Source of the DNA: Myxococcota bacterium
GTDB lineage: Bacteria; Myxococcota_A; UBA9160; JAFDDA01
Assembly (NCBI GenBank): GCA_965228475.1
Contig: OZ245817.1
Location: 2,080,001 to 2,144,000 of the forward strand
Length of the DNA stretch: 64,000 nt
Direction of reading: 5' to 3'
In this document: one piece after another, positions 1-64,000 of the stretch
Position numbering within the stretch: position 1 is the stretch's first letter
How the letters are laid out: each line of letters begins with the position of its first letter
Translations under genes and position numbers: made by a program
Notes under the pieces: generated by a model
The model's database searches: none
Told to the model about the DNA's origin: nothing
What the model saw: the letters and a program-made list of their open reading frames with translations, nothing else

Positions 1-36
1 CTTGAGATCGAGGAGCGGGACCTCGGGGTGGCTCAC
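1..36 (-). CDS. N-terminal fragment of a probable DegT/DnrJ/EryC1/StrS (WbpE-like) aminotransferase, running off the window edge
   Basis: GTG at 36 overlaps the upstream TGA (GTGA). It reads [12 protein letters not shown], and (V/I)PLLDLK is the typical start of this family. It follows wbpB/wbpD-like genes. Only 12 codons are visible. Confidence 0.55.
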
Positions 37-647
37 GTCTGGCTCTCCTTGAGGGGCAGGAGGGCCTCGCCCTCCTGGCGGTACTGGTTTCCACAGGCGT
101 CGCAGGCGGTGTCCCCGGTCGAGTTCGTCGCCGGGAGGGTGACGCCGCAGCGGCAGACCCATGCGCGGCGCCGCGCGGGCACGCCCATCATCAGCGCATA
201 GGCGGGGACGTCGTCGGTCACGACGGCGCCCGCGGCGATCAGCGCGAAGGCGCCGATCTCGGAACCGCAGACCACGGTCGAGTTGGCGCCGAGGGTGGCG
301 CCTCGCCGGACGGGGGTGGAGCGGTACTCGTCCTTGCGGGAGATCTCGCTGCGCGGATTCGTGACGTTGGTGAAGACCATCGAAGGCCCGCAGAAGACGT
401 CGTCCTCGAGAACGACGCCCGTATAGACGGACACGTTGTTCTGGATCTTGACGTTGTTCCCGATCGTCACGCCCGGAGAGACGACGACGTTCTGTCCGAG
501 GTTGCAGCCGCGGCCGATGCGGGAGTCCGACATGACGTGACAGAAGTGCCAGATCCGCGTGTCCTCGCCGATCTCGCAAGGCTCGTCGACCCAGGCGGAC
601 TCGTGGATCTGGACGCCGGGGAAACTAGAGGGATTGAACCCGGGCAT
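33..647 (-). CDS. Hexapeptide-repeat N-acetyltransferase, WbpD/WlbB-like
   Basis: [32 protein letters not shown] and [11 protein letters not shown] motifs; C-terminal CxCG...CxxC; GGAG RBS upstream of the ATG. Confidence 0.9.
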
Positions 648-1674
648 GGGCCGTGCTCCCCGCTGCTTCGCTGCGCCGCCGCTCCGGAGTGCGGAGCGAG
701 ACCGGAGCTCCGTTGGTCGCCATCGAGCGCTGGGAGGCGTGGAGGATCTGGAGCACCCGCAAGCCGTTCCACCCGTCGGTGCGGGGGGTCTTGCGGCTTT
801 CGATGCACTCGAGGAAGTGGATGCATTCCTCGGCGAGGGGCTCCTTGTCCGGGAACTCGACCGGGACGCCCGGGGACTTCGTCGGGACGGGCTCGCCTTC
901 CTTCCATTCGAACTGGAGGTCGTAGAGCAGGAGCTCCTTGGTCACGTCGTCGTAGGTCGCCATGCTCTTCGAGCCGATCACGACGAGCTTCTGCTCCTTG
1001 AACGGGTGAAGCCACGACACGAAGATGTGAGAGCGGACGCCGTTGTCGAACAAGAGCTGACTCACCGTGACGTCGGCGACGTTGGGCGTGATGTAGGCGC
1101 CTCCGGTCGCGACGACCTCGAAGGGCAGGTCGCCGACGAGGCGCAGGATCACCGAGACGTCGTGCGGCGCGAAGGACCAGAGCGCGTTTTCTTCCGTGCG
1201 GATCTTGCCCAGGTTCAGGCGGTTCGAGATCACGTAGCGGAGCTTGCCGAGGGCGCCCTCCTCGATGAGCTGATGGAGCTTCAGGATCGCGGGGTGGTAC
1301 TCGAGGACGTGCCCCACCATCAGCAGGCGTCCCGCGCGCTCGGCGCGATCGATCAGGTCCGCCGCCTGGTCGACGTCGATGGTCAGCGGCTTCTCCACGT
1401 AGGTGTCGCGACCGGCCGCGATCGCCTCGCAGGCGACCTCGTAGTGGGTCTCGGCCGGCGTCGCGACCATCACGCCCTTGATGGCGTCGTCGCTGAGGGC
1501 GTCCGCGAGCCGTTCATGGACGGGCACGCCGGGCGCGAGCTTCTCGGCCTTCCGGCGGCCGGCCTCGCTCGGGTCCACGACGGCACCCAGTGCTCCGAGC
1601 CGCGCGACGTTGCGCACGATGTTCGAGCCCCAATGGCCGCAGCCGACGACGGCGACCTTCGCTTCGGCCGACAT
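625..1674 (-). CDS. Gfo/Idh/MocA family oxidoreductase, WbpB/WlbA-like
   Basis: Rossmann GCGHWG, ATPAETH, VEKP and HD motifs; start placed at MSAEAK (ATG 1674, GGGAGGG upstream). Confidence 0.88.
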
Positions 1675-1854
1675 AACCCTCCCCCCGGGATTCGGTGGCC
1701 CCGCCGCGCAGGGCCTCGCATGGCCGGCAGACTGCGCGCCACGCGAAAACGCTACGACGGTATCCCTTGGGGTCGGGGAACGCAATCGGGACGGGGCCTT
1801 GCGGCACTCACGAGCCTCCGGGCGAGCTCCCCCGCACCGCCTGCGGCGCAGACG

Positions 1855-4293
1855 CTAGGGGGCCACGCTCGGCCGGATCGGACCCTGCAGGTTCTGCGGG
1901 AGGTCGAGCCACCCGTCGCTGCTCGCCGTGCCCTCGTGGGCCGACCCGTCGTCGTCGACGACGTAGAGGGCCGAGGGGTCTTCGGAGCCCACGACGATCT
2001 CGAGTCGGCCGTCGCCGTCCACGTCACCGACGGACGGGTAGGTCGTCTCGACGTTGCCCGGAACCTGGATCCAGTCCTCGCCGGCGGAGTAGGGCGCGAA
2101 CCCAGCGACGCCATCGTCGAGGATCGCGAGCCAGCCCTCGCCACCCAGACCGAGACCGAGGACGATCTCGTCGCGACCGTCGCCATCGAGGTCGCCGAGG
2201 GATGGGGTCGAGCTGCCCGAAGCCGCGTTGAAGGCGCTCCAGGTCGACCACTGATACCAGCCCGCGCCGTACTCGGGGAACCCGGCCACCGCGTCGTCCA
2301 GCACGTACATCCAGCCTTCGCCCCCGTCGCCGAGGCCGACGACGATCTCGTCGCGTCCGTCGCCGTCGATGTCGCCGACGGCGGGGTGGGACACGCCGCC
2401 CGCAGCGAGGAAGGGGGCCCACTCGGTCCACTGGAACACGGCGTTGCCGCCGGCCGGCCCGTTGCTCGGCGAGAAGTCGAACATCTGGATCCAGCCCTGC
2501 TCGAGGCCGACGACGATCTCGTCGCGTCCGTCGCCGTCGATGTCGCCGCAGGCCGGGTAGGTCGCGCCGCCGCCGCCCACGTTTCGGGTCGGGGCCGGCA
2601 GGGACCAGGTCACGTTCGAGCCGGAGAGGCCGAGCACGCGGACCTCGTTCCCTTCGTCGAAGCCCACGGCGAGGCCAGGATTGCCGTCGCCGGCGAAGTC
2701 GCACCAGACCGTGCGCGTCCCACGCGACGCATCGATCCCGGCCGCAGCGATGGCGGCGGCCGTTCCGTCGAATTCGAGTCCGGGCAGCGTGTCGTCGTCG
2801 TGGTCGCTCGCGCCGAGCAGGATGCGCGCGGGGTCCATCGGCGTGACGGGCGTGCTCGAGCCCGAGCGGCGAACCGCCGGCTGGAAGCGCCCGGAGGCGC
2901 CGAGCAGCGTGAGGTCGACTCGGCCGTCGCCCTGGGGCGTCCCCGCATGCGGGGTGAGGTCATCGTCCAGGACACGGGCGATGGCGCCGTCGGAGCCAAC
3001 GATGATCTCCTGCCGTCCGTCGCCGTCGATGTCTCCCACCGCCGGCAGGGTCGCGCCGCTCCCGTGCACCGGGAGCCAGCCCGAGGGGGTGCCGAAGGGC
3101 GAGAAGCTGCTCACGGCGTCGTCGGCCATCATGATCCAGCCCTCGCCGCCGTTGCCGGTCCCGATCACGATCTCGTCCCGTCCATCGCGGTCGAGGTCGC
3201 CGAGCGCGACGTACGAGGCGCCGCCTGCGTTCACGAACGAAGGCCAGGAGGTCCACTGGACCCAGCCCGAGCCGGCCCAGTCGGCAAACGACGTGCCGGC
3301 ATCGTCCATCACGAAGATCCAGCCTTCGCCGCCGTTCCCGAGGCCGATCACGACTTCACCGCGGCCGTCGCCGTCGATGTCGCCGACCGCAGGCCGGCCG
3401 GTGCCGCCGCGGGCCAGGAACGAAGGCCACGTCGCCCACTGTCGAGCGCCGCGCTCGAGGCCGGAGCCGCCCATGAAGCCGTAGGAGGCGTCGGCGTCCT
3501 CGTAGAACTGGATCCAACCGCCGGTGAGACCGACGACGATCTCGTCGCGTCCGTCGCCGTCGAGGTCGCCGCAGGCGGGCCAGGTCGCGCCCGAGCCGGG
3601 GACGTCTCGCGACCAGAGCGTCGCGCGCAGGGAAGTCGTTCCGTTGGACACGCGGTGGACGGTGGTGAGGTCGCCCGAGCCGTATCCGACCACGAGCTCC
3701 GGCTCACCGTCTCCCTCGGTATCGCACCAGGCGACCCGCGGGTTCGAGTTCGCGCTGATTCCGGCCATGGGAAGACCCGAAAGCGTCCCGTCGAGGTCGA
3801 AGCCGCCGATGGCGCCGGCAAGGCCCGATCCCACACCCAGCTGCACGGAGGCCAGGGGCCCCGGCCCGGGGCCCGGTCCCGGCTCTGGCTCCGGCTCGGG
3901 TTCCGGTTCAGGCTCCGGTTCCGGCTCGGGCTCCGGCTCCGGTTCGGGCTCCGGCGCCGCGACGACGATCTCGTTCGACGGCACCGAGTAGAGCTGCGAG
4001 GTGTTGTACGCGCGCAGCGAGAGATAGACGTCGTGATCCGCGGAGATGGTCACGACGGTGGAGATCACGCCCTGCGAATCCGGGCCGTGCAGACCGAGCT
4101 CGAGGACCTGCTGGTAGCTACCGGGAGCGTTCCCGACCGACAGCGAGTAGCCGGCGATGTCCGGGCTCGCCGGCTGCAGCCAGCGCACGGTGTAGTTGCG
4201 GGTCGCTGCTTCGACGGTTCCCGCCAGGAGCACGGAAGCGAGCAGCACAGCCAGGCTCGCGCAGCGCGAGCGAGTCCGAGTGGGGTGACTCAT
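1855..4293 (-). CDS. Secreted FG-GAP/integrin-alpha-like repeat protein with an N-terminal FN3-like domain and PE linker
   Basis: Signal peptide LAVLLASVLLAGTVEAA; FN3-like W..IAGY..Y...RAYN..S..SNE; about 10 GDxDGDGxxE(I/V)VVG-type repeats in two homologous blocks; start chosen at MSHPT. Confidence 0.8.
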   Translation of the reverse strand: MSHPTRTRSRCASLAVLLASVLLAGTVEAATRNYTVRWLQPASPDIAGYSLSVGNAPGSYQQVLELGLHGPDSQGVISTVVTISADHDVYLSLRAYNTSQLYSVPSNEIVVAAPEPEPEPEPEPEPEPEPEPEPEPEPGPGPGPGPLASVQLGVGSGLAGAIGGFDLDGTLSGLPMAGISANSNPRVAWCDTEGDGEPELVVGYGSGDLTTVHRVSNGTTSLRATLWSRDVPGSGATWPACGDLDGDGRDEIVVGLTGGWIQFYEDADASYGFMGGSGLERGARQWATWPSFLARGGTGRPAVGDIDGDGRGEVVIGLGNGGEGWIFVMDDAGTSFADWAGSGWVQWTSWPSFVNAGGASYVALGDLDRDGRDEIVIGTGNGGEGWIMMADDAVSSFSPFGTPSGWLPVHGSGATLPAVGDIDGDGRQEIIVGSDGAIARVLDDDLTPHAGTPQGDGRVDLTLLGASGRFQPAVRRSGSSTPVTPMDPARILLGASDHDDDTLPGLEFDGTAAAIAAAGIDASRGTRTVWCDFAGDGNPGLAVGFDEGNEVRVLGLSGSNVTWSLPAPTRNVGGGGATYPACGDIDGDGRDEIVVGLEQGWIQMFDFSPSNGPAGGNAVFQWTEWAPFLAAGGVSHPAVGDIDGDGRDEIVVGLGDGGEGWMYVLDDAVAGFPEYGAGWYQWSTWSAFNAASGSSTPSLGDLDGDGRDEIVLGLGLGGEGWLAILDDGVAGFAPYSAGEDWIQVPGNVETTYPSVGDVDGDGRLEIVVGSEDPSALYVVDDDGSAHEGTASSDGWLDLPQNLQGPIRPSVAP
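3856..3954 (-). repeat. (Pro-Glu)12-(Pro-Gly)4 low-complexity linker, 6-bp period with synonymous variation
   Basis: Directly visible ggctccggttcc-type tandem units inside the FG-GAP gene. Confidence 0.9.
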
Positions 4294-4326
4294 GAGAGCA
4301 CAGTTCGACCAACGACACACGACGGG

Positions 4327-4342
4327 TGTGATTCGGCTCACC
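4327..4342. promoter_or_regulatory. Crp-family binding site candidate TGTGA-TTCGGC-TCACC
   Basis: 9/10 match to TGTGA-N6-TCACA, about 35 bp upstream of the FG-GAP gene start. Confidence 0.6.
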
Positions 4343-4574
4343 GGGGGTTCGGTGGATTGCCCGGACTCGTCTCCAGTTCAGCCGGAGGAGGCGCGTCCGT
4401 GAAAACGTCGACGTGCATGATTCCCTTCATGCGGGCCCGACGTTCCGCGGGAATATGCCGGTTCATCGGGCGTCTGGCGACGCTTCATCAGCCCTTTCAG
4501 AAAACTCTTCCGTGTGAAGGATTCTGGATCGGGCGGCTTTCGGTCTTTGGACGCGCGAGCGGGCCGGTTCGTTC

Positions 4575-5681
4575 TCAGATTCCCAGAGCGGTGCGCATTT
4601 CGCGGCGGAAGCGCTCGTTCGAGAAGCCCTCGGCGTGGCGCCGGATGGCCTCCGGGGAGAACGAGCTCTCGAGTTCGGTAAAACGCCGTATCGCCGCCCG
4701 GGCGGACTCCGGGTTCGGCTCCGGGAAGTGGATTCCCGTGGGGGATGCGTCGTCTGACGTCGCATCGTCCTGCGGAATCACCGTTTCGGCCGCGCCGCCC
4801 CGGCCGAAGGCGACGACCGGCCGCCCCGCGGCCTGGGCCTCCACCGCGATGATCCCGAAGTCCTCTTCCTGGGGGTACACGAGCGCCCGGCAGCGGGCGT
4901 AGAGCTCCGCGAGCTCTTCGTCGCTGACCCGCCCGCGGAACTCGACGTTCGGCGGCGCATGGGCGGCGATGCGCTCGCGCAGGGGCCCGTCGCCGGCAAC
5001 GACGAGCCGCTCGCCGAGGCCGCGGAAGGCCTCGATGGCCAGGGCCTCCCGTTTGTAGGGGACGAAGGCGCCCACCATGAGGAAGAAGTCGTCCGGGGGG
5101 CGGCCGTCGGGCTGGATGCGATTCGTGTCGACCGGCGGGAAGATCATGCCGGCCTCGCGGCCCCAGCGGCGCCTCACGCGGTCCCGCACGGTCTCCGAGA
5201 TGGCGATGACCTCGTGGATCCGTTCGGGCGTGCTCGTGCGCTGGTCCCAGCGGCGGAGCGCCGCGACCAGGGGCGCGGCGACGACGCGCTTCGCGCCGCG
5301 GCCGACGTAGGCGTCGATCTGATCCCAGACGTAGCGGATGGGCGTGAAGCAGTAACAGACGTGGCGGCCGGGCGGCGGGACGCGCACGCCCTTGGCGAAG
5401 GCGTGGCTCGTGGAGACGACGAGATCGTAGCCCGAGAGGTCGAGCTGGCCGGCGGCCCACGGGAAGAAGGGCAGGAACTTGCGGTAGTGGCGCGCCGCGC
5501 CGGGAAGGCGCGAGAGCGGGCTCGCGAAGATGCGCCGGTCCTCGATCCGCTTCGACGTGCTGCCCGGAACGTGGATCAGCGTGTGGAGGTCGGCTTCCGG
5601 GAAGATCTTGCACAGCTCTTCGAGGACGCGCTCGCCCCCGCGCATGCCGGTCAGCCAATCGTGGACGAGGGCCGTTCGCAC
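4575..5681 (-). CDS. Glycosyltransferase family 4
   Basis: [18 protein letters not shown]-terminus; [15 protein letters not shown] (EX7E) motif. Confidence 0.92.
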
Positions 5682-5699
5682 GGCGCCGAGCTTAGCCTG

Positions 5700-8078
<2,379 letters not shown>

Positions 8079-8166
8079 GCGGATCTCCGTAAAGGGGAAG
8101 GGGCCAAGCTAGGCACGGGGAGGGGCCCGTCAAGCCGAGGCGGCCAGAAAGGCCGCCTTCGGGGCG

Positions 8167-8628
8167 TCAGGCGCCCTGGCCGAAGGTGCCCGGGTGCAAA
8201 GGGGAAATCCAGCGGCGGGGGGGCAGGAGGGCGGCCAGCGTCCCGGCGACGGCCCAGGCCAGGGTCCCCAGGTAGTTCCCGGCGCTTCCGGGCTCCCAGG
8301 AGGTGAAGGCCAGGGCGCCAACGGGCGGGAAGGCGAGGGCGGCGATCGCGGCGAGGCCGAGCGCGATGCGAGGCAGGCTCGCATCGAGCCCCGGCCGGAG
8401 CCGGGCCGCGAGCACGAACGCCGCGACGGTGAGGCCGGAGAGGGGAAGGGCGAGCTGGAGCCCGATGGCCTTCGCGAGGCCGAGCCAGACTTCGCGCTGG
8501 ACCTCGCCGAGTTCGAGGACCCCGGCGGAGACGGCGAGCCCCGCCGCGCCGAACGCGGCGGCGAGGAGTCCCGCTGCCAGGGATGCGGAGACCGCCCACC
8601 AGAGAAGCCCGAGGCCCGCGCGTCGCAT
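8167..8628 (-). CDS. Hypothetical integral membrane protein (about 4 TM helices)
   Basis: Four hydrophobic stretches; fills the gap between lon and the tRNA. Confidence 0.6.
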   Translation of the reverse strand: MRRAGLGLLWWAVSASLAAGLLAAAFGAAGLAVSAGVLELGEVQREVWLGLAKAIGLQLALPLSGLTVAAFVLAARLRPGLDASLPRIALGLAAIAALAFPPVGALAFTSWEPGSAGNYLGTLAWAVAGTLAALLPPRRWISPLHPGTFGQGA

Positions 8629-8732
8629 CGCCAGGGTGTAGCGCGCTCGGGGGCTCCTTTCGGGGCGCGGCGGGAGTTCTCGAAACCCGGTGGCCCGCTC
8701 CCGCGACGACGCTACTCTCGGCCCGCCCGAGT

Positions 8733-8819
8733 GCTCGGGTGGCGGAATTGGTAGACGCGCTAGACTCAGAATCTAGTGGGCGCAAGCCCGTGCTGGTTCG
8801 ACTCCAGTCCCGAGCACCA
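8733..8819 (+). tRNA. tRNA-Leu (anticodon CAG)
   Basis: Acceptor stem GCTCGGG/CCCGAGC plus ACCA; D-loop GGAATTGGTAGAC; anticodon arm CTAGA-CTCAGAA-TCTAG; long variable arm GGGCGCAAGCCC; T-loop GTTCGACTC. Confidence 0.97.
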
Positions 8820-8905
8820 CTTTTCTTACTTTCTCTCCCTCCGGTCTCGTTCTTGCCTCGGCATCTCAGCCGAGCGCCACGTTTCCCTTTCCGAAAAGAA
8901 GACCC

Positions 8906-11035
8906 ATGAAGATCGATCGCGAACGCGTCCTGTCCGAGGTCCGCGTGCGACCGCGGAGCGCCCAGGAGCTGCTCGACCGCCTCGGCGGCGGGCGGCACCA
9001 GAAGCGCACGCTCACCCAACTCCTGCGCGCCATGGTGCGCTCCGGCGAGCTCGAGAAGCGCGCCCGGCGCTACCGGCTCCCGCGCGCCGACGGCCTCGTC
9101 GAGGGAACCTTCGAGGCGGACGCCCCCGAAGGCGGAACCGTCCGCACCGGAAGCGGGCGACGCTTCCGCGTGCGCTCCGACGGCGGCGCCGAGCCCGGCG
9201 ACCGCGTCCTCCTGCTTCCCCTCGGCGAGCCCGACGGCCGCCGCGCCGAGCGCGGCGAGATCCTCGACGTGCTCGACGGCCGGCGCAAAGAGTGGATCGG
9301 CATCGTCCATCTCGAACCCGCCGGCGCCATCATCACGCCCTATCGGGACGACGAAGAGTGGGGCCTCCCCGTCTCGCGCAAGAATCTCGGCCGCGCGCGG
9401 GACGGCGACGTGGTCGTGTGTCGCCCGGCGCGTCGCGGCGGCGGCCGCGGGCGTCTCGCCGGTCGGGTCGTCGAGGTGCTCGGCCGCCCCGGCGAACCGG
9501 AGGCGGACTTCCGCGCGGTGGTGTGGCATCGCCGGCTTCCGGTCGAGTTCCCGCCGGACGTCCTCGCCGAATCCGAGGCCTGCTCCCTGCCCGAGGGCGC
9601 CGACGCCGGCGACGATTCCGGCGTTCCGTACGAAGACCTGCGCGAGCTGCCCTTCGTCACGATCGACCCGGCCAGCGCCCGGGACCACGACGACGCGGTC
9701 CACGTCGAAGCGCGGGGCGATGCCTTCCGCCTCTGGGTCGCGATCGCGGACGTCGCGCGCTTCGTCCCGCCGGGCGGCGCCCTCGACCGCGAGGCGCTCC
9801 GCCGCGGCAACAGCGTCTACTTCCCGGACCGCGCCATCCCGATGCTCCCGGACCGGCTCTCCGGAGACCTCTGTTCGCTCCGCGCGGGGGAGGACCGCCT
9901 GGCCCTCGGCGTGCGCATGGACGTCGCGGCGGATGGCCGGATCGGCAGGAAGAAGGTCTTCCGCGCGCGCATCCGAAGCCACGCCGGGCTGCACTACGGC
10001 CAGGCCGCGGCCGCCATGGGCGGCGACGCTTCCGTGCTCCCGGACGCGAGCCTCGCGGAACCCCTCGAACGCCTCGCCGCCTGCGCCGCGGCCCTGCGCC
10101 GCCGGCGCGAGTCCGCGGGGGCACTCGACTTCGACCTCCCGTCGGCGCAGATCGAGCTCGACGCCGAGGGCCAGCCCGTCGCCGTCGGCCTGGCCGAGCG
10201 CAACGATGCGCACCGCGCGATCGAGGAGGCCATGCTGGCGGCGAACCGCAGCGTGGCCGAGTGGCTGCTCGCCGAGGACGTCCCTGCCATCTTCCGGAAT
10301 CACGAGCCGCCGCCCGACGAGGACGCCGGGGACCTGCGCCGCATGCTCGCGAACTTCGGGTTGCTCGAGACCCGCGGCCAGGCATCGCTCACGCCGAAGG
10401 AACTCGCCAGCGCCCTGCGTGCCGTCGCCGGCCGGCCCGAAGAGCTGCTCGTGAACCGGGCGGCCCTGCGCGCGATGCAGCAGGCCCGCTACGCCGCCGA
10501 GAACCGCGGCCACTTCGCCCTGGCCTTCGAGGCCTACCTCCACTTCACCTCGCCGATCCGCCGCTATGCGGACCTCGAAGTCCACCGCGCCGTGCTGGCC
10601 CGGCTCGCGGGCGGCAAGGCGCTCGATCGCACGCGGGGCCGCGCCAATCGCCTGCCCGCCATCGCCACGCGCATCTCCTGGCGCGAACGCGTGGCCATGG
10701 ATGCCGAGCGCGACATGGACGCGATCAAGAAGTGCGTCTTCATGGCGAAGCACCTCGGGGAGAGCGTCGCCGGCCGCGTCACCGGTGTGGCCCAGCACGG
10801 GCTCTACGTGACCCTCGAGCCCTGGTTCGTCGAGGGGCTGGTCCACGTCTCGACCCTCGACGACTGGGTCGAGTACGACGAGGCCCAGCACGCCCTCGTC
10901 GGCCGGGACAGCGGCCGGCGCTATGCCCTGGGCGACCGCTACCAGGTCCTCGTCGAGCAGGCCGACCCGATCAAGGGCTGGATCAACTTCAGCATCGAGG
11001 AAACCCTGGAGGAGGGCCCTCGGGTGAACCCCTGA
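8906..11035 (+). CDS. rnr: Ribonuclease R (RNB family 3'-5' exoribonuclease)
   Basis: TIDPASARDHDDA, LWVAIADV, RGNSVYFP, IEEAMLAAN and HFTSPIRRYADL motifs; C-terminal S1 domain. Confidence 0.92.
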   Translation: MKIDRERVLSEVRVRPRSAQELLDRLGGGRHQKRTLTQLLRAMVRSGELEKRARRYRLPRADGLVEGTFEADAPEGGTVRTGSGRRFRVRSDGGAEPGDRVLLLPLGEPDGRRAERGEILDVLDGRRKEWIGIVHLEPAGAIITPYRDDEEWGLPVSRKNLGRARDGDVVVCRPARRGGGRGRLAGRVVEVLGRPGEPEADFRAVVWHRRLPVEFPPDVLAESEACSLPEGADAGDDSGVPYEDLRELPFVTIDPASARDHDDAVHVEARGDAFRLWVAIADVARFVPPGGALDREALRRGNSVYFPDRAIPMLPDRLSGDLCSLRAGEDRLALGVRMDVAADGRIGRKKVFRARIRSHAGLHYGQAAAAMGGDASVLPDASLAEPLERLAACAAALRRRRESAGALDFDLPSAQIELDAEGQPVAVGLAERNDAHRAIEEAMLAANRSVAEWLLAEDVPAIFRNHEPPPDEDAGDLRRMLANFGLLETRGQASLTPKELASALRAVAGRPEELLVNRAALRAMQQARYAAENRGHFALAFEAYLHFTSPIRRYADLEVHRAVLARLAGGKALDRTRGRANRLPAIATRISWRERVAMDAERDMDAIKKCVFMAKHLGESVAGRVTGVAQHGLYVTLEPWFVEGLVHVSTLDDWVEYDEAQHALVGRDSGRRYALGDRYQVLVEQADPIKGWINFSIEETLEEGPRVNP

Positions 11036-11078
11036 GGCCGCCCCCGTTTCCAGGCGGATGCCTGGAAATCCCCCCGTT

Positions 11079-11094
11079 CGTGATCAACTTCACT
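11079..11094. promoter_or_regulatory. Crp-family binding site candidate CGTGA-TCAACT-TCACT (possible autoregulation)
   Basis: Perfect GTGA-N6-TCAC core, about 110 bp upstream of the Crp/Fnr gene. Confidence 0.55.
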
Positions 11095-11203
11095 GGGCGT
11101 CTTCCGATACGAGGTGAAGTCACCCCGGTCCGGGCGATCCCGGACCGCATGGGTCCGTGCCACGACCGCACGGCTCCGCGGGGTGGCCGAACGGGAGGCC
11201 CCG

Positions 11204-11890
11204 ATGGCCGTTGAACTCGCATTCCTTCGGAAGGTGCCGCTCTTCTCCGAGCTCGAGGATTCGGAGCTCGCCGAGATCGCGGCGGCGTTCCGTGAGCGCT
11301 CCTACCCCAAGAACTCCGTGATCTTCCTCGAGGACGAGACGGGCGACTACATGTACGTCGTGCGCGACGGGCGCGTGAAGGTCGTCCGCCAGCTCCCGAG
11401 CGGGAAGGAGACGATCCTCGCCTTCCACGATGCCGGCGAGTTCTTCGGGGAGATGTCGCTCCTTGACGGGGGAACGACCCCGGCGAGCGTGATCGCCGTC
11501 GCGCCTACGACGATCCTGTCGCTCTCGCGGCGCGACTTCCAGAACCTCCTCTCGAACCCCATCGTGAACCAGGCCCTCCTGCGCATGCTCTGCCAGCGCT
11601 GCCGGGAAGCCTGGTCCCAGGTCGAGCTCCTGACCCTGAACCACGCCGAGGCCCGCATCCGGGCCCTCCTCCAGCGCCTGTGCACGAGCAAGGGGCGCGA
11701 GGAGGGGGATGGCGTCCACCTCGAGCAGCGATTGACCCACCGGGAGCTCGCGGACATGGCGGGGATCACCCGGGAGTCGGCCTCCCGGGCGGTCAGCCGC
11801 CTCCAGAAGCTCGGCCTGCTGCGCGTGGAAGAGGGGCTCCTGCACGTTCCCGAGCCCGAGGCGCTGCTCGACTTCGACCTCGACGGCTAG
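11204..11890 (+). CDS. Crp/Fnr family transcriptional regulator
   Basis: FLRKVPLF, cNMP-binding fold FFGEMSLLDG, HTH LTHRELADMAGITRESASR; GGAGG RBS before ATG 11204. Confidence 0.93.
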   Translation: MAVELAFLRKVPLFSELEDSELAEIAAAFRERSYPKNSVIFLEDETGDYMYVVRDGRVKVVRQLPSGKETILAFHDAGEFFGEMSLLDGGTTPASVIAVAPTTILSLSRRDFQNLLSNPIVNQALLRMLCQRCREAWSQVELLTLNHAEARIRALLQRLCTSKGREEGDGVHLEQRLTHRELADMAGITRESASRAVSRLQKLGLLRVEEGLLHVPEPEALLDFDLDG

Positions 11891-12051
11891 CGGGGAGCCT
11901 GGAATCCGTGCACTCCGGGTTTTCCACCAGAAATCGCACGATTCCCCGGTCGAATTGCGATGGGAGCGTCACCGGGCGGTGTTTTCCGGCGACTCACTTC
12001 CACGCCATACTCCTGCCTTCCCACGAGGCCACCCCGGAGTAGCACGAGCTG

Positions 12052-15000
12052 ATGCCCGCGATCGAAGCCTCCCATGCCCTGTCGCCCATGCAGCAGGGCT
12101 TCTTGTTCCATCGCCTCTCGGGTCTCCCCGCCGGGGTCGACCTCGAGCAGATCCTCGTCCGCTGCGAGGAGCGCCTGGACCGGGCGGCCTTCGCCGAGGC
12201 CTTCGCCGCCGTGGTGGCGAGCCATCCGGTCCTGCGCACCCGCTTCCGCTGGGAGGACGTCGAGGATCCGGTCCAGGAGATCCTGGAGGAGGCCACGCTC
12301 GCGATCGACTGGCGCGACCTGGGCGCCGCCGCCGACGCGGATTCCGCGGTCGAGGCCTTCGTCGCCGAGGATCGCGCGCGCGGCTTCGACCTCGGCGAGG
12401 CGCCGCTCTCCCGGGTGACGGTGCTCGAACTCGCCGGCGATGCCTGCGTGGTCGTCTGGTCGTTCCCGCACATCGTGATGGACGGGCGCTCCTTCCCGCT
12501 CGTGCTCCGGGAGCTCTTCGCCCGCTACGACGCCGCGCGCGAAGGTGACGCCGCGCGCGAAGGCCGCACGGCCGAGATCGCCTTGCGCCCGCCCTACGCG
12601 GAATGGGTCGCCTGGGTGCTCGGCCGGGACAGCGCGGCCTCGGAACCCTTCTGGCGCGAACGCATGGGGGGCTTCCGCGAGCCGACGCCGCTGCCGGGCA
12701 AGCCCGCCGAGGCGGAAGCGCGCGGCGAGCGGGAAGTCCGGCTCTCGCGTGAAGACACGGACGCCCTGCGCCGCCACGCCGAGGCCCACGGCCTCTCGCT
12801 GAACAACTTCGTCCAGGGTGCCTGGGCGATCCTTCTCTCGCGCTACTCCGGCGAGGAGGACGTCGTGTTCGGCGCGACGCGTGCCGGCCGCGCCGGGACG
12901 CTTCCGGACGCGGACGAGCGCGTCGGTCTTTTCATCAACACGCTGCCCGTGCGCGTCGGTGTGGACGCCGGGCGCGAGGTGCTGCCCTGGCTGGCCGAGC
13001 TGCGCGAGCGCGAGCGCGCCGTCCGCCCCCACGAGCACACGCCGCTGGTCTCGCTCCAGGGCTGGTGCGACGTGCCGGCCGGGACGCCGCTGTTCGAGAG
13101 CCTGATCGTCTTCGACCACGCGCTGCTCGACAGCCAGGTTCGCGAGGGGACGGACGGTTTCGAGAAGCGCCGCTTCGAGCTGCGCGAGTGCACGAACTTC
13201 CCGCTCACGCTCTACGGCTACGCCGAGCGCGAGCTGCTCTTGAAGCTCGCCTACGACGAGCCGCGCTTCGACGCCGAGCGCGCCGATCGCATCCTCGGCC
13301 ACCTGGCGACCGTGCTCGAGGCGCTGGCCGCGGACCCGGAGCGTCGCGTCGGCGAGCTCTCCATGCTGACCGCGGCGGAGCGAACGCAGATCCTCGAGGG
13401 CTGGAACGCCACCGCGCGCGACTACCCGGGCGACCGCTGCCTGCACGAGCTGATCGAGGCCCAGGTGGACCGGACGCCCGACGCGCCGGCCGTGAGCTTC
13501 GAACACGAGACGCTTTCGTATGCGGAGCTCGATGCCCGGGCCAACCGGCTCGCCCATCGCCTGCGGGAGCTCGGCGCCGGGCCGGACGACCTCGTCGGAC
13601 TCTTCCTCGAGCGCTCCGTGGATCTGGTCGTCGGCGTGCTGGCGGTGCACAAGGCCGGCGCGGCCTACGTGCCCCTCGATCCGGAATATCCCCGCGACCG
13701 CGTCGCCTACATGGTCGAGGACGCGAGCGTCCGGATCGTCGTGACCCAGGCCGCGCTTTCCGGGGACGTCCCGGCGCGCGACGTCGAGATCGTCGCGATC
13801 GATGCCGAGGAGGCCGGTGCCCCCGCCGAGCGGCTCGAGAACCGCGCCACCTCCGCGAACCTCGCCTACGTGATCTACACCTCGGGCTCGACCGGGCTCC
13901 CGAAGGGCGTGATGGTCGAGCACCGGAACGTTGCGAACTTCTTCGCGGGGATGGACGAGCGCATCCCGCACGGCCAGGGGGAGGGCGACGTCTGGCTCTC
14001 GGTGACGAGCCTCTCCTTCGACATCTCGGTGCTCGAGCTGCTCTGGACCCTCGCGCGCGGCTTCCACGTCGTCGTGCAGGCGGACGAGGCGCGTGCCGCC
14101 CGTCGCGGCCCGGCGCCGGCCGCTGCCGCCACGGGGACGGGGCGTCCGCTCTCCTTCGGCCTGTTCTACTTCGCGGCGGACGAGGCCGAGCGCGCCGGCA
14201 ACAAGTACGAGCTCCTGCTCGAGGGTGCGAAGTACGCCGACGCCCACGGCTACTCGGCCGTCTGGACGCCCGAGCGCCACTTCCACGCCTTCGGCGGGCT
14301 CTACCCGAACCCCGCGGTGACCGGCGCCGCCGTGGCCGCGGCCACCGAGAACGTGCAGATCCGCGCGGGCTCGGTCGTGCTGCCGCTGCACCACCCGGCG
14401 CGCATTGCCGAGGAGTGGTCGATCGTCGACAACCTCTCGAACGGCCGGGTCGGCGTCTCCGTGGCGTCGGGCTGGCAGCCGAACGACTTCGTGCTCGCGC
14501 CGGAGAACTTCGCCACGGCGAAGACGGGCCTGTTCGACGGCATCGAGACCGTGAAGAAGCTCTGGCGAGGGGAGGGCGTGGTCTTCCCGGGCCCGAAGGG
14601 CGACGTCGAGACGAAGACCCTGCCGCGCCCGGTCCAGCCCGAGCTGCCCGTCTGGGTGACGAGCGCCGGCAGCCCCGAGACCTTCCGCGAGGCGGGCCGC
14701 ATCGGCGCGAACATCCTGACCCACCTGCTCGGGCAGACGCTCGAAGAGGTCGGCGAGCGCATCGCGATCTACCGCGAGGCGTGGAAGGAAGCGGGCCACC
14801 CGGGGCAGGGCGAGGTCAGCATGATGCTGCACACCTTCGTCGGCGACGACCTCGAGGCGGTGCGGGAGACCGTCCGCCGCCCGATGATGAACTACCTCGC
14901 GAGTTCGGTCGGGCTGATCAAGGGCTTCGCCCAGGCCTGGACGGCCTACAAGAAGAAGTCCGACGGCAGCACCGACGCCGACGTCGACCTGAACACCCTG

Positions 15001-16488
15001 TCCGAAGAGGACATGGAGGACCTCGTCGCCTACTCCTTCGAGCGCTACTTCGAGACCAGCGCGCTGTTCGGGCCGCCCGAGCACTGCCTCGCGCTCGTGC
15101 GCCAGCTCCAGGACATCGGCGTCGACGACATCGCGTGCCTGATCGACTTCGGCGTCGAGACCGAGACGGTGCTCGCGCATCTGCCCCGCCTGACCGAGCT
15201 CAAGGCGATGGCGACGGCGGCCCCGGCCGTGGCCGCCGAGGGCGGGGCTTCCGCCGCCGAGGACTACCGGTTGCCGCAGCAGATCGCGCGCCACGGCGTG
15301 ACGCACCTGCAGTGCACCCCGAGCATGGCGCGGATGATCACGCTCGACCCCGAGGCCCGCGAAGCCGTCGGCAAGCTCTCGGTCTTCATGGTCGGGGGCG
15401 AGGCCCTTCCCGCGAGCCTGGCGCGCGAGCTGTGCGAGATCAGCCCCGCGAAGATCCTGAACATGTACGGCCCGACCGAGACGACGATCTGGTCTTCGAC
15501 GGAGCACGTCACCGCGGATGCCGAGACGGTGACGATCGGGACGCCCATCGCGAACAACCAGCTCTACGTGCTCGACGCCGAGCGTCAGCCCGTGCCCGCG
15601 GGCGTGGCCGGCGAGCTCTACATCGGGGGCGACGGCGTCGTGCGCGGCTACCTCGACCGCCCGGATCTCACGGCCGAGCGCTTCGTCCCGGATCCGTTCC
15701 GCAGCGCCCTCCACGCGAGCGACGCGCCGGCGCGGCTCTACCGCACCGGGGACCTCGCACGCTGGCGGGAAGACGGGCGGATGGAGTTCATCGGGCGCGC
15801 CGATCACCAGGTGAAGGTGCGCGGCTACCGCGTCGAACTCGGCGAGATCGAGGCGCTCCTGAACCTGCACCCGGCGGTCCGCGAGGCGGTCGTCATCCCG
15901 CGCGAGGACGAGGAAGGCGACCAGCGGCTCGTGGCCTACCTGATCCCGCACGCGGGCGAGGCGCCGGCCAGCCAGGCCCTGCGCGAATCCCTGCGCGAGA
16001 AGCTGCCGGACTTCATGGTGCCCTCGCACTTCGTCTGCATGGAGGCGTTCCCGCAGACGCCGAACCGCAAGGTCGACCGCAAGGCGCTGCCGGACCCGGC
16101 GGAGCTCGCCGGCCACAGCCCGGCCGTCCACCGCAAGCCCGAGAACGAGATCGAGGAGGGCATTGCGCGGATCTGGCAGGAGGTGCTGCGCATCCCCCAG
16201 GTCGGGCGCGAGGACAACTTCTTCGATCTCGGCGGCCACTCGCTGCTGGCCTTGAAGACCCACCGCCGGATCGTGGCGGAGCTCGACGCCAGCGCGCTCA
16301 AGATCACGGACCTCTTCCGCTTCCCCACGGTCCGGGCGCTGGCCGAGCACCTCTCGGACGAGGGCGAAGGGCCCTCGCTGCAGCGCAGCCGTGACCGCGC
16401 CGGGGCCCGGCGCGAAGCCATGGCGGCCCGGCGCGGCCGCCCGCGCGCGCGCCGCAAGCCGCGCGGCTCGAGCGAGCCGAGCGAGTGA
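12052..16488 (+). CDS. NRPS C-A-T with a luciferase-like (LLM, MupA/Atu3671-type) monooxygenase inserted in the A domain; predicted Gly-specific
   Basis: C: LSPMQQG, PHIVMDG, VGLFINTLP. A: LSYAEL, YTSGSTGLPKG, SFDIS, NMYGPTE, GELYIGG, YRTGDL, KVRGYRVELGEIE, NRKVDR. LLM (about 14148-15204): WTPERHFH, GRVGVSVASGW. T: FFDLGGHSL. Confidence 0.93.
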   Translation: MPAIEASHALSPMQQGFLFHRLSGLPAGVDLEQILVRCEERLDRAAFAEAFAAVVASHPVLRTRFRWEDVEDPVQEILEEATLAIDWRDLGAAADADSAVEAFVAEDRARGFDLGEAPLSRVTVLELAGDACVVVWSFPHIVMDGRSFPLVLRELFARYDAAREGDAAREGRTAEIALRPPYAEWVAWVLGRDSAASEPFWRERMGGFREPTPLPGKPAEAEARGEREVRLSREDTDALRRHAEAHGLSLNNFVQGAWAILLSRYSGEEDVVFGATRAGRAGTLPDADERVGLFINTLPVRVGVDAGREVLPWLAELRERERAVRPHEHTPLVSLQGWCDVPAGTPLFESLIVFDHALLDSQVREGTDGFEKRRFELRECTNFPLTLYGYAERELLLKLAYDEPRFDAERADRILGHLATVLEALAADPERRVGELSMLTAAERTQILEGWNATARDYPGDRCLHELIEAQVDRTPDAPAVSFEHETLSYAELDARANRLAHRLRELGAGPDDLVGLFLERSVDLVVGVLAVHKAGAAYVPLDPEYPRDRVAYMVEDASVRIVVTQAALSGDVPARDVEIVAIDAEEAGAPAERLENRATSANLAYVIYTSGSTGLPKGVMVEHRNVANFFAGMDERIPHGQGEGDVWLSVTSLSFDISVLELLWTLARGFHVVVQADEARAARRGPAPAAAATGTGRPLSFGLFYFAADEAERAGNKYELLLEGAKYADAHGYSAVWTPERHFHAFGGLYPNPAVTGAAVAAATENVQIRAGSVVLPLHHPARIAEEWSIVDNLSNGRVGVSVASGWQPNDFVLAPENFATAKTGLFDGIETVKKLWRGEGVVFPGPKGDVETKTLPRPVQPELPVWVTSAGSPETFREAGRIGANILTHLLGQTLEEVGERIAIYREAWKEAGHPGQGEVSMMLHTFVGDDLEAVRETVRRPMMNYLASSVGLIKGFAQAWTAYKKKSDGSTDADVDLNTLSEEDMEDLVAYSFERYFETSALFGPPEHCLALVRQLQDIGVDDIACLIDFGVETETVLAHLPRLTELKAMATAAPAVAAEGGASAAEDYRLPQQIARHGVTHLQCTPSMARMITLDPEAREAVGKLSVFMVGGEALPASLARELCEISPAKILNMYGPTETTIWSSTEHVTADAETVTIGTPIANNQLYVLDAERQPVPAGVAGELYIGGDGVVRGYLDRPDLTAERFVPDPFRSALHASDAPARLYRTGDLARWREDGRMEFIGRADHQVKVRGYRVELGEIEALLNLHPAVREAVVIPREDEEGDQRLVAYLIPHAGEAPASQALRESLREKLPDFMVPSHFVCMEAFPQTPNRKVDRKALPDPAELAGHSPAVHRKPENEIEEGIARIWQEVLRIPQVGREDNFFDLGGHSLLALKTHRRIVAELDASALKITDLFRFPTVRALAEHLSDEGEGPSLQRSRDRAGARREAMAARRGRPRARRKPRGSSEPSE

Positions 16489-19400
16489 GCGACGAGAAGA
16501 AGCGAGAGCAGGAGGAGGCGGGTCTCGAGGAAGGCGCGGGCAACGAGATCGCCGTCGTCGGCATGGCGCTGCGCGTGCCCGGGGCGGACACGCCCGAGGC
16601 CTACTGGGAGAACCTGCGCTCGGGCACCGAGTCGATCCGTCACTGGACCGTCGAGGAGCTCGAGGAGGCGGGCGTCGCCCCGGAGCTCCTGCGCGACCCG
16701 CGCTACGTGCGCGCCTCGGGCGTGCTCGACGACATCAGCGGCTTCGATGCGGGCTTCTTCGGCGTCAGCGCGAAGGACGCGGGCATCATGGACCCGCAGC
16801 ACCGGCTCTTCCTCGAGTGCGCCTGGGAGGCGCTCGAGCGGACCGGGCACACCGCCACCGGCTTCCCGGGCGCCGTCGGCGTCTTCGGCGGCTGCGGGAT
16901 GGGCACGTACTTCATCCACAACATCCTGAGCAATCCGGACCTCGTGAACTCGGTCGGCTGGTTCCTCCTCCGCCACACGAACAACGACAAGGACTTCCTC
17001 TCGACCTTCGTATCGTACAAGATGAACCTGACCGGGCCGAGCGTGAACGTGCAGACGGCGTGCTCGACCTCGCTCGTCGCCATCCACGCGGCCTGCCAGA
17101 GCCTGCTCTCGCGCGAGTGCGACATGGCGCTCGCGGGCGGCAGCACGCTCAACGTTCCCCACGAGGTCGGGTACCTCTACCAGGAGGGCGAGATCCTCTC
17201 GCCGGACGGTCACTGTCGCGCCTTCGACGCGCAGTCGGCCGGGACGGTCTTCGGCAACGGCTCGGGCGTGGTGGCGCTTCGCCGGCTCGAGGACGCCATC
17301 GAGGACGGCGACCCGATCCGCGCGATCATCCGCGGCTCCGCGATCAACAACGACGGCTCGCAGAAGGCGGGCTACCTCGCGCCGAGCGTGGAGGGCCAGG
17401 CCGCGGCCATCGCCGAGGCCATCTCCGTGGCAGGCGTCTCGGCCGAGGAGATCGGCTACGTCGAGGCCCACGGCACCGGGACGTCCGTGGGGGATCCGAT
17501 CGAGGTCGCCGCGCTGACTCAGGCCTTCCGCGAGACGAGCGAAGGCAAGGGCTACTGCGGACTCGGCTCGGTGAAGCCGAACATCGGGCACCTCGATACC
17601 GCCGCCGGCGTGGCGAGCTTCATCAAGGTCGTGCTGGCACTCGAACACGGGGAGATCCCGCCCTCGCCCCACTACGAGCGGCCGAACCCGGCGATCGACT
17701 TCGATACGAGCCCGTTCTACGTCAACGCCGAGCATCGCGTCTGGGAGAGCGAGGCGCCGCGGATCGCCGGGGTGAGCTCCCTCGGCGTCGGCGGCACGAA
17801 CGCCCACGTGATCCTCGAGGAGCCTCCGCCGCCGGAGCCGAGCGGCGCGGGCCGCGCGGTCCAGCTGCTTCCCCTCTCGGCGCGCACGCCGGCCGCGCTC
17901 GCGGAGGCGAGCCAGCGGCTCGCCGAGCATCTGCGCGCGAACCCGGACGTGCCGCTCGCGGACGCCGCCTGGACGCTCCAGGTCGGCCGGAAGCCCCTCG
18001 ACCATCGCAAGGGCGTCGTGTGCCGCACGGTCGAGGAGGCCATCGCGCGCCTCGAGACGCCGGACAAGCGCACCGTGGCGAGCGGGCAGGTCGCCGGCCC
18101 GAGCCCCTCGACGGCGTTCCTCCTGCCGGGAGGCGGCGCCCAGTACCCGCGCATGGGACTCGGGCTCTACGAGGATGAGCCGATCGTGCGCGAGCACGTC
18201 GACCGCGGCCTCGAGATCCTCCGCACGCGGTTCGATCTCGACCTGCGCGACGTCTGGTTCCCGGAGGACGCCGGCCTCGAAGCCGCGGCCGAGACCTTCC
18301 AGCGCCCGGCGCTGCAGCTCCCGGCGATCTTCATCCTCGAGTACGCGCTGGCGAAGCTCTGGATGTCCTTCGGCGTGAAGCCCCAGGCCCTGATCGGGCA
18401 CAGCATGGGGGAGAACACGGCGGCCTGCCTCGCCGGCGTCATGTCCTTCGAAGACGCCCTCGGCCTGGTGACCCTGCGCGGCCGGCTCTTCGAGACCACC
18501 GAGCCGGGCGGCATGATGAGCCTCTCGCTCCCGGCGGACCGGGCGGCCGAGTACGTCGCCGAGGACACGGTGTTGGCCTCGGTGAACGGGCCGAGCCTGT
18601 GCGTGATCTCGGGTTCGGACGCGGCGATCGATCGGCTCGAGAAGCGGCTCGCGGAAGACGAAGTCGACCATCAGCGCGTGCGGATCTCCGTCGCGGCGCA
18701 CTCGCCCCTGCTCGATCCGATCCTGGAAGAGTTCGGCGCGTACCTGCGGAGCATCGAGCTCCACCCGCCGGAGATCCCGATCGTCTCGAACCGCACGGGG
18801 ACGTGGCTCTCGGACGACCAGGCGACGAACCCGGACTACTGGGTCCAGCACCTGCGCCACACCGTGCACTTCGCCGACGGCGTCGGCACGCTGCTCGAGA
18901 CGCCCGGCCGGGTCCTGCTCGAAGTCGGGCCCGGCAAGACCCTCGGCTCGCTCGCGCGCCAGCACGCATCGGCCAGCCCCGGGCAACCCGTCGTGTCCTC
19001 CCTGCGACATCCCGAGGAAGCCATCGCCGACGCGGACTTCTTCCACCTGGCGCTCGGCCGGGTCTGGATCGGCGGGGCTTCGGTCGACTGGGAGCAGTAC
19101 CACCGCGGCGAAGATCGGCAGCGTCTGACGCTCCCGACCTATCCCTTCGAGCGGCAGCGCTACTGGATCGAACCCGGCACGGCGCGCTACGAAGCGCCGG
19201 CGCCCGTCCTCCCGATCGAGAAGCTCACGGACCCGGACGACTGGTTTCGCCGGCCTGCCTGGCACACGGCGCCGCCGCCCGGGAAGTCCGCCGCCGAAGA
19301 AGAGCCGCGCACGTGGCTGTTCTTCCTCGACGCCGCCGGGATCGGGAGCGAGCTCGTCGCGCGCCTGCGCGGGGCGGGGCACCGGGTCGTCACGGTGAAG

Positions 19401-22400
19401 GAAGGCGACGCCTTCTACCGCTTCGGCGACGACGACTTCGCCCTGGCTCCGGAAGCCGGCCGCGACGGCTACGACCAGCTGGTGCAGGCGCTGAACGAAA
19501 GCGAAGCGCTGCCCGACCGCATCGTCCACCTCTGGCTCGTCACCGCGGACGAGAGCGCGCGTGCGGGATCGAGCTTCTTCCACCGCAACCAGGAGCGCGG
19601 CTTCTACAGCCTGCTCTTCCTGATGCAGGCCCTCGCCGGCGAAGACTCGTCCGGCGCCCGCCGCATCGATCTGCTCTCGACGGGGCTGCACTCCGTCTCC
19701 GGGGAGGCTCTGCCGCACCCCGACAAAGCCACCGTTTTCGGGCCTTTGCGCGTGATCCCTCACGAGTTCCCCGAGGTCCGCTGCCGGAACGTCGACGTCG
19801 AGGTCCCCGGCGCGGAGCGCGCGTCCGGCGAGGGCTCGCCGATGGCGGCGCTGCTCGATCGGCTGCTCGGCGAACTGGGCGAAGGCGCGACCGCGGACGT
19901 CGTGGCCTACCGCGGCGACGTGCGCTTCGAGCAGACCCTCGAGAAGCTCGCGCCCGAGACGCTCGAAGCGGGCGGGACGCCGCTGCGGGACGGCGGGGCG
20001 TACCTCGTGACCGGCGGCCTCGGCGGCATCGGCTTCGCGGTGGCCGAGCAGCTCGCCGAGCGCGCGAAGGCACGGCTGGTGCTGCTCTCGCGCCGCGGCT
20101 TCCCGGAGCGAGAGGCCTGGGACGCCTGGCTCGAGCGCCACGGCGAACGCGACGGCACGAGCGAACGCATCCGCCGCATCCGGCGGCTCGAGGCGGCGGG
20201 CGCCGAGGTCTGGGTCGCCACGGGCGACGTCGCGAACATCGAACGCATGCGCGAAGTCGTGCGGGAGGCCGAGGCGCGCTTCGGGCCGCTTCATGGTGTC
20301 TTCCACGCGGCCGGCACGATCGAGGACGGCGTCATCCCGATGAAGAGCCCGGAGGCGGCCGAGCGCGTCTTCACGCCGAAGGTTCACGGCACCCTCGTGT
20401 TCGCCGAGCTCTTCGCGGACAGCGCGCTCGACTTCCTCGTGCTCTTCTCGTCGACGAGCACGGTCCTCGGCCCGCCCGGCCAGGTCGACTACACCGGCGC
20501 GAACGCCTTCCTCGACGCCTTCGCGGCCAGCCGCCGCGGGGCGCCCGGCCCGCGCACGGTGACCGTCGGCTGGGGCGTCTGGAACGAGGTCGGCATGGCC
20601 CGTCAGATCCAGCGCGGCCTGCGCGGAGATGACGTCGACGCCGGCGCCGAACACCTGCGCGTGGCGCATCCGCTGCTCGACGAGCGCATCGATCTCGGCG
20701 GCGGCCGGACGCTCTACGCGAGCGAGCTCTCGCCCCAGGACCGCTGGGTGCTGGACGAGCACCGCCTGAAGGATGGCCGCGCCGTCTGGCCGGGCACGGG
20801 CTACCTCGAACTCGCCCGGGCCGCCGCGTCCGACCTGCTCGAGGGCGCCGCCTTCGGCCTCGAGGGCGTGCAGTTCCTGGCACCGCTCGAGGTTCCGGAC
20901 GACGGCGAGCGCCGCATCGAGCTCGAACTCGAACGGGACGGCGACGTGCTGCGCTTCGAGATCCGCAGCCGCGACCTCGACGCCGAGGAGGGCGCTTCCG
21001 CGGAGCCCGTCCTCCACGCCCAGGGCCGTGTCCGTCCGGGAGCCCCGGAGCCCGCGGCGTCGCTCGACGTGCCGACGCTGGCGGCGGCCTGCACGGGAGA
21101 TCTCCGCGAGGGGACGGACCTCGCCAGCGACCAGGACGTGCTGCTGGCCTTCGGGCCCCGCTGGCGCTGCCTCGAGCGCACGGGCTTCGGCGAGGGCAGG
21201 GCGCTCGCCCGGCTCGCCCTCTCGAGCGAGTTCAGCCGCGACCTCGACGACCACCATCTCCACCCGGCGCTGCTCGACCTCGCCACCGGCTTCGCCCTGC
21301 GGCTCGTCCCCGGCTACGAGCCCGGCGAGCAGCTCTACGTGCCGCTCTCCTACGACCGCGTCGCGATCCACGCCCCGCTCGAGCGGGAGCTGGTGAGCCA
21401 CGTGCGGGCGCGCCGGAGCAACCAGGCCGGCGGCGAGACCGCGGCCTTCGACGTGACCCTGGCGGATCTCGGCGGGCGGGTGCTCGTCGAGGTCACCGGG
21501 TTCACGATGCGGCGCATCGCCGGGCCGCGTGCCCTCGAGGCGGCGCCGCCGAGCGCCGGGCCGAGCGGGACCTCCGCCGCCGAGCGCGTCTTCCTCGAGT
21601 CCTTCGAGGCCGGCATCCGCGTCGACGAAGGCATGGCCGCGCTCGAGCGCATCCTCGGCCACGAGACCCCGGCCCAGGTGCTCGTGAGCTCGATCGATCT
21701 CGACCTCCTGCGCAAGCGCCACGCCGAGGTCGGCGCCGAGGAGCAGGCCGGCGCGGGCGTGAAGTTCGCGCGGCCCTCCCTCGCGAGCGAGTACGTCGAG
21801 CCGCGCGACGAGATCGAAGAGGCCCTGGTCGCGCTCTGGGAGGAACTCCTCGGGGTCGATCCGATCGGCGTGGAGGACGACTTCTTCGAGCTCGGCGGCC
21901 ACTCGCTCATCGCCGTGCGCCTGTTCGCCGCGATCAAGAAGAAGTACGGCGTCGAGTTCCCGCTCTCGGTGCTCTTCGACGCGCCGACCGTCGCCGCCTG
22001 TGCAGAGCTCCTCCGCGAGGAGGTCGGCGAGGCATCCGAGGGCGAGGCGCCGAAGCGCCGGCGCCGGGCCTACGACTTCCTGGTGCCGATGAACGACGTC
22101 AAGGAGGCGACGAAGGCGCCGTTCTTCCTGGTCTCCGGGATGTTCGGGAACGTGCTGAACCTGCGGCACCTGGCGGCGCACCTCGGCGAGGACCAGCCGG
22201 TCTTCGCGATCCAGGCGCGCGGCCTCTACGGCGACGAAGAGCCCCACACCCGCTTCGAGGACATGGCGCGCGACTACCTGCGCGAGATCCGCACCGTGCA
22301 GCCCGAGGGGCCGTACTTCCTCGGCGGCTTCTCCGGCGGCGGACTGACGGCCTTCGAGATGGCCCACCAGCTCCGCGCCGAGGGCGAGGAGGTCGCGACG

Positions 22401-22916
22401 GTGATCCTGCTCGACACGCCGGCCGGTCCGATCCGCCGGCCGAACGGCCTCGAACGCGCACGCATCCAGCTCCAGCGCCTGCGCCGCCTCGGCCCGGGCT
22501 ATCTCGTGACCTGGGCGCGCAACCGCGTGCGCTGGGAGCTCGAGCGCCTGACGCGGCGGGCGCCCGTGCCGGAGATCCAGGAGGTCACGCCGGCCGAGTT
22601 CCGCTCGGGGCAGATCGAGGGCGCCTTCCGCGAAGCGCTCGACCATTACACCCTCCGCCGGTACGAGGGCGGTGTGGCGCTCTTCCGGCCGGCGCTCGAC
22701 ACGTCCCACCCGCTCGGGCGCGGCCGGGTCGCGAACGAGCGGCGCGAGCTCGTCGACCCCCTGAACTTCTGGGGCCCCTACGCCGAATCGGTGCACCTCG
22801 AGGAGGTGCCGGGCGATCACGACGGCATGGTGCTCGAGCCCTACGTGCGGGTGCTCGGCGCGAAGATGCGCGCCGTGATCGAAGCGGCCCAGGCTGCCGC
22901 CGGGAATGTCCGCTAA
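16485..22916 (+). CDS. Type I PKS module KS-AT-KR(DH)-ACP-TE
   Basis: KS QTACSTS, HGTGT, NIGHL; AT GHSMG and VAAHS; KR GGLGGIG and DYTGAN; DH HPLLD, EHRLKDGRAVWPG and HPALLD; ACP FFELGGHSL; TE GFSGG and GDH; GTGA overlap with the NRPS. Confidence 0.93.
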   Translation: MSDEKKREQEEAGLEEGAGNEIAVVGMALRVPGADTPEAYWENLRSGTESIRHWTVEELEEAGVAPELLRDPRYVRASGVLDDISGFDAGFFGVSAKDAGIMDPQHRLFLECAWEALERTGHTATGFPGAVGVFGGCGMGTYFIHNILSNPDLVNSVGWFLLRHTNNDKDFLSTFVSYKMNLTGPSVNVQTACSTSLVAIHAACQSLLSRECDMALAGGSTLNVPHEVGYLYQEGEILSPDGHCRAFDAQSAGTVFGNGSGVVALRRLEDAIEDGDPIRAIIRGSAINNDGSQKAGYLAPSVEGQAAAIAEAISVAGVSAEEIGYVEAHGTGTSVGDPIEVAALTQAFRETSEGKGYCGLGSVKPNIGHLDTAAGVASFIKVVLALEHGEIPPSPHYERPNPAIDFDTSPFYVNAEHRVWESEAPRIAGVSSLGVGGTNAHVILEEPPPPEPSGAGRAVQLLPLSARTPAALAEASQRLAEHLRANPDVPLADAAWTLQVGRKPLDHRKGVVCRTVEEAIARLETPDKRTVASGQVAGPSPSTAFLLPGGGAQYPRMGLGLYEDEPIVREHVDRGLEILRTRFDLDLRDVWFPEDAGLEAAAETFQRPALQLPAIFILEYALAKLWMSFGVKPQALIGHSMGENTAACLAGVMSFEDALGLVTLRGRLFETTEPGGMMSLSLPADRAAEYVAEDTVLASVNGPSLCVISGSDAAIDRLEKRLAEDEVDHQRVRISVAAHSPLLDPILEEFGAYLRSIELHPPEIPIVSNRTGTWLSDDQATNPDYWVQHLRHTVHFADGVGTLLETPGRVLLEVGPGKTLGSLARQHASASPGQPVVSSLRHPEEAIADADFFHLALGRVWIGGASVDWEQYHRGEDRQRLTLPTYPFERQRYWIEPGTARYEAPAPVLPIEKLTDPDDWFRRPAWHTAPPPGKSAAEEEPRTWLFFLDAAGIGSELVARLRGAGHRVVTVKEGDAFYRFGDDDFALAPEAGRDGYDQLVQALNESEALPDRIVHLWLVTADESARAGSSFFHRNQERGFYSLLFLMQALAGEDSSGARRIDLLSTGLHSVSGEALPHPDKATVFGPLRVIPHEFPEVRCRNVDVEVPGAERASGEGSPMAALLDRLLGELGEGATADVVAYRGDVRFEQTLEKLAPETLEAGGTPLRDGGAYLVTGGLGGIGFAVAEQLAERAKARLVLLSRRGFPEREAWDAWLERHGERDGTSERIRRIRRLEAAGAEVWVATGDVANIERMREVVREAEARFGPLHGVFHAAGTIEDGVIPMKSPEAAERVFTPKVHGTLVFAELFADSALDFLVLFSSTSTVLGPPGQVDYTGANAFLDAFAASRRGAPGPRTVTVGWGVWNEVGMARQIQRGLRGDDVDAGAEHLRVAHPLLDERIDLGGGRTLYASELSPQDRWVLDEHRLKDGRAVWPGTGYLELARAAASDLLEGAAFGLEGVQFLAPLEVPDDGERRIELELERDGDVLRFEIRSRDLDAEEGASAEPVLHAQGRVRPGAPEPAASLDVPTLAAACTGDLREGTDLASDQDVLLAFGPRWRCLERTGFGEGRALARLALSSEFSRDLDDHHLHPALLDLATGFALRLVPGYEPGEQLYVPLSYDRVAIHAPLERELVSHVRARRSNQAGGETAAFDVTLADLGGRVLVEVTGFTMRRIAGPRALEAAPPSAGPSGTSAAERVFLESFEAGIRVDEGMAALERILGHETPAQVLVSSIDLDLLRKRHAEVGAEEQAGAGVKFARPSLASEYVEPRDEIEEALVALWEELLGVDPIGVEDDFFELGGHSLIAVRLFAAIKKKYGVEFPLSVLFDAPTVAACAELLREEVGEASEGEAPKRRRRAYDFLVPMNDVKEATKAPFFLVSGMFGNVLNLRHLAAHLGEDQPVFAIQARGLYGDEEPHTRFEDMARDYLREIRTVQPEGPYFLGGFSGGGLTAFEMAHQLRAEGEEVATVILLDTPAGPIRRPNGLERARIQLQRLRRLGPGYLVTWARNRVRWELERLTRRAPVPEIQEVTPAEFRSGQIEGAFREALDHYTLRRYEGGVALFRPALDTSHPLGRGRVANERRELVDPLNFWGPYAESVHLEEVPGDHDGMVLEPYVRVLGAKMRAVIEAAQAAAGNVR

Positions 22917-23616
22917 CCCTCCGGTTCGCATGCCGGACCTCGTCCATACCCCTTCGATGCCGGGCCTCGACGTCTCCGGGCTCTTCGACGGAGCGCCCGG
23001 CGTCCGCGTCGCGGCGGCGCCGACGTCGACCCCGGTCGAGACGCTCCTGGCCGAGGAGCAGGCGCTCGTCGCGCGGGCCGTCGAGGTGCGGCGCCGGGAG
23101 TTCGCGACCGGACGCCGCCTCGCCCGGACCCTGCTCGCGGAGGCCGGCTGGCCCGAGGCTCCGCTCCTGCGCGATGCGGACCGCGTGCCGCTCTGGCCCG
23201 AGGGCGCGCTCGGCTGCATCTCCCACACGCGCGAATGGTGTGTCGTCGCGGTCGCTTCGTGCGACGACGTCACGGCCCTCGGCGTCGACGTCGAGCCGGA
23301 CACGCCGCTCGAGCCGGCGCTCTGGCCGCGCATCGCGACGCACGCCGAGCGCGAATGGCTGTCGCGTCAGCCCGAGGCCGAGCGCGGCCGTCTCGCCCAC
23401 GGGATCTTCGTCGTGAAGGAGTGCGTGTACAAGGCGGCGTTCCCGTCGCGGCGGGAGCGCTGGGGGTTCCAGGACGTCGAGACCGCGCTCGAGCCCATCG
23501 CGGGCCGCTTCAGGGCCGAGACCCCGGGCTTCGGTGCGGGCGAACGCCGCGTCGTCGAGGGCCGTCTGCTCCGCCGGGACGGGCAGTGGCTCGCGGGCCT
23601 GGCCGAGGCGCGCTGA
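22906..23616 (+). CDS. 4'-phosphopantetheinyl transferase (EntD-type)
   Basis: RRREFATGR, PLWPEGALGCISH, LGVDVE and FVVKECVYKA motifs; directly after the PKS. Confidence 0.93.
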   Translation: MSANPPVRMPDLVHTPSMPGLDVSGLFDGAPGVRVAAAPTSTPVETLLAEEQALVARAVEVRRREFATGRRLARTLLAEAGWPEAPLLRDADRVPLWPEGALGCISHTREWCVVAVASCDDVTALGVDVEPDTPLEPALWPRIATHAEREWLSRQPEAERGRLAHGIFVVKECVYKAAFPSRRERWGFQDVETALEPIAGRFRAETPGFGAGERRVVEGRLLRRDGQWLAGLAEAR

Positions 23617-24735
23617 GTGGGACGCACCGCCGCGAAGTTCGGACTGCTCGCGCTGCTGATGCTCCTGCCCCTCGAGCTCACCTCCTGCGTTGGCGGCAAC
23701 CTGCTGGCCGCGCGCGGGGTCGTCTATCGCGCGCCGGGGAGCGAGGGCTACGCCCGCTACCTCGAGCGGCGGGATCCGCTGCTCGGCTGGCCGAGCCCGG
23801 CCTCGCTCGGCGGCGAACAGTACGACTCGCGCGGTGCGCGCCGCGTGGGCCCGGGCGCGGCGGACCCGGCCGAGCCGCCCTGCATGGCCGTCTTCGGGGA
23901 CTCCTTCACCTTCGGCGACGAGGTCGAGGCCGAGGAGGCCTACGCCGAAGTGCTCGGGGCGGCGCTCGGCTGCCGCGTCGCGAACTACGGCGTCGGCGGG
24001 TACGGCAGCGACCAGGCGTTGCTCCGCCATCGCCACCGCTTCGAGGAGCCGGCGCAGGTCGTGCTGCTCGCCCACTACACCGAGAACGTGATCCGCAACG
24101 TGAACCGCTACCGGGGCTTCCTGACCGGGGGCGGCTTCGGCTGGAAGCCGCGCTTCGTCTCCGCCGGAGACGGCCCGCTCACCCCGCTCGATCTGCCGAC
24201 CCCGGCGGAAGAGGAGCTCCCGCGCTTCGGCTACGGGGACCCGCTCGAGCACGAGTACTTCACGCCGGGCGGGCCCGCGGGAATCGTCGCGCTGCGTTTC
24301 CCGTACACGCTCTCGATGCTGCGGGTGATCGGGCAGTACCGCGTCCGCGCGGCCCTTCGCGGCGAGCTCAGCTACGCGCCGTTCTACCGGCCCGAGCATC
24401 CTTCCGGCGCCATGACCCTGACGGCGGACATCCTCGAGACCTTCGTGCGCGACGCCCGCGCCCGGGGACAGCGGCCCCTCGTGATGGTGATCCCCGACGA
24501 GCGGGACCTCGTCGCGGTGCGCGGCGGCGAGCCGCTGCCCTACGAGCCCCTGCTCGAGGAGCTCGCGCGGCGCGGGATCGAGACGCCGCGCCTGGCCGAC
24601 GCGCTCCTCGCGGGTCTCGGCGAGGAAACACCCTGCGCGCTCTACCTGAGTTGCGGCGGCGCCCACATGAACCCCCGCGGCCACCGCGCGATCGCGGACG
24701 CGCTCGAGAGCATCGTCCGGCCTCTCCTTCGCTAA
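23617..24735 (+). CDS. Membrane-anchored SGNH/GDSL-fold protein (possible acyltransferase/esterase)
   Basis: N-terminal hydrophobic helix; FGDSFTFG, NYGVGGYG, YTEN and AHMNPRGH blocks. Confidence 0.75.
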   Translation: MGRTAAKFGLLALLMLLPLELTSCVGGNLLAARGVVYRAPGSEGYARYLERRDPLLGWPSPASLGGEQYDSRGARRVGPGAADPAEPPCMAVFGDSFTFGDEVEAEEAYAEVLGAALGCRVANYGVGGYGSDQALLRHRHRFEEPAQVVLLAHYTENVIRNVNRYRGFLTGGGFGWKPRFVSAGDGPLTPLDLPTPAEEELPRFGYGDPLEHEYFTPGGPAGIVALRFPYTLSMLRVIGQYRVRAALRGELSYAPFYRPEHPSGAMTLTADILETFVRDARARGQRPLVMVIPDERDLVAVRGGEPLPYEPLLEELARRGIETPRLADALLAGLGEETPCALYLSCGGAHMNPRGHRAIADALESIVRPLLR

Positions 24736-25811
24736 ACGCGGGGCGGCGCGATGCGTTCGTCGTAGTGGGAGACGATCGTCTGCCAGAGGCGCACGACCTC
24801 GCGGGCGGCGTGGGGCGTCACGGCGGCCTCCCGTCCGGCGCGGGCGGCCGCGAAGAAGTCGGCGAGTTCGCGGTAGTGCGACGTCGCCTCGACGGGCTCC
24901 GGTCCGGGCCGGGAGAGACGGAGCCTGTGCAGGGCGCGCCGCCCGGCGTGGGCGAGCAGCCCGGGCATCTCCTGGCGCACCTGGGTGGGCGTGGCGGTCA
25001 GTTCCGTGATCCGACCGAAGGGATACACGATGCGGTGGCCCTGGGTCCCGGCCAGCACGAGGCTCGTCGGGATCTCGGTGTTGAAGCTGTACCAGACGTG
25101 GGCCGTCTGCTGACCGTCGCGGCTCGCGAAGTCGACGCGCAGTTCGTCGATGCCGAAGTCGACGTCCTCGAAGCCGGCCGGTCCGATCTGGTGGCCGAGC
25201 TTGCGGGCGTCGACGTGGAGAACCTCGAGGTCCGGGATCACCTCGACGAGCAGGCAGAGCGCGTGGGGCAGCGTCTCGCCCATGCGTCCGCCGGCGGTCC
25301 GGTAGTACCACGGGTCGGGGACGAAGAGCTGGTGCCGCAGGGCCGCCGTGTACTGCACGGAGCACAGCGAGCCGATCTCACCCCGGGCGAGCAGGCCGCG
25401 CAGCGCGTCGATGCTCGGGTTGAAGAGCTCGTTGTGGATGACCGAGAGCGTGCGGCCGGTTTCGCGGGCGCGCTCGACCACGCGATCGGCCTCGGCGAGG
25501 TCGTAGCTGAAGGGCTTTTCGACGAGGACGTGCAGGCCGGCGTCGAGGGCCGCGAGGGCGAGGGCCGCGTGGGATTCGGGCGGCGTCAGGACGAGGACGG
25601 CGTCGAGGCCCGCCTCGGCGAAGAGGGCCTTGGCGTCCCGGTAGCGCGAGGCGATGCCGAAGGCGTCGCCGACCTCGGCCATGCGCGCTTCGTCCGTGTC
25701 GCAGAGCGCGACGGCTTCGACGCCGGGCAGCGCGCGGAGGCACGGCAGGTGGAGTTCGCGGGCGGCCAGCCCGCAGCCCACGAGGCCGACACGAAGCGCG
25801 TCGCTAGCCAC
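24732..25811 (-). CDS. Gfo/Idh/MocA family oxidoreductase
   Basis: VGLVGCG, LTPPESH and HVLVEKP motifs. Confidence 0.85.
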   Translation of the reverse strand: MASDALRVGLVGCGLAARELHLPCLRALPGVEAVALCDTDEARMAEVGDAFGIASRYRDAKALFAEAGLDAVLVLTPPESHAALALAALDAGLHVLVEKPFSYDLAEADRVVERARETGRTLSVIHNELFNPSIDALRGLLARGEIGSLCSVQYTAALRHQLFVPDPWYYRTAGGRMGETLPHALCLLVEVIPDLEVLHVDARKLGHQIGPAGFEDVDFGIDELRVDFASRDGQQTAHVWYSFNTEIPTSLVLAGTQGHRIVYPFGRITELTATPTQVRQEMPGLLAHAGRRALHRLRLSRPGPEPVEATSHYRELADFFAAARAGREAAVTPHAAREVVRLWQTIVSHYDERIAPPRV

Positions 25812-26727
25812 GGCCCGGGTCCTCGGGCTTGCGGGCGACGAAGGTGATCGACCCCGCCATCTCGGTCTCGCGTGTGTGCCGGTCGGGGCCCGGCTTGCGC
25901 GCGACCCGCCGGGCCACGCCCGAGGCGGCGCGGAAGGCGGCGTCGAGCGTCTTCAGCCCGAGCCGCGCGGCCCAGGCGAAGGGCTTGCCCTCCGGTCCCG
26001 GCGGAAACGCCATCTCCGGAATCGCATCCGTCCAGCGCCAGTCCGGCCACAGGCGCTCGACTTCGAAACCGGCCATGCGCAGGGTCCAGAGCAGTCCGGC
26101 GTGGCTCATGTGATGGAAACTCGCGCGGTCGTGGAACTTGTAGACGAAGGCGGCGGTGCCGAGGAAGAGCCCGCCGGGCCGGAGCACGCGGAAGCCTTCG
26201 CGCGCAGCGAGCAGCGGCGAGGCCAGGTGCTCGTAGACGGCGAGCGAGAGGTAGAGGTCGAAGGAGCCGTCGGTGATCGGGAGGTTGTGCGCGTCCACCT
26301 GGACGTGGGGCCCGATGCCGCGGTGGTCGACGTCGGCTCCGACGTAGTGGAAGCCGCGCGGTGCGAACCAGCTCTCGCACTGACGCTCGCCGCAGCCGAC
26401 CTCGAGCACCCAGCGGCCGTTGCCCTCCTCGCCGGGAATCGTCGCGAGGTGCCGGTCGAGGTGATAGGGGAGGTCGCGAGCCCGGTCGGCCGGAAGCGGC
26501 TCCGGGGGGTCGAAGCGCAGGCCGTCGAGCTCCTCCCAGGGTTCCCACCAGGGCAGGTCGAGGGAGAGCCGCTCGGGCGCGACGCGCAGGTCCGGGACGT
26601 CGCCGGTCACCGGGTAGATCTGCGAGCCGCTGGCGGTCCGCACCGAGTTCCCCGCCCGCTCGAGCGGCTGCCCGGTCCGCGGGCAGCGGAGGCGCGGCAG
26701 GATCTCTTCCAGGGTCAGTCCGGGCAT
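25804..26727 (-). CDS. Class I SAM-dependent methyltransferase with a Trm112-like N-terminus
   Basis: LRCPRTGQPL..YPV.GDVPDL; motif I VLEVGCG; DAHNLP, VYEHL and RVLRPGG; start placed at MPGLT. Confidence 0.85.
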   Translation of the reverse strand: MPGLTLEEILPRLRCPRTGQPLERAGNSVRTASGSQIYPVTGDVPDLRVAPERLSLDLPWWEPWEELDGLRFDPPEPLPADRARDLPYHLDRHLATIPGEEGNGRWVLEVGCGERQCESWFAPRGFHYVGADVDHRGIGPHVQVDAHNLPITDGSFDLYLSLAVYEHLASPLLAAREGFRVLRPGGLFLGTAAFVYKFHDRASFHHMSHAGLLWTLRMAGFEVERLWPDWRWTDAIPEMAFPPGPEGKPFAWAARLGLKTLDAAFRAASGVARRVARKPGPDRHTRETEMAGSITFVARKPEDPGRG

Positions 26728-26927
26728 GCTCGCTGGGCGGTCTCCTGGGTTCCGGCGCCGGGCGTGCACGCCCGGGGGCCGCGATGGTGCCCGAAGCTCC
26801 AGCAGGGCGCATCGGTGGATGGGGCTCGCAGGCTGAGGTTTCGCGAGCCGGGCCGCTTCCGGCCGGTGATTTCCTCAGGGTTTCTCCGATTCGAGCCGAC
26901 CCGGAAGGCTAGGATTCGAACGCCGCG

Positions 26928-27773
26928 ATGAACGAAACTCACGCCAGGCCCAAGCCGTCCTCCACCCCTGAATCGGGCACCGGCGGTCCCCTCGAGGCCG
27001 CGGGCCGCGCGCCCGCGTTCCCCGGGAGCGAGCGGGACGTCCCGATTCTCGGCGTCCCGATCTCGGACTGGACGATGGAAGAGGCGCTCGCCTGGGTCGA
27101 GAGCCTGCTCGTCGCCGGCGGCGGGCCGACCCACCCGGTCTTCTTCGCGAACGCCCACACCCTGAACCTGGCCTGCGAAGACCCGGGCTACCGGGAGGTG
27201 CTCTGCTCGGCGGAGCGGGTCTTCGGCGACGGGACGGGCGTGCGCTGGGCCGCGCGCATCCTGCACGGCCACCGCCTGCGGGACAACGTCAACGGAACCG
27301 ATCTGGTTCCGGAGCTCTTCCGCCGCTTCGCGGGCCGGGGCTTCCGCTACTACCTGCTCGGCGCGAGCGAGGCCGCGAACGCGCGCGCGGCGGCCCATGC
27401 CCGGGAGGCCTTCCCGGGCTGGGAGCTCGCCGGCCACCACCACGGCTACCTCGACGACGCCGGCTCGCAGGCCGCGATCGAACGCATCAACGCGGTGAAG
27501 CCGCACCTCCTGATGGTCGGCATGGGCAACCCGCTCCAGGAGCGCTGGCTCGCCCGCCATCGCGAGCAGCTCGACGTTCGCGTCTGCATGGGCACGGGGG
27601 GGCTGTTCGACTATTGGGCCGGCGACCTCGACCGGGCACCCGCCTGGGTGCGGCGCCTCGGCTTCGAGTGGCTCCACCTGCTGCGACGCCAGCCGGCCAA
27701 AGCCCGGCGGTACGTGCTCGGGAATCCGGTGTTCCTGGCTCGGCTGATCCGCGCCCGCTGGTTCTCGCGGTGA
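26928..27773 (+). CDS. WecB/TagA/CpsF family glycosyltransferase (GT26)
   Basis: FANAH, DGTGV, NGTDL, VGMGNPLQE and EWLHLL..P..RRY motifs. Confidence 0.93.
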   Translation: MNETHARPKPSSTPESGTGGPLEAAGRAPAFPGSERDVPILGVPISDWTMEEALAWVESLLVAGGGPTHPVFFANAHTLNLACEDPGYREVLCSAERVFGDGTGVRWAARILHGHRLRDNVNGTDLVPELFRRFAGRGFRYYLLGASEAANARAAAHAREAFPGWELAGHHHGYLDDAGSQAAIERINAVKPHLLMVGMGNPLQERWLARHREQLDVRVCMGTGGLFDYWAGDLDRAPAWVRRLGFEWLHLLRRQPAKARRYVLGNPVFLARLIRARWFSR

Positions 27774-28654
27774 AGGGCAAGCCCGTTCGCTCGACCCGCT
27801 GGGTCGTCAAGAAGGCCGCGCGGCGTGCCTGCATGTGGGGCTCCTTCGCGACCGGGAGCCTCGCCGCGCGCGAGCGCTTCGCGGCCGCCCACGTCCGCGT
27901 CCTGACCTACCACCGCTTCGGCAACGAGCGCCACGACCCCTTCGCCGTCACCCCGGAGGCCTTCGACCGACAGATGGCCTGGCTGGCGAGCGAGGGCCGT
28001 GCGATCTCGCTCGCGGACCTCGGTGCCTTCCTCGGCGGGCAGGGGACGATCCGCTCCGGCTCGGTGCTCGTGACGATCGACGATGGCTTCGAGAGCGCGC
28101 TCACGGTCGCCGCACCCACCCTGGCCCGGCACGCCGTCCCGGCGGTGGCCTTCGTGACGACGAGCCTGGTCGGAAACGCCGAGGCCGGAGCGCGGCAGCC
28201 CGAGCGCTACCTCGACTGGCCGGAACTCCCCGAGCTCGAGCAGGCCGGGCTCGTGGTCGGCTCCCACAACCACACCCACCGCTCGCTGGCGAAGCTCCCG
28301 GCCGCGGAGATCCTCGACGAGGCCCGGCGCTCGCGCGGACTCCTGGGCGACTGTCTCGGCCGGCCGATCGAGTCCTTCGCCTACCCGTTCGGGACCCGGG
28401 CCGACTTCAACGAGGCCACCGCGCGGGCACTTCTCGAGAGCGGCTACGACTTCGGCTTCACCTCACGCCACGGGGTCGTCGCCGCCGATTCGCGTGCGAT
28501 CGAACTCCCGCGCGTGAAGGTCGAGGGCGGCGAGGATCTGGATCTCTTCCGGCTGCTCTGCCGCGGCGGCATGGACGCCTGGCAGGTCGTGGACGACGTC
28601 CTCTTCCGACTCCAGCAGAGCCGGAACGAGCAGGAGGTGGCGGCGGGCCCCTGA
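27770..28654 (+). CDS. Polysaccharide deacetylase (NodB/CE4)
   Basis: LTYH, TIDDG, GSHNHTH and FAYPFG motifs; GTG start overlapping the upstream TGA. Confidence 0.9.
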   Translation: MKGKPVRSTRWVVKKAARRACMWGSFATGSLAARERFAAAHVRVLTYHRFGNERHDPFAVTPEAFDRQMAWLASEGRAISLADLGAFLGGQGTIRSGSVLVTIDDGFESALTVAAPTLARHAVPAVAFVTTSLVGNAEAGARQPERYLDWPELPELEQAGLVVGSHNHTHRSLAKLPAAEILDEARRSRGLLGDCLGRPIESFAYPFGTRADFNEATARALLESGYDFGFTSRHGVVAADSRAIELPRVKVEGGEDLDLFRLLCRGGMDAWQVVDDVLFRLQQSRNEQEVAAGP

Positions 28655-28675
28655 ACGGCGCCCGCTCGGCGGCGC

Positions 28676-29578
28676 TCAGTGCGCGGCGCCGGGCCGGAGG
28701 CTGCGCAGGTAGTCGAAGAGCTGCCCGAAGCGCATGCGCGCGCGCTGCTTCTCCTGCACGAACTCGATGAAGGCCTCGTCGCGGCGTTCGTCCCGCCGGA
28801 GCCAGGCCCAGTGCCAGCCGAGGAAGAGCAGGATGCCGCCGATCACGCGCGGGTAGTCCTGGAGCGTGCTGCGCGTGCTTCGCACGAGGTTGTAGAGCCA
28901 GAGGTATCCGAAGCGGTAGTGGAGCCGGCCCATGTCGAAGCGGCTGCGGTAGACGTTGCTCTGGCGGCCGTCGATCGGGCGGTGGTGCAGGATTTCCTCT
29001 TCGATGAAGCTGCGCGTCTCGAAGCCCCGCATCTGGGCGTGGGTCTCGTCGATCATGTCCCAGCCCCGCACCGCCTCGAGCCCGCCGATGGCCTCCCAGC
29101 AGTGGCGGGCGTACATCTTCGCCGGGCCGCGCACGTGCTCGTCGTGGCACCACTCGATCTTCAAGCTGCCGTCGGGCTGCGGGAGGAAGGTCTTGCCGCT
29201 CGCGATGCCGAGCTTCGGATCGGCGTCGAAGCGGCGCAGCAGGTTCTCGAAGTAGTCGGGTTGAAAGGAGAGGTCGGCGTCGAGCTTCACGACGAAGTCC
29301 CAATCCGCGACGGTGCTCTCGGCGAGGCCCTCGTCGAAGGCGTGGACGACGCCTGCGCCGAGCTGGCGGAAGCCGCGGTCGCGGCGGTCGAAGAGCACGA
29401 TCCAATCGTGCTTGCGCGTGTACGCCTCGACGATTTCGCGCGTCCGGTCCGTCGAGCCGTCGTTCACGATGATCCACTGCATCGGACGGATCGTCTGGGC
29501 GACCATCGACGCGAGGGTCTTCCCGATCGTGTCCTCTTCGTTGCGCGCCGGCGTGACGACGACGTAGCGGTCCTTCAC
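28676..29578 (-). CDS. Glycosyltransferase family 2
   Basis: VVTPARNEE, VNDGSTD, KLDAD (DxD) and GWD motifs. Confidence 0.92.
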   Translation of the reverse strand: MKDRYVVVTPARNEEDTIGKTLASMVAQTIRPMQWIIVNDGSTDRTREIVEAYTRKHDWIVLFDRRDRGFRQLGAGVVHAFDEGLAESTVADWDFVVKLDADLSFQPDYFENLLRRFDADPKLGIASGKTFLPQPDGSLKIEWCHDEHVRGPAKMYARHCWEAIGGLEAVRGWDMIDETHAQMRGFETRSFIEEEILHHRPIDGRQSNVYRSRFDMGRLHYRFGYLWLYNLVRSTRSTLQDYPRVIGGILLFLGWHWAWLRRDERRDEAFIEFVQEKQRARMRFGQLFDYLRSLRPGAAH

Positions 29579-29579
29579 G

Positions 29580-30488
29580 CTAGCGCTCCCCCAGGACGCG
29601 GTGCTTCATGCGCCGCAGCCAGGGCAGGGCATTGCGCTGCACGTGCTCGACGGGCATCTGGACCCGCTTCAGCCATTCGCCGGGCCGGGGCTTGTAGATC
29701 GTGTCGTGGAACTCGCCATCCCAGTCGGCCGGGGCCTCCTCGGTGTAGTAGAAGCCGGCGAAGGAGTTCCGGGTGAAGCCGCTCGGGGCCTTCACGGCGC
29801 GGACGCCATGGAAGCTCTCGGTGGTCGTGTTGAACATCACCGCGCGGTTGAACGCGGGGGTCCAGGTGCCGAGGCACTCCTTCACGCGCGGATCCCACAG
29901 CTCGAACTCGCCTCCCCAGCTCTCCTGCCAGGCATCGGAGAGATAGACGATGATGTTGAGCCGGCGGTGCATCGTGCGCGCGGGGTTCATGTTGAAGTCG
30001 ACGTGGACGCCGAGATGCCCCTGCTTCCCCATGACCTGGATGCCGCCGCCGGCCAGCTCCGGGTCGGCGAGCAGGCGCGGGATGCCGGTGATCTGCGAGA
30101 GCGTGTCCAGAAAAACCGGGCTTGCGAGGAGCGCGTTCAGCCGCTTCACGGGCTCGGGGAAGATCTCGGAATCGGTGACCTGGACCTTCACGTCCTCGTT
30201 GACCCAGGTGAACTGGCGGCCGACCTCGCGCGCCTGGTCGAAGGTGGGGTAGGCGGCCGCGACCTGCCGGGCGAAGTCGGGCTTCAGGAGACCGTCGATG
30301 CAGACGTAATGGGTGGGACGATGGCTCGACCACTGCTCGGAGAGCGCGCGGACGTCCAGGGGGTTCAGGAGCTCCTGGAGCGTGGGGTCCTCGGGCGAGA
30401 CGTCGAGGGACGGGGCGTCGGGGCGAGGGGCCTCACCGTGCGCGGCGCTGGTGGGCGTCGACGGGTCGCTCCCGGGCTGGATGGACAT
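29580..30488 (-). CDS. 2OG-Fe(II) oxygenase (prolyl-hydroxylase-like)
   Basis: HVD...H facial triad (HVDFN, SFHGV), WGGEFEL and RNS; start placed at MSIQP (uncertain). Confidence 0.85.
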   Translation of the reverse strand: MSIQPGSDPSTPTSAAHGEAPRPDAPSLDVSPEDPTLQELLNPLDVRALSEQWSSHRPTHYVCIDGLLKPDFARQVAAAYPTFDQAREVGRQFTWVNEDVKVQVTDSEIFPEPVKRLNALLASPVFLDTLSQITGIPRLLADPELAGGGIQVMGKQGHLGVHVDFNMNPARTMHRRLNIIVYLSDAWQESWGGEFELWDPRVKECLGTWTPAFNRAVMFNTTTESFHGVRAVKAPSGFTRNSFAGFYYTEEAPADWDGEFHDTIYKPRPGEWLKRVQMPVEHVQRNALPWLRRMKHRVLGER

Positions 30489-30674
30489 GGCGGCAAACTC
30501 CTGCGACGAGTGTCCTGCGTCTTGCGACGAAGGGTGTCCTGCGGGGGGCGGCCACCGGGTGAGTGCCCGTCCGGGCCCCGAAGGGGTCACGAAATCGAGC
30601 CGCCTCGCGTCGAGGGCGCGGAAGGGCGGCTAAGACGCTAATTTTGCTACCGAAATTATCATCGAGGCGCGAGG

Positions 30675-31988
30675 ATGCAAGCGGCTCCCGAAAGCCCTGA
30701 GCGAGGCCCCGCGGCGGCCACGCAGCCGCCCATCGCGGTCCTGGCGCCGATCTACCCGGCGCTGACCGAGACCTTCGTGTACCGCGAGGTCGAGGGCCTG
30801 CGCGCGCTCGGCTGGCCGATCCACGTGGTCCGGCTGAACCCGCTCGGGGACCGCCCGCGCGCCCACGCCGAGGTGCGCAGCGCGGATCTCACCGTCCAGG
30901 GGCCGGGGCTTCCGGGCTCGCTGGTCCGGGCGCTGCTCGAGGTGCTGCGTCACCCACTGCGCAGCCTGCGCACGTTCGGCACGGCCGTTGCCGATGCCTT
31001 GCACCCGGGAGAACCCCTCTCGCCGGGGCGCCGATTCGCCGTGCTGCCCCAGGCACTGCTCGGGCTGGGCGTCGCACGCTGGCTGCGCGAACGGGGCGTG
31101 GCCCTGGTCCACTGCCAGTTCGCGAACGCCGTCTGCGGGGTCGCGATGTACGCCTCGCTGCAGCTCGGCCGGCCCTTCGGTTTCGTCGGCCACGCGAACG
31201 ACCTCTTCGACCGGCGCAGCCTGCTCGCCAGGAAGCTCGAGCGGGCCCGCTACGTCTCGTGCATCAGCGAGTGGCATCGCGATTGGTACCGCGAGCTCTA
31301 CGCGGCCGACGGCGGCCGCTATCGCGTGGTGCGCTGCGGGGTCGACGTCGAATCCTTCCAGCCGACGGGCAAGGGGCGCGAGCCGGGCGCACCCCTGCGG
31401 GTCGCCGCCGTGGCGCGCCTGATCCCGAAGAAAGGCATCGACGTCCTCCTTCGTGCGCTGGCGGAGCTCGAAGCCACCGAGGGTGCGGCCTGGACGCTTC
31501 GTCTGGCGGGGGACGGGCCCGAGCGGCCCGCGCTCGAGGCCCTGGCGCGGGAACTCGGCTGTGCGGACCGCGTGCGCTTCGAAGGGGCCATCGCGAACGA
31601 AGCCGTCCGGGCGCTCCTCGCCGAGTCCGACGTGCTGTGTCTGCCGAGCCGCCCGTGCGAGACCACGGGCGACCGCGACGGGATCCCGGTGGTGCTGATG
31701 GAGGCGATGGCCATGGGCGTCCCGGTCGTGGCCGGGGACCTGCCCGCGATTCGGGAACTGGTCGAGGACGGGCGCTCGGGGCGCATGGTGCCGAGCGGCG
31801 ACGCCGCCGCCACGGCGGCGTGTCTCGCCGAGATCGCTCGGGACGAGAGCCTGCGGCGCGCACTCGGCCGCGGAGGCCGCGAGCGGGTCGAGCAGGAGTT
31901 CTCCCTGGCCGAGAACCTGGCGCGGCTCGACGCGACGCTCCGTCAGGTTCTCGAGGAGGAGGCGCCGCCCGTGGCGGCCAGGGACTGA
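30675..31988 (+). CDS. Glycosyltransferase family 4 (WcaL-like)
   Basis: TETFVYRE, ARLIPKKG and DGIPVVLMEAMA motifs. Confidence 0.9.
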   Translation: MQAAPESPERGPAAATQPPIAVLAPIYPALTETFVYREVEGLRALGWPIHVVRLNPLGDRPRAHAEVRSADLTVQGPGLPGSLVRALLEVLRHPLRSLRTFGTAVADALHPGEPLSPGRRFAVLPQALLGLGVARWLRERGVALVHCQFANAVCGVAMYASLQLGRPFGFVGHANDLFDRRSLLARKLERARYVSCISEWHRDWYRELYAADGGRYRVVRCGVDVESFQPTGKGREPGAPLRVAAVARLIPKKGIDVLLRALAELEATEGAAWTLRLAGDGPERPALEALARELGCADRVRFEGAIANEAVRALLAESDVLCLPSRPCETTGDRDGIPVVLMEAMAMGVPVVAGDLPAIRELVEDGRSGRMVPSGDAAATAACLAEIARDESLRRALGRGGRERVEQEFSLAENLARLDATLRQVLEEEAPPVAARD

Positions 31989-32992
31989 ATCGCCGGGGGG
32001 TCGACGCGCCCGCCGCGCACGAACACGCTGTGGCGGAAGAGATCCCCGAGGTAGTGGTCCGGGTGCGGGTTCTCGCGTCCGCCGAGGCGCGTGCGGAGGC
32101 TTGCGAAGGCGACGCCGCACAGGGCGGCGAGGTCCACCGCGGCGGCGTAGAGCAGGCCGTGGTTCTTCAGCCAGTAGCGTCGCCGGGATTCGAACCAATA
32201 GTCGGGTAGCCGCGGATGGTCGCTCTCGCGCCGGTCGATCCCGGAGCTCTGGGCCGCGATGTGCGCGACGCGGCTCTCGGCGACGTACCAGCACGGGTAG
32301 CCGGCGAGCCGCGCGCGGCGGCACAGGTCGACCTCCTCGAAGTACATGAAGAAGCCTTCGTCGAGCAGGCCGACCTCTTCGAGCACCTCGCGGCGGATCA
32401 TCATGCTCGCGCCGGCGACCCAGTCGATCGGGTGCGTCTCGGGCACGAGGGGCGGGGCGATCTGCCAGCGGGCGAGGAGCCGGGAGACCACGCCGAGGCC
32501 GATCGCGCCATCTAACTCGTTCTGGAGCGAGGGAAAGCGGTAGCGCGAGTGGTGCTGGGTCCCGTCGGCGTCCTCGAGCCGGCTGCCCGCGATGCCGACG
32601 TCGCCGTGGGCCTCGAGGAACTCGAAGAGCGCCTGGCCCGCGCCGGGCCGGGGGATCGTGTCGGGGTTCAGGATCCACACGTAGCGGTAGGGCTCGGCGG
32701 CCAGGGCCGGGCGGATCGCGAAGTTGTTCCCCGCGGCGAAGCCGCCGTTGTGGGGCGAGCGCTCGAGCTTCGCCCAGGCTCCGAACCCCTCGGCCTCGAT
32801 GGCCGCCTCGATGCGTTCGGCCGAGCCGTCCCCGGAGTCGTTGTCGACGACGACGGCACGGCAGCCGGGCTGGCCCGGGATCTGCGCCGCCAGCTCGCGC
32901 AGGCAGCCGAGGGCGAGGTCCGCGACGCGGTAGTTCAGGATGACGACGAGGACGTCGCGCAGGGATGCCGGCCCGCGCGCGGTGTCTTCCAT
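31943..32992 (-). CDS. Glycosyltransferase family 2
   Basis: VILNYR, VVDNDSGD, GFAAGNN, LNPD and FFMYFEEVD motifs; start at MEDTA (the upstream part of the 718-aa ORF is not real). Confidence 0.9.
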   Translation of the reverse strand: MEDTARGPASLRDVLVVILNYRVADLALGCLRELAAQIPGQPGCRAVVVDNDSGDGSAERIEAAIEAEGFGAWAKLERSPHNGGFAAGNNFAIRPALAAEPYRYVWILNPDTIPRPGAGQALFEFLEAHGDVGIAGSRLEDADGTQHHSRYRFPSLQNELDGAIGLGVVSRLLARWQIAPPLVPETHPIDWVAGASMMIRREVLEEVGLLDEGFFMYFEEVDLCRRARLAGYPCWYVAESRVAHIAAQSSGIDRRESDHPRLPDYWFESRRRYWLKNHGLLYAAAVDLAALCGVAFASLRTRLGGRENPHPDHYLGDLFRHSVFVRGGRVDPPAIQSLAATGGASSSRT

Positions 32993-33000
32993 GGGCTCCG

Positions 33001-34131
33001 TCACCCGAGCAGCATCGGGCCGTGGCCGTCCATGTTCGTGAGGTGGAGCCCGGCGAGGCCTTCTTCGTTCGGGCCGAAGCGCTCGCGCAGGGCGGGGGAG
33101 GCCGCGAAGAAGCGGCGATCCTGGACCAGGGCGAAGCCGTGGGCCGCGAAGCCGTCGAGCCAGGCGGGGTGGGACTGGTTCGACATGATGAGGTCGACGC
33201 CGCGGGCCCGGAGGAAGCGGTAGGCGGCGCCCACCACGGCCTCGGCGTGCTCGGGGAGGGCGAGCCCGTCGACGATCGAGCCGACCCGGCAGTTGCCGAA
33301 GCGCCGGTCGCTCTCCATCTGCTTGTCGAGCACGACGGCGAAGCCGAGCGTCTCGCCGCCCCGGGTCACGCGCAGCCGGAGCCCCGGAGGCCAGCCGACC
33401 TCGGGCACGAGCAGGTTCATGGTCGCCGCGTCCCGTTGGGCGATGCCGTAGTAGGCCGGCGCGCAGCGCTCCCAGAGATCGTCGGCCCAGCTCCCGAACT
33501 CGGGCACGAGCTCCGCTTCCGCTGCCGCCGAGCGCCGTCCGCGCAGGGCGAGGCCGGCGTGCATCGCCCGGAGCCCGATCGCGCCCGCGCCGCTGAAGGC
33601 CAGGGCGTCGAGCGCGAGCCGCCGCGCGGGGCTGGTGCGGAGGTAGGTGTTGTGGCGCAGGAAGCGGGCCGGTCGCAGGACGCGCAGGCAGAAGGGCGTC
33701 GGGTGGATCAGCCAGCCGAGGCGCCGGAGCATCTCGAGCATGGGCTGTTCGAGCCCGCCGTGGCCCCAGCTGTAGAGCAGCGGGTACTGCTTCTGCATCT
33801 CGCGCATCAGGCGTATGCCGAGCGTGGCGAACTTCCGGGAGAGGACCCCTTCGGTGATCGGGCCCTGCCAGTCCGCCACGACGTCGGTCTCGCCGCCGAG
33901 GCGCCAGGTGTGGGGCTTCAGCGCGTAGCCGCCGCGAACGAAGGGCTCGCTGCCGCCTTCCTCGACGGCGAGGTAGTACTCGCGCCAGGTGTGCTCGCCG
34001 CGCTTCGGGAGCCACTCGTCGACGGGGCTCTCGTACCAGCGCCAGTGGGTACCGCCCGCTTCCATGCGGCGGTTGAAGTCTCGAACGCGGGGGATCCACT
34101 CCTCCGTGTAGGGGACGACCTGGGTTCGCAT
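33001..34131 (-). CDS. Hypothetical protein, possible tandem GNAT/FemAB-like acyltransferase fold
   Basis: Clearly coding and co-oriented with its neighbours. GVLSRKFATLGIRLM resembles GNAT motif A, and the second half GSIVD...AYRFLRARGVD resembles a second GNAT. The fold call is inference. Confidence 0.5.
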   Translation of the reverse strand: MRTQVVPYTEEWIPRVRDFNRRMEAGGTHWRWYESPVDEWLPKRGEHTWREYYLAVEEGGSEPFVRGGYALKPHTWRLGGETDVVADWQGPITEGVLSRKFATLGIRLMREMQKQYPLLYSWGHGGLEQPMLEMLRRLGWLIHPTPFCLRVLRPARFLRHNTYLRTSPARRLALDALAFSGAGAIGLRAMHAGLALRGRRSAAAEAELVPEFGSWADDLWERCAPAYYGIAQRDAATMNLLVPEVGWPPGLRLRVTRGGETLGFAVVLDKQMESDRRFGNCRVGSIVDGLALPEHAEAVVGAAYRFLRARGVDLIMSNQSHPAWLDGFAAHGFALVQDRRFFAASPALRERFGPNEEGLAGLHLTNMDGHGPMLLG

Positions 34132-34251
34132 CTTGGGCGGGCCTCTCCGAAAGGTTCGCAACGATAGCAACCGGCCGCGGACCGAGCCGGGCCTCGGCCG
34201 GCGCTCCGCGCTCTCGTCAGGTTCGCGGCTGCGGCTCTTCCCCGTTTCGGC

Positions 34252-35718
34252 TCAACGGCGTGCGGTCCGAAGCCCGAGCCAGCCGACGTAGAGCGCGAGG
34301 GGGGCCAGCGCGACGAGACCGAGGAGGCCGAGACACCAGGGTGCATCCGGAAGCGCGAGGGCTCGCGCCGCGGCGGCGGCGCCGGGGATCGCCAGGGCGG
34401 CGAAGGCGGCGCCGAGCAGCGTGAAGCCCGCGTCGCGTAGCAGTGTCGGAACACCCCCGCAAGCGATCTTCAGCGCCACGAAGAGGTACCCGCAGGCCGC
34501 GCCCGCGCCGGCGCCGACGATCAGGCCCGGCAGGCCGCCGGCGAGGAAGCCGAGCCAGCATCCCGCCGCGCTCGCCACGGTCTTCACGATGTTCGAGAAC
34601 GCCCAGCTGCGCGAATCGCCCCAGGCGAGCAGCACACGGCCCGCGGACTCCTGGAGGAAGGTGAACCAGACCGGAAGGAGGGCGAGCTGGGCGATCCAGC
34701 CCGCGTCGTGATAGCGGGCGTCGTAGAGGTAGAAGAAGAACGAGGGGGAGACCACGGCCAGCCCGAGCGTGGCCAGCAGGCCGAGGGGCAGCATCAGGGA
34801 GCGGGCCCGGTCGAAGTTCTCGGCCAGGCGGGTCTCGCCCCCGCGGTAGGACTCCGAGAGGGCCGGCATCAGCACGTTCTGGATGAGGCGCCCCGAGACC
34901 TGGCCGAGCAGGAGCGGGAGCATGATGGCGATGCTGTAGACCCCGAGCGTCGCGATCGGCAGGAGCTTCCCGAGCAGAACGACGTCGATGCGGAGCGCCA
35001 GGAAGGTGAAGAGCACGGCGACGAAGATCCACTTGCCGAAGGCGAAGAGCTCGCGCGCGGCGTCGCGGTCCCAGGCGAGGCGATCGCGTTCGCCCGGCAG
35101 CAGCGTGTGGCTGAGCAACACGCGGACGGAGACGCCGACCAGGCCGCCCACCACCAGCGCCCAGACCGAGCGCGTCCACCAGGCGACGAGGCACATCACC
35201 ACGACGGCGACGGCCCGTTCGGTGGCCTCGATCGCGGTCACCCGTCCGAGGTGCAGCCGCCGCGTCTCGAGCGCGAGGCGCATGGATTGGAAGCCGAGGA
35301 TCACCGCCGCGAAGGTCACGGCGGGGACGATGGCCACGAGCTCGGGCTGCTCGTAGATCCGCGCGAGGGGGACCGCCGCGGCGAGGGCCACGAGCCAGAT
35401 CAGGCCGCCGCGCGCGGCCTCGATCGTCCACGCCGTGTTGCGGAAGACGCGCTCTTCGCCCCGGGGATGCCGGATGATGGCCGGCTGGATCCCGACGCTC
35501 GACATGAGCTGGAGGCCGGTGAGCAAGAGGTTCGCGAGGGCCATGAGTCCGAAGGCCTCGGGGAACAGGAGCCGCGACAGGATGACGTTGCCCGCGAGGC
35601 GGAGCCCCTGCTCCGCGCCGAGGCCGATCACGCTGGCGACCGCGCCGCGGGCGGCGCGCGTGCCGAGGGCGCCCTTGGCGGGTTCGTTCTCCGCGGGGGC
35701 TTGGGGATCGCTACCCAC
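34252..35718 (-). CDS. wzx: Oligosaccharide flippase (Wzx)
   Basis: LSRLLFPEAFGLMA, NTAWT, FGKW and LGVYSIA; many TM helices of the MOP/PST family pattern. Confidence 0.88.
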   Translation of the reverse strand: MGSDPQAPAENEPAKGALGTRAARGAVASVIGLGAEQGLRLAGNVILSRLLFPEAFGLMALANLLLTGLQLMSSVGIQPAIIRHPRGEERVFRNTAWTIEAARGGLIWLVALAAAVPLARIYEQPELVAIVPAVTFAAVILGFQSMRLALETRRLHLGRVTAIEATERAVAVVVMCLVAWWTRSVWALVVGGLVGVSVRVLLSHTLLPGERDRLAWDRDAARELFAFGKWIFVAVLFTFLALRIDVVLLGKLLPIATLGVYSIAIMLPLLLGQVSGRLIQNVLMPALSESYRGGETRLAENFDRARSLMLPLGLLATLGLAVVSPSFFFYLYDARYHDAGWIAQLALLPVWFTFLQESAGRVLLAWGDSRSWAFSNIVKTVASAAGCWLGFLAGGLPGLIVGAGAGAACGYLFVALKIACGGVPTLLRDAGFTLLGAAFAALAIPGAAAAARALALPDAPWCLGLLGLVALAPLALYVGWLGLRTARR

Positions 35719-35757
35719 GAGGAAGACGCGCCGGCCGCGGGGCGTGGGAACCGGGCA

Positions 35758-37353
35758 CTAGCTGGCCTCGAGCATCGCGCGAAGGGCTTTGCGGTCGACC
35801 TTCCCGTTGGCGTTCAGGGGGAACTCGGCGACCTCGCGGATCTCACGCGGTGCCATGTAGGCCGGCAGCCGGGCCCGGGCGGTCTTGAGGAGCGCGCCGG
35901 TGTCGATCCCGGAGCCGACGAAGGCGACCACGCCGTCCGCGCCTGCCGCGTTGACGGGCCAGCCGACGGCGATCGCGGTGTCCGTGCCCGCGAGGTCCCG
36001 CAGCAGTGCCTCGACTTCGCCGAGCTCGACGCGATAGCCCTGGATCTTGATCTGGTGGTCGGCGCGGCCCAGGTATTTGATCGGTTCGTCCCCGAGCGGC
36101 CGCCGAACGCGGTCGCCGGTGCGATAGAAGACCCGGTCTTCGCCCGGCGGCTCGAGGAACGCCGCCGCGGTCTTCTCCGCATCCCGCCAGTAGCCGGGTG
36201 TGAGCTGGGGCCCGGTCATCAAGAGCTCTCCGGACTCGCCGGGCTCGACCTCGTGCAGCGCCTCGTCGACCACGCGCACCTCCATGCCGGGGTAGGGCGC
36301 GCCGATCGGGACGAGGCCCTGCTCGCACTCGGCCGGCGAGCTCACCGGGTCGAAGCGGTAGAGCGTACAGGCGATCGTGAGTTCCGTCGGGCCGTAGAGG
36401 TTCTCGAGCGTGGCGCCCGGAGCCGCTTCGGCGAAGGCCGTCGCGAGATCGGCGGGCAGCGCCTCGCCGCAGAAGAGCGCCCAGCGCAGCGATGGGAAGG
36501 CGCCGGGCGTGAGCTTCCGGAGCTTGTTCAGGACGGCGGCGGTCGAGGGGACGGAGAACCAGACCGTCGGCTTCGCGGCGGCGACGTAGGAGGCGGGCAT
36601 CATCTTCTGTCCGGCCGTCGGGCAGCACACGCAGCCGCCGCACTGCCAGGCCAGGAACATGTCGAACACCGAGAGGTCGAAGGTCAGGTCGAAGAGCTGC
36701 GTGAAGCGGTCCTCCTCGGTCACGCCGTAGCGCTCGGCCATGACGTCGAGGAAGTGTTCGGCGTTGCGGTGCGCCACCATCACGCCCTTCGGGATGCCCG
36801 TGCTCCCCGAGGTGAACAACAGGTAGGCGACGTCGTCGGGGGTGGCTGGACGCGGTTCGAAGCCCGCGCCGGAGGCGAGCTCGGCGGCGCCGAGGAAGCG
36901 GTGGCCGGGGAACCGGGCCGCGAGCGGGGCGAGCGTCTCGGCGTCGGCCTCGGGCGCCAGGATGCAGCGCGGCTCGGAGACGCCCTCGAGCACGTCGCCG
37001 AGGAGCTTCAGTCCGGCCGCGTCGACGATCACGCTCCGGCAGTCCGAGCGCTCGAGCATCGTGCGCGTGCGGTCGGCCGGGAACTGCGGGTTCAGCGGTA
37101 CGTAGCCGTGGCCGCGGAAGAGCGCTGCGAGGATGCCGGCGTAGGCGGTGACCGAGCGGTGGGCGAACACGGCGGTCAGCCGCTCGGGCTCGAGGGCGCC
37201 GGCGGCTTCGAGGGTCGCTGCCAGCCGGCGCGCGCGGTCGTCGAGAGCCGCGTAGGCGATGGGCTCGCCATCGACCTCGAGGGCCGGGCGGTCCGGGAAC
37301 CGGTCGCGGGATGCCAGGAAACCCGAGCGAAGCGTGCGCGTCGATTCGCTCAT
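35758..37353 (-). CDS. Stand-alone amino acid adenylation enzyme, DltA-like
   Basis: FTSGSTGIPKG, FDLSVFD, LFCGE, NLYGPTE, YRTGD, KIQGYRVELGEVE and NANGKVDRK; no C or T domain; start MSEST. Confidence 0.9.
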   Translation of the reverse strand: MSESTRTLRSGFLASRDRFPDRPALEVDGEPIAYAALDDRARRLAATLEAAGALEPERLTAVFAHRSVTAYAGILAALFRGHGYVPLNPQFPADRTRTMLERSDCRSVIVDAAGLKLLGDVLEGVSEPRCILAPEADAETLAPLAARFPGHRFLGAAELASGAGFEPRPATPDDVAYLLFTSGSTGIPKGVMVAHRNAEHFLDVMAERYGVTEEDRFTQLFDLTFDLSVFDMFLAWQCGGCVCCPTAGQKMMPASYVAAAKPTVWFSVPSTAAVLNKLRKLTPGAFPSLRWALFCGEALPADLATAFAEAAPGATLENLYGPTELTIACTLYRFDPVSSPAECEQGLVPIGAPYPGMEVRVVDEALHEVEPGESGELLMTGPQLTPGYWRDAEKTAAAFLEPPGEDRVFYRTGDRVRRPLGDEPIKYLGRADHQIKIQGYRVELGEVEALLRDLAGTDTAIAVGWPVNAAGADGVVAFVGSGIDTGALLKTARARLPAYMAPREIREVAEFPLNANGKVDRKALRAMLEAS

Positions 37354-37358
37354 GGGGT

Positions 37359-37604
37359 CTATTGGACGAAGAAGGTCTGGTAGAGCGTGTTCACGTCCTG
37401 GAGCGACTCGGGCTCGATCGCCTCGACGTCGACCTCCTCGCCGAGCAGGCTCTCGATGAATACGATCAGCTCGACCACGTCGAGGGAGGACAGGAGGCCC
37501 GACTCGAGAATCGGCGTCTCGTCGTCGAGCCCCGCGGCGTCCGCCTGGGCGCGGTCGAGGATCCAGCTCCGGAGCTGCTCCTTGATTTTCGCTTCTTCCG
37601 TCAG
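37359..37604 (-). CDS. Discrete acyl/aminoacyl carrier protein (DltC-like, 81 aa) with a CTG start
   Basis: Manual translation: (M)TEEAKIKEQLRSWILDRAQADAAGLDDETPILESGLLSSLDVVELIVFIESLLGEEVDVEAIEPESLQDVNTLYQTFFVQ. It is acidic with a GLLSSL pantetheinylation-site motif. CTGA overlaps the upstream stop and a GAGGT RBS precedes it. Confidence 0.85.
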   Translation of the reverse strand: MTEEAKIKEQLRSWILDRAQADAAGLDDETPILESGLLSSLDVVELIVFIESLLGEEVDVEAIEPESLQDVNTLYQTFFVQ

Positions 37605-38476
37605 AGCGCCGGGACCTCGTCGAGAATGCCCGTCTCGAGGAAGTAGTCGACGAGCTTCTTCGAGGCGCGGGCGCGCTGCTCACGGCAGGGCTCGGCCTCG
37701 AGGGCGAACTTGCGGGCCTCGTAGCCGTCGGGCACGCCCGCGTCCTTGTAGACGGCCGGGTTGTAGAAGTCGGCCCAGGAGGCGCGCAGGTAGTTCACCA
37801 GCCACTCGCGGAGGCCTTCGAGGGTTCCCTCGGGCCACTTCGGCGAGTACTCGTCGAACATCTCCTTGAGGAGCTGGCGTCCGAAGACGATGTGGCGCGC
37901 TTCGTCCCGATGATGGAAGCGGTTCACCTCCTGGACGATCTGCGGCAGGCGGTCGTCGTAGGACAGGGCGACGTTGTAGTAGTCGCCGAGCTCCTCGATC
38001 ACGAGCACCTTGATGAAGAAGACGACGTCCTCTTCGCCCTTCGCGTACTTGCGCGGGAGGGCGAGCTTCTTCAGCGGGTACACCTTGCCGGCGTAGCGGT
38101 TGCAGAACATGGCGAACATGACCATGTGCCGGTTCTCTTCGCCGAGGAAGTGGTGGATGTACTCGGTCACGTCCGCGTTCTGGCGCGAATACATCTGGTT
38201 GCACAGGCCCTGGACGAGCGGGCGCTCGCCGTGGAGCGTGAGGCTGAAGAAGTTCGCGAGCTCGTAGAGGCTCAGGCGGCGCCGGGTGGGTTCGTCCAGG
38301 GCATCCCAGGCCGGGGTGCCGTAGAGCGAGATCAGCTCCGGGGGCATGCAGTAGAGCTCGGGATCGAGCTTCTCGGGCCAATCGAACGCCGTGTAGACGT
38401 CCCAGGTCTTCTTGACGGAGGCAACGGAGAGCCGCGCGGCGAGGTCCGTTGCGGCTTCCTGGGTGACGAGTCCCAT
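37601..38476 (-). CDS. AurF-like ferritin-fold diiron oxygenase
   Basis: GE, EENRH, IEE and HHRDEARH iron-ligand motifs; PELISLYGTPAWDAL N-terminal signature of the AurF family. Confidence 0.88.
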   Translation of the reverse strand: MGLVTQEAATDLAARLSVASVKKTWDVYTAFDWPEKLDPELYCMPPELISLYGTPAWDALDEPTRRRLSLYELANFFSLTLHGERPLVQGLCNQMYSRQNADVTEYIHHFLGEENRHMVMFAMFCNRYAGKVYPLKKLALPRKYAKGEEDVVFFIKVLVIEELGDYYNVALSYDDRLPQIVQEVNRFHHRDEARHIVFGRQLLKEMFDEYSPKWPEGTLEGLREWLVNYLRASWADFYNPAVYKDAGVPDGYEARKFALEAEPCREQRARASKKLVDYFLETGILDEVPAL

Positions 38477-38755
38477 GAAATCGACCTTCCCAGGCCCCGT
38501 TCGGGCCTGCGAGCGCAGGCCGGTGGAGCCTGCGGGTGAGTGCCCCTTTCGGGCACTTCGGTGAATGTCTTTCTCGACGAATCGGCATGCTAGCGCGCAG
38601 CTTTTCGATGAAAACGTCGTTCCCGCGGCAAGCCACCGGCAGCAAGGGGGAAAAACGCCGGCCGGTGCCGGGTTTCGCGGCCGTCTCGGTTACCTTCGGG
38701 CAGCTCCGATGCACCCACGGCAGAGGCCCGGCACCGTCCGTCCACGCACGCATCC

Positions 38756-40522
38756 ATGGCAGAGATCTTCGGCATCGTCAGCACGGGCGCGCTCACGCCC
38801 GAGGACCGGGCCGCCTTCGAGGCGCTCGCGGCGGAGTTCCCCGTCGGCGCCGGGGGGCGGGTCGAGCGCCAGGAAGGGCAGGCCGCCCTGGTTGGCGTGG
38901 TGTCCCATCACGCGGCGGACCCGGTCGGTGTGGCTTCGGGCCACGAGCCGGCTGCGGCCTGGTTGGGTCTTCCCGGGGGCGAGGCGGGCAAGCCGCCCTC
39001 CTGGCTGGCCCATCACTCGGGTGCCCCGGCACGCTGGGAGGCGAGGGCCCCCTGGCTCGCATGCCTGATCCCTGCGGCGCGGCCCGAGGCGCGGGTCGTC
39101 GGCGACCCCTTCGGTCTCTCCCCGCTCTATTGGCGAGCCGACGGCGCGCGGGTGCTGTTCGCTTCCCGGGTGGCGCCGCTGCTGCGGGCCTCCGGCAGCA
39201 GCTGGCGCCTCGACCGAGCCGCCCTCCACGACCTGCTCGTCTACGAGCACGTCACCGGGCACCGGACCCTCGCCGAGGAGGTCCGCGTGCTCGCACCCGG
39301 GGCGTTCCTCGAGATCGCCAAGGGGCGCGTGCGCGAGCGGCGCTATTCGGACGGCCCCGTCGCGCCCTTGCCGGGCCAGGGCCTCGGGAACTCAGCCGTC
39401 GCCGAGGCGCTCGGGGTCGAACTCGGCGGCGCGGTGGCACGCGCCGTCGACGGCGTCGACCGCGTGGCGATAACGCTCTCGGGCGGGCTCGATTCCCGCG
39501 CGCTGCTCGGGTTCGCAGCAGACGCAGGGGCGAGCCTCCGCGCCTACACCTTCGGGGTTCCGGGTTCGCGGGACGTGAAGCTCGCCGCCGAGCTCGCCGC
39601 CGCCCGGGGCGTGCCCCACGAAGTGCTCACCATCGAGCCTTCGTTCCTCCCCGAACAGCTCGAGCACGCCGTCGACGTCACGGGCGGGATGGTCGGCGCG
39701 GCCCACTTCCACATCCTCTCGCTGGTCGATCTCGTGGCCGAGCGGGCTGACGCGGTGCTCGACGGCCTGGGTGGGGATGCCTTCACGGGAGCCCATCTCG
39801 GCTGGGGCATGTTCGCGACGCGCTCCTCGGCGCGCGTGGCCGAGCTCGTGCAGGCTCAGCGGGCGACCGGCTTCGCCGACGGCACCGCGCGCAACGCCCT
39901 GCTCGAGCCGGACTGGGCGTTGCCCCCGGGCGAGACCGCCGATGCCACGCGCCGTCACGCGGACCCGTCCGCCCAGGCCTGGTGGACGGCGCACCGCTTC
40001 GACCTGCTCGAGCGGCAGCGCCGCTTCATCCAGTTCGGCCCGCACCTGTTTCGCGCGAGGATCGACGTGCGGACGCCCTTCTACGATCGGGCGGTCGTGG
40101 ATCTGCTGCTTCGCGCGAGGGCCGACGCGCTGTTCGAGCAGCGGGCCTACCGGTGCATGCACGCTGCCTGCCTGCCGGACCTCGCCGCCGTGGACGAGGC
40201 GGGGCGAGGCCTGCCGGTCGGCGCCTCGACGGCGCGGCGCATGGCCCGGCGCATCGAGGACGGGTTGCGCCGACGGGTCCCCGGCGGCTCGCACGCGCCG
40301 AGCACGCTCCCGACCGACTATCCGGCCTGGCTTCGCGGCCCGCTGCGCGCGTTCATCGAGGAACGCCTCCTCGACGGACACGGCCCGCTGGAAGGCATCG
40401 TCCGGCGCGCGGCCATCGAGCAGCTGATCCGCGATCATGCGGACGGCCGCGACCACACGGCACGGCTGTGCGTCCTGCTTTCGCTCTCGACCTGGCTCCG
40501 GCGCGCGGGGCGCCCCTCGTGA
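38756..40522 (+). CDS. Asparagine synthetase-like ATP-dependent amide ligase lacking the N-terminal glutaminase Cys
   Basis: DPFGLSPLYW, LSGGLDSR PP-loop, DGLGGD and RTPFYD; N-terminus MAEIFG instead of MCGIFG. Confidence 0.82.
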   Translation: MAEIFGIVSTGALTPEDRAAFEALAAEFPVGAGGRVERQEGQAALVGVVSHHAADPVGVASGHEPAAAWLGLPGGEAGKPPSWLAHHSGAPARWEARAPWLACLIPAARPEARVVGDPFGLSPLYWRADGARVLFASRVAPLLRASGSSWRLDRAALHDLLVYEHVTGHRTLAEEVRVLAPGAFLEIAKGRVRERRYSDGPVAPLPGQGLGNSAVAEALGVELGGAVARAVDGVDRVAITLSGGLDSRALLGFAADAGASLRAYTFGVPGSRDVKLAAELAAARGVPHEVLTIEPSFLPEQLEHAVDVTGGMVGAAHFHILSLVDLVAERADAVLDGLGGDAFTGAHLGWGMFATRSSARVAELVQAQRATGFADGTARNALLEPDWALPPGETADATRRHADPSAQAWWTAHRFDLLERQRRFIQFGPHLFRARIDVRTPFYDRAVVDLLLRARADALFEQRAYRCMHAACLPDLAAVDEAGRGLPVGASTARRMARRIEDGLRRRVPGGSHAPSTLPTDYPAWLRGPLRAFIEERLLDGHGPLEGIVRRAAIEQLIRDHADGRDHTARLCVLLSLSTWLRRAGRPS

Positions 40523-41538
40523 CCGGGGCCACGGGCATCGGCGCGATCGCGATCGGACGCAACGAGGGCGCGCGGCTCGAGCGCTGCCTCGATTCCCTGG
40601 TCGGCGTCGCGGACGTCGTGGTCTACGTCGACAGCGGTTCGACCGACGGCTCCCGGGAGCGGGCGCGGGCCCGGGGCGTTCACGTGGTGGAGCTTCCGAA
40701 GGGGACCGGCTTCACCGCCGGCCGGGCGCGCAACCTCGGCTTCGAGACCCTCCGCGCGCAGGCGCCCGATCTCGCCTTCGTCCAGTTCGTCGACGGGGAC
40801 TGCGAGGTCGTCCCCGGCTGGCTCGGGGACGCGAAGGCGCACCTCGAAGCGCATCCCGAGGTGGCGGTCGTCTGCGGGCGCCGGCGCGAGCGCGCGCCCG
40901 AAGCCACGCCCTACAACCGGATCACCGACATGGAGTGGAACACGCCGATCGGCGAGCGGGACGATTGCGGGGGCGACGCACTCTTTCGCGCCGGGGTGTT
41001 CGCCGCCGCCGGAGGCTTTGACCCGAACCTGATCGCCGGCGAAGAGCCCGAGCTCTGTCTCCGGATCCGCCGCGAGGGCCACCGGATCCACCGCATCGAC
41101 CGGGACATGACGCTCCACGACGCGGACCTCCGGTACTTCGGGCAGTGGTGGCGGCGCCAGGTGCGGTCCGGGCACGCCTACGTCGAGTCGGTGCATCTCC
41201 ACGGCGGCAGCGAGGACCGCTTCTTCGTGCGCAACCTGGTCTCCATCGGGGCCTGGGCGCTCGCGCCCCCGGCGCTCGCGCTGCTCGGCGTGCTGTTCTT
41301 CGGGTGGCCCGGGCTCCTGCCGCTCGGGCTCTACGCGGTGCTGGCCGCGCGGGTGTTCCGGGCCAGGCGTCGCCTCGAGGATCCGGCGGGGCACGCCGCG
41401 CTCTACGCGGCTTCCGTCGTCGTCGGCAAGTGGGCCGAGTTCCAAGGCACCGTCACCTACGCCTGGAACCGCTTCGTGCGCGGCCGCCGGACCGGGCTGC
41501 TCGAGTACAAGGGGCCGGACGAGCCGTCGTCTTCCTGA
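40519..41538 (+). CDS. Glycosyltransferase family 2
   Basis: IGRNEG, YVDSGSTDGS, FVDGD and AGEEPELC motifs; GTG start overlapping the upstream stop. Confidence 0.9.
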   Translation: MTGATGIGAIAIGRNEGARLERCLDSLVGVADVVVYVDSGSTDGSRERARARGVHVVELPKGTGFTAGRARNLGFETLRAQAPDLAFVQFVDGDCEVVPGWLGDAKAHLEAHPEVAVVCGRRRERAPEATPYNRITDMEWNTPIGERDDCGGDALFRAGVFAAAGGFDPNLIAGEEPELCLRIRREGHRIHRIDRDMTLHDADLRYFGQWWRRQVRSGHAYVESVHLHGGSEDRFFVRNLVSIGAWALAPPALALLGVLFFGWPGLLPLGLYAVLAARVFRARRRLEDPAGHAALYAASVVVGKWAEFQGTVTYAWNRFVRGRRTGLLEYKGPDEPSSS

Positions 41539-41557
41539 CGTCCGCGTCTCCGGCCGG

Positions 41558-43441
41558 CTAGCGCTGGGGATCGATCCGGACGTGGCGCCGGAGGTGCTCG
41601 CGGACGCGGCCGCGCTCCTCGCCCGCCAGACAGATGCGCGCCCAGACGTCGAGCAGCAGCAGGCGCAGGCGCAGGCCCGGATCGCCTTCGGCGACGACGT
41701 GACCGAGGGTCTCGGCGTCGAGCCCGAAGTGCTCCGCGACGAAGGAGCCCGCGAGGGCGTCCGCGTCGTACCGCATGCGCTCGAAGGCGCTCACCGGGAA
41801 GCCCATCTTCCGGCGCTGGGAGAGCTCGCGCGGGAGATAGCGATCGGCCACCTGACGCACGACCCACTTGTCCCGGAAGAACGGATGCGCGCGCTCGAGG
41901 GTGCGCGGGGAGAAGCGGATCTTGTAGCGGCGCGGCAGGTTGACGGCGAAGCGCACGAGCGGTTCGTGGAGGAACGGGAAGCGCGCCTCGATGCTCGCCG
42001 CCATGCCGAGGCGATCGTTGCGGTGGAGCAGGGTGCGCAGGTGATACCCGAGCAGGTCGAGGGTCCGGGCGTTGCCTCCGGGCTTTCGGCCGAGGGCCTC
42101 GGACCAGACGCGCCGGTTGGCCTCCTCTTCGCTCTCCCGCTCGCGGCCGTCGAGGAGCCAGAGTGCCGCGGGCACCGGCCCCTCCGGCGGCGGCAGGAGG
42201 CGGCGGCCGAGGCCGGGGATCGCGCGAACGGCCCGGGCCGCGCGCTCGAGCCAGCCCTTCCAGGCGCGCTCGACCGGCTCCTGGGTGAGCCAGGCGTAGC
42301 CGAGGAAGCACTCGTCCGAGCCCTCCCCGGAGAGCACGCCCTTCACGCCGTGCTCCCGGACGAGGCGGGAAACCGCAAGGAACGGGCCCGAGTTCGGGTG
42401 ATAGCTGAAGGGTTGCTCGTAGTGGGCGACGACGTCGGGGGCGGAGTCCAGGAAATCCGCGTCGCGAAGCTCGACCTTCGCGAGGTCGAGCTTCAGGTGA
42501 TCGGCCAGCCGGCGGGCGGCTTCGTACTCGCTTCCGGGGCCGACGACGTCCGCGTGGAAGATGGCGAGGTCGCCGTGGCGCCGGGCGGCCATGGCCATCA
42601 GCAGCGAGGAGTCGATCCCGCCGCTGCACAGCGCGCCGACGGCGGCGTCGGCGAAGAGCATCTGGTCGACGGCGTCCTGCAGGAGTGCGTCCGCGCGGTC
42701 GACGATGGCCGTCGCCCCGAGGTGTTCGAGGCTCTCACTCTCGTCCGGGTCGAGCCAATCGCGGGCCTGGAAGAAGACCCCGGGCCGGGCCTCGGCGCCG
42801 CCGAGGGTCCAGGTGAGGGTCGCGCCCGGCGGCAGGTTCCGCACGCCGGCGAAGAGGCTGCGCTCGCGCATCGGCGCCGGGGTCCCCAGCACGTAGCTGG
42901 CCAGGGCGTTCGGGTCCGGCGCGGGCGCGCTCCACGGGGCGAAGGCCGCCACCTCGGAGGCGAAGTAGAGTGCGTGCTCGTCCTCGAACAGACAGAGCGG
43001 TTTGATGCCGAAGCGGTCGCGCGCGAGCAGGACGCTTCCGGCCTCCCGGTCGTAGAAGGCGAAGGCGAACATGCCTTCGAGGCGGGCCAGGGTGGCGTCG
43101 GGCCCCCACTGGATGAGCGCGTGGAGGATGACCTCCGTATCGCTCGTGCTGCGAAACTTCACACCCGCGGCGTGGAGCTCCTCGCGCATCGGGCGGAAGT
43201 TGTAGACCTCGCCGTTGTAGACGAGGCAATGCCGCTGGTCGTCGCTCCAGAAGGGCTGCTGGCCCGCCGGCGAGAGATCGACGAGCGCGAGGCGCGTGTG
43301 CACGAAGCCGAGGCCGGGCTGGCGGTGGATGCCGGCCGCATCGGGCCCGCGATGGCCCAGCCGCCTGGCGGTGGCCTCGAGGCGGGCTTCGTCCGGGACG
43401 TGGCTCGCGTCTCGCGGAAGGACGCCGAAGATTCCGCACAT
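41558..43441 (-). CDS. asnB: Glutamine-hydrolysing asparagine synthase family amidotransferase (polysaccharide-locus type)
   Basis: MCGIFG, HRGPD, YNGEVYNF, SDTEV, RDRFGIKPL, SGGIDSS, SGEGSDE and EARFPFL. Confidence 0.93.
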   Translation of the reverse strand: MCGIFGVLPRDASHVPDEARLEATARRLGHRGPDAAGIHRQPGLGFVHTRLALVDLSPAGQQPFWSDDQRHCLVYNGEVYNFRPMREELHAAGVKFRSTSDTEVILHALIQWGPDATLARLEGMFAFAFYDREAGSVLLARDRFGIKPLCLFEDEHALYFASEVAAFAPWSAPAPDPNALASYVLGTPAPMRERSLFAGVRNLPPGATLTWTLGGAEARPGVFFQARDWLDPDESESLEHLGATAIVDRADALLQDAVDQMLFADAAVGALCSGGIDSSLLMAMAARRHGDLAIFHADVVGPGSEYEAARRLADHLKLDLAKVELRDADFLDSAPDVVAHYEQPFSYHPNSGPFLAVSRLVREHGVKGVLSGEGSDECFLGYAWLTQEPVERAWKGWLERAARAVRAIPGLGRRLLPPPEGPVPAALWLLDGRERESEEEANRRVWSEALGRKPGGNARTLDLLGYHLRTLLHRNDRLGMAASIEARFPFLHEPLVRFAVNLPRRYKIRFSPRTLERAHPFFRDKWVVRQVADRYLPRELSQRRKMGFPVSAFERMRYDADALAGSFVAEHFGLDAETLGHVVAEGDPGLRLRLLLLDVWARICLAGEERGRVREHLRRHVRIDPQR

Positions 43442-43647
43442 TGCCGAGCGTTTGCTCCCGAGGCTGCCTTCGGCCGTGGCCGGGTTCGCGATCGAGCGTA
43501 ACCAACCCCTGGTTCGGCGCATCGCCCGCGGAGCTGAAACGAACCCTTGCCCTTGCGAGTGTGGCCGCGGGCAAACGAAACGGGCGGCCCGCACGCGAGC
43601 CGCCCGTTCGATCGATCATGCCCTAGCGCGTGCCAGGGCCTCCCGCG

Positions 43648-45564
43648 CTAGGGCAGGAGGATGGGCGCGGCCGGCGGCTGCGGGCCGTTGCCGCCGCCGC
43701 CTCCGGCCTGGCAGGCCGAGGCGCCGACCTCGTGGGCGCCGACGTCGAAGCCCGCGCCCTCGGCGCGGCAGTGGCGGTAGAAGTCGACGTGGACGAAGTC
43801 GCCCTGGTTCGCGGCCAGGTCGTGGCCGGCGTCGATCGCGGCCATCCCCGGCGTGAGCTTGAAGTCCTCGGGCCCGTCGAGCTGGGAGGCGCTCGCGATG
43901 AACGGGTGCCCGCCGTACTCCGAGCCGTCCCGCATGTTGCCGTGGGTCGTCCAGCCGCCGCCGGTGGCGAGCGTCTTGGTCGAGCTCGGCACCCACATCA
44001 GGTTGTTGGCGCAGAGGTGGGAGCTGCCGCCGGCGGAGTTCCGGCACATCACGGTCTGATGGGCCGCGCCGTTCCAGGCCACGGTGTTGTGGGTCACCGT
44101 GTGGTTGTCCCGGTTCGCCTGGGCGCCGCCGAGGGTCGGGCCGCGGTTGCTGATCTCGAGGATCGCCGTGTTCCAGGCTGTCGGCAGGTTCGTCAGGTTG
44201 AAGATGTTGTTGCGGACCGTCATGTCCGAGCCTTCGAGCCACAGGGCGCTGTTGAGCTGCGACGTCCCCGACGACGAGTAGTCGAAGTCGAAGTAGTTGC
44301 GCTCGAAGATGAAGTTCTCGGTCTGGTTGCCGTTGCTTCCGCCGAGGTTGCACTCGTGGTCGAGGCAGGTGCGGATCACCCGCGAGCCGGTCCGGTTGGT
44401 GAGCCGGTTGTCGGAGATGATGTTGTACTGATCCCGCACGTCACCGGAGCAGCCCGCCTCGGACTTTCCGCAGGCGCGGAAGGTGAACAGTCCGCCGTAG
44501 TTCGAGCTGACCGAGCGCCCGTGCTGGTAGACCGTGTGGCTCATCCGCATGCTGCGGAAGGGCGGCGTGCTGGCGCCCGAGCCGTCGATGTCGAGGCCCA
44601 GGTACATGGTGTCGACGCTGCGGTGCCAGATCCAGCGGACGTTGCCCCGCGGCCGGCACGAGATCTCGACGAAGGCGAGGCCGCGCGGGTGCGGGTTCGA
44701 CCGGTTCCAGAAGTCGATGCAGGCGAACACGTCGTTCATGTTCAGGTCGTAGCCGAGCGCGTGGTTCACGATCGCCGACGAGTTGCCGGGCTGGCCGATG
44801 GGCGTGCCGCCGCCCTGGAAGTCGAGCCCGGTCACGCGCCAATCCGTGCGCAGCTCGATCAGGACCTGGTCGTGGCTCCCGGTCGAGTTCATGCGCGGGC
44901 GCGCGCCGCTGCCGAAGGCGCCGATGTGGACCGGGCCCGCGGTGTTGTTCGCGTAGATGCCGATGGAGAAGGAGTCCCCGCGGCGGAAGAGGTGGCGCGT
45001 GTTCGGGCCCATGCGGCCCGAGAGCGCCGAGTTGAAGCTGCTGACGCCCGAGACCTGGTTGGAGCCCGACGGGCAGCCCGAGAAGTTGCTGCCGTTGGCG
45101 TAGCAGTAGGTCGCGGCCCAGTTGTGTTCGTCGTTGCCCTCGACGGTGATCGTCGTCGAGCGCGTGATCGACTCGCCGGCCGGGTTGGTGATGGTGACCG
45201 TGACGTCGTAGGTCCCGCCCTCGGTGAAGAGGTGGCCGGCGACGGCGCCGATCGCCTGGTTCTTGCTCTGGCCCGAGAAGGTCCAGGAGCCCGAGCCGGG
45301 ATCGTCGAAGTTCCACTCGTAGTGGAGCGTGTGGAACGGGCGCTGCACCGAGGAGTCCGTGGCCGCGCTGGCGTCGAAGTGGACGGCGAGCGGGGCGACG
45401 CCGCTCGTGCGGCTCACGCGGATGTTCGAGAGCGACGGTGCGGCCGCGGCTTCCAAGGAGAAGCCGAGCAGCAGGACGAAGCTCAACAATGCAGTGGCGC
45501 CCCAGGACCGCGGCGAAGCGGACGGGTGGGACCGGAACCAGGAAGACGGATGGCAGCGAGCCAT
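43648..45564 (-). CDS. Secreted PKD-domain / parallel beta-helix protein
   Basis: Signal peptide LLSFVLLLGFSLEAAA; PKD SGVAPLAVHFDAS..YEWNF..GTYDVTVT; Asn-rich beta-helix repeats; C-terminal AIDAG..DVGAHE motif and Gly/Pro tail; start uncertain. Confidence 0.75.
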   Translation of the reverse strand: MARCHPSSWFRSHPSASPRSWGATALLSFVLLLGFSLEAAAAPSLSNIRVSRTSGVAPLAVHFDASAATDSSVQRPFHTLHYEWNFDDPGSGSWTFSGQSKNQAIGAVAGHLFTEGGTYDVTVTITNPAGESITRSTTITVEGNDEHNWAATYCYANGSNFSGCPSGSNQVSGVSSFNSALSGRMGPNTRHLFRRGDSFSIGIYANNTAGPVHIGAFGSGARPRMNSTGSHDQVLIELRTDWRVTGLDFQGGGTPIGQPGNSSAIVNHALGYDLNMNDVFACIDFWNRSNPHPRGLAFVEISCRPRGNVRWIWHRSVDTMYLGLDIDGSGASTPPFRSMRMSHTVYQHGRSVSSNYGGLFTFRACGKSEAGCSGDVRDQYNIISDNRLTNRTGSRVIRTCLDHECNLGGSNGNQTENFIFERNYFDFDYSSSGTSQLNSALWLEGSDMTVRNNIFNLTNLPTAWNTAILEISNRGPTLGGAQANRDNHTVTHNTVAWNGAAHQTVMCRNSAGGSSHLCANNLMWVPSSTKTLATGGGWTTHGNMRDGSEYGGHPFIASASQLDGPEDFKLTPGMAAIDAGHDLAANQGDFVHVDFYRHCRAEGAGFDVGAHEVGASACQAGGGGGNGPQPPAAPILLP

Positions 45565-45720
45565 GCGGTGAACCCCCAACGAAGACAATGGCAGAACTCC
45601 CGGACCGGACGCCACCGCGCCCAGTCGCTTCACCTTGAAGCGGGTGCTGGGAGAGACGGGTGGCTCAAGGGCGGACGCCCGGCTGTATGAGGGGGTATCG
45701 GTTGTGACACCGCCGACCGG

Positions 45721-45736
45721 CGTGATTCTCCACACC
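45721..45736. promoter_or_regulatory. Weaker Crp-family site candidate CGTGA-TTCTCC-ACACC
   Basis: 7/8 match to the GTGA-N6-TCAC core in the divergent intergenic region between the PKD and SGNH genes. Confidence 0.35.
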
Positions 45737-45913
45737 AATCGACTTCGGAGCGCATTTTCGGCGATTTTGCCGCTCTTCTGCACAGGAACGAAACGTTCTG
45801 CACACGAACGGGCACCACCGGCCTGCCGCTCGCGGGAGCTTGTAGTCCAGCTGCGGGCCGATTGCTAGCTTGCGAGCCCTCGCGATTTCGGCGGGTTTCC
45901 CGGGAGGAGGGCG

Positions 45914-47029
45914 ATGCGAGGCCTGATGGTACGGCTGGCAGCCTTGGCGGCGAGCGCGCTCCTGGCGCTGGTCCTGCTCGAATGCGGCGTCGTGGGCCTG
46001 ATCGGAGAACAGCCGAAGTTCCCGCGCCACGTGGTCGGCGCCGAGTTCGGCGTGCGCGTGAACGAGCCCGGGGCCCGCTATCGCCATCGCTCGGCGGACG
46101 TCGACGTCGGCTTCTCGATCAACTCCCGCGGGCTCCGGGACACCCGCGAGTTCGACTACGAGAAACCGCCGGGCCGGAGCCGGATCGTCTCCCTCGGAGA
46201 CTCCTTCACGGTCGGCTACGAGGTCGAGGCGGAGGAGACCTTCTCGCAGGTGCTCGAGGCCCGGCTGCGCGCGGCCGGCCACGACGTCGAGGTCCTGAAC
46301 GCGGGCGTCTCGGGCTACAGCAACGCCGAAGCGCTGCTCTACCTCGAGCGCGAGCTGCTCCGCTACGAGCCCGACGTGGTGGTGCTCTCCTTCTTCGGCA
46401 ACGATCTCGTCGACAACCGGCGGACGGGGCTCTTCCGGCTCGAAGACGGCGCGCTCGTTCCGGTGGCCGAGGGCTATGTGCCGGCGGGGGGCCTCGGAAA
46501 CTTCCTGAACACCAACCCGGTGTTCAACTGGTTCAGCGAGCACTCGAACGCCTTCGTCCTGGTGAAAGAGAAGGCGACCCACCTGGTGAAGCGCCGGATG
46601 GTGGCGCGCAACGTCGCGAACCTCGAAGCGGCCTCGGCCGAGCCGTCCGATGCCGAGCCCGCCGCGAGCGAGGGCGGCGGCGAGACCGGCGAAGACGCCG
46701 ACGCCCGGCTGGCCGCGGCCCTGATCGAGCGGATGTACGAGGTCGCGCGGGGGGCGGGGGCGGCCTTCCTCGTTCACAGCATCCCGTCGCCCGTGCCCGG
46801 CATCGAGCCGGAGCGGCTGCTCGAGCTCTTCCCCGTCGATCTCGTCGACTTCACGCGCGAGGGGATCGCCTTCGTGCCGAGCCAGCCGCTGCTCGAGCCG
46901 CTGCGCGAGCGGGAGCTCCTCTACTACACGCGCTCCCACGGCCACTGGACGCCCGCGGCCCACCGCGTCGCCGGCGAGGCGCTCGCCGAGGCGATCACTG
47001 CGCGGGGATGGCTTCCGTCGGGAGGCTAG
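45914..47029 (+). CDS. Membrane-anchored SGNH/GDSL-fold protein
   Basis: N-terminal TM; INSRGLRD, LGDSFTVG, NAGVSGYS, FGND and GHWTPAAH. Confidence 0.82.
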   Translation: MRGLMVRLAALAASALLALVLLECGVVGLIGEQPKFPRHVVGAEFGVRVNEPGARYRHRSADVDVGFSINSRGLRDTREFDYEKPPGRSRIVSLGDSFTVGYEVEAEETFSQVLEARLRAAGHDVEVLNAGVSGYSNAEALLYLERELLRYEPDVVVLSFFGNDLVDNRRTGLFRLEDGALVPVAEGYVPAGGLGNFLNTNPVFNWFSEHSNAFVLVKEKATHLVKRRMVARNVANLEAASAEPSDAEPAASEGGGETGEDADARLAAALIERMYEVARGAGAAFLVHSIPSPVPGIEPERLLELFPVDLVDFTREGIAFVPSQPLLEPLRERELLYYTRSHGHWTPAAHRVAGEALAEAITARGWLPSGG

Positions 47030-48416
47030 CGGCGCGCGCGGCTCGCGGGCGCCGCCGTCGGGCGTAGAGCAGCTGGCGCACGGTGGCGTGGAGCGCCCCT
47101 GCGAGGAAGATCGGGAAGCTCGTGTAGAAGCCGTTCGGGAGCTGGTCGAGCGCCCGCACGAGGATGATCGCCGCCGTCCCGACCACGATGATCCGGTCTC
47201 CGCGCCCGCGGATGCGCGAAAGGTTGCGGGCGGCGGACGTCGCGGGCCAGAGGTAGAGGATGTACCAGCACAGGAGCCCGGCCACGCCCCGGGAGCCCAG
47301 CTGGATGATCCACGCGCCGTCCGGGACGGTATCGCTCACGCCGGTGACCGGGTCGTAGATCCAGTTGCGGGCGTATCCGCCCCAGCCGAACCACGGCCGC
47401 TCGCGCCAGCGGTCGAGCATCCGGTCCTCGTTCTCGAAGCGGAAGTTCAGGGAGCCCGCCCGGGTCTCGTCGAAGGCCGCCGCGGTCTCGACCAGCAGGC
47501 CGGTGGGGAAGGTCTCCGTCATCCGCAGGGCCGGGTAGATCGCGATGAAGGCGACGATCACGAGACACATCCGTCCGAGCCACTGGGTGGGGAGGAGCGA
47601 GAGGACCGGCAGGAAGACGAGCCCCCAGACCGCGGCCGCAATGCTCTTGCACAGCAGCAGGATGCCGAGCAGATAGAACGAGAGCGGCCGGGCCGGGACG
47701 CCGACCACGCGCGCCCGGATCCTCGCGAGCAGGGTCGCCCCCATCACCGTCGTGGCCATGAAGACGCCGACCGCGATGCCGCTCTCCATGAAGACGGTCG
47801 GGCGATAGCCCCCGAAGCGGATGTTCTTCGCGAACTGGTTCTGGTGGTAGCCGTAGATCCAGTTGTGGAGCTGGGGCGAGAGCCGAAGCTCGATCAGGAT
47901 CAGCCCCGTGTAGATCACGCCCCCGGCGACGAGCAGCATCAGGACGAAGCGCAGGTCCCGCGGCGTTCGGATCAGCGCGCGGCCGAGGAAGAAGGGGAGG
48001 CCGAAGCGGATGAGGTCGTCGAAGGCCGTCGCCAGGCCGTCCCAGAGGGTGAGCCCGGGCTTCACCGTCGGGCCGTACTGCAGTACGTCGCGGTTGGTCA
48101 GGATCGTCAGGAAGCCGCAGAGCACGAGGACGAGGATCAGACCCTCGAGGCCCGAGCCGAAGCGTGCGCGGGCCAGGATCTGGGGCCGGGAGATCAGGAC
48201 TCCGGCCAGCACGCTCAGGTAGGTAATCTCCTCCTTGCCGAGGCTCGGGAGCCCCGGGAAGTCGAAGGAGATCCGTTCCGGCAGGAACAGCAGCGAGACC
48301 AGGATCAGCGCGGGCGCCGCCATGGCCGGGCGCCAGACCCGGCACGCGACCAGCGCGACCAGTGGCATGGCGATCAGGGTCGCCCAGGCCAGCAGGTTCG
48401 GCGTTCCGTAGATCAA
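46995..48416 (-). CDS. Wzy polymerase / O-antigen ligase-like membrane protein
   Basis: Many TM helices; RAGSLNFRF..E..RPWFGWG periplasmic motif; position in the Wzz/CapB operon. Confidence 0.75.
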   Translation of the reverse strand: MIYGTPNLLAWATLIAMPLVALVACRVWRPAMAAPALILVSLLFLPERISFDFPGLPSLGKEEITYLSVLAGVLISRPQILARARFGSGLEGLILVLVLCGFLTILTNRDVLQYGPTVKPGLTLWDGLATAFDDLIRFGLPFFLGRALIRTPRDLRFVLMLLVAGGVIYTGLILIELRLSPQLHNWIYGYHQNQFAKNIRFGGYRPTVFMESGIAVGVFMATTVMGATLLARIRARVVGVPARPLSFYLLGILLLCKSIAAAVWGLVFLPVLSLLPTQWLGRMCLVIVAFIAIYPALRMTETFPTGLLVETAAAFDETRAGSLNFRFENEDRMLDRWRERPWFGWGGYARNWIYDPVTGVSDTVPDGAWIIQLGSRGVAGLLCWYILYLWPATSAARNLSRIRGRGDRIIVVGTAAIILVRALDQLPNGFYTSFPIFLAGALHATVRQLLYARRRRPRAARAASLPTEAIPAQ

Positions 48417-48462
48417 TGGCGCGTCCCGAGGATCAATTCCGCGTCGCGTAGATCACGGGCTG

Positions 48463-49851
48463 CTAGGAGATCCGCGGCACGGACCCGAGCACCGGCAGAT
48501 CCGCGAGGCCCTCGACCTGGCTCGCGGAGATCAGCACCGGGTCGAGCGTCTCGAGCACCACGGCGATGCCGAGCGCCATGCCGAGGGAGACGACCAGGCC
48601 GGCGGCGAGGTACTTCCAGCGGTTCTTCGAGGGCCGCGTCGGGACCTCCGCCCAGTTGAGGACCGAGACGCGCTCGCCGTGCTGGGCGGTCTCGAGGCTC
48701 TGGGCGAGCTCGGCCTCCTGCACTTTCCGCAGGTAGTCGACGTAGGTCTCGCGCAGCACCTCGGCCTTCTCCTCGAGAGCGGAGAGCGCCTCGGAGCGCG
48801 AAGGCGTGCGCGCGACCTGGGAATCGAGGTCGCGCAGGTCCGCCTCCGTCTGGTTCAGCTGGGCCCGGAGTTCGAGCAGGGTGCCTCGCTCCGCGGCGAC
48901 CAGGGCCGCCTGGGGATTCGCCGCGACCGCCTGGGGGTTCGCGGCGATCTCGGCCTCGACCAGGGCGATCTCGTCCTTCAGCGAAGTCACGTCCGGGTGC
49001 CGTTCGGTCTTGATCGAGAGCTCGCGGGCCAGCTGGGCGCGCAGCTCCAGGAGCCGGCCGTCCGGTGTCGCCGTCGGGGCGGCTGGCGTCTGCGAGAGCT
49101 GCGCCATGCGGTTCGAGGCTTCCGCGATCTGCAGGGCCAGGGACTGCCGCTGCTCCTGGAGGCGGTCGAGCTTGCCGAGGTTCGCTTCGAGCTCCGAGGG
49201 CAGCTCGCCGCGGTAGGTCTCCTTGAATTCGCGGATCGCGGCGTTCTGGGCGCGCAGCTCCTCGTCCGCCTGTTCGAGCTGGCGACGCAGGAAGTCCGTG
49301 GTCAGCTGGGCCTGCTTCGTGCGGCTGCGGATGTTCTCGGCGGGCAGGAGACCGGCGACCTCGTTCGCCACGCCCGCGGCGGCGATCGGCGTGTCCGCCT
49401 CGAAGCGCACGGTGAAGATGCGGGCGCTGTCGGGGCCGGTGCGCGTGAAGCCGGCGGCCGGCTGGATGCGGGTCTCGAGCCGGGCCCGCGCCACGAGCTC
49501 GCCCATCGGGACCTTGCCGCGCAGGGCGGGGTAGAGATCGTGCTTCTCGATCAGGTCGGCGAGGGTCTCGTGGGTGAGCACGCGGCCGACCAGGGCGTCG
49601 ATGCGCTGGAGGGAGTCGTCGGCCACGGTCGGCCGGACGAAGTCCTCGGGGATCTGCTGTCGTTCGACGAGGACCGAGGCCTCGGCCTCGTAGCGCGGCT
49701 TCATCATGAAGAGCAGGGCGCCCGTCGCCACGAGCCCGACCAGCCCGGCGGCCAGCATCCAGCGCCAGCGGCGGCGCACCATGCCGACCGGGTCGGAGAG
49801 GAACGCCGGAAGGCTCGAACCTCCGCCGTCGTCGAATTCGTCCATGCTCAT
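48463..49851 (-). CDS. Polysaccharide chain-length determinant / co-polymerase (Wzz/GumC)
   Basis: RRRWRW-TM-PRYEAEA, coiled coil with HPDV, C-terminal P..P-TM. Confidence 0.9.
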   Translation of the reverse strand: MSMDEFDDGGGSSLPAFLSDPVGMVRRRWRWMLAAGLVGLVATGALLFMMKPRYEAEASVLVERQQIPEDFVRPTVADDSLQRIDALVGRVLTHETLADLIEKHDLYPALRGKVPMGELVARARLETRIQPAAGFTRTGPDSARIFTVRFEADTPIAAAGVANEVAGLLPAENIRSRTKQAQLTTDFLRRQLEQADEELRAQNAAIREFKETYRGELPSELEANLGKLDRLQEQRQSLALQIAEASNRMAQLSQTPAAPTATPDGRLLELRAQLARELSIKTERHPDVTSLKDEIALVEAEIAANPQAVAANPQAALVAAERGTLLELRAQLNQTEADLRDLDSQVARTPSRSEALSALEEKAEVLRETYVDYLRKVQEAELAQSLETAQHGERVSVLNWAEVPTRPSKNRWKYLAAGLVVSLGMALGIAVVLETLDPVLISASQVEGLADLPVLGSVPRIS

Positions 49852-50852
49852 CGGGACGGTTCCTCGTCGCTCTCGAAGTCTTCTTCGCCGCTCAGGACTT
49901 CCTCGTCGCGGCGCATGTAGTAGCCGTACTGGCTGCCGTGGCGGCTCGTGCCGGCCTCGTTCAGGTGGATGCCGATCAGCTGGTCGCGCGGGAGGAGGCC
50001 GAGGGCCTCTTCCATGTTCGAGCGGGACGTCTGCCCGGACCGGACCACGAACAGCGCAGCGCCGAAGTGCGGCATGGCCAGGGAGACGTCCGGGACGAGC
50101 AGGACCGGCGGCGTATCGGCGACGACCAGGGCGTAGCGTTCGCCGAGCTCCTCCATCGCGCGGCCGAAGGCGGCGGTGGCGAGCATCTCGTGGGCGTGCG
50201 GGATGGGGCGCACGACCGGCAGGACGTCGAGGTCCGTCATGCTCGTGCGATGGCAGGCCTCGGCGAGGTCCGCCTCGCCGCGCAGCACGGCGTCGAACCC
50301 GACCTTCGGCCGGATCCCGAGGCCGCGCGCCACGCTCGGCCGGCGCAGGTCGAGGTCCACGAGGATCACGCGGCGCCCGGCCGACATGGACGCGAGCGCC
50401 ATGGCCAGGTTGCAGCTCGTGACGGTCTTGCCTTCGTGGCGCAGCCCGCTCGTGACGGCCAGACGGTTCACACCCCGGGCCTCGAGTTCGCGGCGAACGC
50501 GCAGGGCCAGATGGCGAAAGCGCTCGGTGACGGCGCCGGGCGGAGCGGACTCCATGGCGCGCGCTTGCCAGAAGCCCGAGCGGGTGGGCCGGATTCTCAG
50601 GATCTCCCGGTTCGGATCGAGGGGGCGGGGCGCCGGCGGGGCGGGGCGCGCCGGTGCGATCCGCGGCTCCGCGGGCGGCGGGACGTCCCGCTTCCGCTCG
50701 GCATCCGGTTTCCGTTCGGCATCCGGGGTCGGGCGCAGCTCACGTTCGGCGTCCGGGTCCCTTGCCGGGGGCCGGGGCTCGCGTTCGCCGCGCTCTTCGC
50801 GCGCGGCGCGTTCGGCCCGGGCCCGGCGGAGGGCATCGGCGATCTCACCCAT
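49848..50852 (-). CDS. CpsD/CapB family tyrosine-protein kinase
   Basis: TSGLRHEGKT, VDLDLRRP and DTPP; C-terminal YGYY cluster; start MGEIADAL. Confidence 0.92.
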   Translation of the reverse strand: MGEIADALRRARAERAAREERGEREPRPPARDPDAERELRPTPDAERKPDAERKRDVPPPAEPRIAPARPAPPAPRPLDPNREILRIRPTRSGFWQARAMESAPPGAVTERFRHLALRVRRELEARGVNRLAVTSGLRHEGKTVTSCNLAMALASMSAGRRVILVDLDLRRPSVARGLGIRPKVGFDAVLRGEADLAEACHRTSMTDLDVLPVVRPIPHAHEMLATAAFGRAMEELGERYALVVADTPPVLLVPDVSLAMPHFGAALFVVRSGQTSRSNMEEALGLLPRDQLIGIHLNEAGTSRHGSQYGYYMRRDEEVLSGEEDFESDEEPSR

Positions 50853-51771
50853 CGGCCGGGTCCTCCGTCGAGCGCGGGGCTGGGGCGGCGGGCATCGTGC
50901 CCTCCGCCGGAGGCGCACCGGGATTCAGGGGCGCCGGATGGATGGGGCCCGGAAGGAGCGCCGCGGAGTCGGCCATGCCGCGCGCCTTCTTCTCGACCAG
51001 CTCGGCGGGCACCGGGCGCACGCTCTTCCCGTAGGCGGCGAGCAGGACGCGGTCGGCCAGCAGGTTGATCAGGCGCGGGCAGCCGCGGGAGAACTCGTAG
51101 AAGACCTTCTCGACGCCGGGCCCGAAGACCTCCTCGTAGCGGCCTCCGGCGACTTCGATGCGGTGCGTGAGGTAGGCGGTGATCTCTTCGGGCAGGAGGG
51201 ACTCCACGTGGTGTTCGAGGGCGATGCGCTGCCGCAGGGGCCGGAGGGCCGGGTCGGCGAGGGTGGCGCGCAGCTCCGGCTGTCCGGTCAGCACGATCTG
51301 CAGGAGCTTCTCCGTATCCGTCTCGAGATTCGAGAGCAGCCGCACTTCTTCGAGCGCCACGCCGTCGAGGTTCTGCGCCTCGTCGATGATCAGGACGACG
51401 TTTCGGCCGTCGGCGAGGCGGTCGAGCAGGAAGGAGTTCAGCGCGATCACGTAGTCGGCTTTGGTCTCGAGTTCACCCTTCACGCCGAGCTCGCGAACGA
51501 TCAGCTTCAGCAGGTCGAGCGGGCCGAGGCCGGCGGTGTTCAGGATCAGCGCGGTGTCGGTCTCGTCCGGCACGCGTTCGAGCGCGGCGCGCAGCAGCGT
51601 CGTCTTGCCCGCGCCGACCTCGCCGGTCAGCAGCAGGAACCCGCGGCGGCTCTCGATGCCGTAGCAGAGCGCGCCGAGGCCTTCCTCGTGCGTTTCCGAC
51701 GGCCAGAGAAATCGCGGATCCGGCGTCAGCGAGAAGGCGGATTCCCGCATGCCGAAGAACGACTCGTACAT
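50845..51771 (-). CDS. ExeA-family AAA ATPase (type associated with PEP-CTERM/EPS loci)
   Basis: MYESFFG..FSLTPDPRF, GEVGAGKTT, IIDEAQNL, LTGQPEL and GCPRLIN. Confidence 0.92.
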   Translation of the reverse strand: MYESFFGMRESAFSLTPDPRFLWPSETHEEGLGALCYGIESRRGFLLLTGEVGAGKTTLLRAALERVPDETDTALILNTAGLGPLDLLKLIVRELGVKGELETKADYVIALNSFLLDRLADGRNVVLIIDEAQNLDGVALEEVRLLSNLETDTEKLLQIVLTGQPELRATLADPALRPLRQRIALEHHVESLLPEEITAYLTHRIEVAGGRYEEVFGPGVEKVFYEFSRGCPRLINLLADRVLLAAYGKSVRPVPAELVEKKARGMADSAALLPGPIHPAPLNPGAPPAEGTMPAAPAPRSTEDPADG

Positions 51772-51916
51772 CGCGAAAACGTTACCTCACTTCCCAGGGC
51801 CACCCCCGGGGGGTGCGCACCGCACGCTTCCCGAGTGAGAGTCCCTTTGTGGCTCGCGAGTGACGGGCGGTTGCGGACGGATTGCCACAATTCCGGGGCG
51901 GCTCCCGTCCGCCGCG

Positions 51917-51932
51917 TGTGACATCTCTGAAA
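51917..51932. promoter_or_regulatory. Weak Crp-family site candidate TGTGA-CATCTC-TGAAA
   Basis: One perfect half-site and one degenerate half-site upstream of the exeA-capB-wzz-wzy operon. Confidence 0.3.
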
Positions 51933-52074
51933 CTTGTGCCTGAACAAGCTCGGAACCACAAGGTTTTCCGACCCGAAGTCCGTTTCTGCAGCTATCGTCG
52001 CCCGCGGTGAACGGAGTTCGAAGAAAGCGCGCAACCTTCTCCCTCCCGAAGCCCACTCACTCCTTGGACCCTGG

Positions 52075-52090
52075 AGTGATCCTCGTCACC
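52075..52090. promoter_or_regulatory. Crp-family binding site candidate AGTGA-TCCTCG-TCACC
   Basis: Perfect GTGA-N6-TCAC core, about 90 bp upstream of the priming sugar transferase. Confidence 0.55.
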
Positions 52091-52177
52091 GCTTGGCGGA
52101 GTCGCTCGACCTAAACCTAGACGCACCGCGTCGCTCAGCGGCCCTCGCCGGAGCGGCGCCCTTCGCGGAAGAAGACG

Positions 52178-53584
52178 TTGTCCATGCTGAAGTCCCATGC
52201 CCGCCAGCTCCACACGCTGATCCTTTCGGCCGACCTTCTCCTCTCGGCCGCGGTCTTCGTGGGAGCCCTCTCGCTCTTCGGTGCCCTCGACATCGACGAA
52301 GGGTCGGCCCTCAGTCTGATCGGGCTCGGCGCGGTCTCCTGTTTCGCCTGGCCGATCACCCTCGATCAGCTCGAACTCTACGGCTCCCAGCGTCGGAGCG
52401 ATTGGATCTCGCGCGCGGCCGGGCTCGTGCTCGCCGCGTGCGTCGTGACGGGGCTGACGCTCTCCACCTGGATGCTGCTCCGGCCGCCGGTGCCGTACTC
52501 GCTGCCGCTGCTTTGCGGCGCCGCCCAGCTCGCACTGCTCGGCAGCGTGCGCTTCCTGATCTGGGGCGGGCTCTGGGCGATGCGCCGGCGGGGCCGCAAC
52601 TACCGCAACGTGCTGATCTTCGGCACGGGGGAGCGCGCGGCGCAGGTCGGGGCCGAGATCGAGGCGAACCCCGGCTGGGGCCTGCGCGTGGTCGCCTTCG
52701 TCGACGACCGCGACACGCCGGTCGACGAGCGCGTCCCCACCGACCGCGTCCACAAGCTCTGGGACCTCGAAGACCTGCTGCGCGACCACGTGATCGACGA
52801 GGCGCTGCTCGCCTGCCCGCGCAGCATGATGGGCTCGATCGCACCGGCCGTGGCGATCCTCTCGGAGGCCGGCGTCCCGGTGACGCTGCTCTCGGATCTG
52901 TTCGGCGACATGGTGCCGCCGCCGCGCGTCACCCGCTTCGGCTCGATGGCCGCACTCTCCTTCGCGCCGGTCCACCACAGCAAGATGAAGCTCGCCCTGA
53001 AGCGCGGTGGCGACCTCGTCGCGACGACGCTGCTCTCGGTGGTGGCGCTCCCGATCGTCGGCCTCGCGGCGCTCGCGATCAAGCTGACCTCGCCCGGGCC
53101 GGTCTTCTTCCGCCAGGTCCGCAGCGGACTGAACGGTCACACCTTCGAGATGTTCAAGCTGCGCACGATGTACGTCGACGCCGAGGCCCGGAAGGCCGAC
53201 CTGCTCGAGCTGAACGAGATGGACGGCCCCGTCTTCAAGATCAAGAACGATCCGCGCATCACGCCGGTCGGCGGGTTCCTGCGCCGCTTCAGCATCGACG
53301 AGCTGCCGCAGCTCTGGAACGTCCTGCGCGGCGACATGAGCATCGTGGGCCCGCGGCCGCCGCTTCCGAGCGAGGTGAGCCAGTACCGCAACCGGGACCG
53401 ACGGCGCCTCTCCATGCGGCCGGGCCTGACCTGTCTGTGGCAGGTGAGCGGGCGCAACACGATCGGCTTCGACGATTGGGTCCAGCTCGACCTCGAGTAC
53501 ATCGACCGCTGGAACCTGGGCTCCGACGCCAAGATCCTGCTCAAGACGCCCGCCGCGGTCTTCCGCGCGAAGGGCGCGAGCTAG
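52178..53584 (+). CDS. Priming polyprenyl-phosphate sugar transferase (WcaJ/WbaP-type)
   Basis: N-terminal TMs; KRGGD, FKLRTM, DPRIT, SIDELPQLWNVLRGDMSIVGPRP and RPGLTCLWQV; start TTG 52178 or ATG 52184. Confidence 0.95.
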   Translation: MSMLKSHARQLHTLILSADLLLSAAVFVGALSLFGALDIDEGSALSLIGLGAVSCFAWPITLDQLELYGSQRRSDWISRAAGLVLAACVVTGLTLSTWMLLRPPVPYSLPLLCGAAQLALLGSVRFLIWGGLWAMRRRGRNYRNVLIFGTGERAAQVGAEIEANPGWGLRVVAFVDDRDTPVDERVPTDRVHKLWDLEDLLRDHVIDEALLACPRSMMGSIAPAVAILSEAGVPVTLLSDLFGDMVPPPRVTRFGSMAALSFAPVHHSKMKLALKRGGDLVATTLLSVVALPIVGLAALAIKLTSPGPVFFRQVRSGLNGHTFEMFKLRTMYVDAEARKADLLELNEMDGPVFKIKNDPRITPVGGFLRRFSIDELPQLWNVLRGDMSIVGPRPPLPSEVSQYRNRDRRRLSMRPGLTCLWQVSGRNTIGFDDWVQLDLEYIDRWNLGSDAKILLKTPAAVFRAKGAS

Positions 53585-53604
53585 GCCCGGATCCCGCGGC
53601 CCGC

Positions 53605-54129
53605 CTAGCGGGCCTCTCGCGAAACCAGACGGCCGGGCACGCCCACCACGACTCCCCCCGAAGGCACGTCCTCGAGGACGACGGCGTTGGCGCCGATCTT
53701 CGCGTGGGCGCCCACGCGGATGCCGCCCAGGATCTTCGCCCCGGCGCCCACGTCCACGTGTCCCTCGAGGACCGGGCAGCCCGGGCGCGGGCCCTCGCCG
53801 ACGGTGACCTGTTGGAAGAGCAGGCAGTTGGGACCGATCCGGGCGCGGGGATGGATCACGACCCCGTTCGGGTGCGGCAGGAGCAGGCCGCCTTCGATCT
53901 GGCAGTCGAGGGGAACGTCCGCGCCCGAGACCGCGGACCAGAAGCGGTGCGAAACCACGGCCAGGCGCGCGCGAAGCCCGCGGCTCGCCTGGTAGCGGCG
54001 CAGGGCGCCCAGCAGCTGACGGCCGGGTTCCCACTGCCAGCGATTCGCGAGCGCCTCGCGGGACCAGTCCGGGTCGACCGCGGAGATCGTCTCCTGTGCG
54101 GCCTCGTAGGCTGTTTCGCCGGATGCCAT
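53605..54129 (-). CDS. Serine O-acetyltransferase-like hexapeptide acetyltransferase (WcaB-like)
   Basis: PHPNGVVIH, QQVTVG, GAGAKILG and IGANAVV..DVP..VGVP. Confidence 0.85.
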   Translation of the reverse strand: MASGETAYEAAQETISAVDPDWSREALANRWQWEPGRQLLGALRRYQASRGLRARLAVVSHRFWSAVSGADVPLDCQIEGGLLLPHPNGVVIHPRARIGPNCLLFQQVTVGEGPRPGCPVLEGHVDVGAGAKILGGIRVGAHAKIGANAVVLEDVPSGGVVVGVPGRLVSREAR

Positions 54130-54241
54130 CGGCCGAGTGTAGTGGATCGGCGTTCGGGCTCACGGCGGCGTGGGCCGCCCGGGAGTCTCCTCCCGGACGG
54201 CCGGTGCCCGAGCCCCCATGATTGGCAACCGGAGAAAGCGT

Positions 54242-54706
54242 TCAGAGCACGATCGTCTGGGTCGACAGCGGCGACTCGCCGGCCTCGTTGTACAGGCTGG
54301 CCTTGAACTCGCCGTTGCCGCTGAAGCGCACGAACCAGAGCGAGAGCTCGGGGACCTCGCCGCTGCGGTCGATCTGCGCCGAGAGCGTCACGCCGAGCGT
54401 GTTGCCCGACGGATCGATCAGCTCGTACTCGAGGAACTCGGTGCCGTTCTCCTCGACGGTATCCGTGAACCGGATCTCCGAGAGCGGCTCGAACTCCCCG
54501 GTGACCTCGGACTTGCGCCACATCCAGATGCCGCCGATCGGACCGTCGTCCAGGGCGGGGACCTGCATGCGGAGCACCTTCACGTGCTCGGGAATGATCT
54601 GTTGCGTGACGAGATTCGGATCGACGGGGCCGCAGGCCACGGTGCCGAGAAGCAGCGTGGTCGCGAGCATCACCGCCGGGGTGGCGAAGCGGTGCGAACG
54701 TGACAT
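54242..54706 (-). CDS. Hypothetical lipoprotein
   Basis: Hydrophobic signal ending in lipobox TVAC; GGAG RBS; acidic, beta-rich mature part. Confidence 0.7.
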   Translation of the reverse strand: MSRSHRFATPAVMLATTLLLGTVACGPVDPNLVTQQIIPEHVKVLRMQVPALDDGPIGGIWMWRKSEVTGEFEPLSEIRFTDTVEENGTEFLEYELIDPSGNTLGVTLSAQIDRSGEVPELSLWFVRFSGNGEFKASLYNEAGESPLSTQTIVL

Positions 54707-54782
54707 CGGAACTCCCTCCGCGAGTCCGGCTCCGAAGAGCCCCTCGCTGGGAATGCCGATCGGCCCTGGGCGGGCGCCCGGT

Positions 54783-54798
54783 TGTAAGGGGGATCACG
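54783..54798. promoter_or_regulatory. Crp-family binding site candidate TGTAA-GGGGGA-TCACG
   Basis: 8/10 match to TGTGA-N6-TCACA, about 77 bp upstream of the lipoprotein gene. Confidence 0.4.
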
Positions 54799-54844
54799 AA
54801 TCGTTGGGATTTCTAGACGAAACCGGCGGAGGGCTTCGAGAGGC

Positions 54845-55609
54845 CTAGCCCTGGGGGCTCTCGGGGGCCTCCTGCGGCCAATGGCTGCCGAGCAGGACGT
54901 CGAGGTCGCCCCCGAACTCGACGAGCCGGCTGCGGCCCGCCAGGCGCTCCTCCTCCCCGGAGAGGGGCGTGGAGATGCGGACCACCGCCCCGTCGGCGCG
55001 GTCGTGGCGCAGGCGGCCGAGGAACCGGTCCCAGGTCTGATCGACCGCGTCGAGCATGCCGGTGCTGCGGTGGGAGCGGTACCAGAAGTGGACGAGGGCG
55101 AGGCTGCCGTTCTTCTCGACGAGCATCTCGTGCGCACGCAGCCCGCGCTCGGCGTCGACGGTCACGGTCTGCGTTTCCGTGATGGCCCAGCCGGCGTTCG
55201 GGTAGCAGACCCAGGGCGTGTGTTCGGGGCGGCCACCCCGATCGGTCCCGTAGTAGCCGACGTACACGCCGATGCGTACGCCGAGCGGGTGGACGTAGGC
55301 GCGCTGGAGGTTGTGGTCGGCGCGCAGGATCGCTTCGACTTCGGAGTCGAGGGGGATGTCGAGCGCATCCCATTCCCCGATCCGCGCGGGGACGCCGTCG
55401 AGGGGCGTCGCGTCGACGGCCAGGGGCTCGCGGAGCTGGAAGGACCAGGCCAGCGCGCCGACGGCGAGGAGCACGGTCGTGAGCACGGCGATCTGCAGGC
55501 GCTCGGCGCGTTTGCGCCGGGCGGCCTCGGCACTCGGCACGTCGGCCGGTGCGGCTTCGGCGGGGGGCCGCGTGGCTTCGGGCGGACTGGGGTCGGGGGC
55601 TTCGCTCAC
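54845..55609 (-). CDS. epsI: EpsI family exosortase-associated periplasmic protein
   Basis: TM anchor; P.RIGEW, RAY, YVGYY, HTPWVCYPNAGW, FWY and DGAVVRIS. Confidence 0.88.
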   Translation of the reverse strand: MSEAPDPSPPEATRPPAEAAPADVPSAEAARRKRAERLQIAVLTTVLLAVGALAWSFQLREPLAVDATPLDGVPARIGEWDALDIPLDSEVEAILRADHNLQRAYVHPLGVRIGVYVGYYGTDRGGRPEHTPWVCYPNAGWAITETQTVTVDAERGLRAHEMLVEKNGSLALVHFWYRSHRSTGMLDAVDQTWDRFLGRLRHDRADGAVVRISTPLSGEEERLAGRSRLVEFGGDLDVLLGSHWPQEAPESPQG

Positions 55610-56490
55610 GGCGGGGACGAGGGTAGCGGGGCCTTCGGCTTCGCGGAGAGCGAGAACGCGAGAAGCGCCATCGTCGCGGTGAGTGCCCAGGGCGCGACGT
55701 CGAGGAAGAACCGCACGTCGAGGGGCGCGCTCATGCCGAGCAAGCCGCCGGCGAGGGCGATGGCGAGGATCTCGAGCGGTGCAAACAGCAGGCTCGCCGC
55801 GAGTGCGCGCAGGAGGGTCGTGAGGACCGGCCAGCCCCAGCGCAGCCCCGCATACCAGCCGAGCCCGAAGAGCAGGACGGCCACCGAGAGGCCGCCGTCC
55901 CGGTCGAAGAGCCCTAGGGTCTCGGCGCCGACGTGGAGCGTGGTCTCGTAGCGGTCGGCCTCGACCAGGGCCGGGAAGCCCGCCGCGCGCAGGACCCGTG
56001 CCGCAACTCCGGCGAAGGCCGCCTCGAGCCCGGGCGACCCGAGCGACACCAAAGCGTGGGGAACCGGCACAAACCCGAACAGCAGGAGTCCCGTCCGGAG
56101 GCGCGGGCGGCCGGTGAGCTGCGACACGCCGAGCGCGGCGACCGGCAGCAGGAGCCGCGCAGCCCGGGTGAAGCCGCCGGCGACGAGCAGGAGCTCCGCC
56201 GCGAGCGCGACGCCGAGCAGAAGCCAGCCGAGGCCCGGGCGGCGCGGGCCGGGAGCCTCGCGCAGGAGTTCCCGGGCGAAGAGCGGAATGAAGACGAGGC
56301 AGTAAGCTGCCCAGGGCCGCTCAACGAGATGTCTCGCGAGGTCGATGAGAACCGGGGAAAATGCCGCAAGAAGAAGCGACCAGCAGAGCCACTCCGGGGG
56401 AGCGGGAAGCGTCGACCCCGGGCCCGGCGCGGACGGAGCGGGGAATCGAGGCCCCGAGTCCGGAGCCGGGCGAGCGGGACCCTGCGGCAT
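55606..56490 (-). CDS. Exosortase-like multi-TM protein lacking catalytic residues
   Basis: Aligns by eye with the neighbouring exosortase (AFSPVL/VFSPAF, FVPVP/MVPVP, RVLRAAGFP/TVLRPLDVP) but has DRDGG in place of EACSG; its stop overlaps the epsI start. Confidence 0.65.
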   Translation of the reverse strand: MPQGPARPAPDSGPRFPAPSAPGPGSTLPAPPEWLCWSLLLAAFSPVLIDLARHLVERPWAAYCLVFIPLFARELLREAPGPRRPGLGWLLLGVALAAELLLVAGGFTRAARLLLPVAALGVSQLTGRPRLRTGLLLFGFVPVPHALVSLGSPGLEAAFAGVAARVLRAAGFPALVEADRYETTLHVGAETLGLFDRDGGLSVAVLLFGLGWYAGLRWGWPVLTTLLRALAASLLFAPLEILAIALAGGLLGMSAPLDVRFFLDVAPWALTATMALLAFSLSAKPKAPLPSSPP

Positions 56491-57356
56491 CGTCCGGGCT
56501 GGATAGCGGTTCGCTCGGGGGGAGGGAAGGGCCGTCGTCCGCCTTCGACGCGCTGCTGCTCGGCGCCGTGCTGCTCGTGTTCTCGCCGGCTTTCCTGGCC
56601 ATGGCCGAGGTCTGGGAGGTCGTCGACTACCAGGCGCACGGCTTCCTCGTCGGTCCGGTCGCGGCGGCGATGGCATGGTCACGCCGGGAGTCCTTCGCGG
56701 CGGCGAGTGCGCCGGGCGCGGGGCTCGGCCTCGTCCTGCTCGTGGCCGCGCTGCTCGCCTACGTCGCGGGGGTGATGGCGGAGGTGCTCTCGCTGCAGGG
56801 CGTGGCGCTGCCCCTCGCGCTCACCGGGCTCGTTCTCTGGCGGCGCGGCGGTGCCGCGTTGCGCGTGCTGGCGTTCCCGATCGCGTATCTGCTCTTCATG
56901 GTCCCCGTCCCGCCCCAGTGGCTGACGCCCCTCGTGACCAAGCTCCAGGCCTTCGTGACGAACGCCGCGATGACGGTGCTGCGCCCCCTCGACGTTCCGG
57001 TGCTGCAGGAAGGCAACGTGCTGGTCCTGCCCGAGGGCTCGCTGTTCGTGGCCGAGGCCTGCAGCGGGATCACCTCCATCGTCACGCTCCTGCCCGTGGC
57101 GGCCCTCCTGATCTTCCTGGCGCCGACGACCCGGCGGCAGTCGATCGGTCTGCTGCTCGCCGTCGTCCCGATCGCGATGTTCTGGAACCTGGTGCGGGTG
57201 CTCGTCACGGTCGCCGCCACGCGCCAGGTCGGCGTCGTCCAGGCGACGAGCGGTTCTCTCCACGATACGGCGGGAATGCTCACGTTCGTGGCGGGTTGCG
57301 TGACGCTTCTGCTCGTTTCCTTCCGGTTCGAGCCGCCGGAGCCTGCGCGCGCCTGA
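56361..57356 (+). CDS. Exosortase (EpsH/Xrt family)
   Basis: HGFLV, MVPVP, EGN, VAEACSG (Cys), NLVR (Arg) and LHD (His); true start uncertain. Confidence 0.93.
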   Translation: MPQEEATSRATPGEREASTPGPARTERGIEAPSPEPGERDPAASSGLDSGSLGGREGPSSAFDALLLGAVLLVFSPAFLAMAEVWEVVDYQAHGFLVGPVAAAMAWSRRESFAAASAPGAGLGLVLLVAALLAYVAGVMAEVLSLQGVALPLALTGLVLWRRGGAALRVLAFPIAYLLFMVPVPPQWLTPLVTKLQAFVTNAAMTVLRPLDVPVLQEGNVLVLPEGSLFVAEACSGITSIVTLLPVAALLIFLAPTTRRQSIGLLLAVVPIAMFWNLVRVLVTVAATRQVGVVQATSGSLHDTAGMLTFVAGCVTLLLVSFRFEPPEPARA

Positions 57357-57368
57357 GCGGCGAGCGCG

Positions 57369-57384
57369 CGTGACCCAGGTCACC
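57369..57384. promoter_or_regulatory. Crp-family binding site candidate CGTGA-CCCAGG-TCACC
   Basis: Perfect GTGA-N6-TCAC core, about 87 bp upstream of the PEP-CTERM gene. Confidence 0.55.
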
Positions 57385-57470
57385 GATCCCATTCGGCCTT
57401 TCCGAGTAACCTCGTCCTGCGACGGGGGCACTCACCGTCGAACGCCGCCGAACCCGGCCGAGGATTTTCC

Positions 57471-58151
57471 ATGCTGAAGCGCACCCACCGAACGCTCTCC
57501 CTGCTTTCCGCTCTCGCCGTCGGACTGTTGCTCGGCGCCACCGCCCAGGCGGCGCCCATCGCCGACGTCCTCTCGGGGACCGACGGCAACTTCCGCTTCT
57601 CTGTCGTGCACACGTCGACGGGCTGCAGCGATGGACAGTGCGGCTCGATCCTCGGCGAAGTCAGCCTCGGAGCTGGCGGTGGCAACTGGCTCTCGGACGG
57701 CACGAACGCCTTCCTCGACCTCGAACTCGACGTGAACGTCGGCGGCTCGATCTCGACCTACAACGCCAAGGGCGCCTTCAGCGAGACCGCGCTCACCGAC
57801 TTCGGCACCCAGGCCGACGTGCTGCTCGGTTCCCTCGACGTCACGCTGCTCTCCGGCGCCGACGACGCCGGCCTCGACGGCCTGACCTTCCTCTTCGAAG
57901 ATCGGAACTACTCGACGGCGGCCAACCCGCCGAACGGCCTGACCGGCAACATGCTGACGCTCTGGGGCGCCACGGCCTACACCGGAACGCCGACCCTCGG
58001 CTCCGCCCTCGACCTCGTGCCCGGTGGCATCGGCATCGACCTGCGCGTCGAGATCGGCCCGCCGATCCCGGAGCCCTCGGCCAAGCCGCTCTTCCTGGCC
58101 GGCATCGCGGTGGTGGCCTTCGGCGCCTCGCGCATGCGGCGCAGCGCCTAG
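57471..58151 (+). CDS. PEP-CTERM sorting domain protein
   Basis: Signal peptide ending AQA; C-terminal IPEPS + hydrophobic TM + RMRR; directly after the exosortase. Confidence 0.92.
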   Translation: MLKRTHRTLSLLSALAVGLLLGATAQAAPIADVLSGTDGNFRFSVVHTSTGCSDGQCGSILGEVSLGAGGGNWLSDGTNAFLDLELDVNVGGSISTYNAKGAFSETALTDFGTQADVLLGSLDVTLLSGADDAGLDGLTFLFEDRNYSTAANPPNGLTGNMLTLWGATAYTGTPTLGSALDLVPGGIGIDLRVEIGPPIPEPSAKPLFLAGIAVVAFGASRMRRSA

Positions 58152-58178
58152 CTCGCATCGGAACGGTTCTCTCCTCGG

Positions 58179-58206
58179 CGGGGGTCGCGGGTTGCCGCGG
58201 CCCCCG
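58179..58206. terminator. GC-rich hairpin between convergent genes (possible bidirectional terminator)
   Basis: CGGGGGTCGCGG-GTTG-CCGCGGCCCCCG 12-bp stem with one G-U pair; no clear U tract. Confidence 0.4.
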
Positions 58207-58238
58207 TCCTCGTTCGGGCAGCGTTCCGTGGCCGGGCG

Positions 58239-59381
58239 CTAGAGCGCCGCGAGCAGCCCGTCGATCTCGCCCTCGTCGTTGTAGAAGTGGGGCGATGCGC
58301 GGGCGCAGCCGCGCCGTGCGGCGAGCAGGAAACCCTCGCTGCGGAGCCGCCCGACGGTCCGCTTCGGCGCTTCGCCCGGCAGCTCGAAGGCCACGATCCC
58401 CGAAGCCTCCGCCCCGCGCGGGCTCACGACCCGGGCGCCCCGTTCCCGAAGGCCCTCGACGAGCCGCTCGGTGAGCGAGAGCACCCGCTCGGCGATCGCC
58501 TCGACCCCGAGTTCGAGCGTCAGGTCGATCGCGCCTCCGAGGGCGAAGATGCCGGGCGTGTTCGGGCTGCCCTCCTCGTAGCGCACCGCCGTCGCGGCCA
58601 GCTCGGTCTGGTAGGTGTCGAAGTCGTGGTTGTCGGCGACGCTGCGCCAGCCCACGACGCGCGGGACGAGCCGATCCTGGAGGGCTTCGGCGCAGTAGAA
58701 GATCCCGCAGCCCTCGATCGAGCAGAGCCACTTGTGGCCGTCCGCCGCGAGGAAGTCGATGCCGAGGGCGCCGACGTCGAGGGGCAGGCAGCCGACGCTC
58801 TGGATGGCGTCGACGCAGAAGAGTACGCCGCGCTCCCGGCACATCGCGGCGAGGGCGGCGAGATCGTTCCGCGCGCCCGAGCCGAACTCGACCGAGGAGA
58901 GCGCGAGCAGCCGCACGCGCGGCCCGGCGAGCGCCTGCTCGACGGTCTCGAGGGGGAGGCGCCCGTCCCGCCCCGGCAGCATCACGGTCTCGACGCCGCG
59001 GTCGCGAAGCGCCCACCAGGGGTAGACGTTCGAGGGGTATTCGAGGTCGCAGGCGAGGATCTGGTCGCCCGCCTGCCAGTCGAGCCCCTGGGCGACCAGG
59101 CCGAGGCCCTCGGTGGTGTTCTTCACGAAGGCGACCTCTTCCGGGCGCGCGCCGATCAGGGTCGCGGCGCGGCCGCGGACGCGCTCGATCTCGGCATCGT
59201 AGAAGGCGTCGTAGCGGAGCGCGCCGCGGGCGGTGGCCTCGGCGGCGTAGCGGGCCATGGCTTCCGCCGCGCGCGTGGAGATCGGCGCCACCGCAGCGTG
59301 GTTCAGGTAGACGATCTCGTTGCAGACCGGGAAGAAGGCGCGCGTCCGCGCCCACTGCTCCGGGGAGCGGCGGCTCGTCAT
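58239..59381 (-). CDS. Aminotransferase class V PLP-dependent enzyme (cysteine desulfurase / C-S lyase-like)
   Basis: YLNHAA, NTTEG, VDAIQ, ADGHKW (PLP Lys) and RASPHFYN. Confidence 0.88.
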   Translation of the reverse strand: MTSRRSPEQWARTRAFFPVCNEIVYLNHAAVAPISTRAAEAMARYAAEATARGALRYDAFYDAEIERVRGRAATLIGARPEEVAFVKNTTEGLGLVAQGLDWQAGDQILACDLEYPSNVYPWWALRDRGVETVMLPGRDGRLPLETVEQALAGPRVRLLALSSVEFGSGARNDLAALAAMCRERGVLFCVDAIQSVGCLPLDVGALGIDFLAADGHKWLCSIEGCGIFYCAEALQDRLVPRVVGWRSVADNHDFDTYQTELAATAVRYEEGSPNTPGIFALGGAIDLTLELGVEAIAERVLSLTERLVEGLRERGARVVSPRGAEASGIVAFELPGEAPKRTVGRLRSEGFLLAARRGCARASPHFYNDEGEIDGLLAAL

Positions 59382-59463
59382 CGTCGAAGCCGGAGCGGCA
59401 CGGGTTCTCCTTCGCCGGCGATCGGCGCTCGCGCCCTAGGATGGTCCTTCGGAGCCGTCGCGG

Positions 59464-62400
59464 CTAGCGGCGCCGGGCGGCTCCCGCTCGGGCGTTCTCG
59501 ACGAGCTCGCCGACGTCCCACCGTGCCGGCAGGCGGACGCGCTCGCCATCCCGGGTGCGGAAGATCAGGTGGCCCTCGCGCGCAGCGAACTCGAACAGCT
59601 CGCGCAGGATCTCGACGTCCCGCCGGCAGTACGCCTCGACCTGATCGCGCTTGCCCTCCCGCCACCAGGTGATCGATTGGAGCCCGTCGCCGGACTTGCC
59701 GACGCCGAGGGTCTCCTCGGCCAGGTGGGCCAGGGGCAGCCGATAGCCGAGCCGCGCGTGGATGGCGTCGAGCATGTCGAAGGTCGGGAGCTTGCGGAGG
59801 TCCTGGTCCGTGTAGCCGCGCAGGACGCGGTAGTCGAAGCGCGCGATGTTGAAGCCGGCGACGAGATCCGCGGCCTCGAGCTGCTCGATCAGGGCCGGGA
59901 CGTCTCCTTCGAAGAACGTGCGGTACTCGCCCGTCGAGGAATCCCAGGTCACGCCGAGGGCGACCCGCATGAGGTGCGTGTTGTGCCAGCCGCCGACCTC
60001 CTCGGCGCTGCGCTGGGTCTCGAGGTCGAAGAAGACCATGCGCGGTGCGGGCGCCTCGGGCTCCTCTTCGGGCGGCTCGGCGGGGGCGGCGCCGACGCTT
60101 TCCTTCGCGAGACCGGCCAGGGGCGGTTCGAGCGCGGGCAGCGGGGCGTGGCCGAGCAGCAGCTCGAGGGTGCGGAGGGCGGCTGCCTTGTCGAGGGGGC
60201 GATTGCCGCTTCCGCAGCGCGGCGAGTGGATGCACGCCGGGCAGCCCTCCTCGCACGCGCACTCGCCGATGCGTTCGCGCGTCGCTTCGAGCAGGGTCTC
60301 GAAGCGGTCGAACAGGCTCGAGACGAGGCCGAGGCCGCCGGGCGCGCCGTCGTAGAGGAAGATGGCCGCCTTCTTCAGCTGGGGATGGTGCTTGTGCGAG
60401 ATGCCCGCGACGTCGAGCCGGTCGCACAGGGCGAAGAGCGGGAAGAGTCCGAGCGCCGCGTGCTCGACGGCGTGGATGCCGCCCATCACGTGGCCCTTGT
60501 CCGCTTCGACGGCGGCGGGGATCTCGTCCGGGATCTCGAGCCAGACCCCCGTCGTCTCGAAGGAGCTCGGCGGGAGATCGAGGGGCTCGGTGCCGAGCAG
60601 GTCCTGGCCGTGGACGCGGCGCCGCTCGAAGCCGCGCAGGAAGGTCGTGACCTTCACGCGGCCCTCGACGAGGCGGAAGTTCCCGGCGGGCCGCGCGCGG
60701 TCGCGGGAGAGGATCTCGGTCTCCTTCTCCGTGAGCGCCCGGGTGTAGTAGTCGACCCGGACCGGCCGCACGCTCACGGTCTGTTCGGTCGAGTCGAGCC
60801 GCGTCACGAGGTACTGGCGCCCGCGGTGGAGGTAGATCGCGCCCTCGTGGCACTCGGCGTGGACGAGGCCGCCGCCGATCGAGCCGATCGTGCGCGGGCG
60901 CGCGCCGTCGCCCGAGACGTCCTGGATCGCGTAGCCCGAGCCGATGTTGCGGAGCGAGACTTCGCGGTGGGGGAGGCGGCGCGCCGGGAACCACTCGCGC
61001 TCGGTCTCGCTGCGCAGGAGGCGGCCTTCCTCCTCGAGCCGGCCGACCGCCTCCGCGACGCGCGGCTCGGCGAACCAGGCTTCGTCGCGCCGCAGGGCGC
61101 TCTCCGCCGCCGCGCAGGGCAGGTGGTTCGAGAGGATCTCGGCGTTGCCCGGATCGACCACGGCATGCTCGTAGGCACGGTCGACGAGCAGCTCCGGGTG
61201 GTCGGCCAGGTACTGGTCGAGGGCGTCCGGCTGGGCGATCAGGGCGATGGCCGCCTCGCGCTCGCGGCCGACGCGCCCGCCGCGCTGCCAGAGCGAGACC
61301 TGGCTGCCCGGGTACCCGACGAGGATGCACACGTCGAGGGCGCCGACGTCGATCCCCATCTCGAGGGCCGAGGTCGAGATCACCCCGAGGAGCTTGCCCG
61401 AGAAGAGCCGCTCCTCGATCTCGCGCCGCTCGGAGGGGAGGAAGCCGGCGCGGTAGGAGCTGATGCGGTCGGCGAGGCCGGGTTCGGCTTCGAGGATCCA
61501 GGTGTGCATCAGCTCGGTGATGCGGCGGGCCTTGGTGAAGGCGAGCGTCCGCAGCCCGGAGCCGACCGCCATGCGGAACAGGCGAGCCGCCGTCGTGTAG
61601 GGCGAGCCGTCCGGGTTCAGCATCCAAAGGTGCCGGCGCGTGCGCGGCGCGCCGTCGCGCACGATGACCTGGAACGGGCGGCCGGTCAGGTCCGAGGCGA
61701 GCTCGCCGGCGTTGGCGATGGTGGCCGAGGCCGCGACGATCTGCGGCTCGCGACCGTGGAAGCGTGCCACGCGCAGGAGCCGGCGGAGCACCTGGGCCAC
61801 GTGCGAGCCGAACACGCCGCGGTAGGCGTGGAGCTCGTCGACCACGACGAAGGACAGCTCGCTGAAGAAGCGCTCCCAGCTCGCGTGGTGCGGGAGGATC
61901 CCGGCGTGCAGCATGTCCGGCGTGGTGATGAGCACGTGCGGCGGGTCCTTGCGGGTCTTGCGCCGTTCGTTCTGGGGCGTGTCGCCGTCGTAGATCGCCG
62001 CACGGACCGGGACGCCCAGGGCCGAGGCGTCGGATTCGAGGCGGCCGAGCTGGTCCCGGGCCAGCGCCTTCAACGGGAACAGGTAGAGGGCCCGGCCCGG
62101 CGGGTCCGAGAGTGCCCCGCGCAGGACGGGGAAGTTGTAGACGAGCGTCTTGCCGCTCGCCGTGGGAGTGGCGAGCGCCACGTTCTCCCCGCGGTTCAAG
62201 GCCTCGAGCGCCCGGGCCTGGTGGACGTAGAGACGCTCGATCCCGCGCCGCTCGAGCAGGGGCTTCAGGAGTTCGAACCCCGCCGGAATCGCCTCGCTGC
62301 ATTCCGCGCCGCGCTCCGGGAGCAGGCGTTCGTGGCACAAGGCTTCGGCGAGCAGCGGGTCGCGCCCGAGCTTTCGTCGGAGATCGGCGATGTCGGCCAA
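59464..62400 (-). CDS. MrfA/Hrq1-like DEAH helicase with DUF1998, fused to a C-terminal YprB/MrfB-like RNase H-fold exonuclease
   Basis: TASGKT, DELH, SAT, ALEMGID and QRGGRVGR; DUF1998 HAVEH, LYD..PGG.G and CACEEGCPAC; C-terminal FFDLET, GFN..FD and YCRRDV. Confidence 0.9.
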   Translation of the reverse strand: MADIADLRRKLGRDPLLAEALCHERLLPERGAECSEAIPAGFELLKPLLERRGIERLYVHQARALEALNRGENVALATPTASGKTLVYNFPVLRGALSDPPGRALYLFPLKALARDQLGRLESDASALGVPVRAAIYDGDTPQNERRKTRKDPPHVLITTPDMLHAGILPHHASWERFFSELSFVVVDELHAYRGVFGSHVAQVLRRLLRVARFHGREPQIVAASATIANAGELASDLTGRPFQVIVRDGAPRTRRHLWMLNPDGSPYTTAARLFRMAVGSGLRTLAFTKARRITELMHTWILEAEPGLADRISSYRAGFLPSERREIEERLFSGKLLGVISTSALEMGIDVGALDVCILVGYPGSQVSLWQRGGRVGREREAAIALIAQPDALDQYLADHPELLVDRAYEHAVVDPGNAEILSNHLPCAAAESALRRDEAWFAEPRVAEAVGRLEEEGRLLRSETEREWFPARRLPHREVSLRNIGSGYAIQDVSGDGARPRTIGSIGGGLVHAECHEGAIYLHRGRQYLVTRLDSTEQTVSVRPVRVDYYTRALTEKETEILSRDRARPAGNFRLVEGRVKVTTFLRGFERRRVHGQDLLGTEPLDLPPSSFETTGVWLEIPDEIPAAVEADKGHVMGGIHAVEHAALGLFPLFALCDRLDVAGISHKHHPQLKKAAIFLYDGAPGGLGLVSSLFDRFETLLEATRERIGECACEEGCPACIHSPRCGSGNRPLDKAAALRTLELLLGHAPLPALEPPLAGLAKESVGAAPAEPPEEEPEAPAPRMVFFDLETQRSAEEVGGWHNTHLMRVALGVTWDSSTGEYRTFFEGDVPALIEQLEAADLVAGFNIARFDYRVLRGYTDQDLRKLPTFDMLDAIHARLGYRLPLAHLAEETLGVGKSGDGLQSITWWREGKRDQVEAYCRRDVEILRELFEFAAREGHLIFRTRDGERVRLPARWDVGELVENARAGAARRR

Positions 62401-62490
62401 GACGCGCCTCTGCGTCCTGGGCGCCCGGGGAGACGGCCGGGCTGGGGGAACGGGAAGTTATCACGTCGGCCTTCCCCTATCCTCCGCGGC

Positions 62491-62943
62491 GTGCGCTGGT
62501 CGCTCCAGGTGCAGTACGGCGTCTACGCCATGTTCGATCTGGCCTACAACGGCCGGGAGGCCCCGGTCCAGGTCCGGGTGATCGGCGAACGGCAGGCCAT
62601 CCCCGCGCGCTACCTCGAGCAGATCTTCCAGCGCCTGCGTCGGGCCGGGCTCGTCCAGGGCAAACGCGGGCCGGGGGGCGGCTATCGGCTCGAGCGCCCG
62701 CCGAAGGAGATCAGCCTGCGCGACGTGGTCGAGGCCATCGAGGGGCCGCTTCGGGAGAGCCTGGTGCCCGAGTCGGACCCCGAGCGCGCGGGGAGCGGAC
62801 TCCGGCCCACCTTCCTGTGGACCCAGCTCGCCGGGCGCCTCGCCGAGGACCTCGCCGGGACGACGCTCGACGATCTCTGCCGCCAGGCCGCCCGCCGCGC
62901 CGTGCCCCGGGCCGACGACGACAGCCACACCTACGTGATTTGA
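62491..62943 (+). CDS. Rrf2 family transcriptional regulator, CymR-like
   Basis: YLEQIFQRLRRAGLV..KRGPGGGY; GTG start; lacks the IscR Cys triad; ends HTYVI. Confidence 0.88.
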   Translation: MRWSLQVQYGVYAMFDLAYNGREAPVQVRVIGERQAIPARYLEQIFQRLRRAGLVQGKRGPGGGYRLERPPKEISLRDVVEAIEGPLRESLVPESDPERAGSGLRPTFLWTQLAGRLAEDLAGTTLDDLCRQAARRAVPRADDDSHTYVI

Positions 62944-62999
62944 GCGGTCCGGACGAGGCCGGCGGGCCCCAAAAGACGCTAGGATCCGCCTCCGCGAGC

Positions 63000-63500
63000 G
63001 TGATCGAGATCGAGCCGCAGCGCGACGCCGTCATGGTCCCCGAGGCCGTGCTCCACGAGATCCGCTCCCACGCCCTGGAGGCGGTCCCGGAGGAGTGCTG
63101 CGGACTCGTGCTGGGCCGGGCTTCGACGGTCGCTGCCTCGCGATTCCGCCGCGTGTACCGCTGCCGAAACGTCATGGACCGAATGCACGAGGAAGACCCG
63201 ATGGGCTTTCCGCGGACGAACCGCGACGCGTTCTACATCGACCCGGCCGAGCTCTTGCGGGCCGCCAAGGACGCCGAGGCGACCGGCCTCGAGGTGACGG
63301 CGGTCTACCACTCCCACGTCGGGGCACGCGCCTACTTTTCGGAGATGGATCAGGCCTACGCCCTGGTCCCGGCATTCCCGTTCCCCAACGCGGACCACGT
63401 CGTCGTCTCGGTGCTCGGCCGTCAGGTCCATGAAGTCGGACTCTTCCGGCAGGTCGAGGGTGCCCTGTCCGGCTTCCGCGTGGCTTCGGTGACGGTGTGA
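63000..63500 (+). CDS. M67/JAB (Mec-like) metallopeptidase
   Basis: PEECCG and JAMM motif YHSH-x7-S-x2-D; start GTG 63000 or TTG 62940. Confidence 0.88.
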   Translation: MIEIEPQRDAVMVPEAVLHEIRSHALEAVPEECCGLVLGRASTVAASRFRRVYRCRNVMDRMHEEDPMGFPRTNRDAFYIDPAELLRAAKDAEATGLEVTAVYHSHVGARAYFSEMDQAYALVPAFPFPNADHVVVSVLGRQVHEVGLFRQVEGALSGFRVASVTV

Positions 63501-64000
63501 CGGAGGCCCGGTCGCCGTCCCTGCAACGCCGCGCCTGCGCGGCGTCGAATCCGCTCGGGCCCGTCCGGGTGCTCGCGGGCCTGATGGCGGGCGCGTGGTT
63601 CGCGCTCGGCTGCGCCGGCAATGCGGTGGTGGTCGAAGAACTCCCCGGGGAGCCGATCGCTTTCATCTACCGGACCCTCGAGGAAGGCCGCGCGCGCGCC
63701 GAGGCGCTCGGGGCCAAGCGCGAGGCTTCGGGGAACGTGCCGATCGGCGCCGGCATGATGAACCTGAACGATGCGGACGAGTACCTGGCGACCATCACGG
63801 GGAACACCCGGCGGGTGCCGAGCCGCCACGATGGACGCGTGGCCTTGCTGTACCCCCGCACCGGGAAGGTGGAGGTGCTCGAGGCGCTCCTGCCCGGAGC
63901 GATTCCCCAGGCCTGGAACGAGCCGCGCACCAAGATGCTCTTCGCGAGCCGCCGCAGCGGCGGCTTCCAGCTCTACGAGTACCGGCTTCCCGATGGACTG
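63497..64000 (+). CDS. Lipoprotein with TolB/PD40-like repeat, partial (runs off the window)
   Basis: Manual translation is open to the edge; lipobox ALGC; LFASRRSGGFQLY resembles a PD40 repeat; GTGA overlap with the upstream gene. Confidence 0.6.
   Translation, partial: MTEARSPSLQRRACAASNPLGPVRVLAGLMAGAWFALGCAGNAVVVEELPGEPIAFIYRTLEEGRARAEALGAKREASGNVPIGAGMMNLNDADEYLATITGNTRRVPSRHDGRVALLYPRTGKVEVLEALLPGAIPQAWNEPRTKMLFASRRSGGFQLYEYRLPDGL

Follow-up and report, generated by a model that had tools for sequence, protein, structure and literature searches.

Two-enzyme assembly lines that join an NRPS (non-ribosomal peptide synthetase) to a polyketide synthase (PKS) usually make antibiotics, and genome-mining counts treat such clusters as antibiotic potential. 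Why, then, does one of them lie inside an exopolysaccharide (EPS) locus of this Myxococcota genome? Domain and profile searches of the proteins encoded in the window (the whole 64,000-nucleotide stretch analyzed here) confirmed all genes of positions 12052-58151 at the coordinates listed in Table 1, with a largest unassigned gap of 406 nt. The initial annotation had described two carrier-protein sets interleaved with EPS genes and no dedicated small-molecule exporter. Both points were borne out; neither profile searches nor transmembrane (TM) prediction matched a gene in this interval to an exporter family. Of the two ligases called AsnB-family, both do belong to the Asn-synthase family, but the one at 38756-40522 has the Asn_synthase domain only, without a GATase match. 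An AurF-like oxygenase, a tandem GNAT (33001-34131) and a luciferase-like oxygenase within an adenylation (A) domain were additional to that first inventory.

Table 1. Features of the locus, with positions in the window.
Feature	Position	Strand	Basis
Single-module NRPS, C-A(LLM inserted)-T, glycine-type A code	12052..16488	+	Pfam, TIGR04020 (515 bits), motifs
Single-module type I PKS, KS-AT-KR-DH-ACP-TE, no ER	16485..22916	+	Domains, catalytic motifs present
Phosphopantetheinyl transferase (PPTase)	22906..23616	+	Domain search
SGNH protein 1, one N-terminal TM segment	23617..24735	+	Domain search, TM prediction
Gfo/Idh/MocA oxidoreductase	24732..25811	-	Domain search
SAM methyltransferase	25804..26769	-	Domain search; 57% orthologs in EPS loci of G038, G101
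WecB/TagA/CpsF glycosyltransferase	26928..27773	+	Domain/NCBIfam search
Polysaccharide deacetylase, start approximate	27790..28654	+	Domain search
GT2 (GT2a)	28676..29578	-	Domain search
2OG-Fe(II) oxygenase	29580..30488	-	Homologs adjoin cassette in Sphingomonas, Sphingopyxis, Ruegeria
GT4	30675..31988	+	Domain search
GT2 (GT2b)	31943..33001	-	Domain search
Predicted tandem-GNAT acyltransferase-fold protein, no Pfam match	33001..34131	-	AlphaFold, Foldseek, Atlas lead, synteny
Wzx flippase	34252..35718	-	Domain/NCBIfam search
Stand-alone adenylation enzyme, VinM/IdnL7/AlmE-like	35758..37353	-	Comparison with solved structures
Stand-alone carrier protein (ACP), DltC-like; start codon uncertain, probably CTG	37359..37604	-	Motif, weak DltC/ACP matches
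Putative AurF-family diiron oxygenase, two ExxH motifs	37601..38476	-	PF11583, E 5e-46
Asn-synthase-fold ligase	38756..40522	+	Asn_synthase domain only; GATase not detected
GT2 (GT2c)	40519..41538	+	Domain search
AsnB-type amidotransferase	41558..43441	-	TIGR01536 above cut-off
Secreted PKD-domain protein	43648..45570	-	Domain search
SGNH protein 2, weak AlgX-like match, one N-terminal TM segment	45914..47029	+	Profile, TM prediction
Wzy/O-ligase-like polytopic membrane protein	46995..48416	-	Wzy_C, E 6e-4; ~9 predicted TM segments
Chain-length determinant (Wzz), tyrosine autokinase, ATPase; resemble XrtA/PEP-CTERM types	48463..51771	-	Below NCBIfam cut-offs
Priming polyprenyl glycosylphosphotransferase	52178..53584	+	TIGR03025
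CysE/EpsC-like hexapeptide acetyltransferase	53605..54129	-	NCBIfam; 48% homolog in Ruegeria conchae locus
Small lipoprotein-like protein, no family	54242..54706	-	Sequence features
EpsI	54845..55609	-	NCBIfam
Divergent second exosortase-like membrane protein	55606..56520	-	Weak PF09721, E 0.004
Exosortase	56361..57356	+	TIGR02602 above cut-off
PEP-CTERM protein	57471..58151	+	IPEP-TM-RR tail; weak Pfam match, E 0.006

The position of the assembly line among surface-glycan genes, here and in many unrelated bacteria, suggests that its product is a chemical label for a polymer of surface sugars and not a drug released from the cell. Domain and motif analysis of the NRPS identified a glycine-type A code, read at the reference positions, together with the inserted oxygenase (LLM). 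The best PDB match of the LLM was the PuwE oxygenase (6KET, E 1e-116; PMC4219810). The module starts with a full condensation (C) domain that keeps its catalytic histidine in the motif WSFPHIVMDG (PHIVMDG); the formyltransferase starter of the Ruegeria copies, a fused thioesterase (TE) and upstream modules are all absent, and the PKS follows. C-type starters occupy three separate places in the A(LLM) tree, built with FastTree. In the PKS, the AT motif is VAAHS and the TE has only weak PDB matches. An oxygenase is likewise inserted in the glycine-type A domain of the C-A(MOx)-T-TE modules MtaG and MelG, for which alpha-hydroxylation has been proposed (PMC11411415, in part). However, those modules end a long line and sacrifice the glycine to leave an amide, whereas the window module stands at the head of a line of two enzymes and passes its product to a PKS.

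Members of the NRPS-PKS family occur across phyla, and most begin with a formyltransferase domain. Its A(LLM) module was found in at least 587 GTDB stretches, of which the best 80 loci were analyzed by uniform tblastn for glycan genes in flanks of about 10 kb, leaving out 15 of the 80 with less than 4 kb of flank. Co-conservation with EPS genes, the check proposed in the initial annotation, came out in favor of the association: glycan genes flanked 33 of 49 single-module loci (formyl-type or truncated), 4 of 6 C-starter loci from other phyla and 3 of 10 multimodule loci, counts in which kin are not independent, vs. 5.7% of random windows from the same genomes. As the first reference set was drawn partly from the loci themselves and may inflate the contrast, the scoring was repeated with window-only queries, giving 25/49, 0/6, 0/10, and 0.9%, respectively. 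The most frequent glycan partner was GT2b (11/95 loci); in Ruegeria and Paracoccus its 41% ortholog has the PKS on one side and the NRPS on the other. Among eight hand-picked annotated plasmid records, six have the cassette amid genes for GTs, flippases or sugar transferases, one adjoins only XrtD and a VPLPA-CTERM gene, and one (multimodule, Nostoc) adjoins neither glycan nor exosortase genes. The Ruegeria conchae locus shares GT2, Wzy-like, CysE-like, and 2OG genes with the window. Release partners differ between loci and appear, by family, to belong to classes associated with glycan loci or with the acylation of sugars. Downstream of PKSs lacking a TE (L004, L021, L047, G017, G019) come gene pairs similar, at scores below cut-off, to the exosortase-associated hydrolases TIGR03100/03101, and NRPSs lacking a PKS (L023, L052, L056, L057) adjoin NeuD/PglD sugar acyltransferases, with DegT also present in L023.

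These co-conserved genes and varied release partners lend partial support to the earlier proposal that the assembly-line products are substituents of EPS or PEP-CTERM protein glycans. Against it stand the third to half of single-module loci (16-24/49) whose flanks hold no glycan gene and the detached cassettes, with WecB and priming-GT genes on other contigs or more than 80 kb away in all five genomes tested and a GT2b-like match in one of them. The PEP-CTERM part fared less well: the link recurs in Roseobacter-group plasmids, where the cassette adjoins the exosortase gene xrtD, but none was seen in the Shinella, Paracoccus, and Aminobacter stretches viewed, so an obligatory link was rejected. 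Nor is the single PEP-CTERM gene of the locus special, since a pattern search found about 90 such tails genome-wide. The glycan machinery comprises a priming GT, Wzx, a weakly supported Wzy, chain-length determinant/kinase, exosortase and EpsI. A profile search for an OPX/Wza export protein found none in the locus, and the genome's one Poly_export match (C1:1194782) lies outside it. SGNH protein 1 is probably extracytoplasmic. The accessory enzymes of exosortase A/PEP-CTERM systems (TIGR03098 ligase, TIGR03108 amidotransferase, TIGR03100/1 hydrolases, TIGR03019 FemAB) likewise place carrier-linked ligases, amidotransferases and acyltransferases within EPS loci that have an exosortase, although the window proteins fall below these cut-offs and no such model is an NRPS-PKS.

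We know of no polysaccharide with an acyl substituent of the kind proposed here, and our literature search found none. That search, which left most subscription journals and supplements outside, also found no publication tying the NRPS-PKS family or the AurF-ACP set to polysaccharide decoration. Modification of type B flagellin by an NRPS in Clostridioides difficile was considered as a precedent and rejected: the paper on this flagellin names FemAB-like and ATP-grasp enzymes, and no NRPS. A conserved cluster of NRPS, type I PKS, GT, and PPTase, the same four-gene content as in the window, has been noted in the Roseobacter group since 2007 (Martens et al., 2007, as cited in PMC4337385 and PMC5014874, both in part). 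It is present in 28 of 57 roseobacter genomes (PMC4337385, in part), and its product was reported as uncharacterized in 2015 and 2016 (PMC4337385, PMC5014874). Judging from gene content, the window family is very probably this orphan cluster, because Roseobacter-group plasmids carry the cassette beside XrtD. Ruegeria plasmid cassettes (PKS-GT2-NRPS, some with PPTase) are 41-66% identical to the window catalytic domains; they differ in their formyltransferase starter and gene order, and the AurF-ACP-A-GNAT set of the window was not seen in them. The initial annotation described Roseobacter-group cassettes beside WecB/TagA GTs. WecB neighbors were seen in Shinella and Paracoccus, but in the two Ruegeria records viewed the cassette's internal GT is not WecB/TagA; it is a GT2 with 41% identity to 31943-33001. 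The accessible portions of PMC4337385 and PMC5014874 state no link to polysaccharide decoration, and those of PMC8273931, PMC8776678, PMC4062626, and PMC2525486 give no product for the family. Decoration would offer a testable answer, as a polymer-bound product may have been missed for not being extractable.

The second carrier set points in the same direction. The AurF-like protein matches PF11583 at 157.6 bits (cut-off 29.6), has the paired motifs ENRH and EARH and has no PDB sequence match at E 0.001; family and motifs make it a candidate AurF/CmlI-type diiron oxygenase with putative N-oxygenation activity. The ACP carries a GLLSSLD motif. In its specificity region, the stand-alone A domain has IdnL7, VinM, and AlmE as closest solved relatives, and it shares the motifs DLTFDLS and FCG with 4OXI; its substrate would be a small amino acid, Gly or Ala. 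The AlphaFold model of the tandem GNAT (pLDDT 93.8) matched Eis-like GNATs and NMT in Foldseek (E 1e-9), predicting a tandem-GNAT fold, and the gene travels with AurF-ACP-A (within 1.5 kb in 10/23 loci). Within the host order, the NRPS is present in 22 of 25 AurF-positive genomes vs. 10 of 121 AurF-negative ones, a count dominated by genus g29; a Fisher test was not relied on because kin are not independent. In G098, the genes for PKS, AurF, A domain, NRPS, and GT2 follow one another on a single strand, and five of seven metagenome AurF loci of at least 6 kb have GT/Wzx/Wzy neighbors. MFS or MATE genes accompany the distantly related AurF-ACP clusters of Tistrella and Azospirillum, whereas no exporter was found in the window locus. 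Neither the second AurF-NRPS copies of G133 and G093 nor G146's C-type NRPS have PKS or glycan neighbors.

A stand-alone A domain, a carrier protein and a transferase acting on an envelope polymer also make up AlmEFG (lipid A glycylation, the role of AlmE) and DltACBD (teichoic-acid D-alanylation). The window A domain and ACP match this pattern, whereas the set adds a diiron oxygenase and its transferase would be the tandem GNAT. Profile searches found no DltB-type MBOAT or AlmG-type transferase among the window proteins; an MBOAT about 330 kb from the locus is a 48-55% homolog of the locus MBOATs of relatives, which are linked to the set in G048 and L120. In althiomycin biosynthesis, an AurF-like N-oxygenase and an O-methyltransferase (Alb2/Alb3) similarly stand beside carrier-bound amino acid chemistry, but this is a multimodule antibiotic with an MFS exporter, and the accessible text names no glycan genes (PMC3445576, in part).

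We give a probability of about 60% to the reading in which the locus makes a surface glycan by the Wzx/Wzy route, together with two acyl groups that are formed on carriers and destined for this glycan, namely an N-acyl-glycine-derived, probably alpha-hydroxylated butenoyl group for a repeat-unit sugar and an N-oxidized Gly/Ala acyl group. In the first line, the PPTase would prime the carriers and the NRPS A domain would load glycine, to be N-acylated by the N-terminal domain, with formyl in most homologs and here, through the C domain, with an unspecified acyl group. The luciferase-like oxygenase embedded in the A domain may hydroxylate the glycyl alpha-carbon, as proposed for MtaG/MelG, and the PKS would add one C2 unit, with reduction and dehydration leading to roughly a 4-acylamido-4-hydroxy-but-2-enoyl thioester. 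The TE would pass this group to a nucleotide sugar or an undecaprenyl-linked repeat unit, later processed by the linked GT2, Wzx and Wzy. In the second line, Gly or Ala loaded on the ACP would be oxidized at its amine by the AurF-like enzyme to a hydroxylamine, oxime or nitro group, which the methyltransferase may cap, and the tandem GNAT would move this acyl group onto an amino sugar. For export, the polymer could use a Wza encoded elsewhere; alternatively, it could be ligated to PEP-CTERM proteins.

The sugar might instead be added to the product. The NRPS-PKS would then make an amino-lipid or a small scaffold to which the linked GTs attach sugar, yielding a glycolipid, a polymer anchor (RkpA/WcbR offer a parallel) or a glycosylated metabolite borrowing the Wzx route. 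We consider this unlikely. In its favor, the tightest partner is one GT2, which in Ruegeria and Paracoccus is flanked by the PKS and the NRPS; a stand-alone PKS that has KR and DH domains and lacks an ER could act iteratively and make a polyene; and detached cassettes exist. The PKS-NRPS product carenaemin of Collimonas arenae also depends on a Wzx/Wzy locus; that line, however, is multimodule, uses three amino acids, lies at a separate locus with an MFS gene and yields a diffusible antifungal (PMC8313283, in part). On the other side, PKS-less versions (L010, L011, L023, L031, L058) keep their glycan neighbors, therefore no long chain is required, and the NeuD/PglD-type neighbors are sugar acyltransferases.

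Within the decoration reading, it is doubtful that the two carrier sets form one pathway here, the C domain taking the AurF-oxidized aminoacyl-ACP as starter instead of formyl. Its intact histidine motif, AurF in three of five C-type relatives and AurF in line with the NRPS in G098 and two second copies would fit such wiring. Yet AurF-ACP-A also occurs in formyl-starter NRPS loci (G038, G131) and usually brings its own GNAT, and the C-type genomes G066 and G146 (86% and 89% complete) have no AurF match, so that a rule by which the C domain needs AurF was rejected.

Free small molecules (e.g., a signal, chelator or antibiotic that is an N-formyl, N-hydroxy or oxime amino-butenoate), with the locus shared through biofilm co-regulation or island co-transfer, are an improbable outcome. 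An intact TE can release a free acid, some cassettes are orphans and some AurF-NRPS pairs lack glycan genes, the PKS is followed by an FtsX-type ABC permease in three loci of Comamonadaceae (L028, L034, L035), and the oxime of the antibiotic althiomycin is formed by AurF together with a methyltransferase (PMC3445576, in part). However, the genes are interleaved with GTs in varying orders across phyla, no exporter is present in the window locus, and the Roseobacter cluster product was still reported as unidentified in 2016. Equally improbable is a bolder form of decoration in which the alpha-hydroxylated, dehydrated product, an N-acyl hemiaminal and masked 4-oxo-butenoyl electrophile, arms the polysaccharide and might tie it covalently to amines on deacetylated sugars or on PEP-CTERM proteins while the second line adds oxime, nitro or hydroxamate groups, which to our knowledge are not found in bacterial glycans, giving a chemically cured or metal-binding matrix.

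If glycan decoration is correct, NRPS-PKS lines would tailor the envelope as Dlt/Alm-type systems do, and bacteria that form biofilms and flocs are predicted to carry new glycan substituents. Among the cultured carriers of the NRPS-PKS cassette are Ruegeria conchae, Paracoccus marcusii, Sphingobium sp. Leaf26, and Aminobacter.

The genome is a single contig of 5.0 Mb, with a G+C content of approximately 71% in the window region; its relatives point to Myxococcota. Gene calling based on codon bias, together with Pfam and NCBIfam scans of the window, bore out the gene inventory of the initial annotation for the locus. The NRPS and PKS genes are followed on the same strand by a PPTase gene and an SGNH gene, and the ACP of a second carrier set, being smaller than the ORF cut-off, was recovered by translation. 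The absence of a dedicated exporter also stood: no exporter family was matched in the locus, where the largest unassigned gap is at most 406 nt. The sole Wza and MBOAT matches of the genome lie outside the locus, and PEP-CTERM-like tails number approximately 90 across the genome.

Features of the locus and related regions (window positions unless prefixed G000:C1, the window's own genome and contig; other G numbers, genomes of the same order; L numbers, homolog loci from GTDB or metagenome stretches)
Feature	Position	Description	Match
Upstream glycan-biosynthesis region	1-5681 (G000:C1:2048780-2085681)	Priming GT, two AsnB homologs, epimerase-like, hexapeptide acyltransferase, Gfo, GT4, PEP-CTERM gene; separated from the NRPS-PKS locus by lon and RNase R	
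Crp/Fnr regulator	11114-11890	Immediately upstream of NRPS	54% homolog within G048 EPS locus
NRPS	12052-16488	C-A-T with MupA/Atu3671 luciferase-like oxygenase inside the A domain	TIGR04020, 515 bits
PKS	16485-22916	KS-AT-KR-DH-ACP-TE	
Second same-strand run	38476 down to 31943	AurF-like oxygenase, ACP, stand-alone A domain, Wzx, orphan protein, GT2	
GT2b	31943-33001	Glycosyltransferase	
Orphan protein	33001-34131		551 homologs at E 1e-20 or better
AurF	37601-38476	AurF-like diiron oxygenase	
PKD-domain protein	43648-45570	Secreted, Asn/Gly-rich; possible polymer lyase or matrix protein	Homologs in related EPS loci L013, L117, L219
Second exosortase-like protein	55606-56520	Divergent; upstream of EpsI, transcription pointing away from the canonical exosortase	
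XrtA-type export locus	G000:C1:1194629-1199700	Wza-like export protein, chain-length determinant, ATPase, kinase	Weak outer-membrane protein match
MBOAT	G000:C1:2468916-2469905		48-55% identity to MBOATs within G048 and L120 AurF/EPS loci

By motif reading, the specificity positions of the NRPS A domain are D-I-L-Q-M-G-M-I-W-K, a glycine-type code; D-I-L and M-[IV]W elements predominate in the A domains of homologs. The closest solved relative of the inserted oxygenase is PuwE (6KET, E 1e-116), which PMC4219810 proposes as a 2-hydroxylase of a tethered acyl chain. The A domains of MtaG and MelG are split in the same way, and glycine alpha-hydroxylation has been proposed for them (PMC11411415). 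The PKS retains the KS Cys/His/His, AT Ser, KR Tyr, DH His/Asp and TE Ser/His motifs. Its extender is uncertain because the AT motif, V/IAAHS in 24 of 32 aligned sequences, differs from the canonical malonyl motif.

In the second set, the specificity region of the stand-alone A domain is closest to structures 6AKD, 8K4R and 4OXI (IdnL7, VinM and AlmE); it shares with 4OXI the motifs DLTFDLS and FCG, kept in its orthologs. The predicted structure of the orphan protein (pLDDT 93.8) matches those of tandem GNAT acyltransferases and of N-myristoyltransferases, at E 1e-9 and a TM of approximately 0.5. Among metagenome AurF loci, an ACP lies immediately beside AurF in 13 of 17, and the seven loci of at least 6 kb carry GT/Wzx/Wzy genes in five cases, MBOAT plus SGNH in one and none of these in one. 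Distant AurF homologs of Tistrella and Azospirillum (30-39%) lie within small-molecule clusters carrying MFS or MATE genes. Within the order, the NRPS is present in 32 of 146 genomes, an AurF ortholog in 25 and both in 22, the bulk coming from one genus; all seven AurF-positive genera contain NRPS carriers. Both carrier sets occur within or beside EPS loci in G048, G038, G131, G072 and L115, spread over two contigs in G048 and G072, and G098 has PKS-AurF-A-NRPS-GT2 as a single same-strand run. Upstream of AurF-ACP-A in two EPS loci (L119:3888-6967, L217:2-1756) stands a third carrier set, consisting of an A domain, a small carrier-sized protein and an acyl-CoA dehydrogenase, which resembles aminomalonyl-ACP-type pathways.

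The most economical reading, with a probability of about 0.6, is that two acyl-donor lines serve the Wzx/Wzy glycan. The NRPS would form an N-acyl-glycine, probably alpha-hydroxylated, a single extension would give a butenoyl thioester, and the TE would off-load the butenoyl group onto a sugar. The second line, by analogy with althiomycin Alb2/Alb3 (PMC3445576), would turn Gly or Ala into an N-oxidised acyl group that the GNAT delivers. AsnB-type ligases, the deacetylase, the CysE-like protein and the SGNH proteins may add amide and acetyl tailoring. The AurF product is also a possible C-domain starter, not as a general rule, AurF being present in three of five C-type relatives.

A GTDB scan with the A domain and its inserted oxygenase, A(LLM), confirmed at least 587 stretches, of which the best 80 spread over many phyla. 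Most of these 80 have a formyltransferase starter, FMT-(half C)-A(LLM)-T, after which KS-AT-KR-DH-T-TE commonly comes; full C starters, as in the window, are placed at three separate points of the FastTree tree. Flank genes were given Pfam labels (296 of 326 previously unlabelled cluster representatives), and 15 loci with <4 kb of flank were excluded from the counts. Glycan genes adjoin 33 of 49 formyl-type or truncated, 4 of 6 C-starter and 3 of 10 multimodule loci, compared with 5.7% of random windows from the same genomes; in a stricter repeat that took just the 13 glycan proteins of the window as queries, these values become 25/49, 0/6, 0/10 and 0.9%. Co-conservation with EPS genes, which the initial annotation proposed as a check, thus held, well above random for formyl-type or truncated loci, but a third to half of the loci have no glycan gene in their flanks. 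TE-less PKSs are followed by hydrolase pairs resembling TIGR03100/03101 and PKS-less NRPSs are flanked by NeuD/PglD acyltransferases; release partners thus vary between loci.

The plasmid records that reach E 1e-110 number 29; the neighbourhood was examined in eight of them. The cassette lies amid GT, flippase or sugar-transferase genes in Shinella, Paracoccus, Aminobacter, two Ruegeria and Deinococcus records; the window's GT2b, Wzy-like, CysE-like and 2OG genes have counterparts in the Ruegeria conchae locus, where XrtD is also close by. In Aliiroseovarius, the only neighbours of glycan or exosortase kind are XrtD and a VPLPA-CTERM gene, and the Nostoc record is a multimodule cluster with neither kind.

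That the product is a glycosylated scaffold or anchor appears unlikely, and a free metabolite is still less probable. Against the glycan reading, five loci without glycan neighbours, picked for their long contigs, belong to genomes whose WecB and priming-GT genes lie >80 kb away or on different contigs, with a GT2b-like match in one of the five. Second AurF-NRPS copies in G133 and G093 and the G146 NRPS have no PKS or glycan neighbours, and an ABC permease lies downstream of the PKS in three loci. Such cassettes may act in trans or yield free products. Carenaemin is a diffusible PKS-NRPS product that depends on Wzy (PMC8313283).

Several loci vary the NRPS theme. In L207:9624-15292, L209:8876-14447 and L127, whose stretch stops within FMT, AurF immediately precedes FMT-A(LLM)-T and the surroundings contain neither PKS nor glycan genes; this is a two-oxygenase mini-system, possibly making an N-formyl-N-hydroxyglycine-like free molecule. 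PKS-less FMT-A(LLM)-T adjoins NeuD/PglD acyltransferases in cyanobacterial and Chloroflexota loci (L023, L052, L056, L057), joined in some by DegT, ATP-grasp and a PLP decarboxylase. These form a candidate pathway for the N-acylation of amino sugars. In the Ignavibacteria loci L019 and L032, radical SAM genes, a 2-oxoacid oxidoreductase, additional carrier proteins and an O-antigen ligase accompany a C-type NRPS-PKS.

Carrier-based acylation of the envelope is established (Dlt, Alm). The main texts of open papers yielded no proposal of glycan decoration for the NRPS-PKS family and no description of an AurF-ACP-A-GNAT set. The Ruegeria records very probably represent the four-gene Roseobacter cluster that PMC4337385 and PMC5014874 describe as conserved and of unidentified product. 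The system is real, widespread and uncharacterised, and is best classed as a variant of carrier-protein envelope tailoring.

Elsewhere in the genome, the separate XrtA-type locus could export the polymer of the window locus, and the MBOAT is a possible in-trans partner of its two SGNH proteins.
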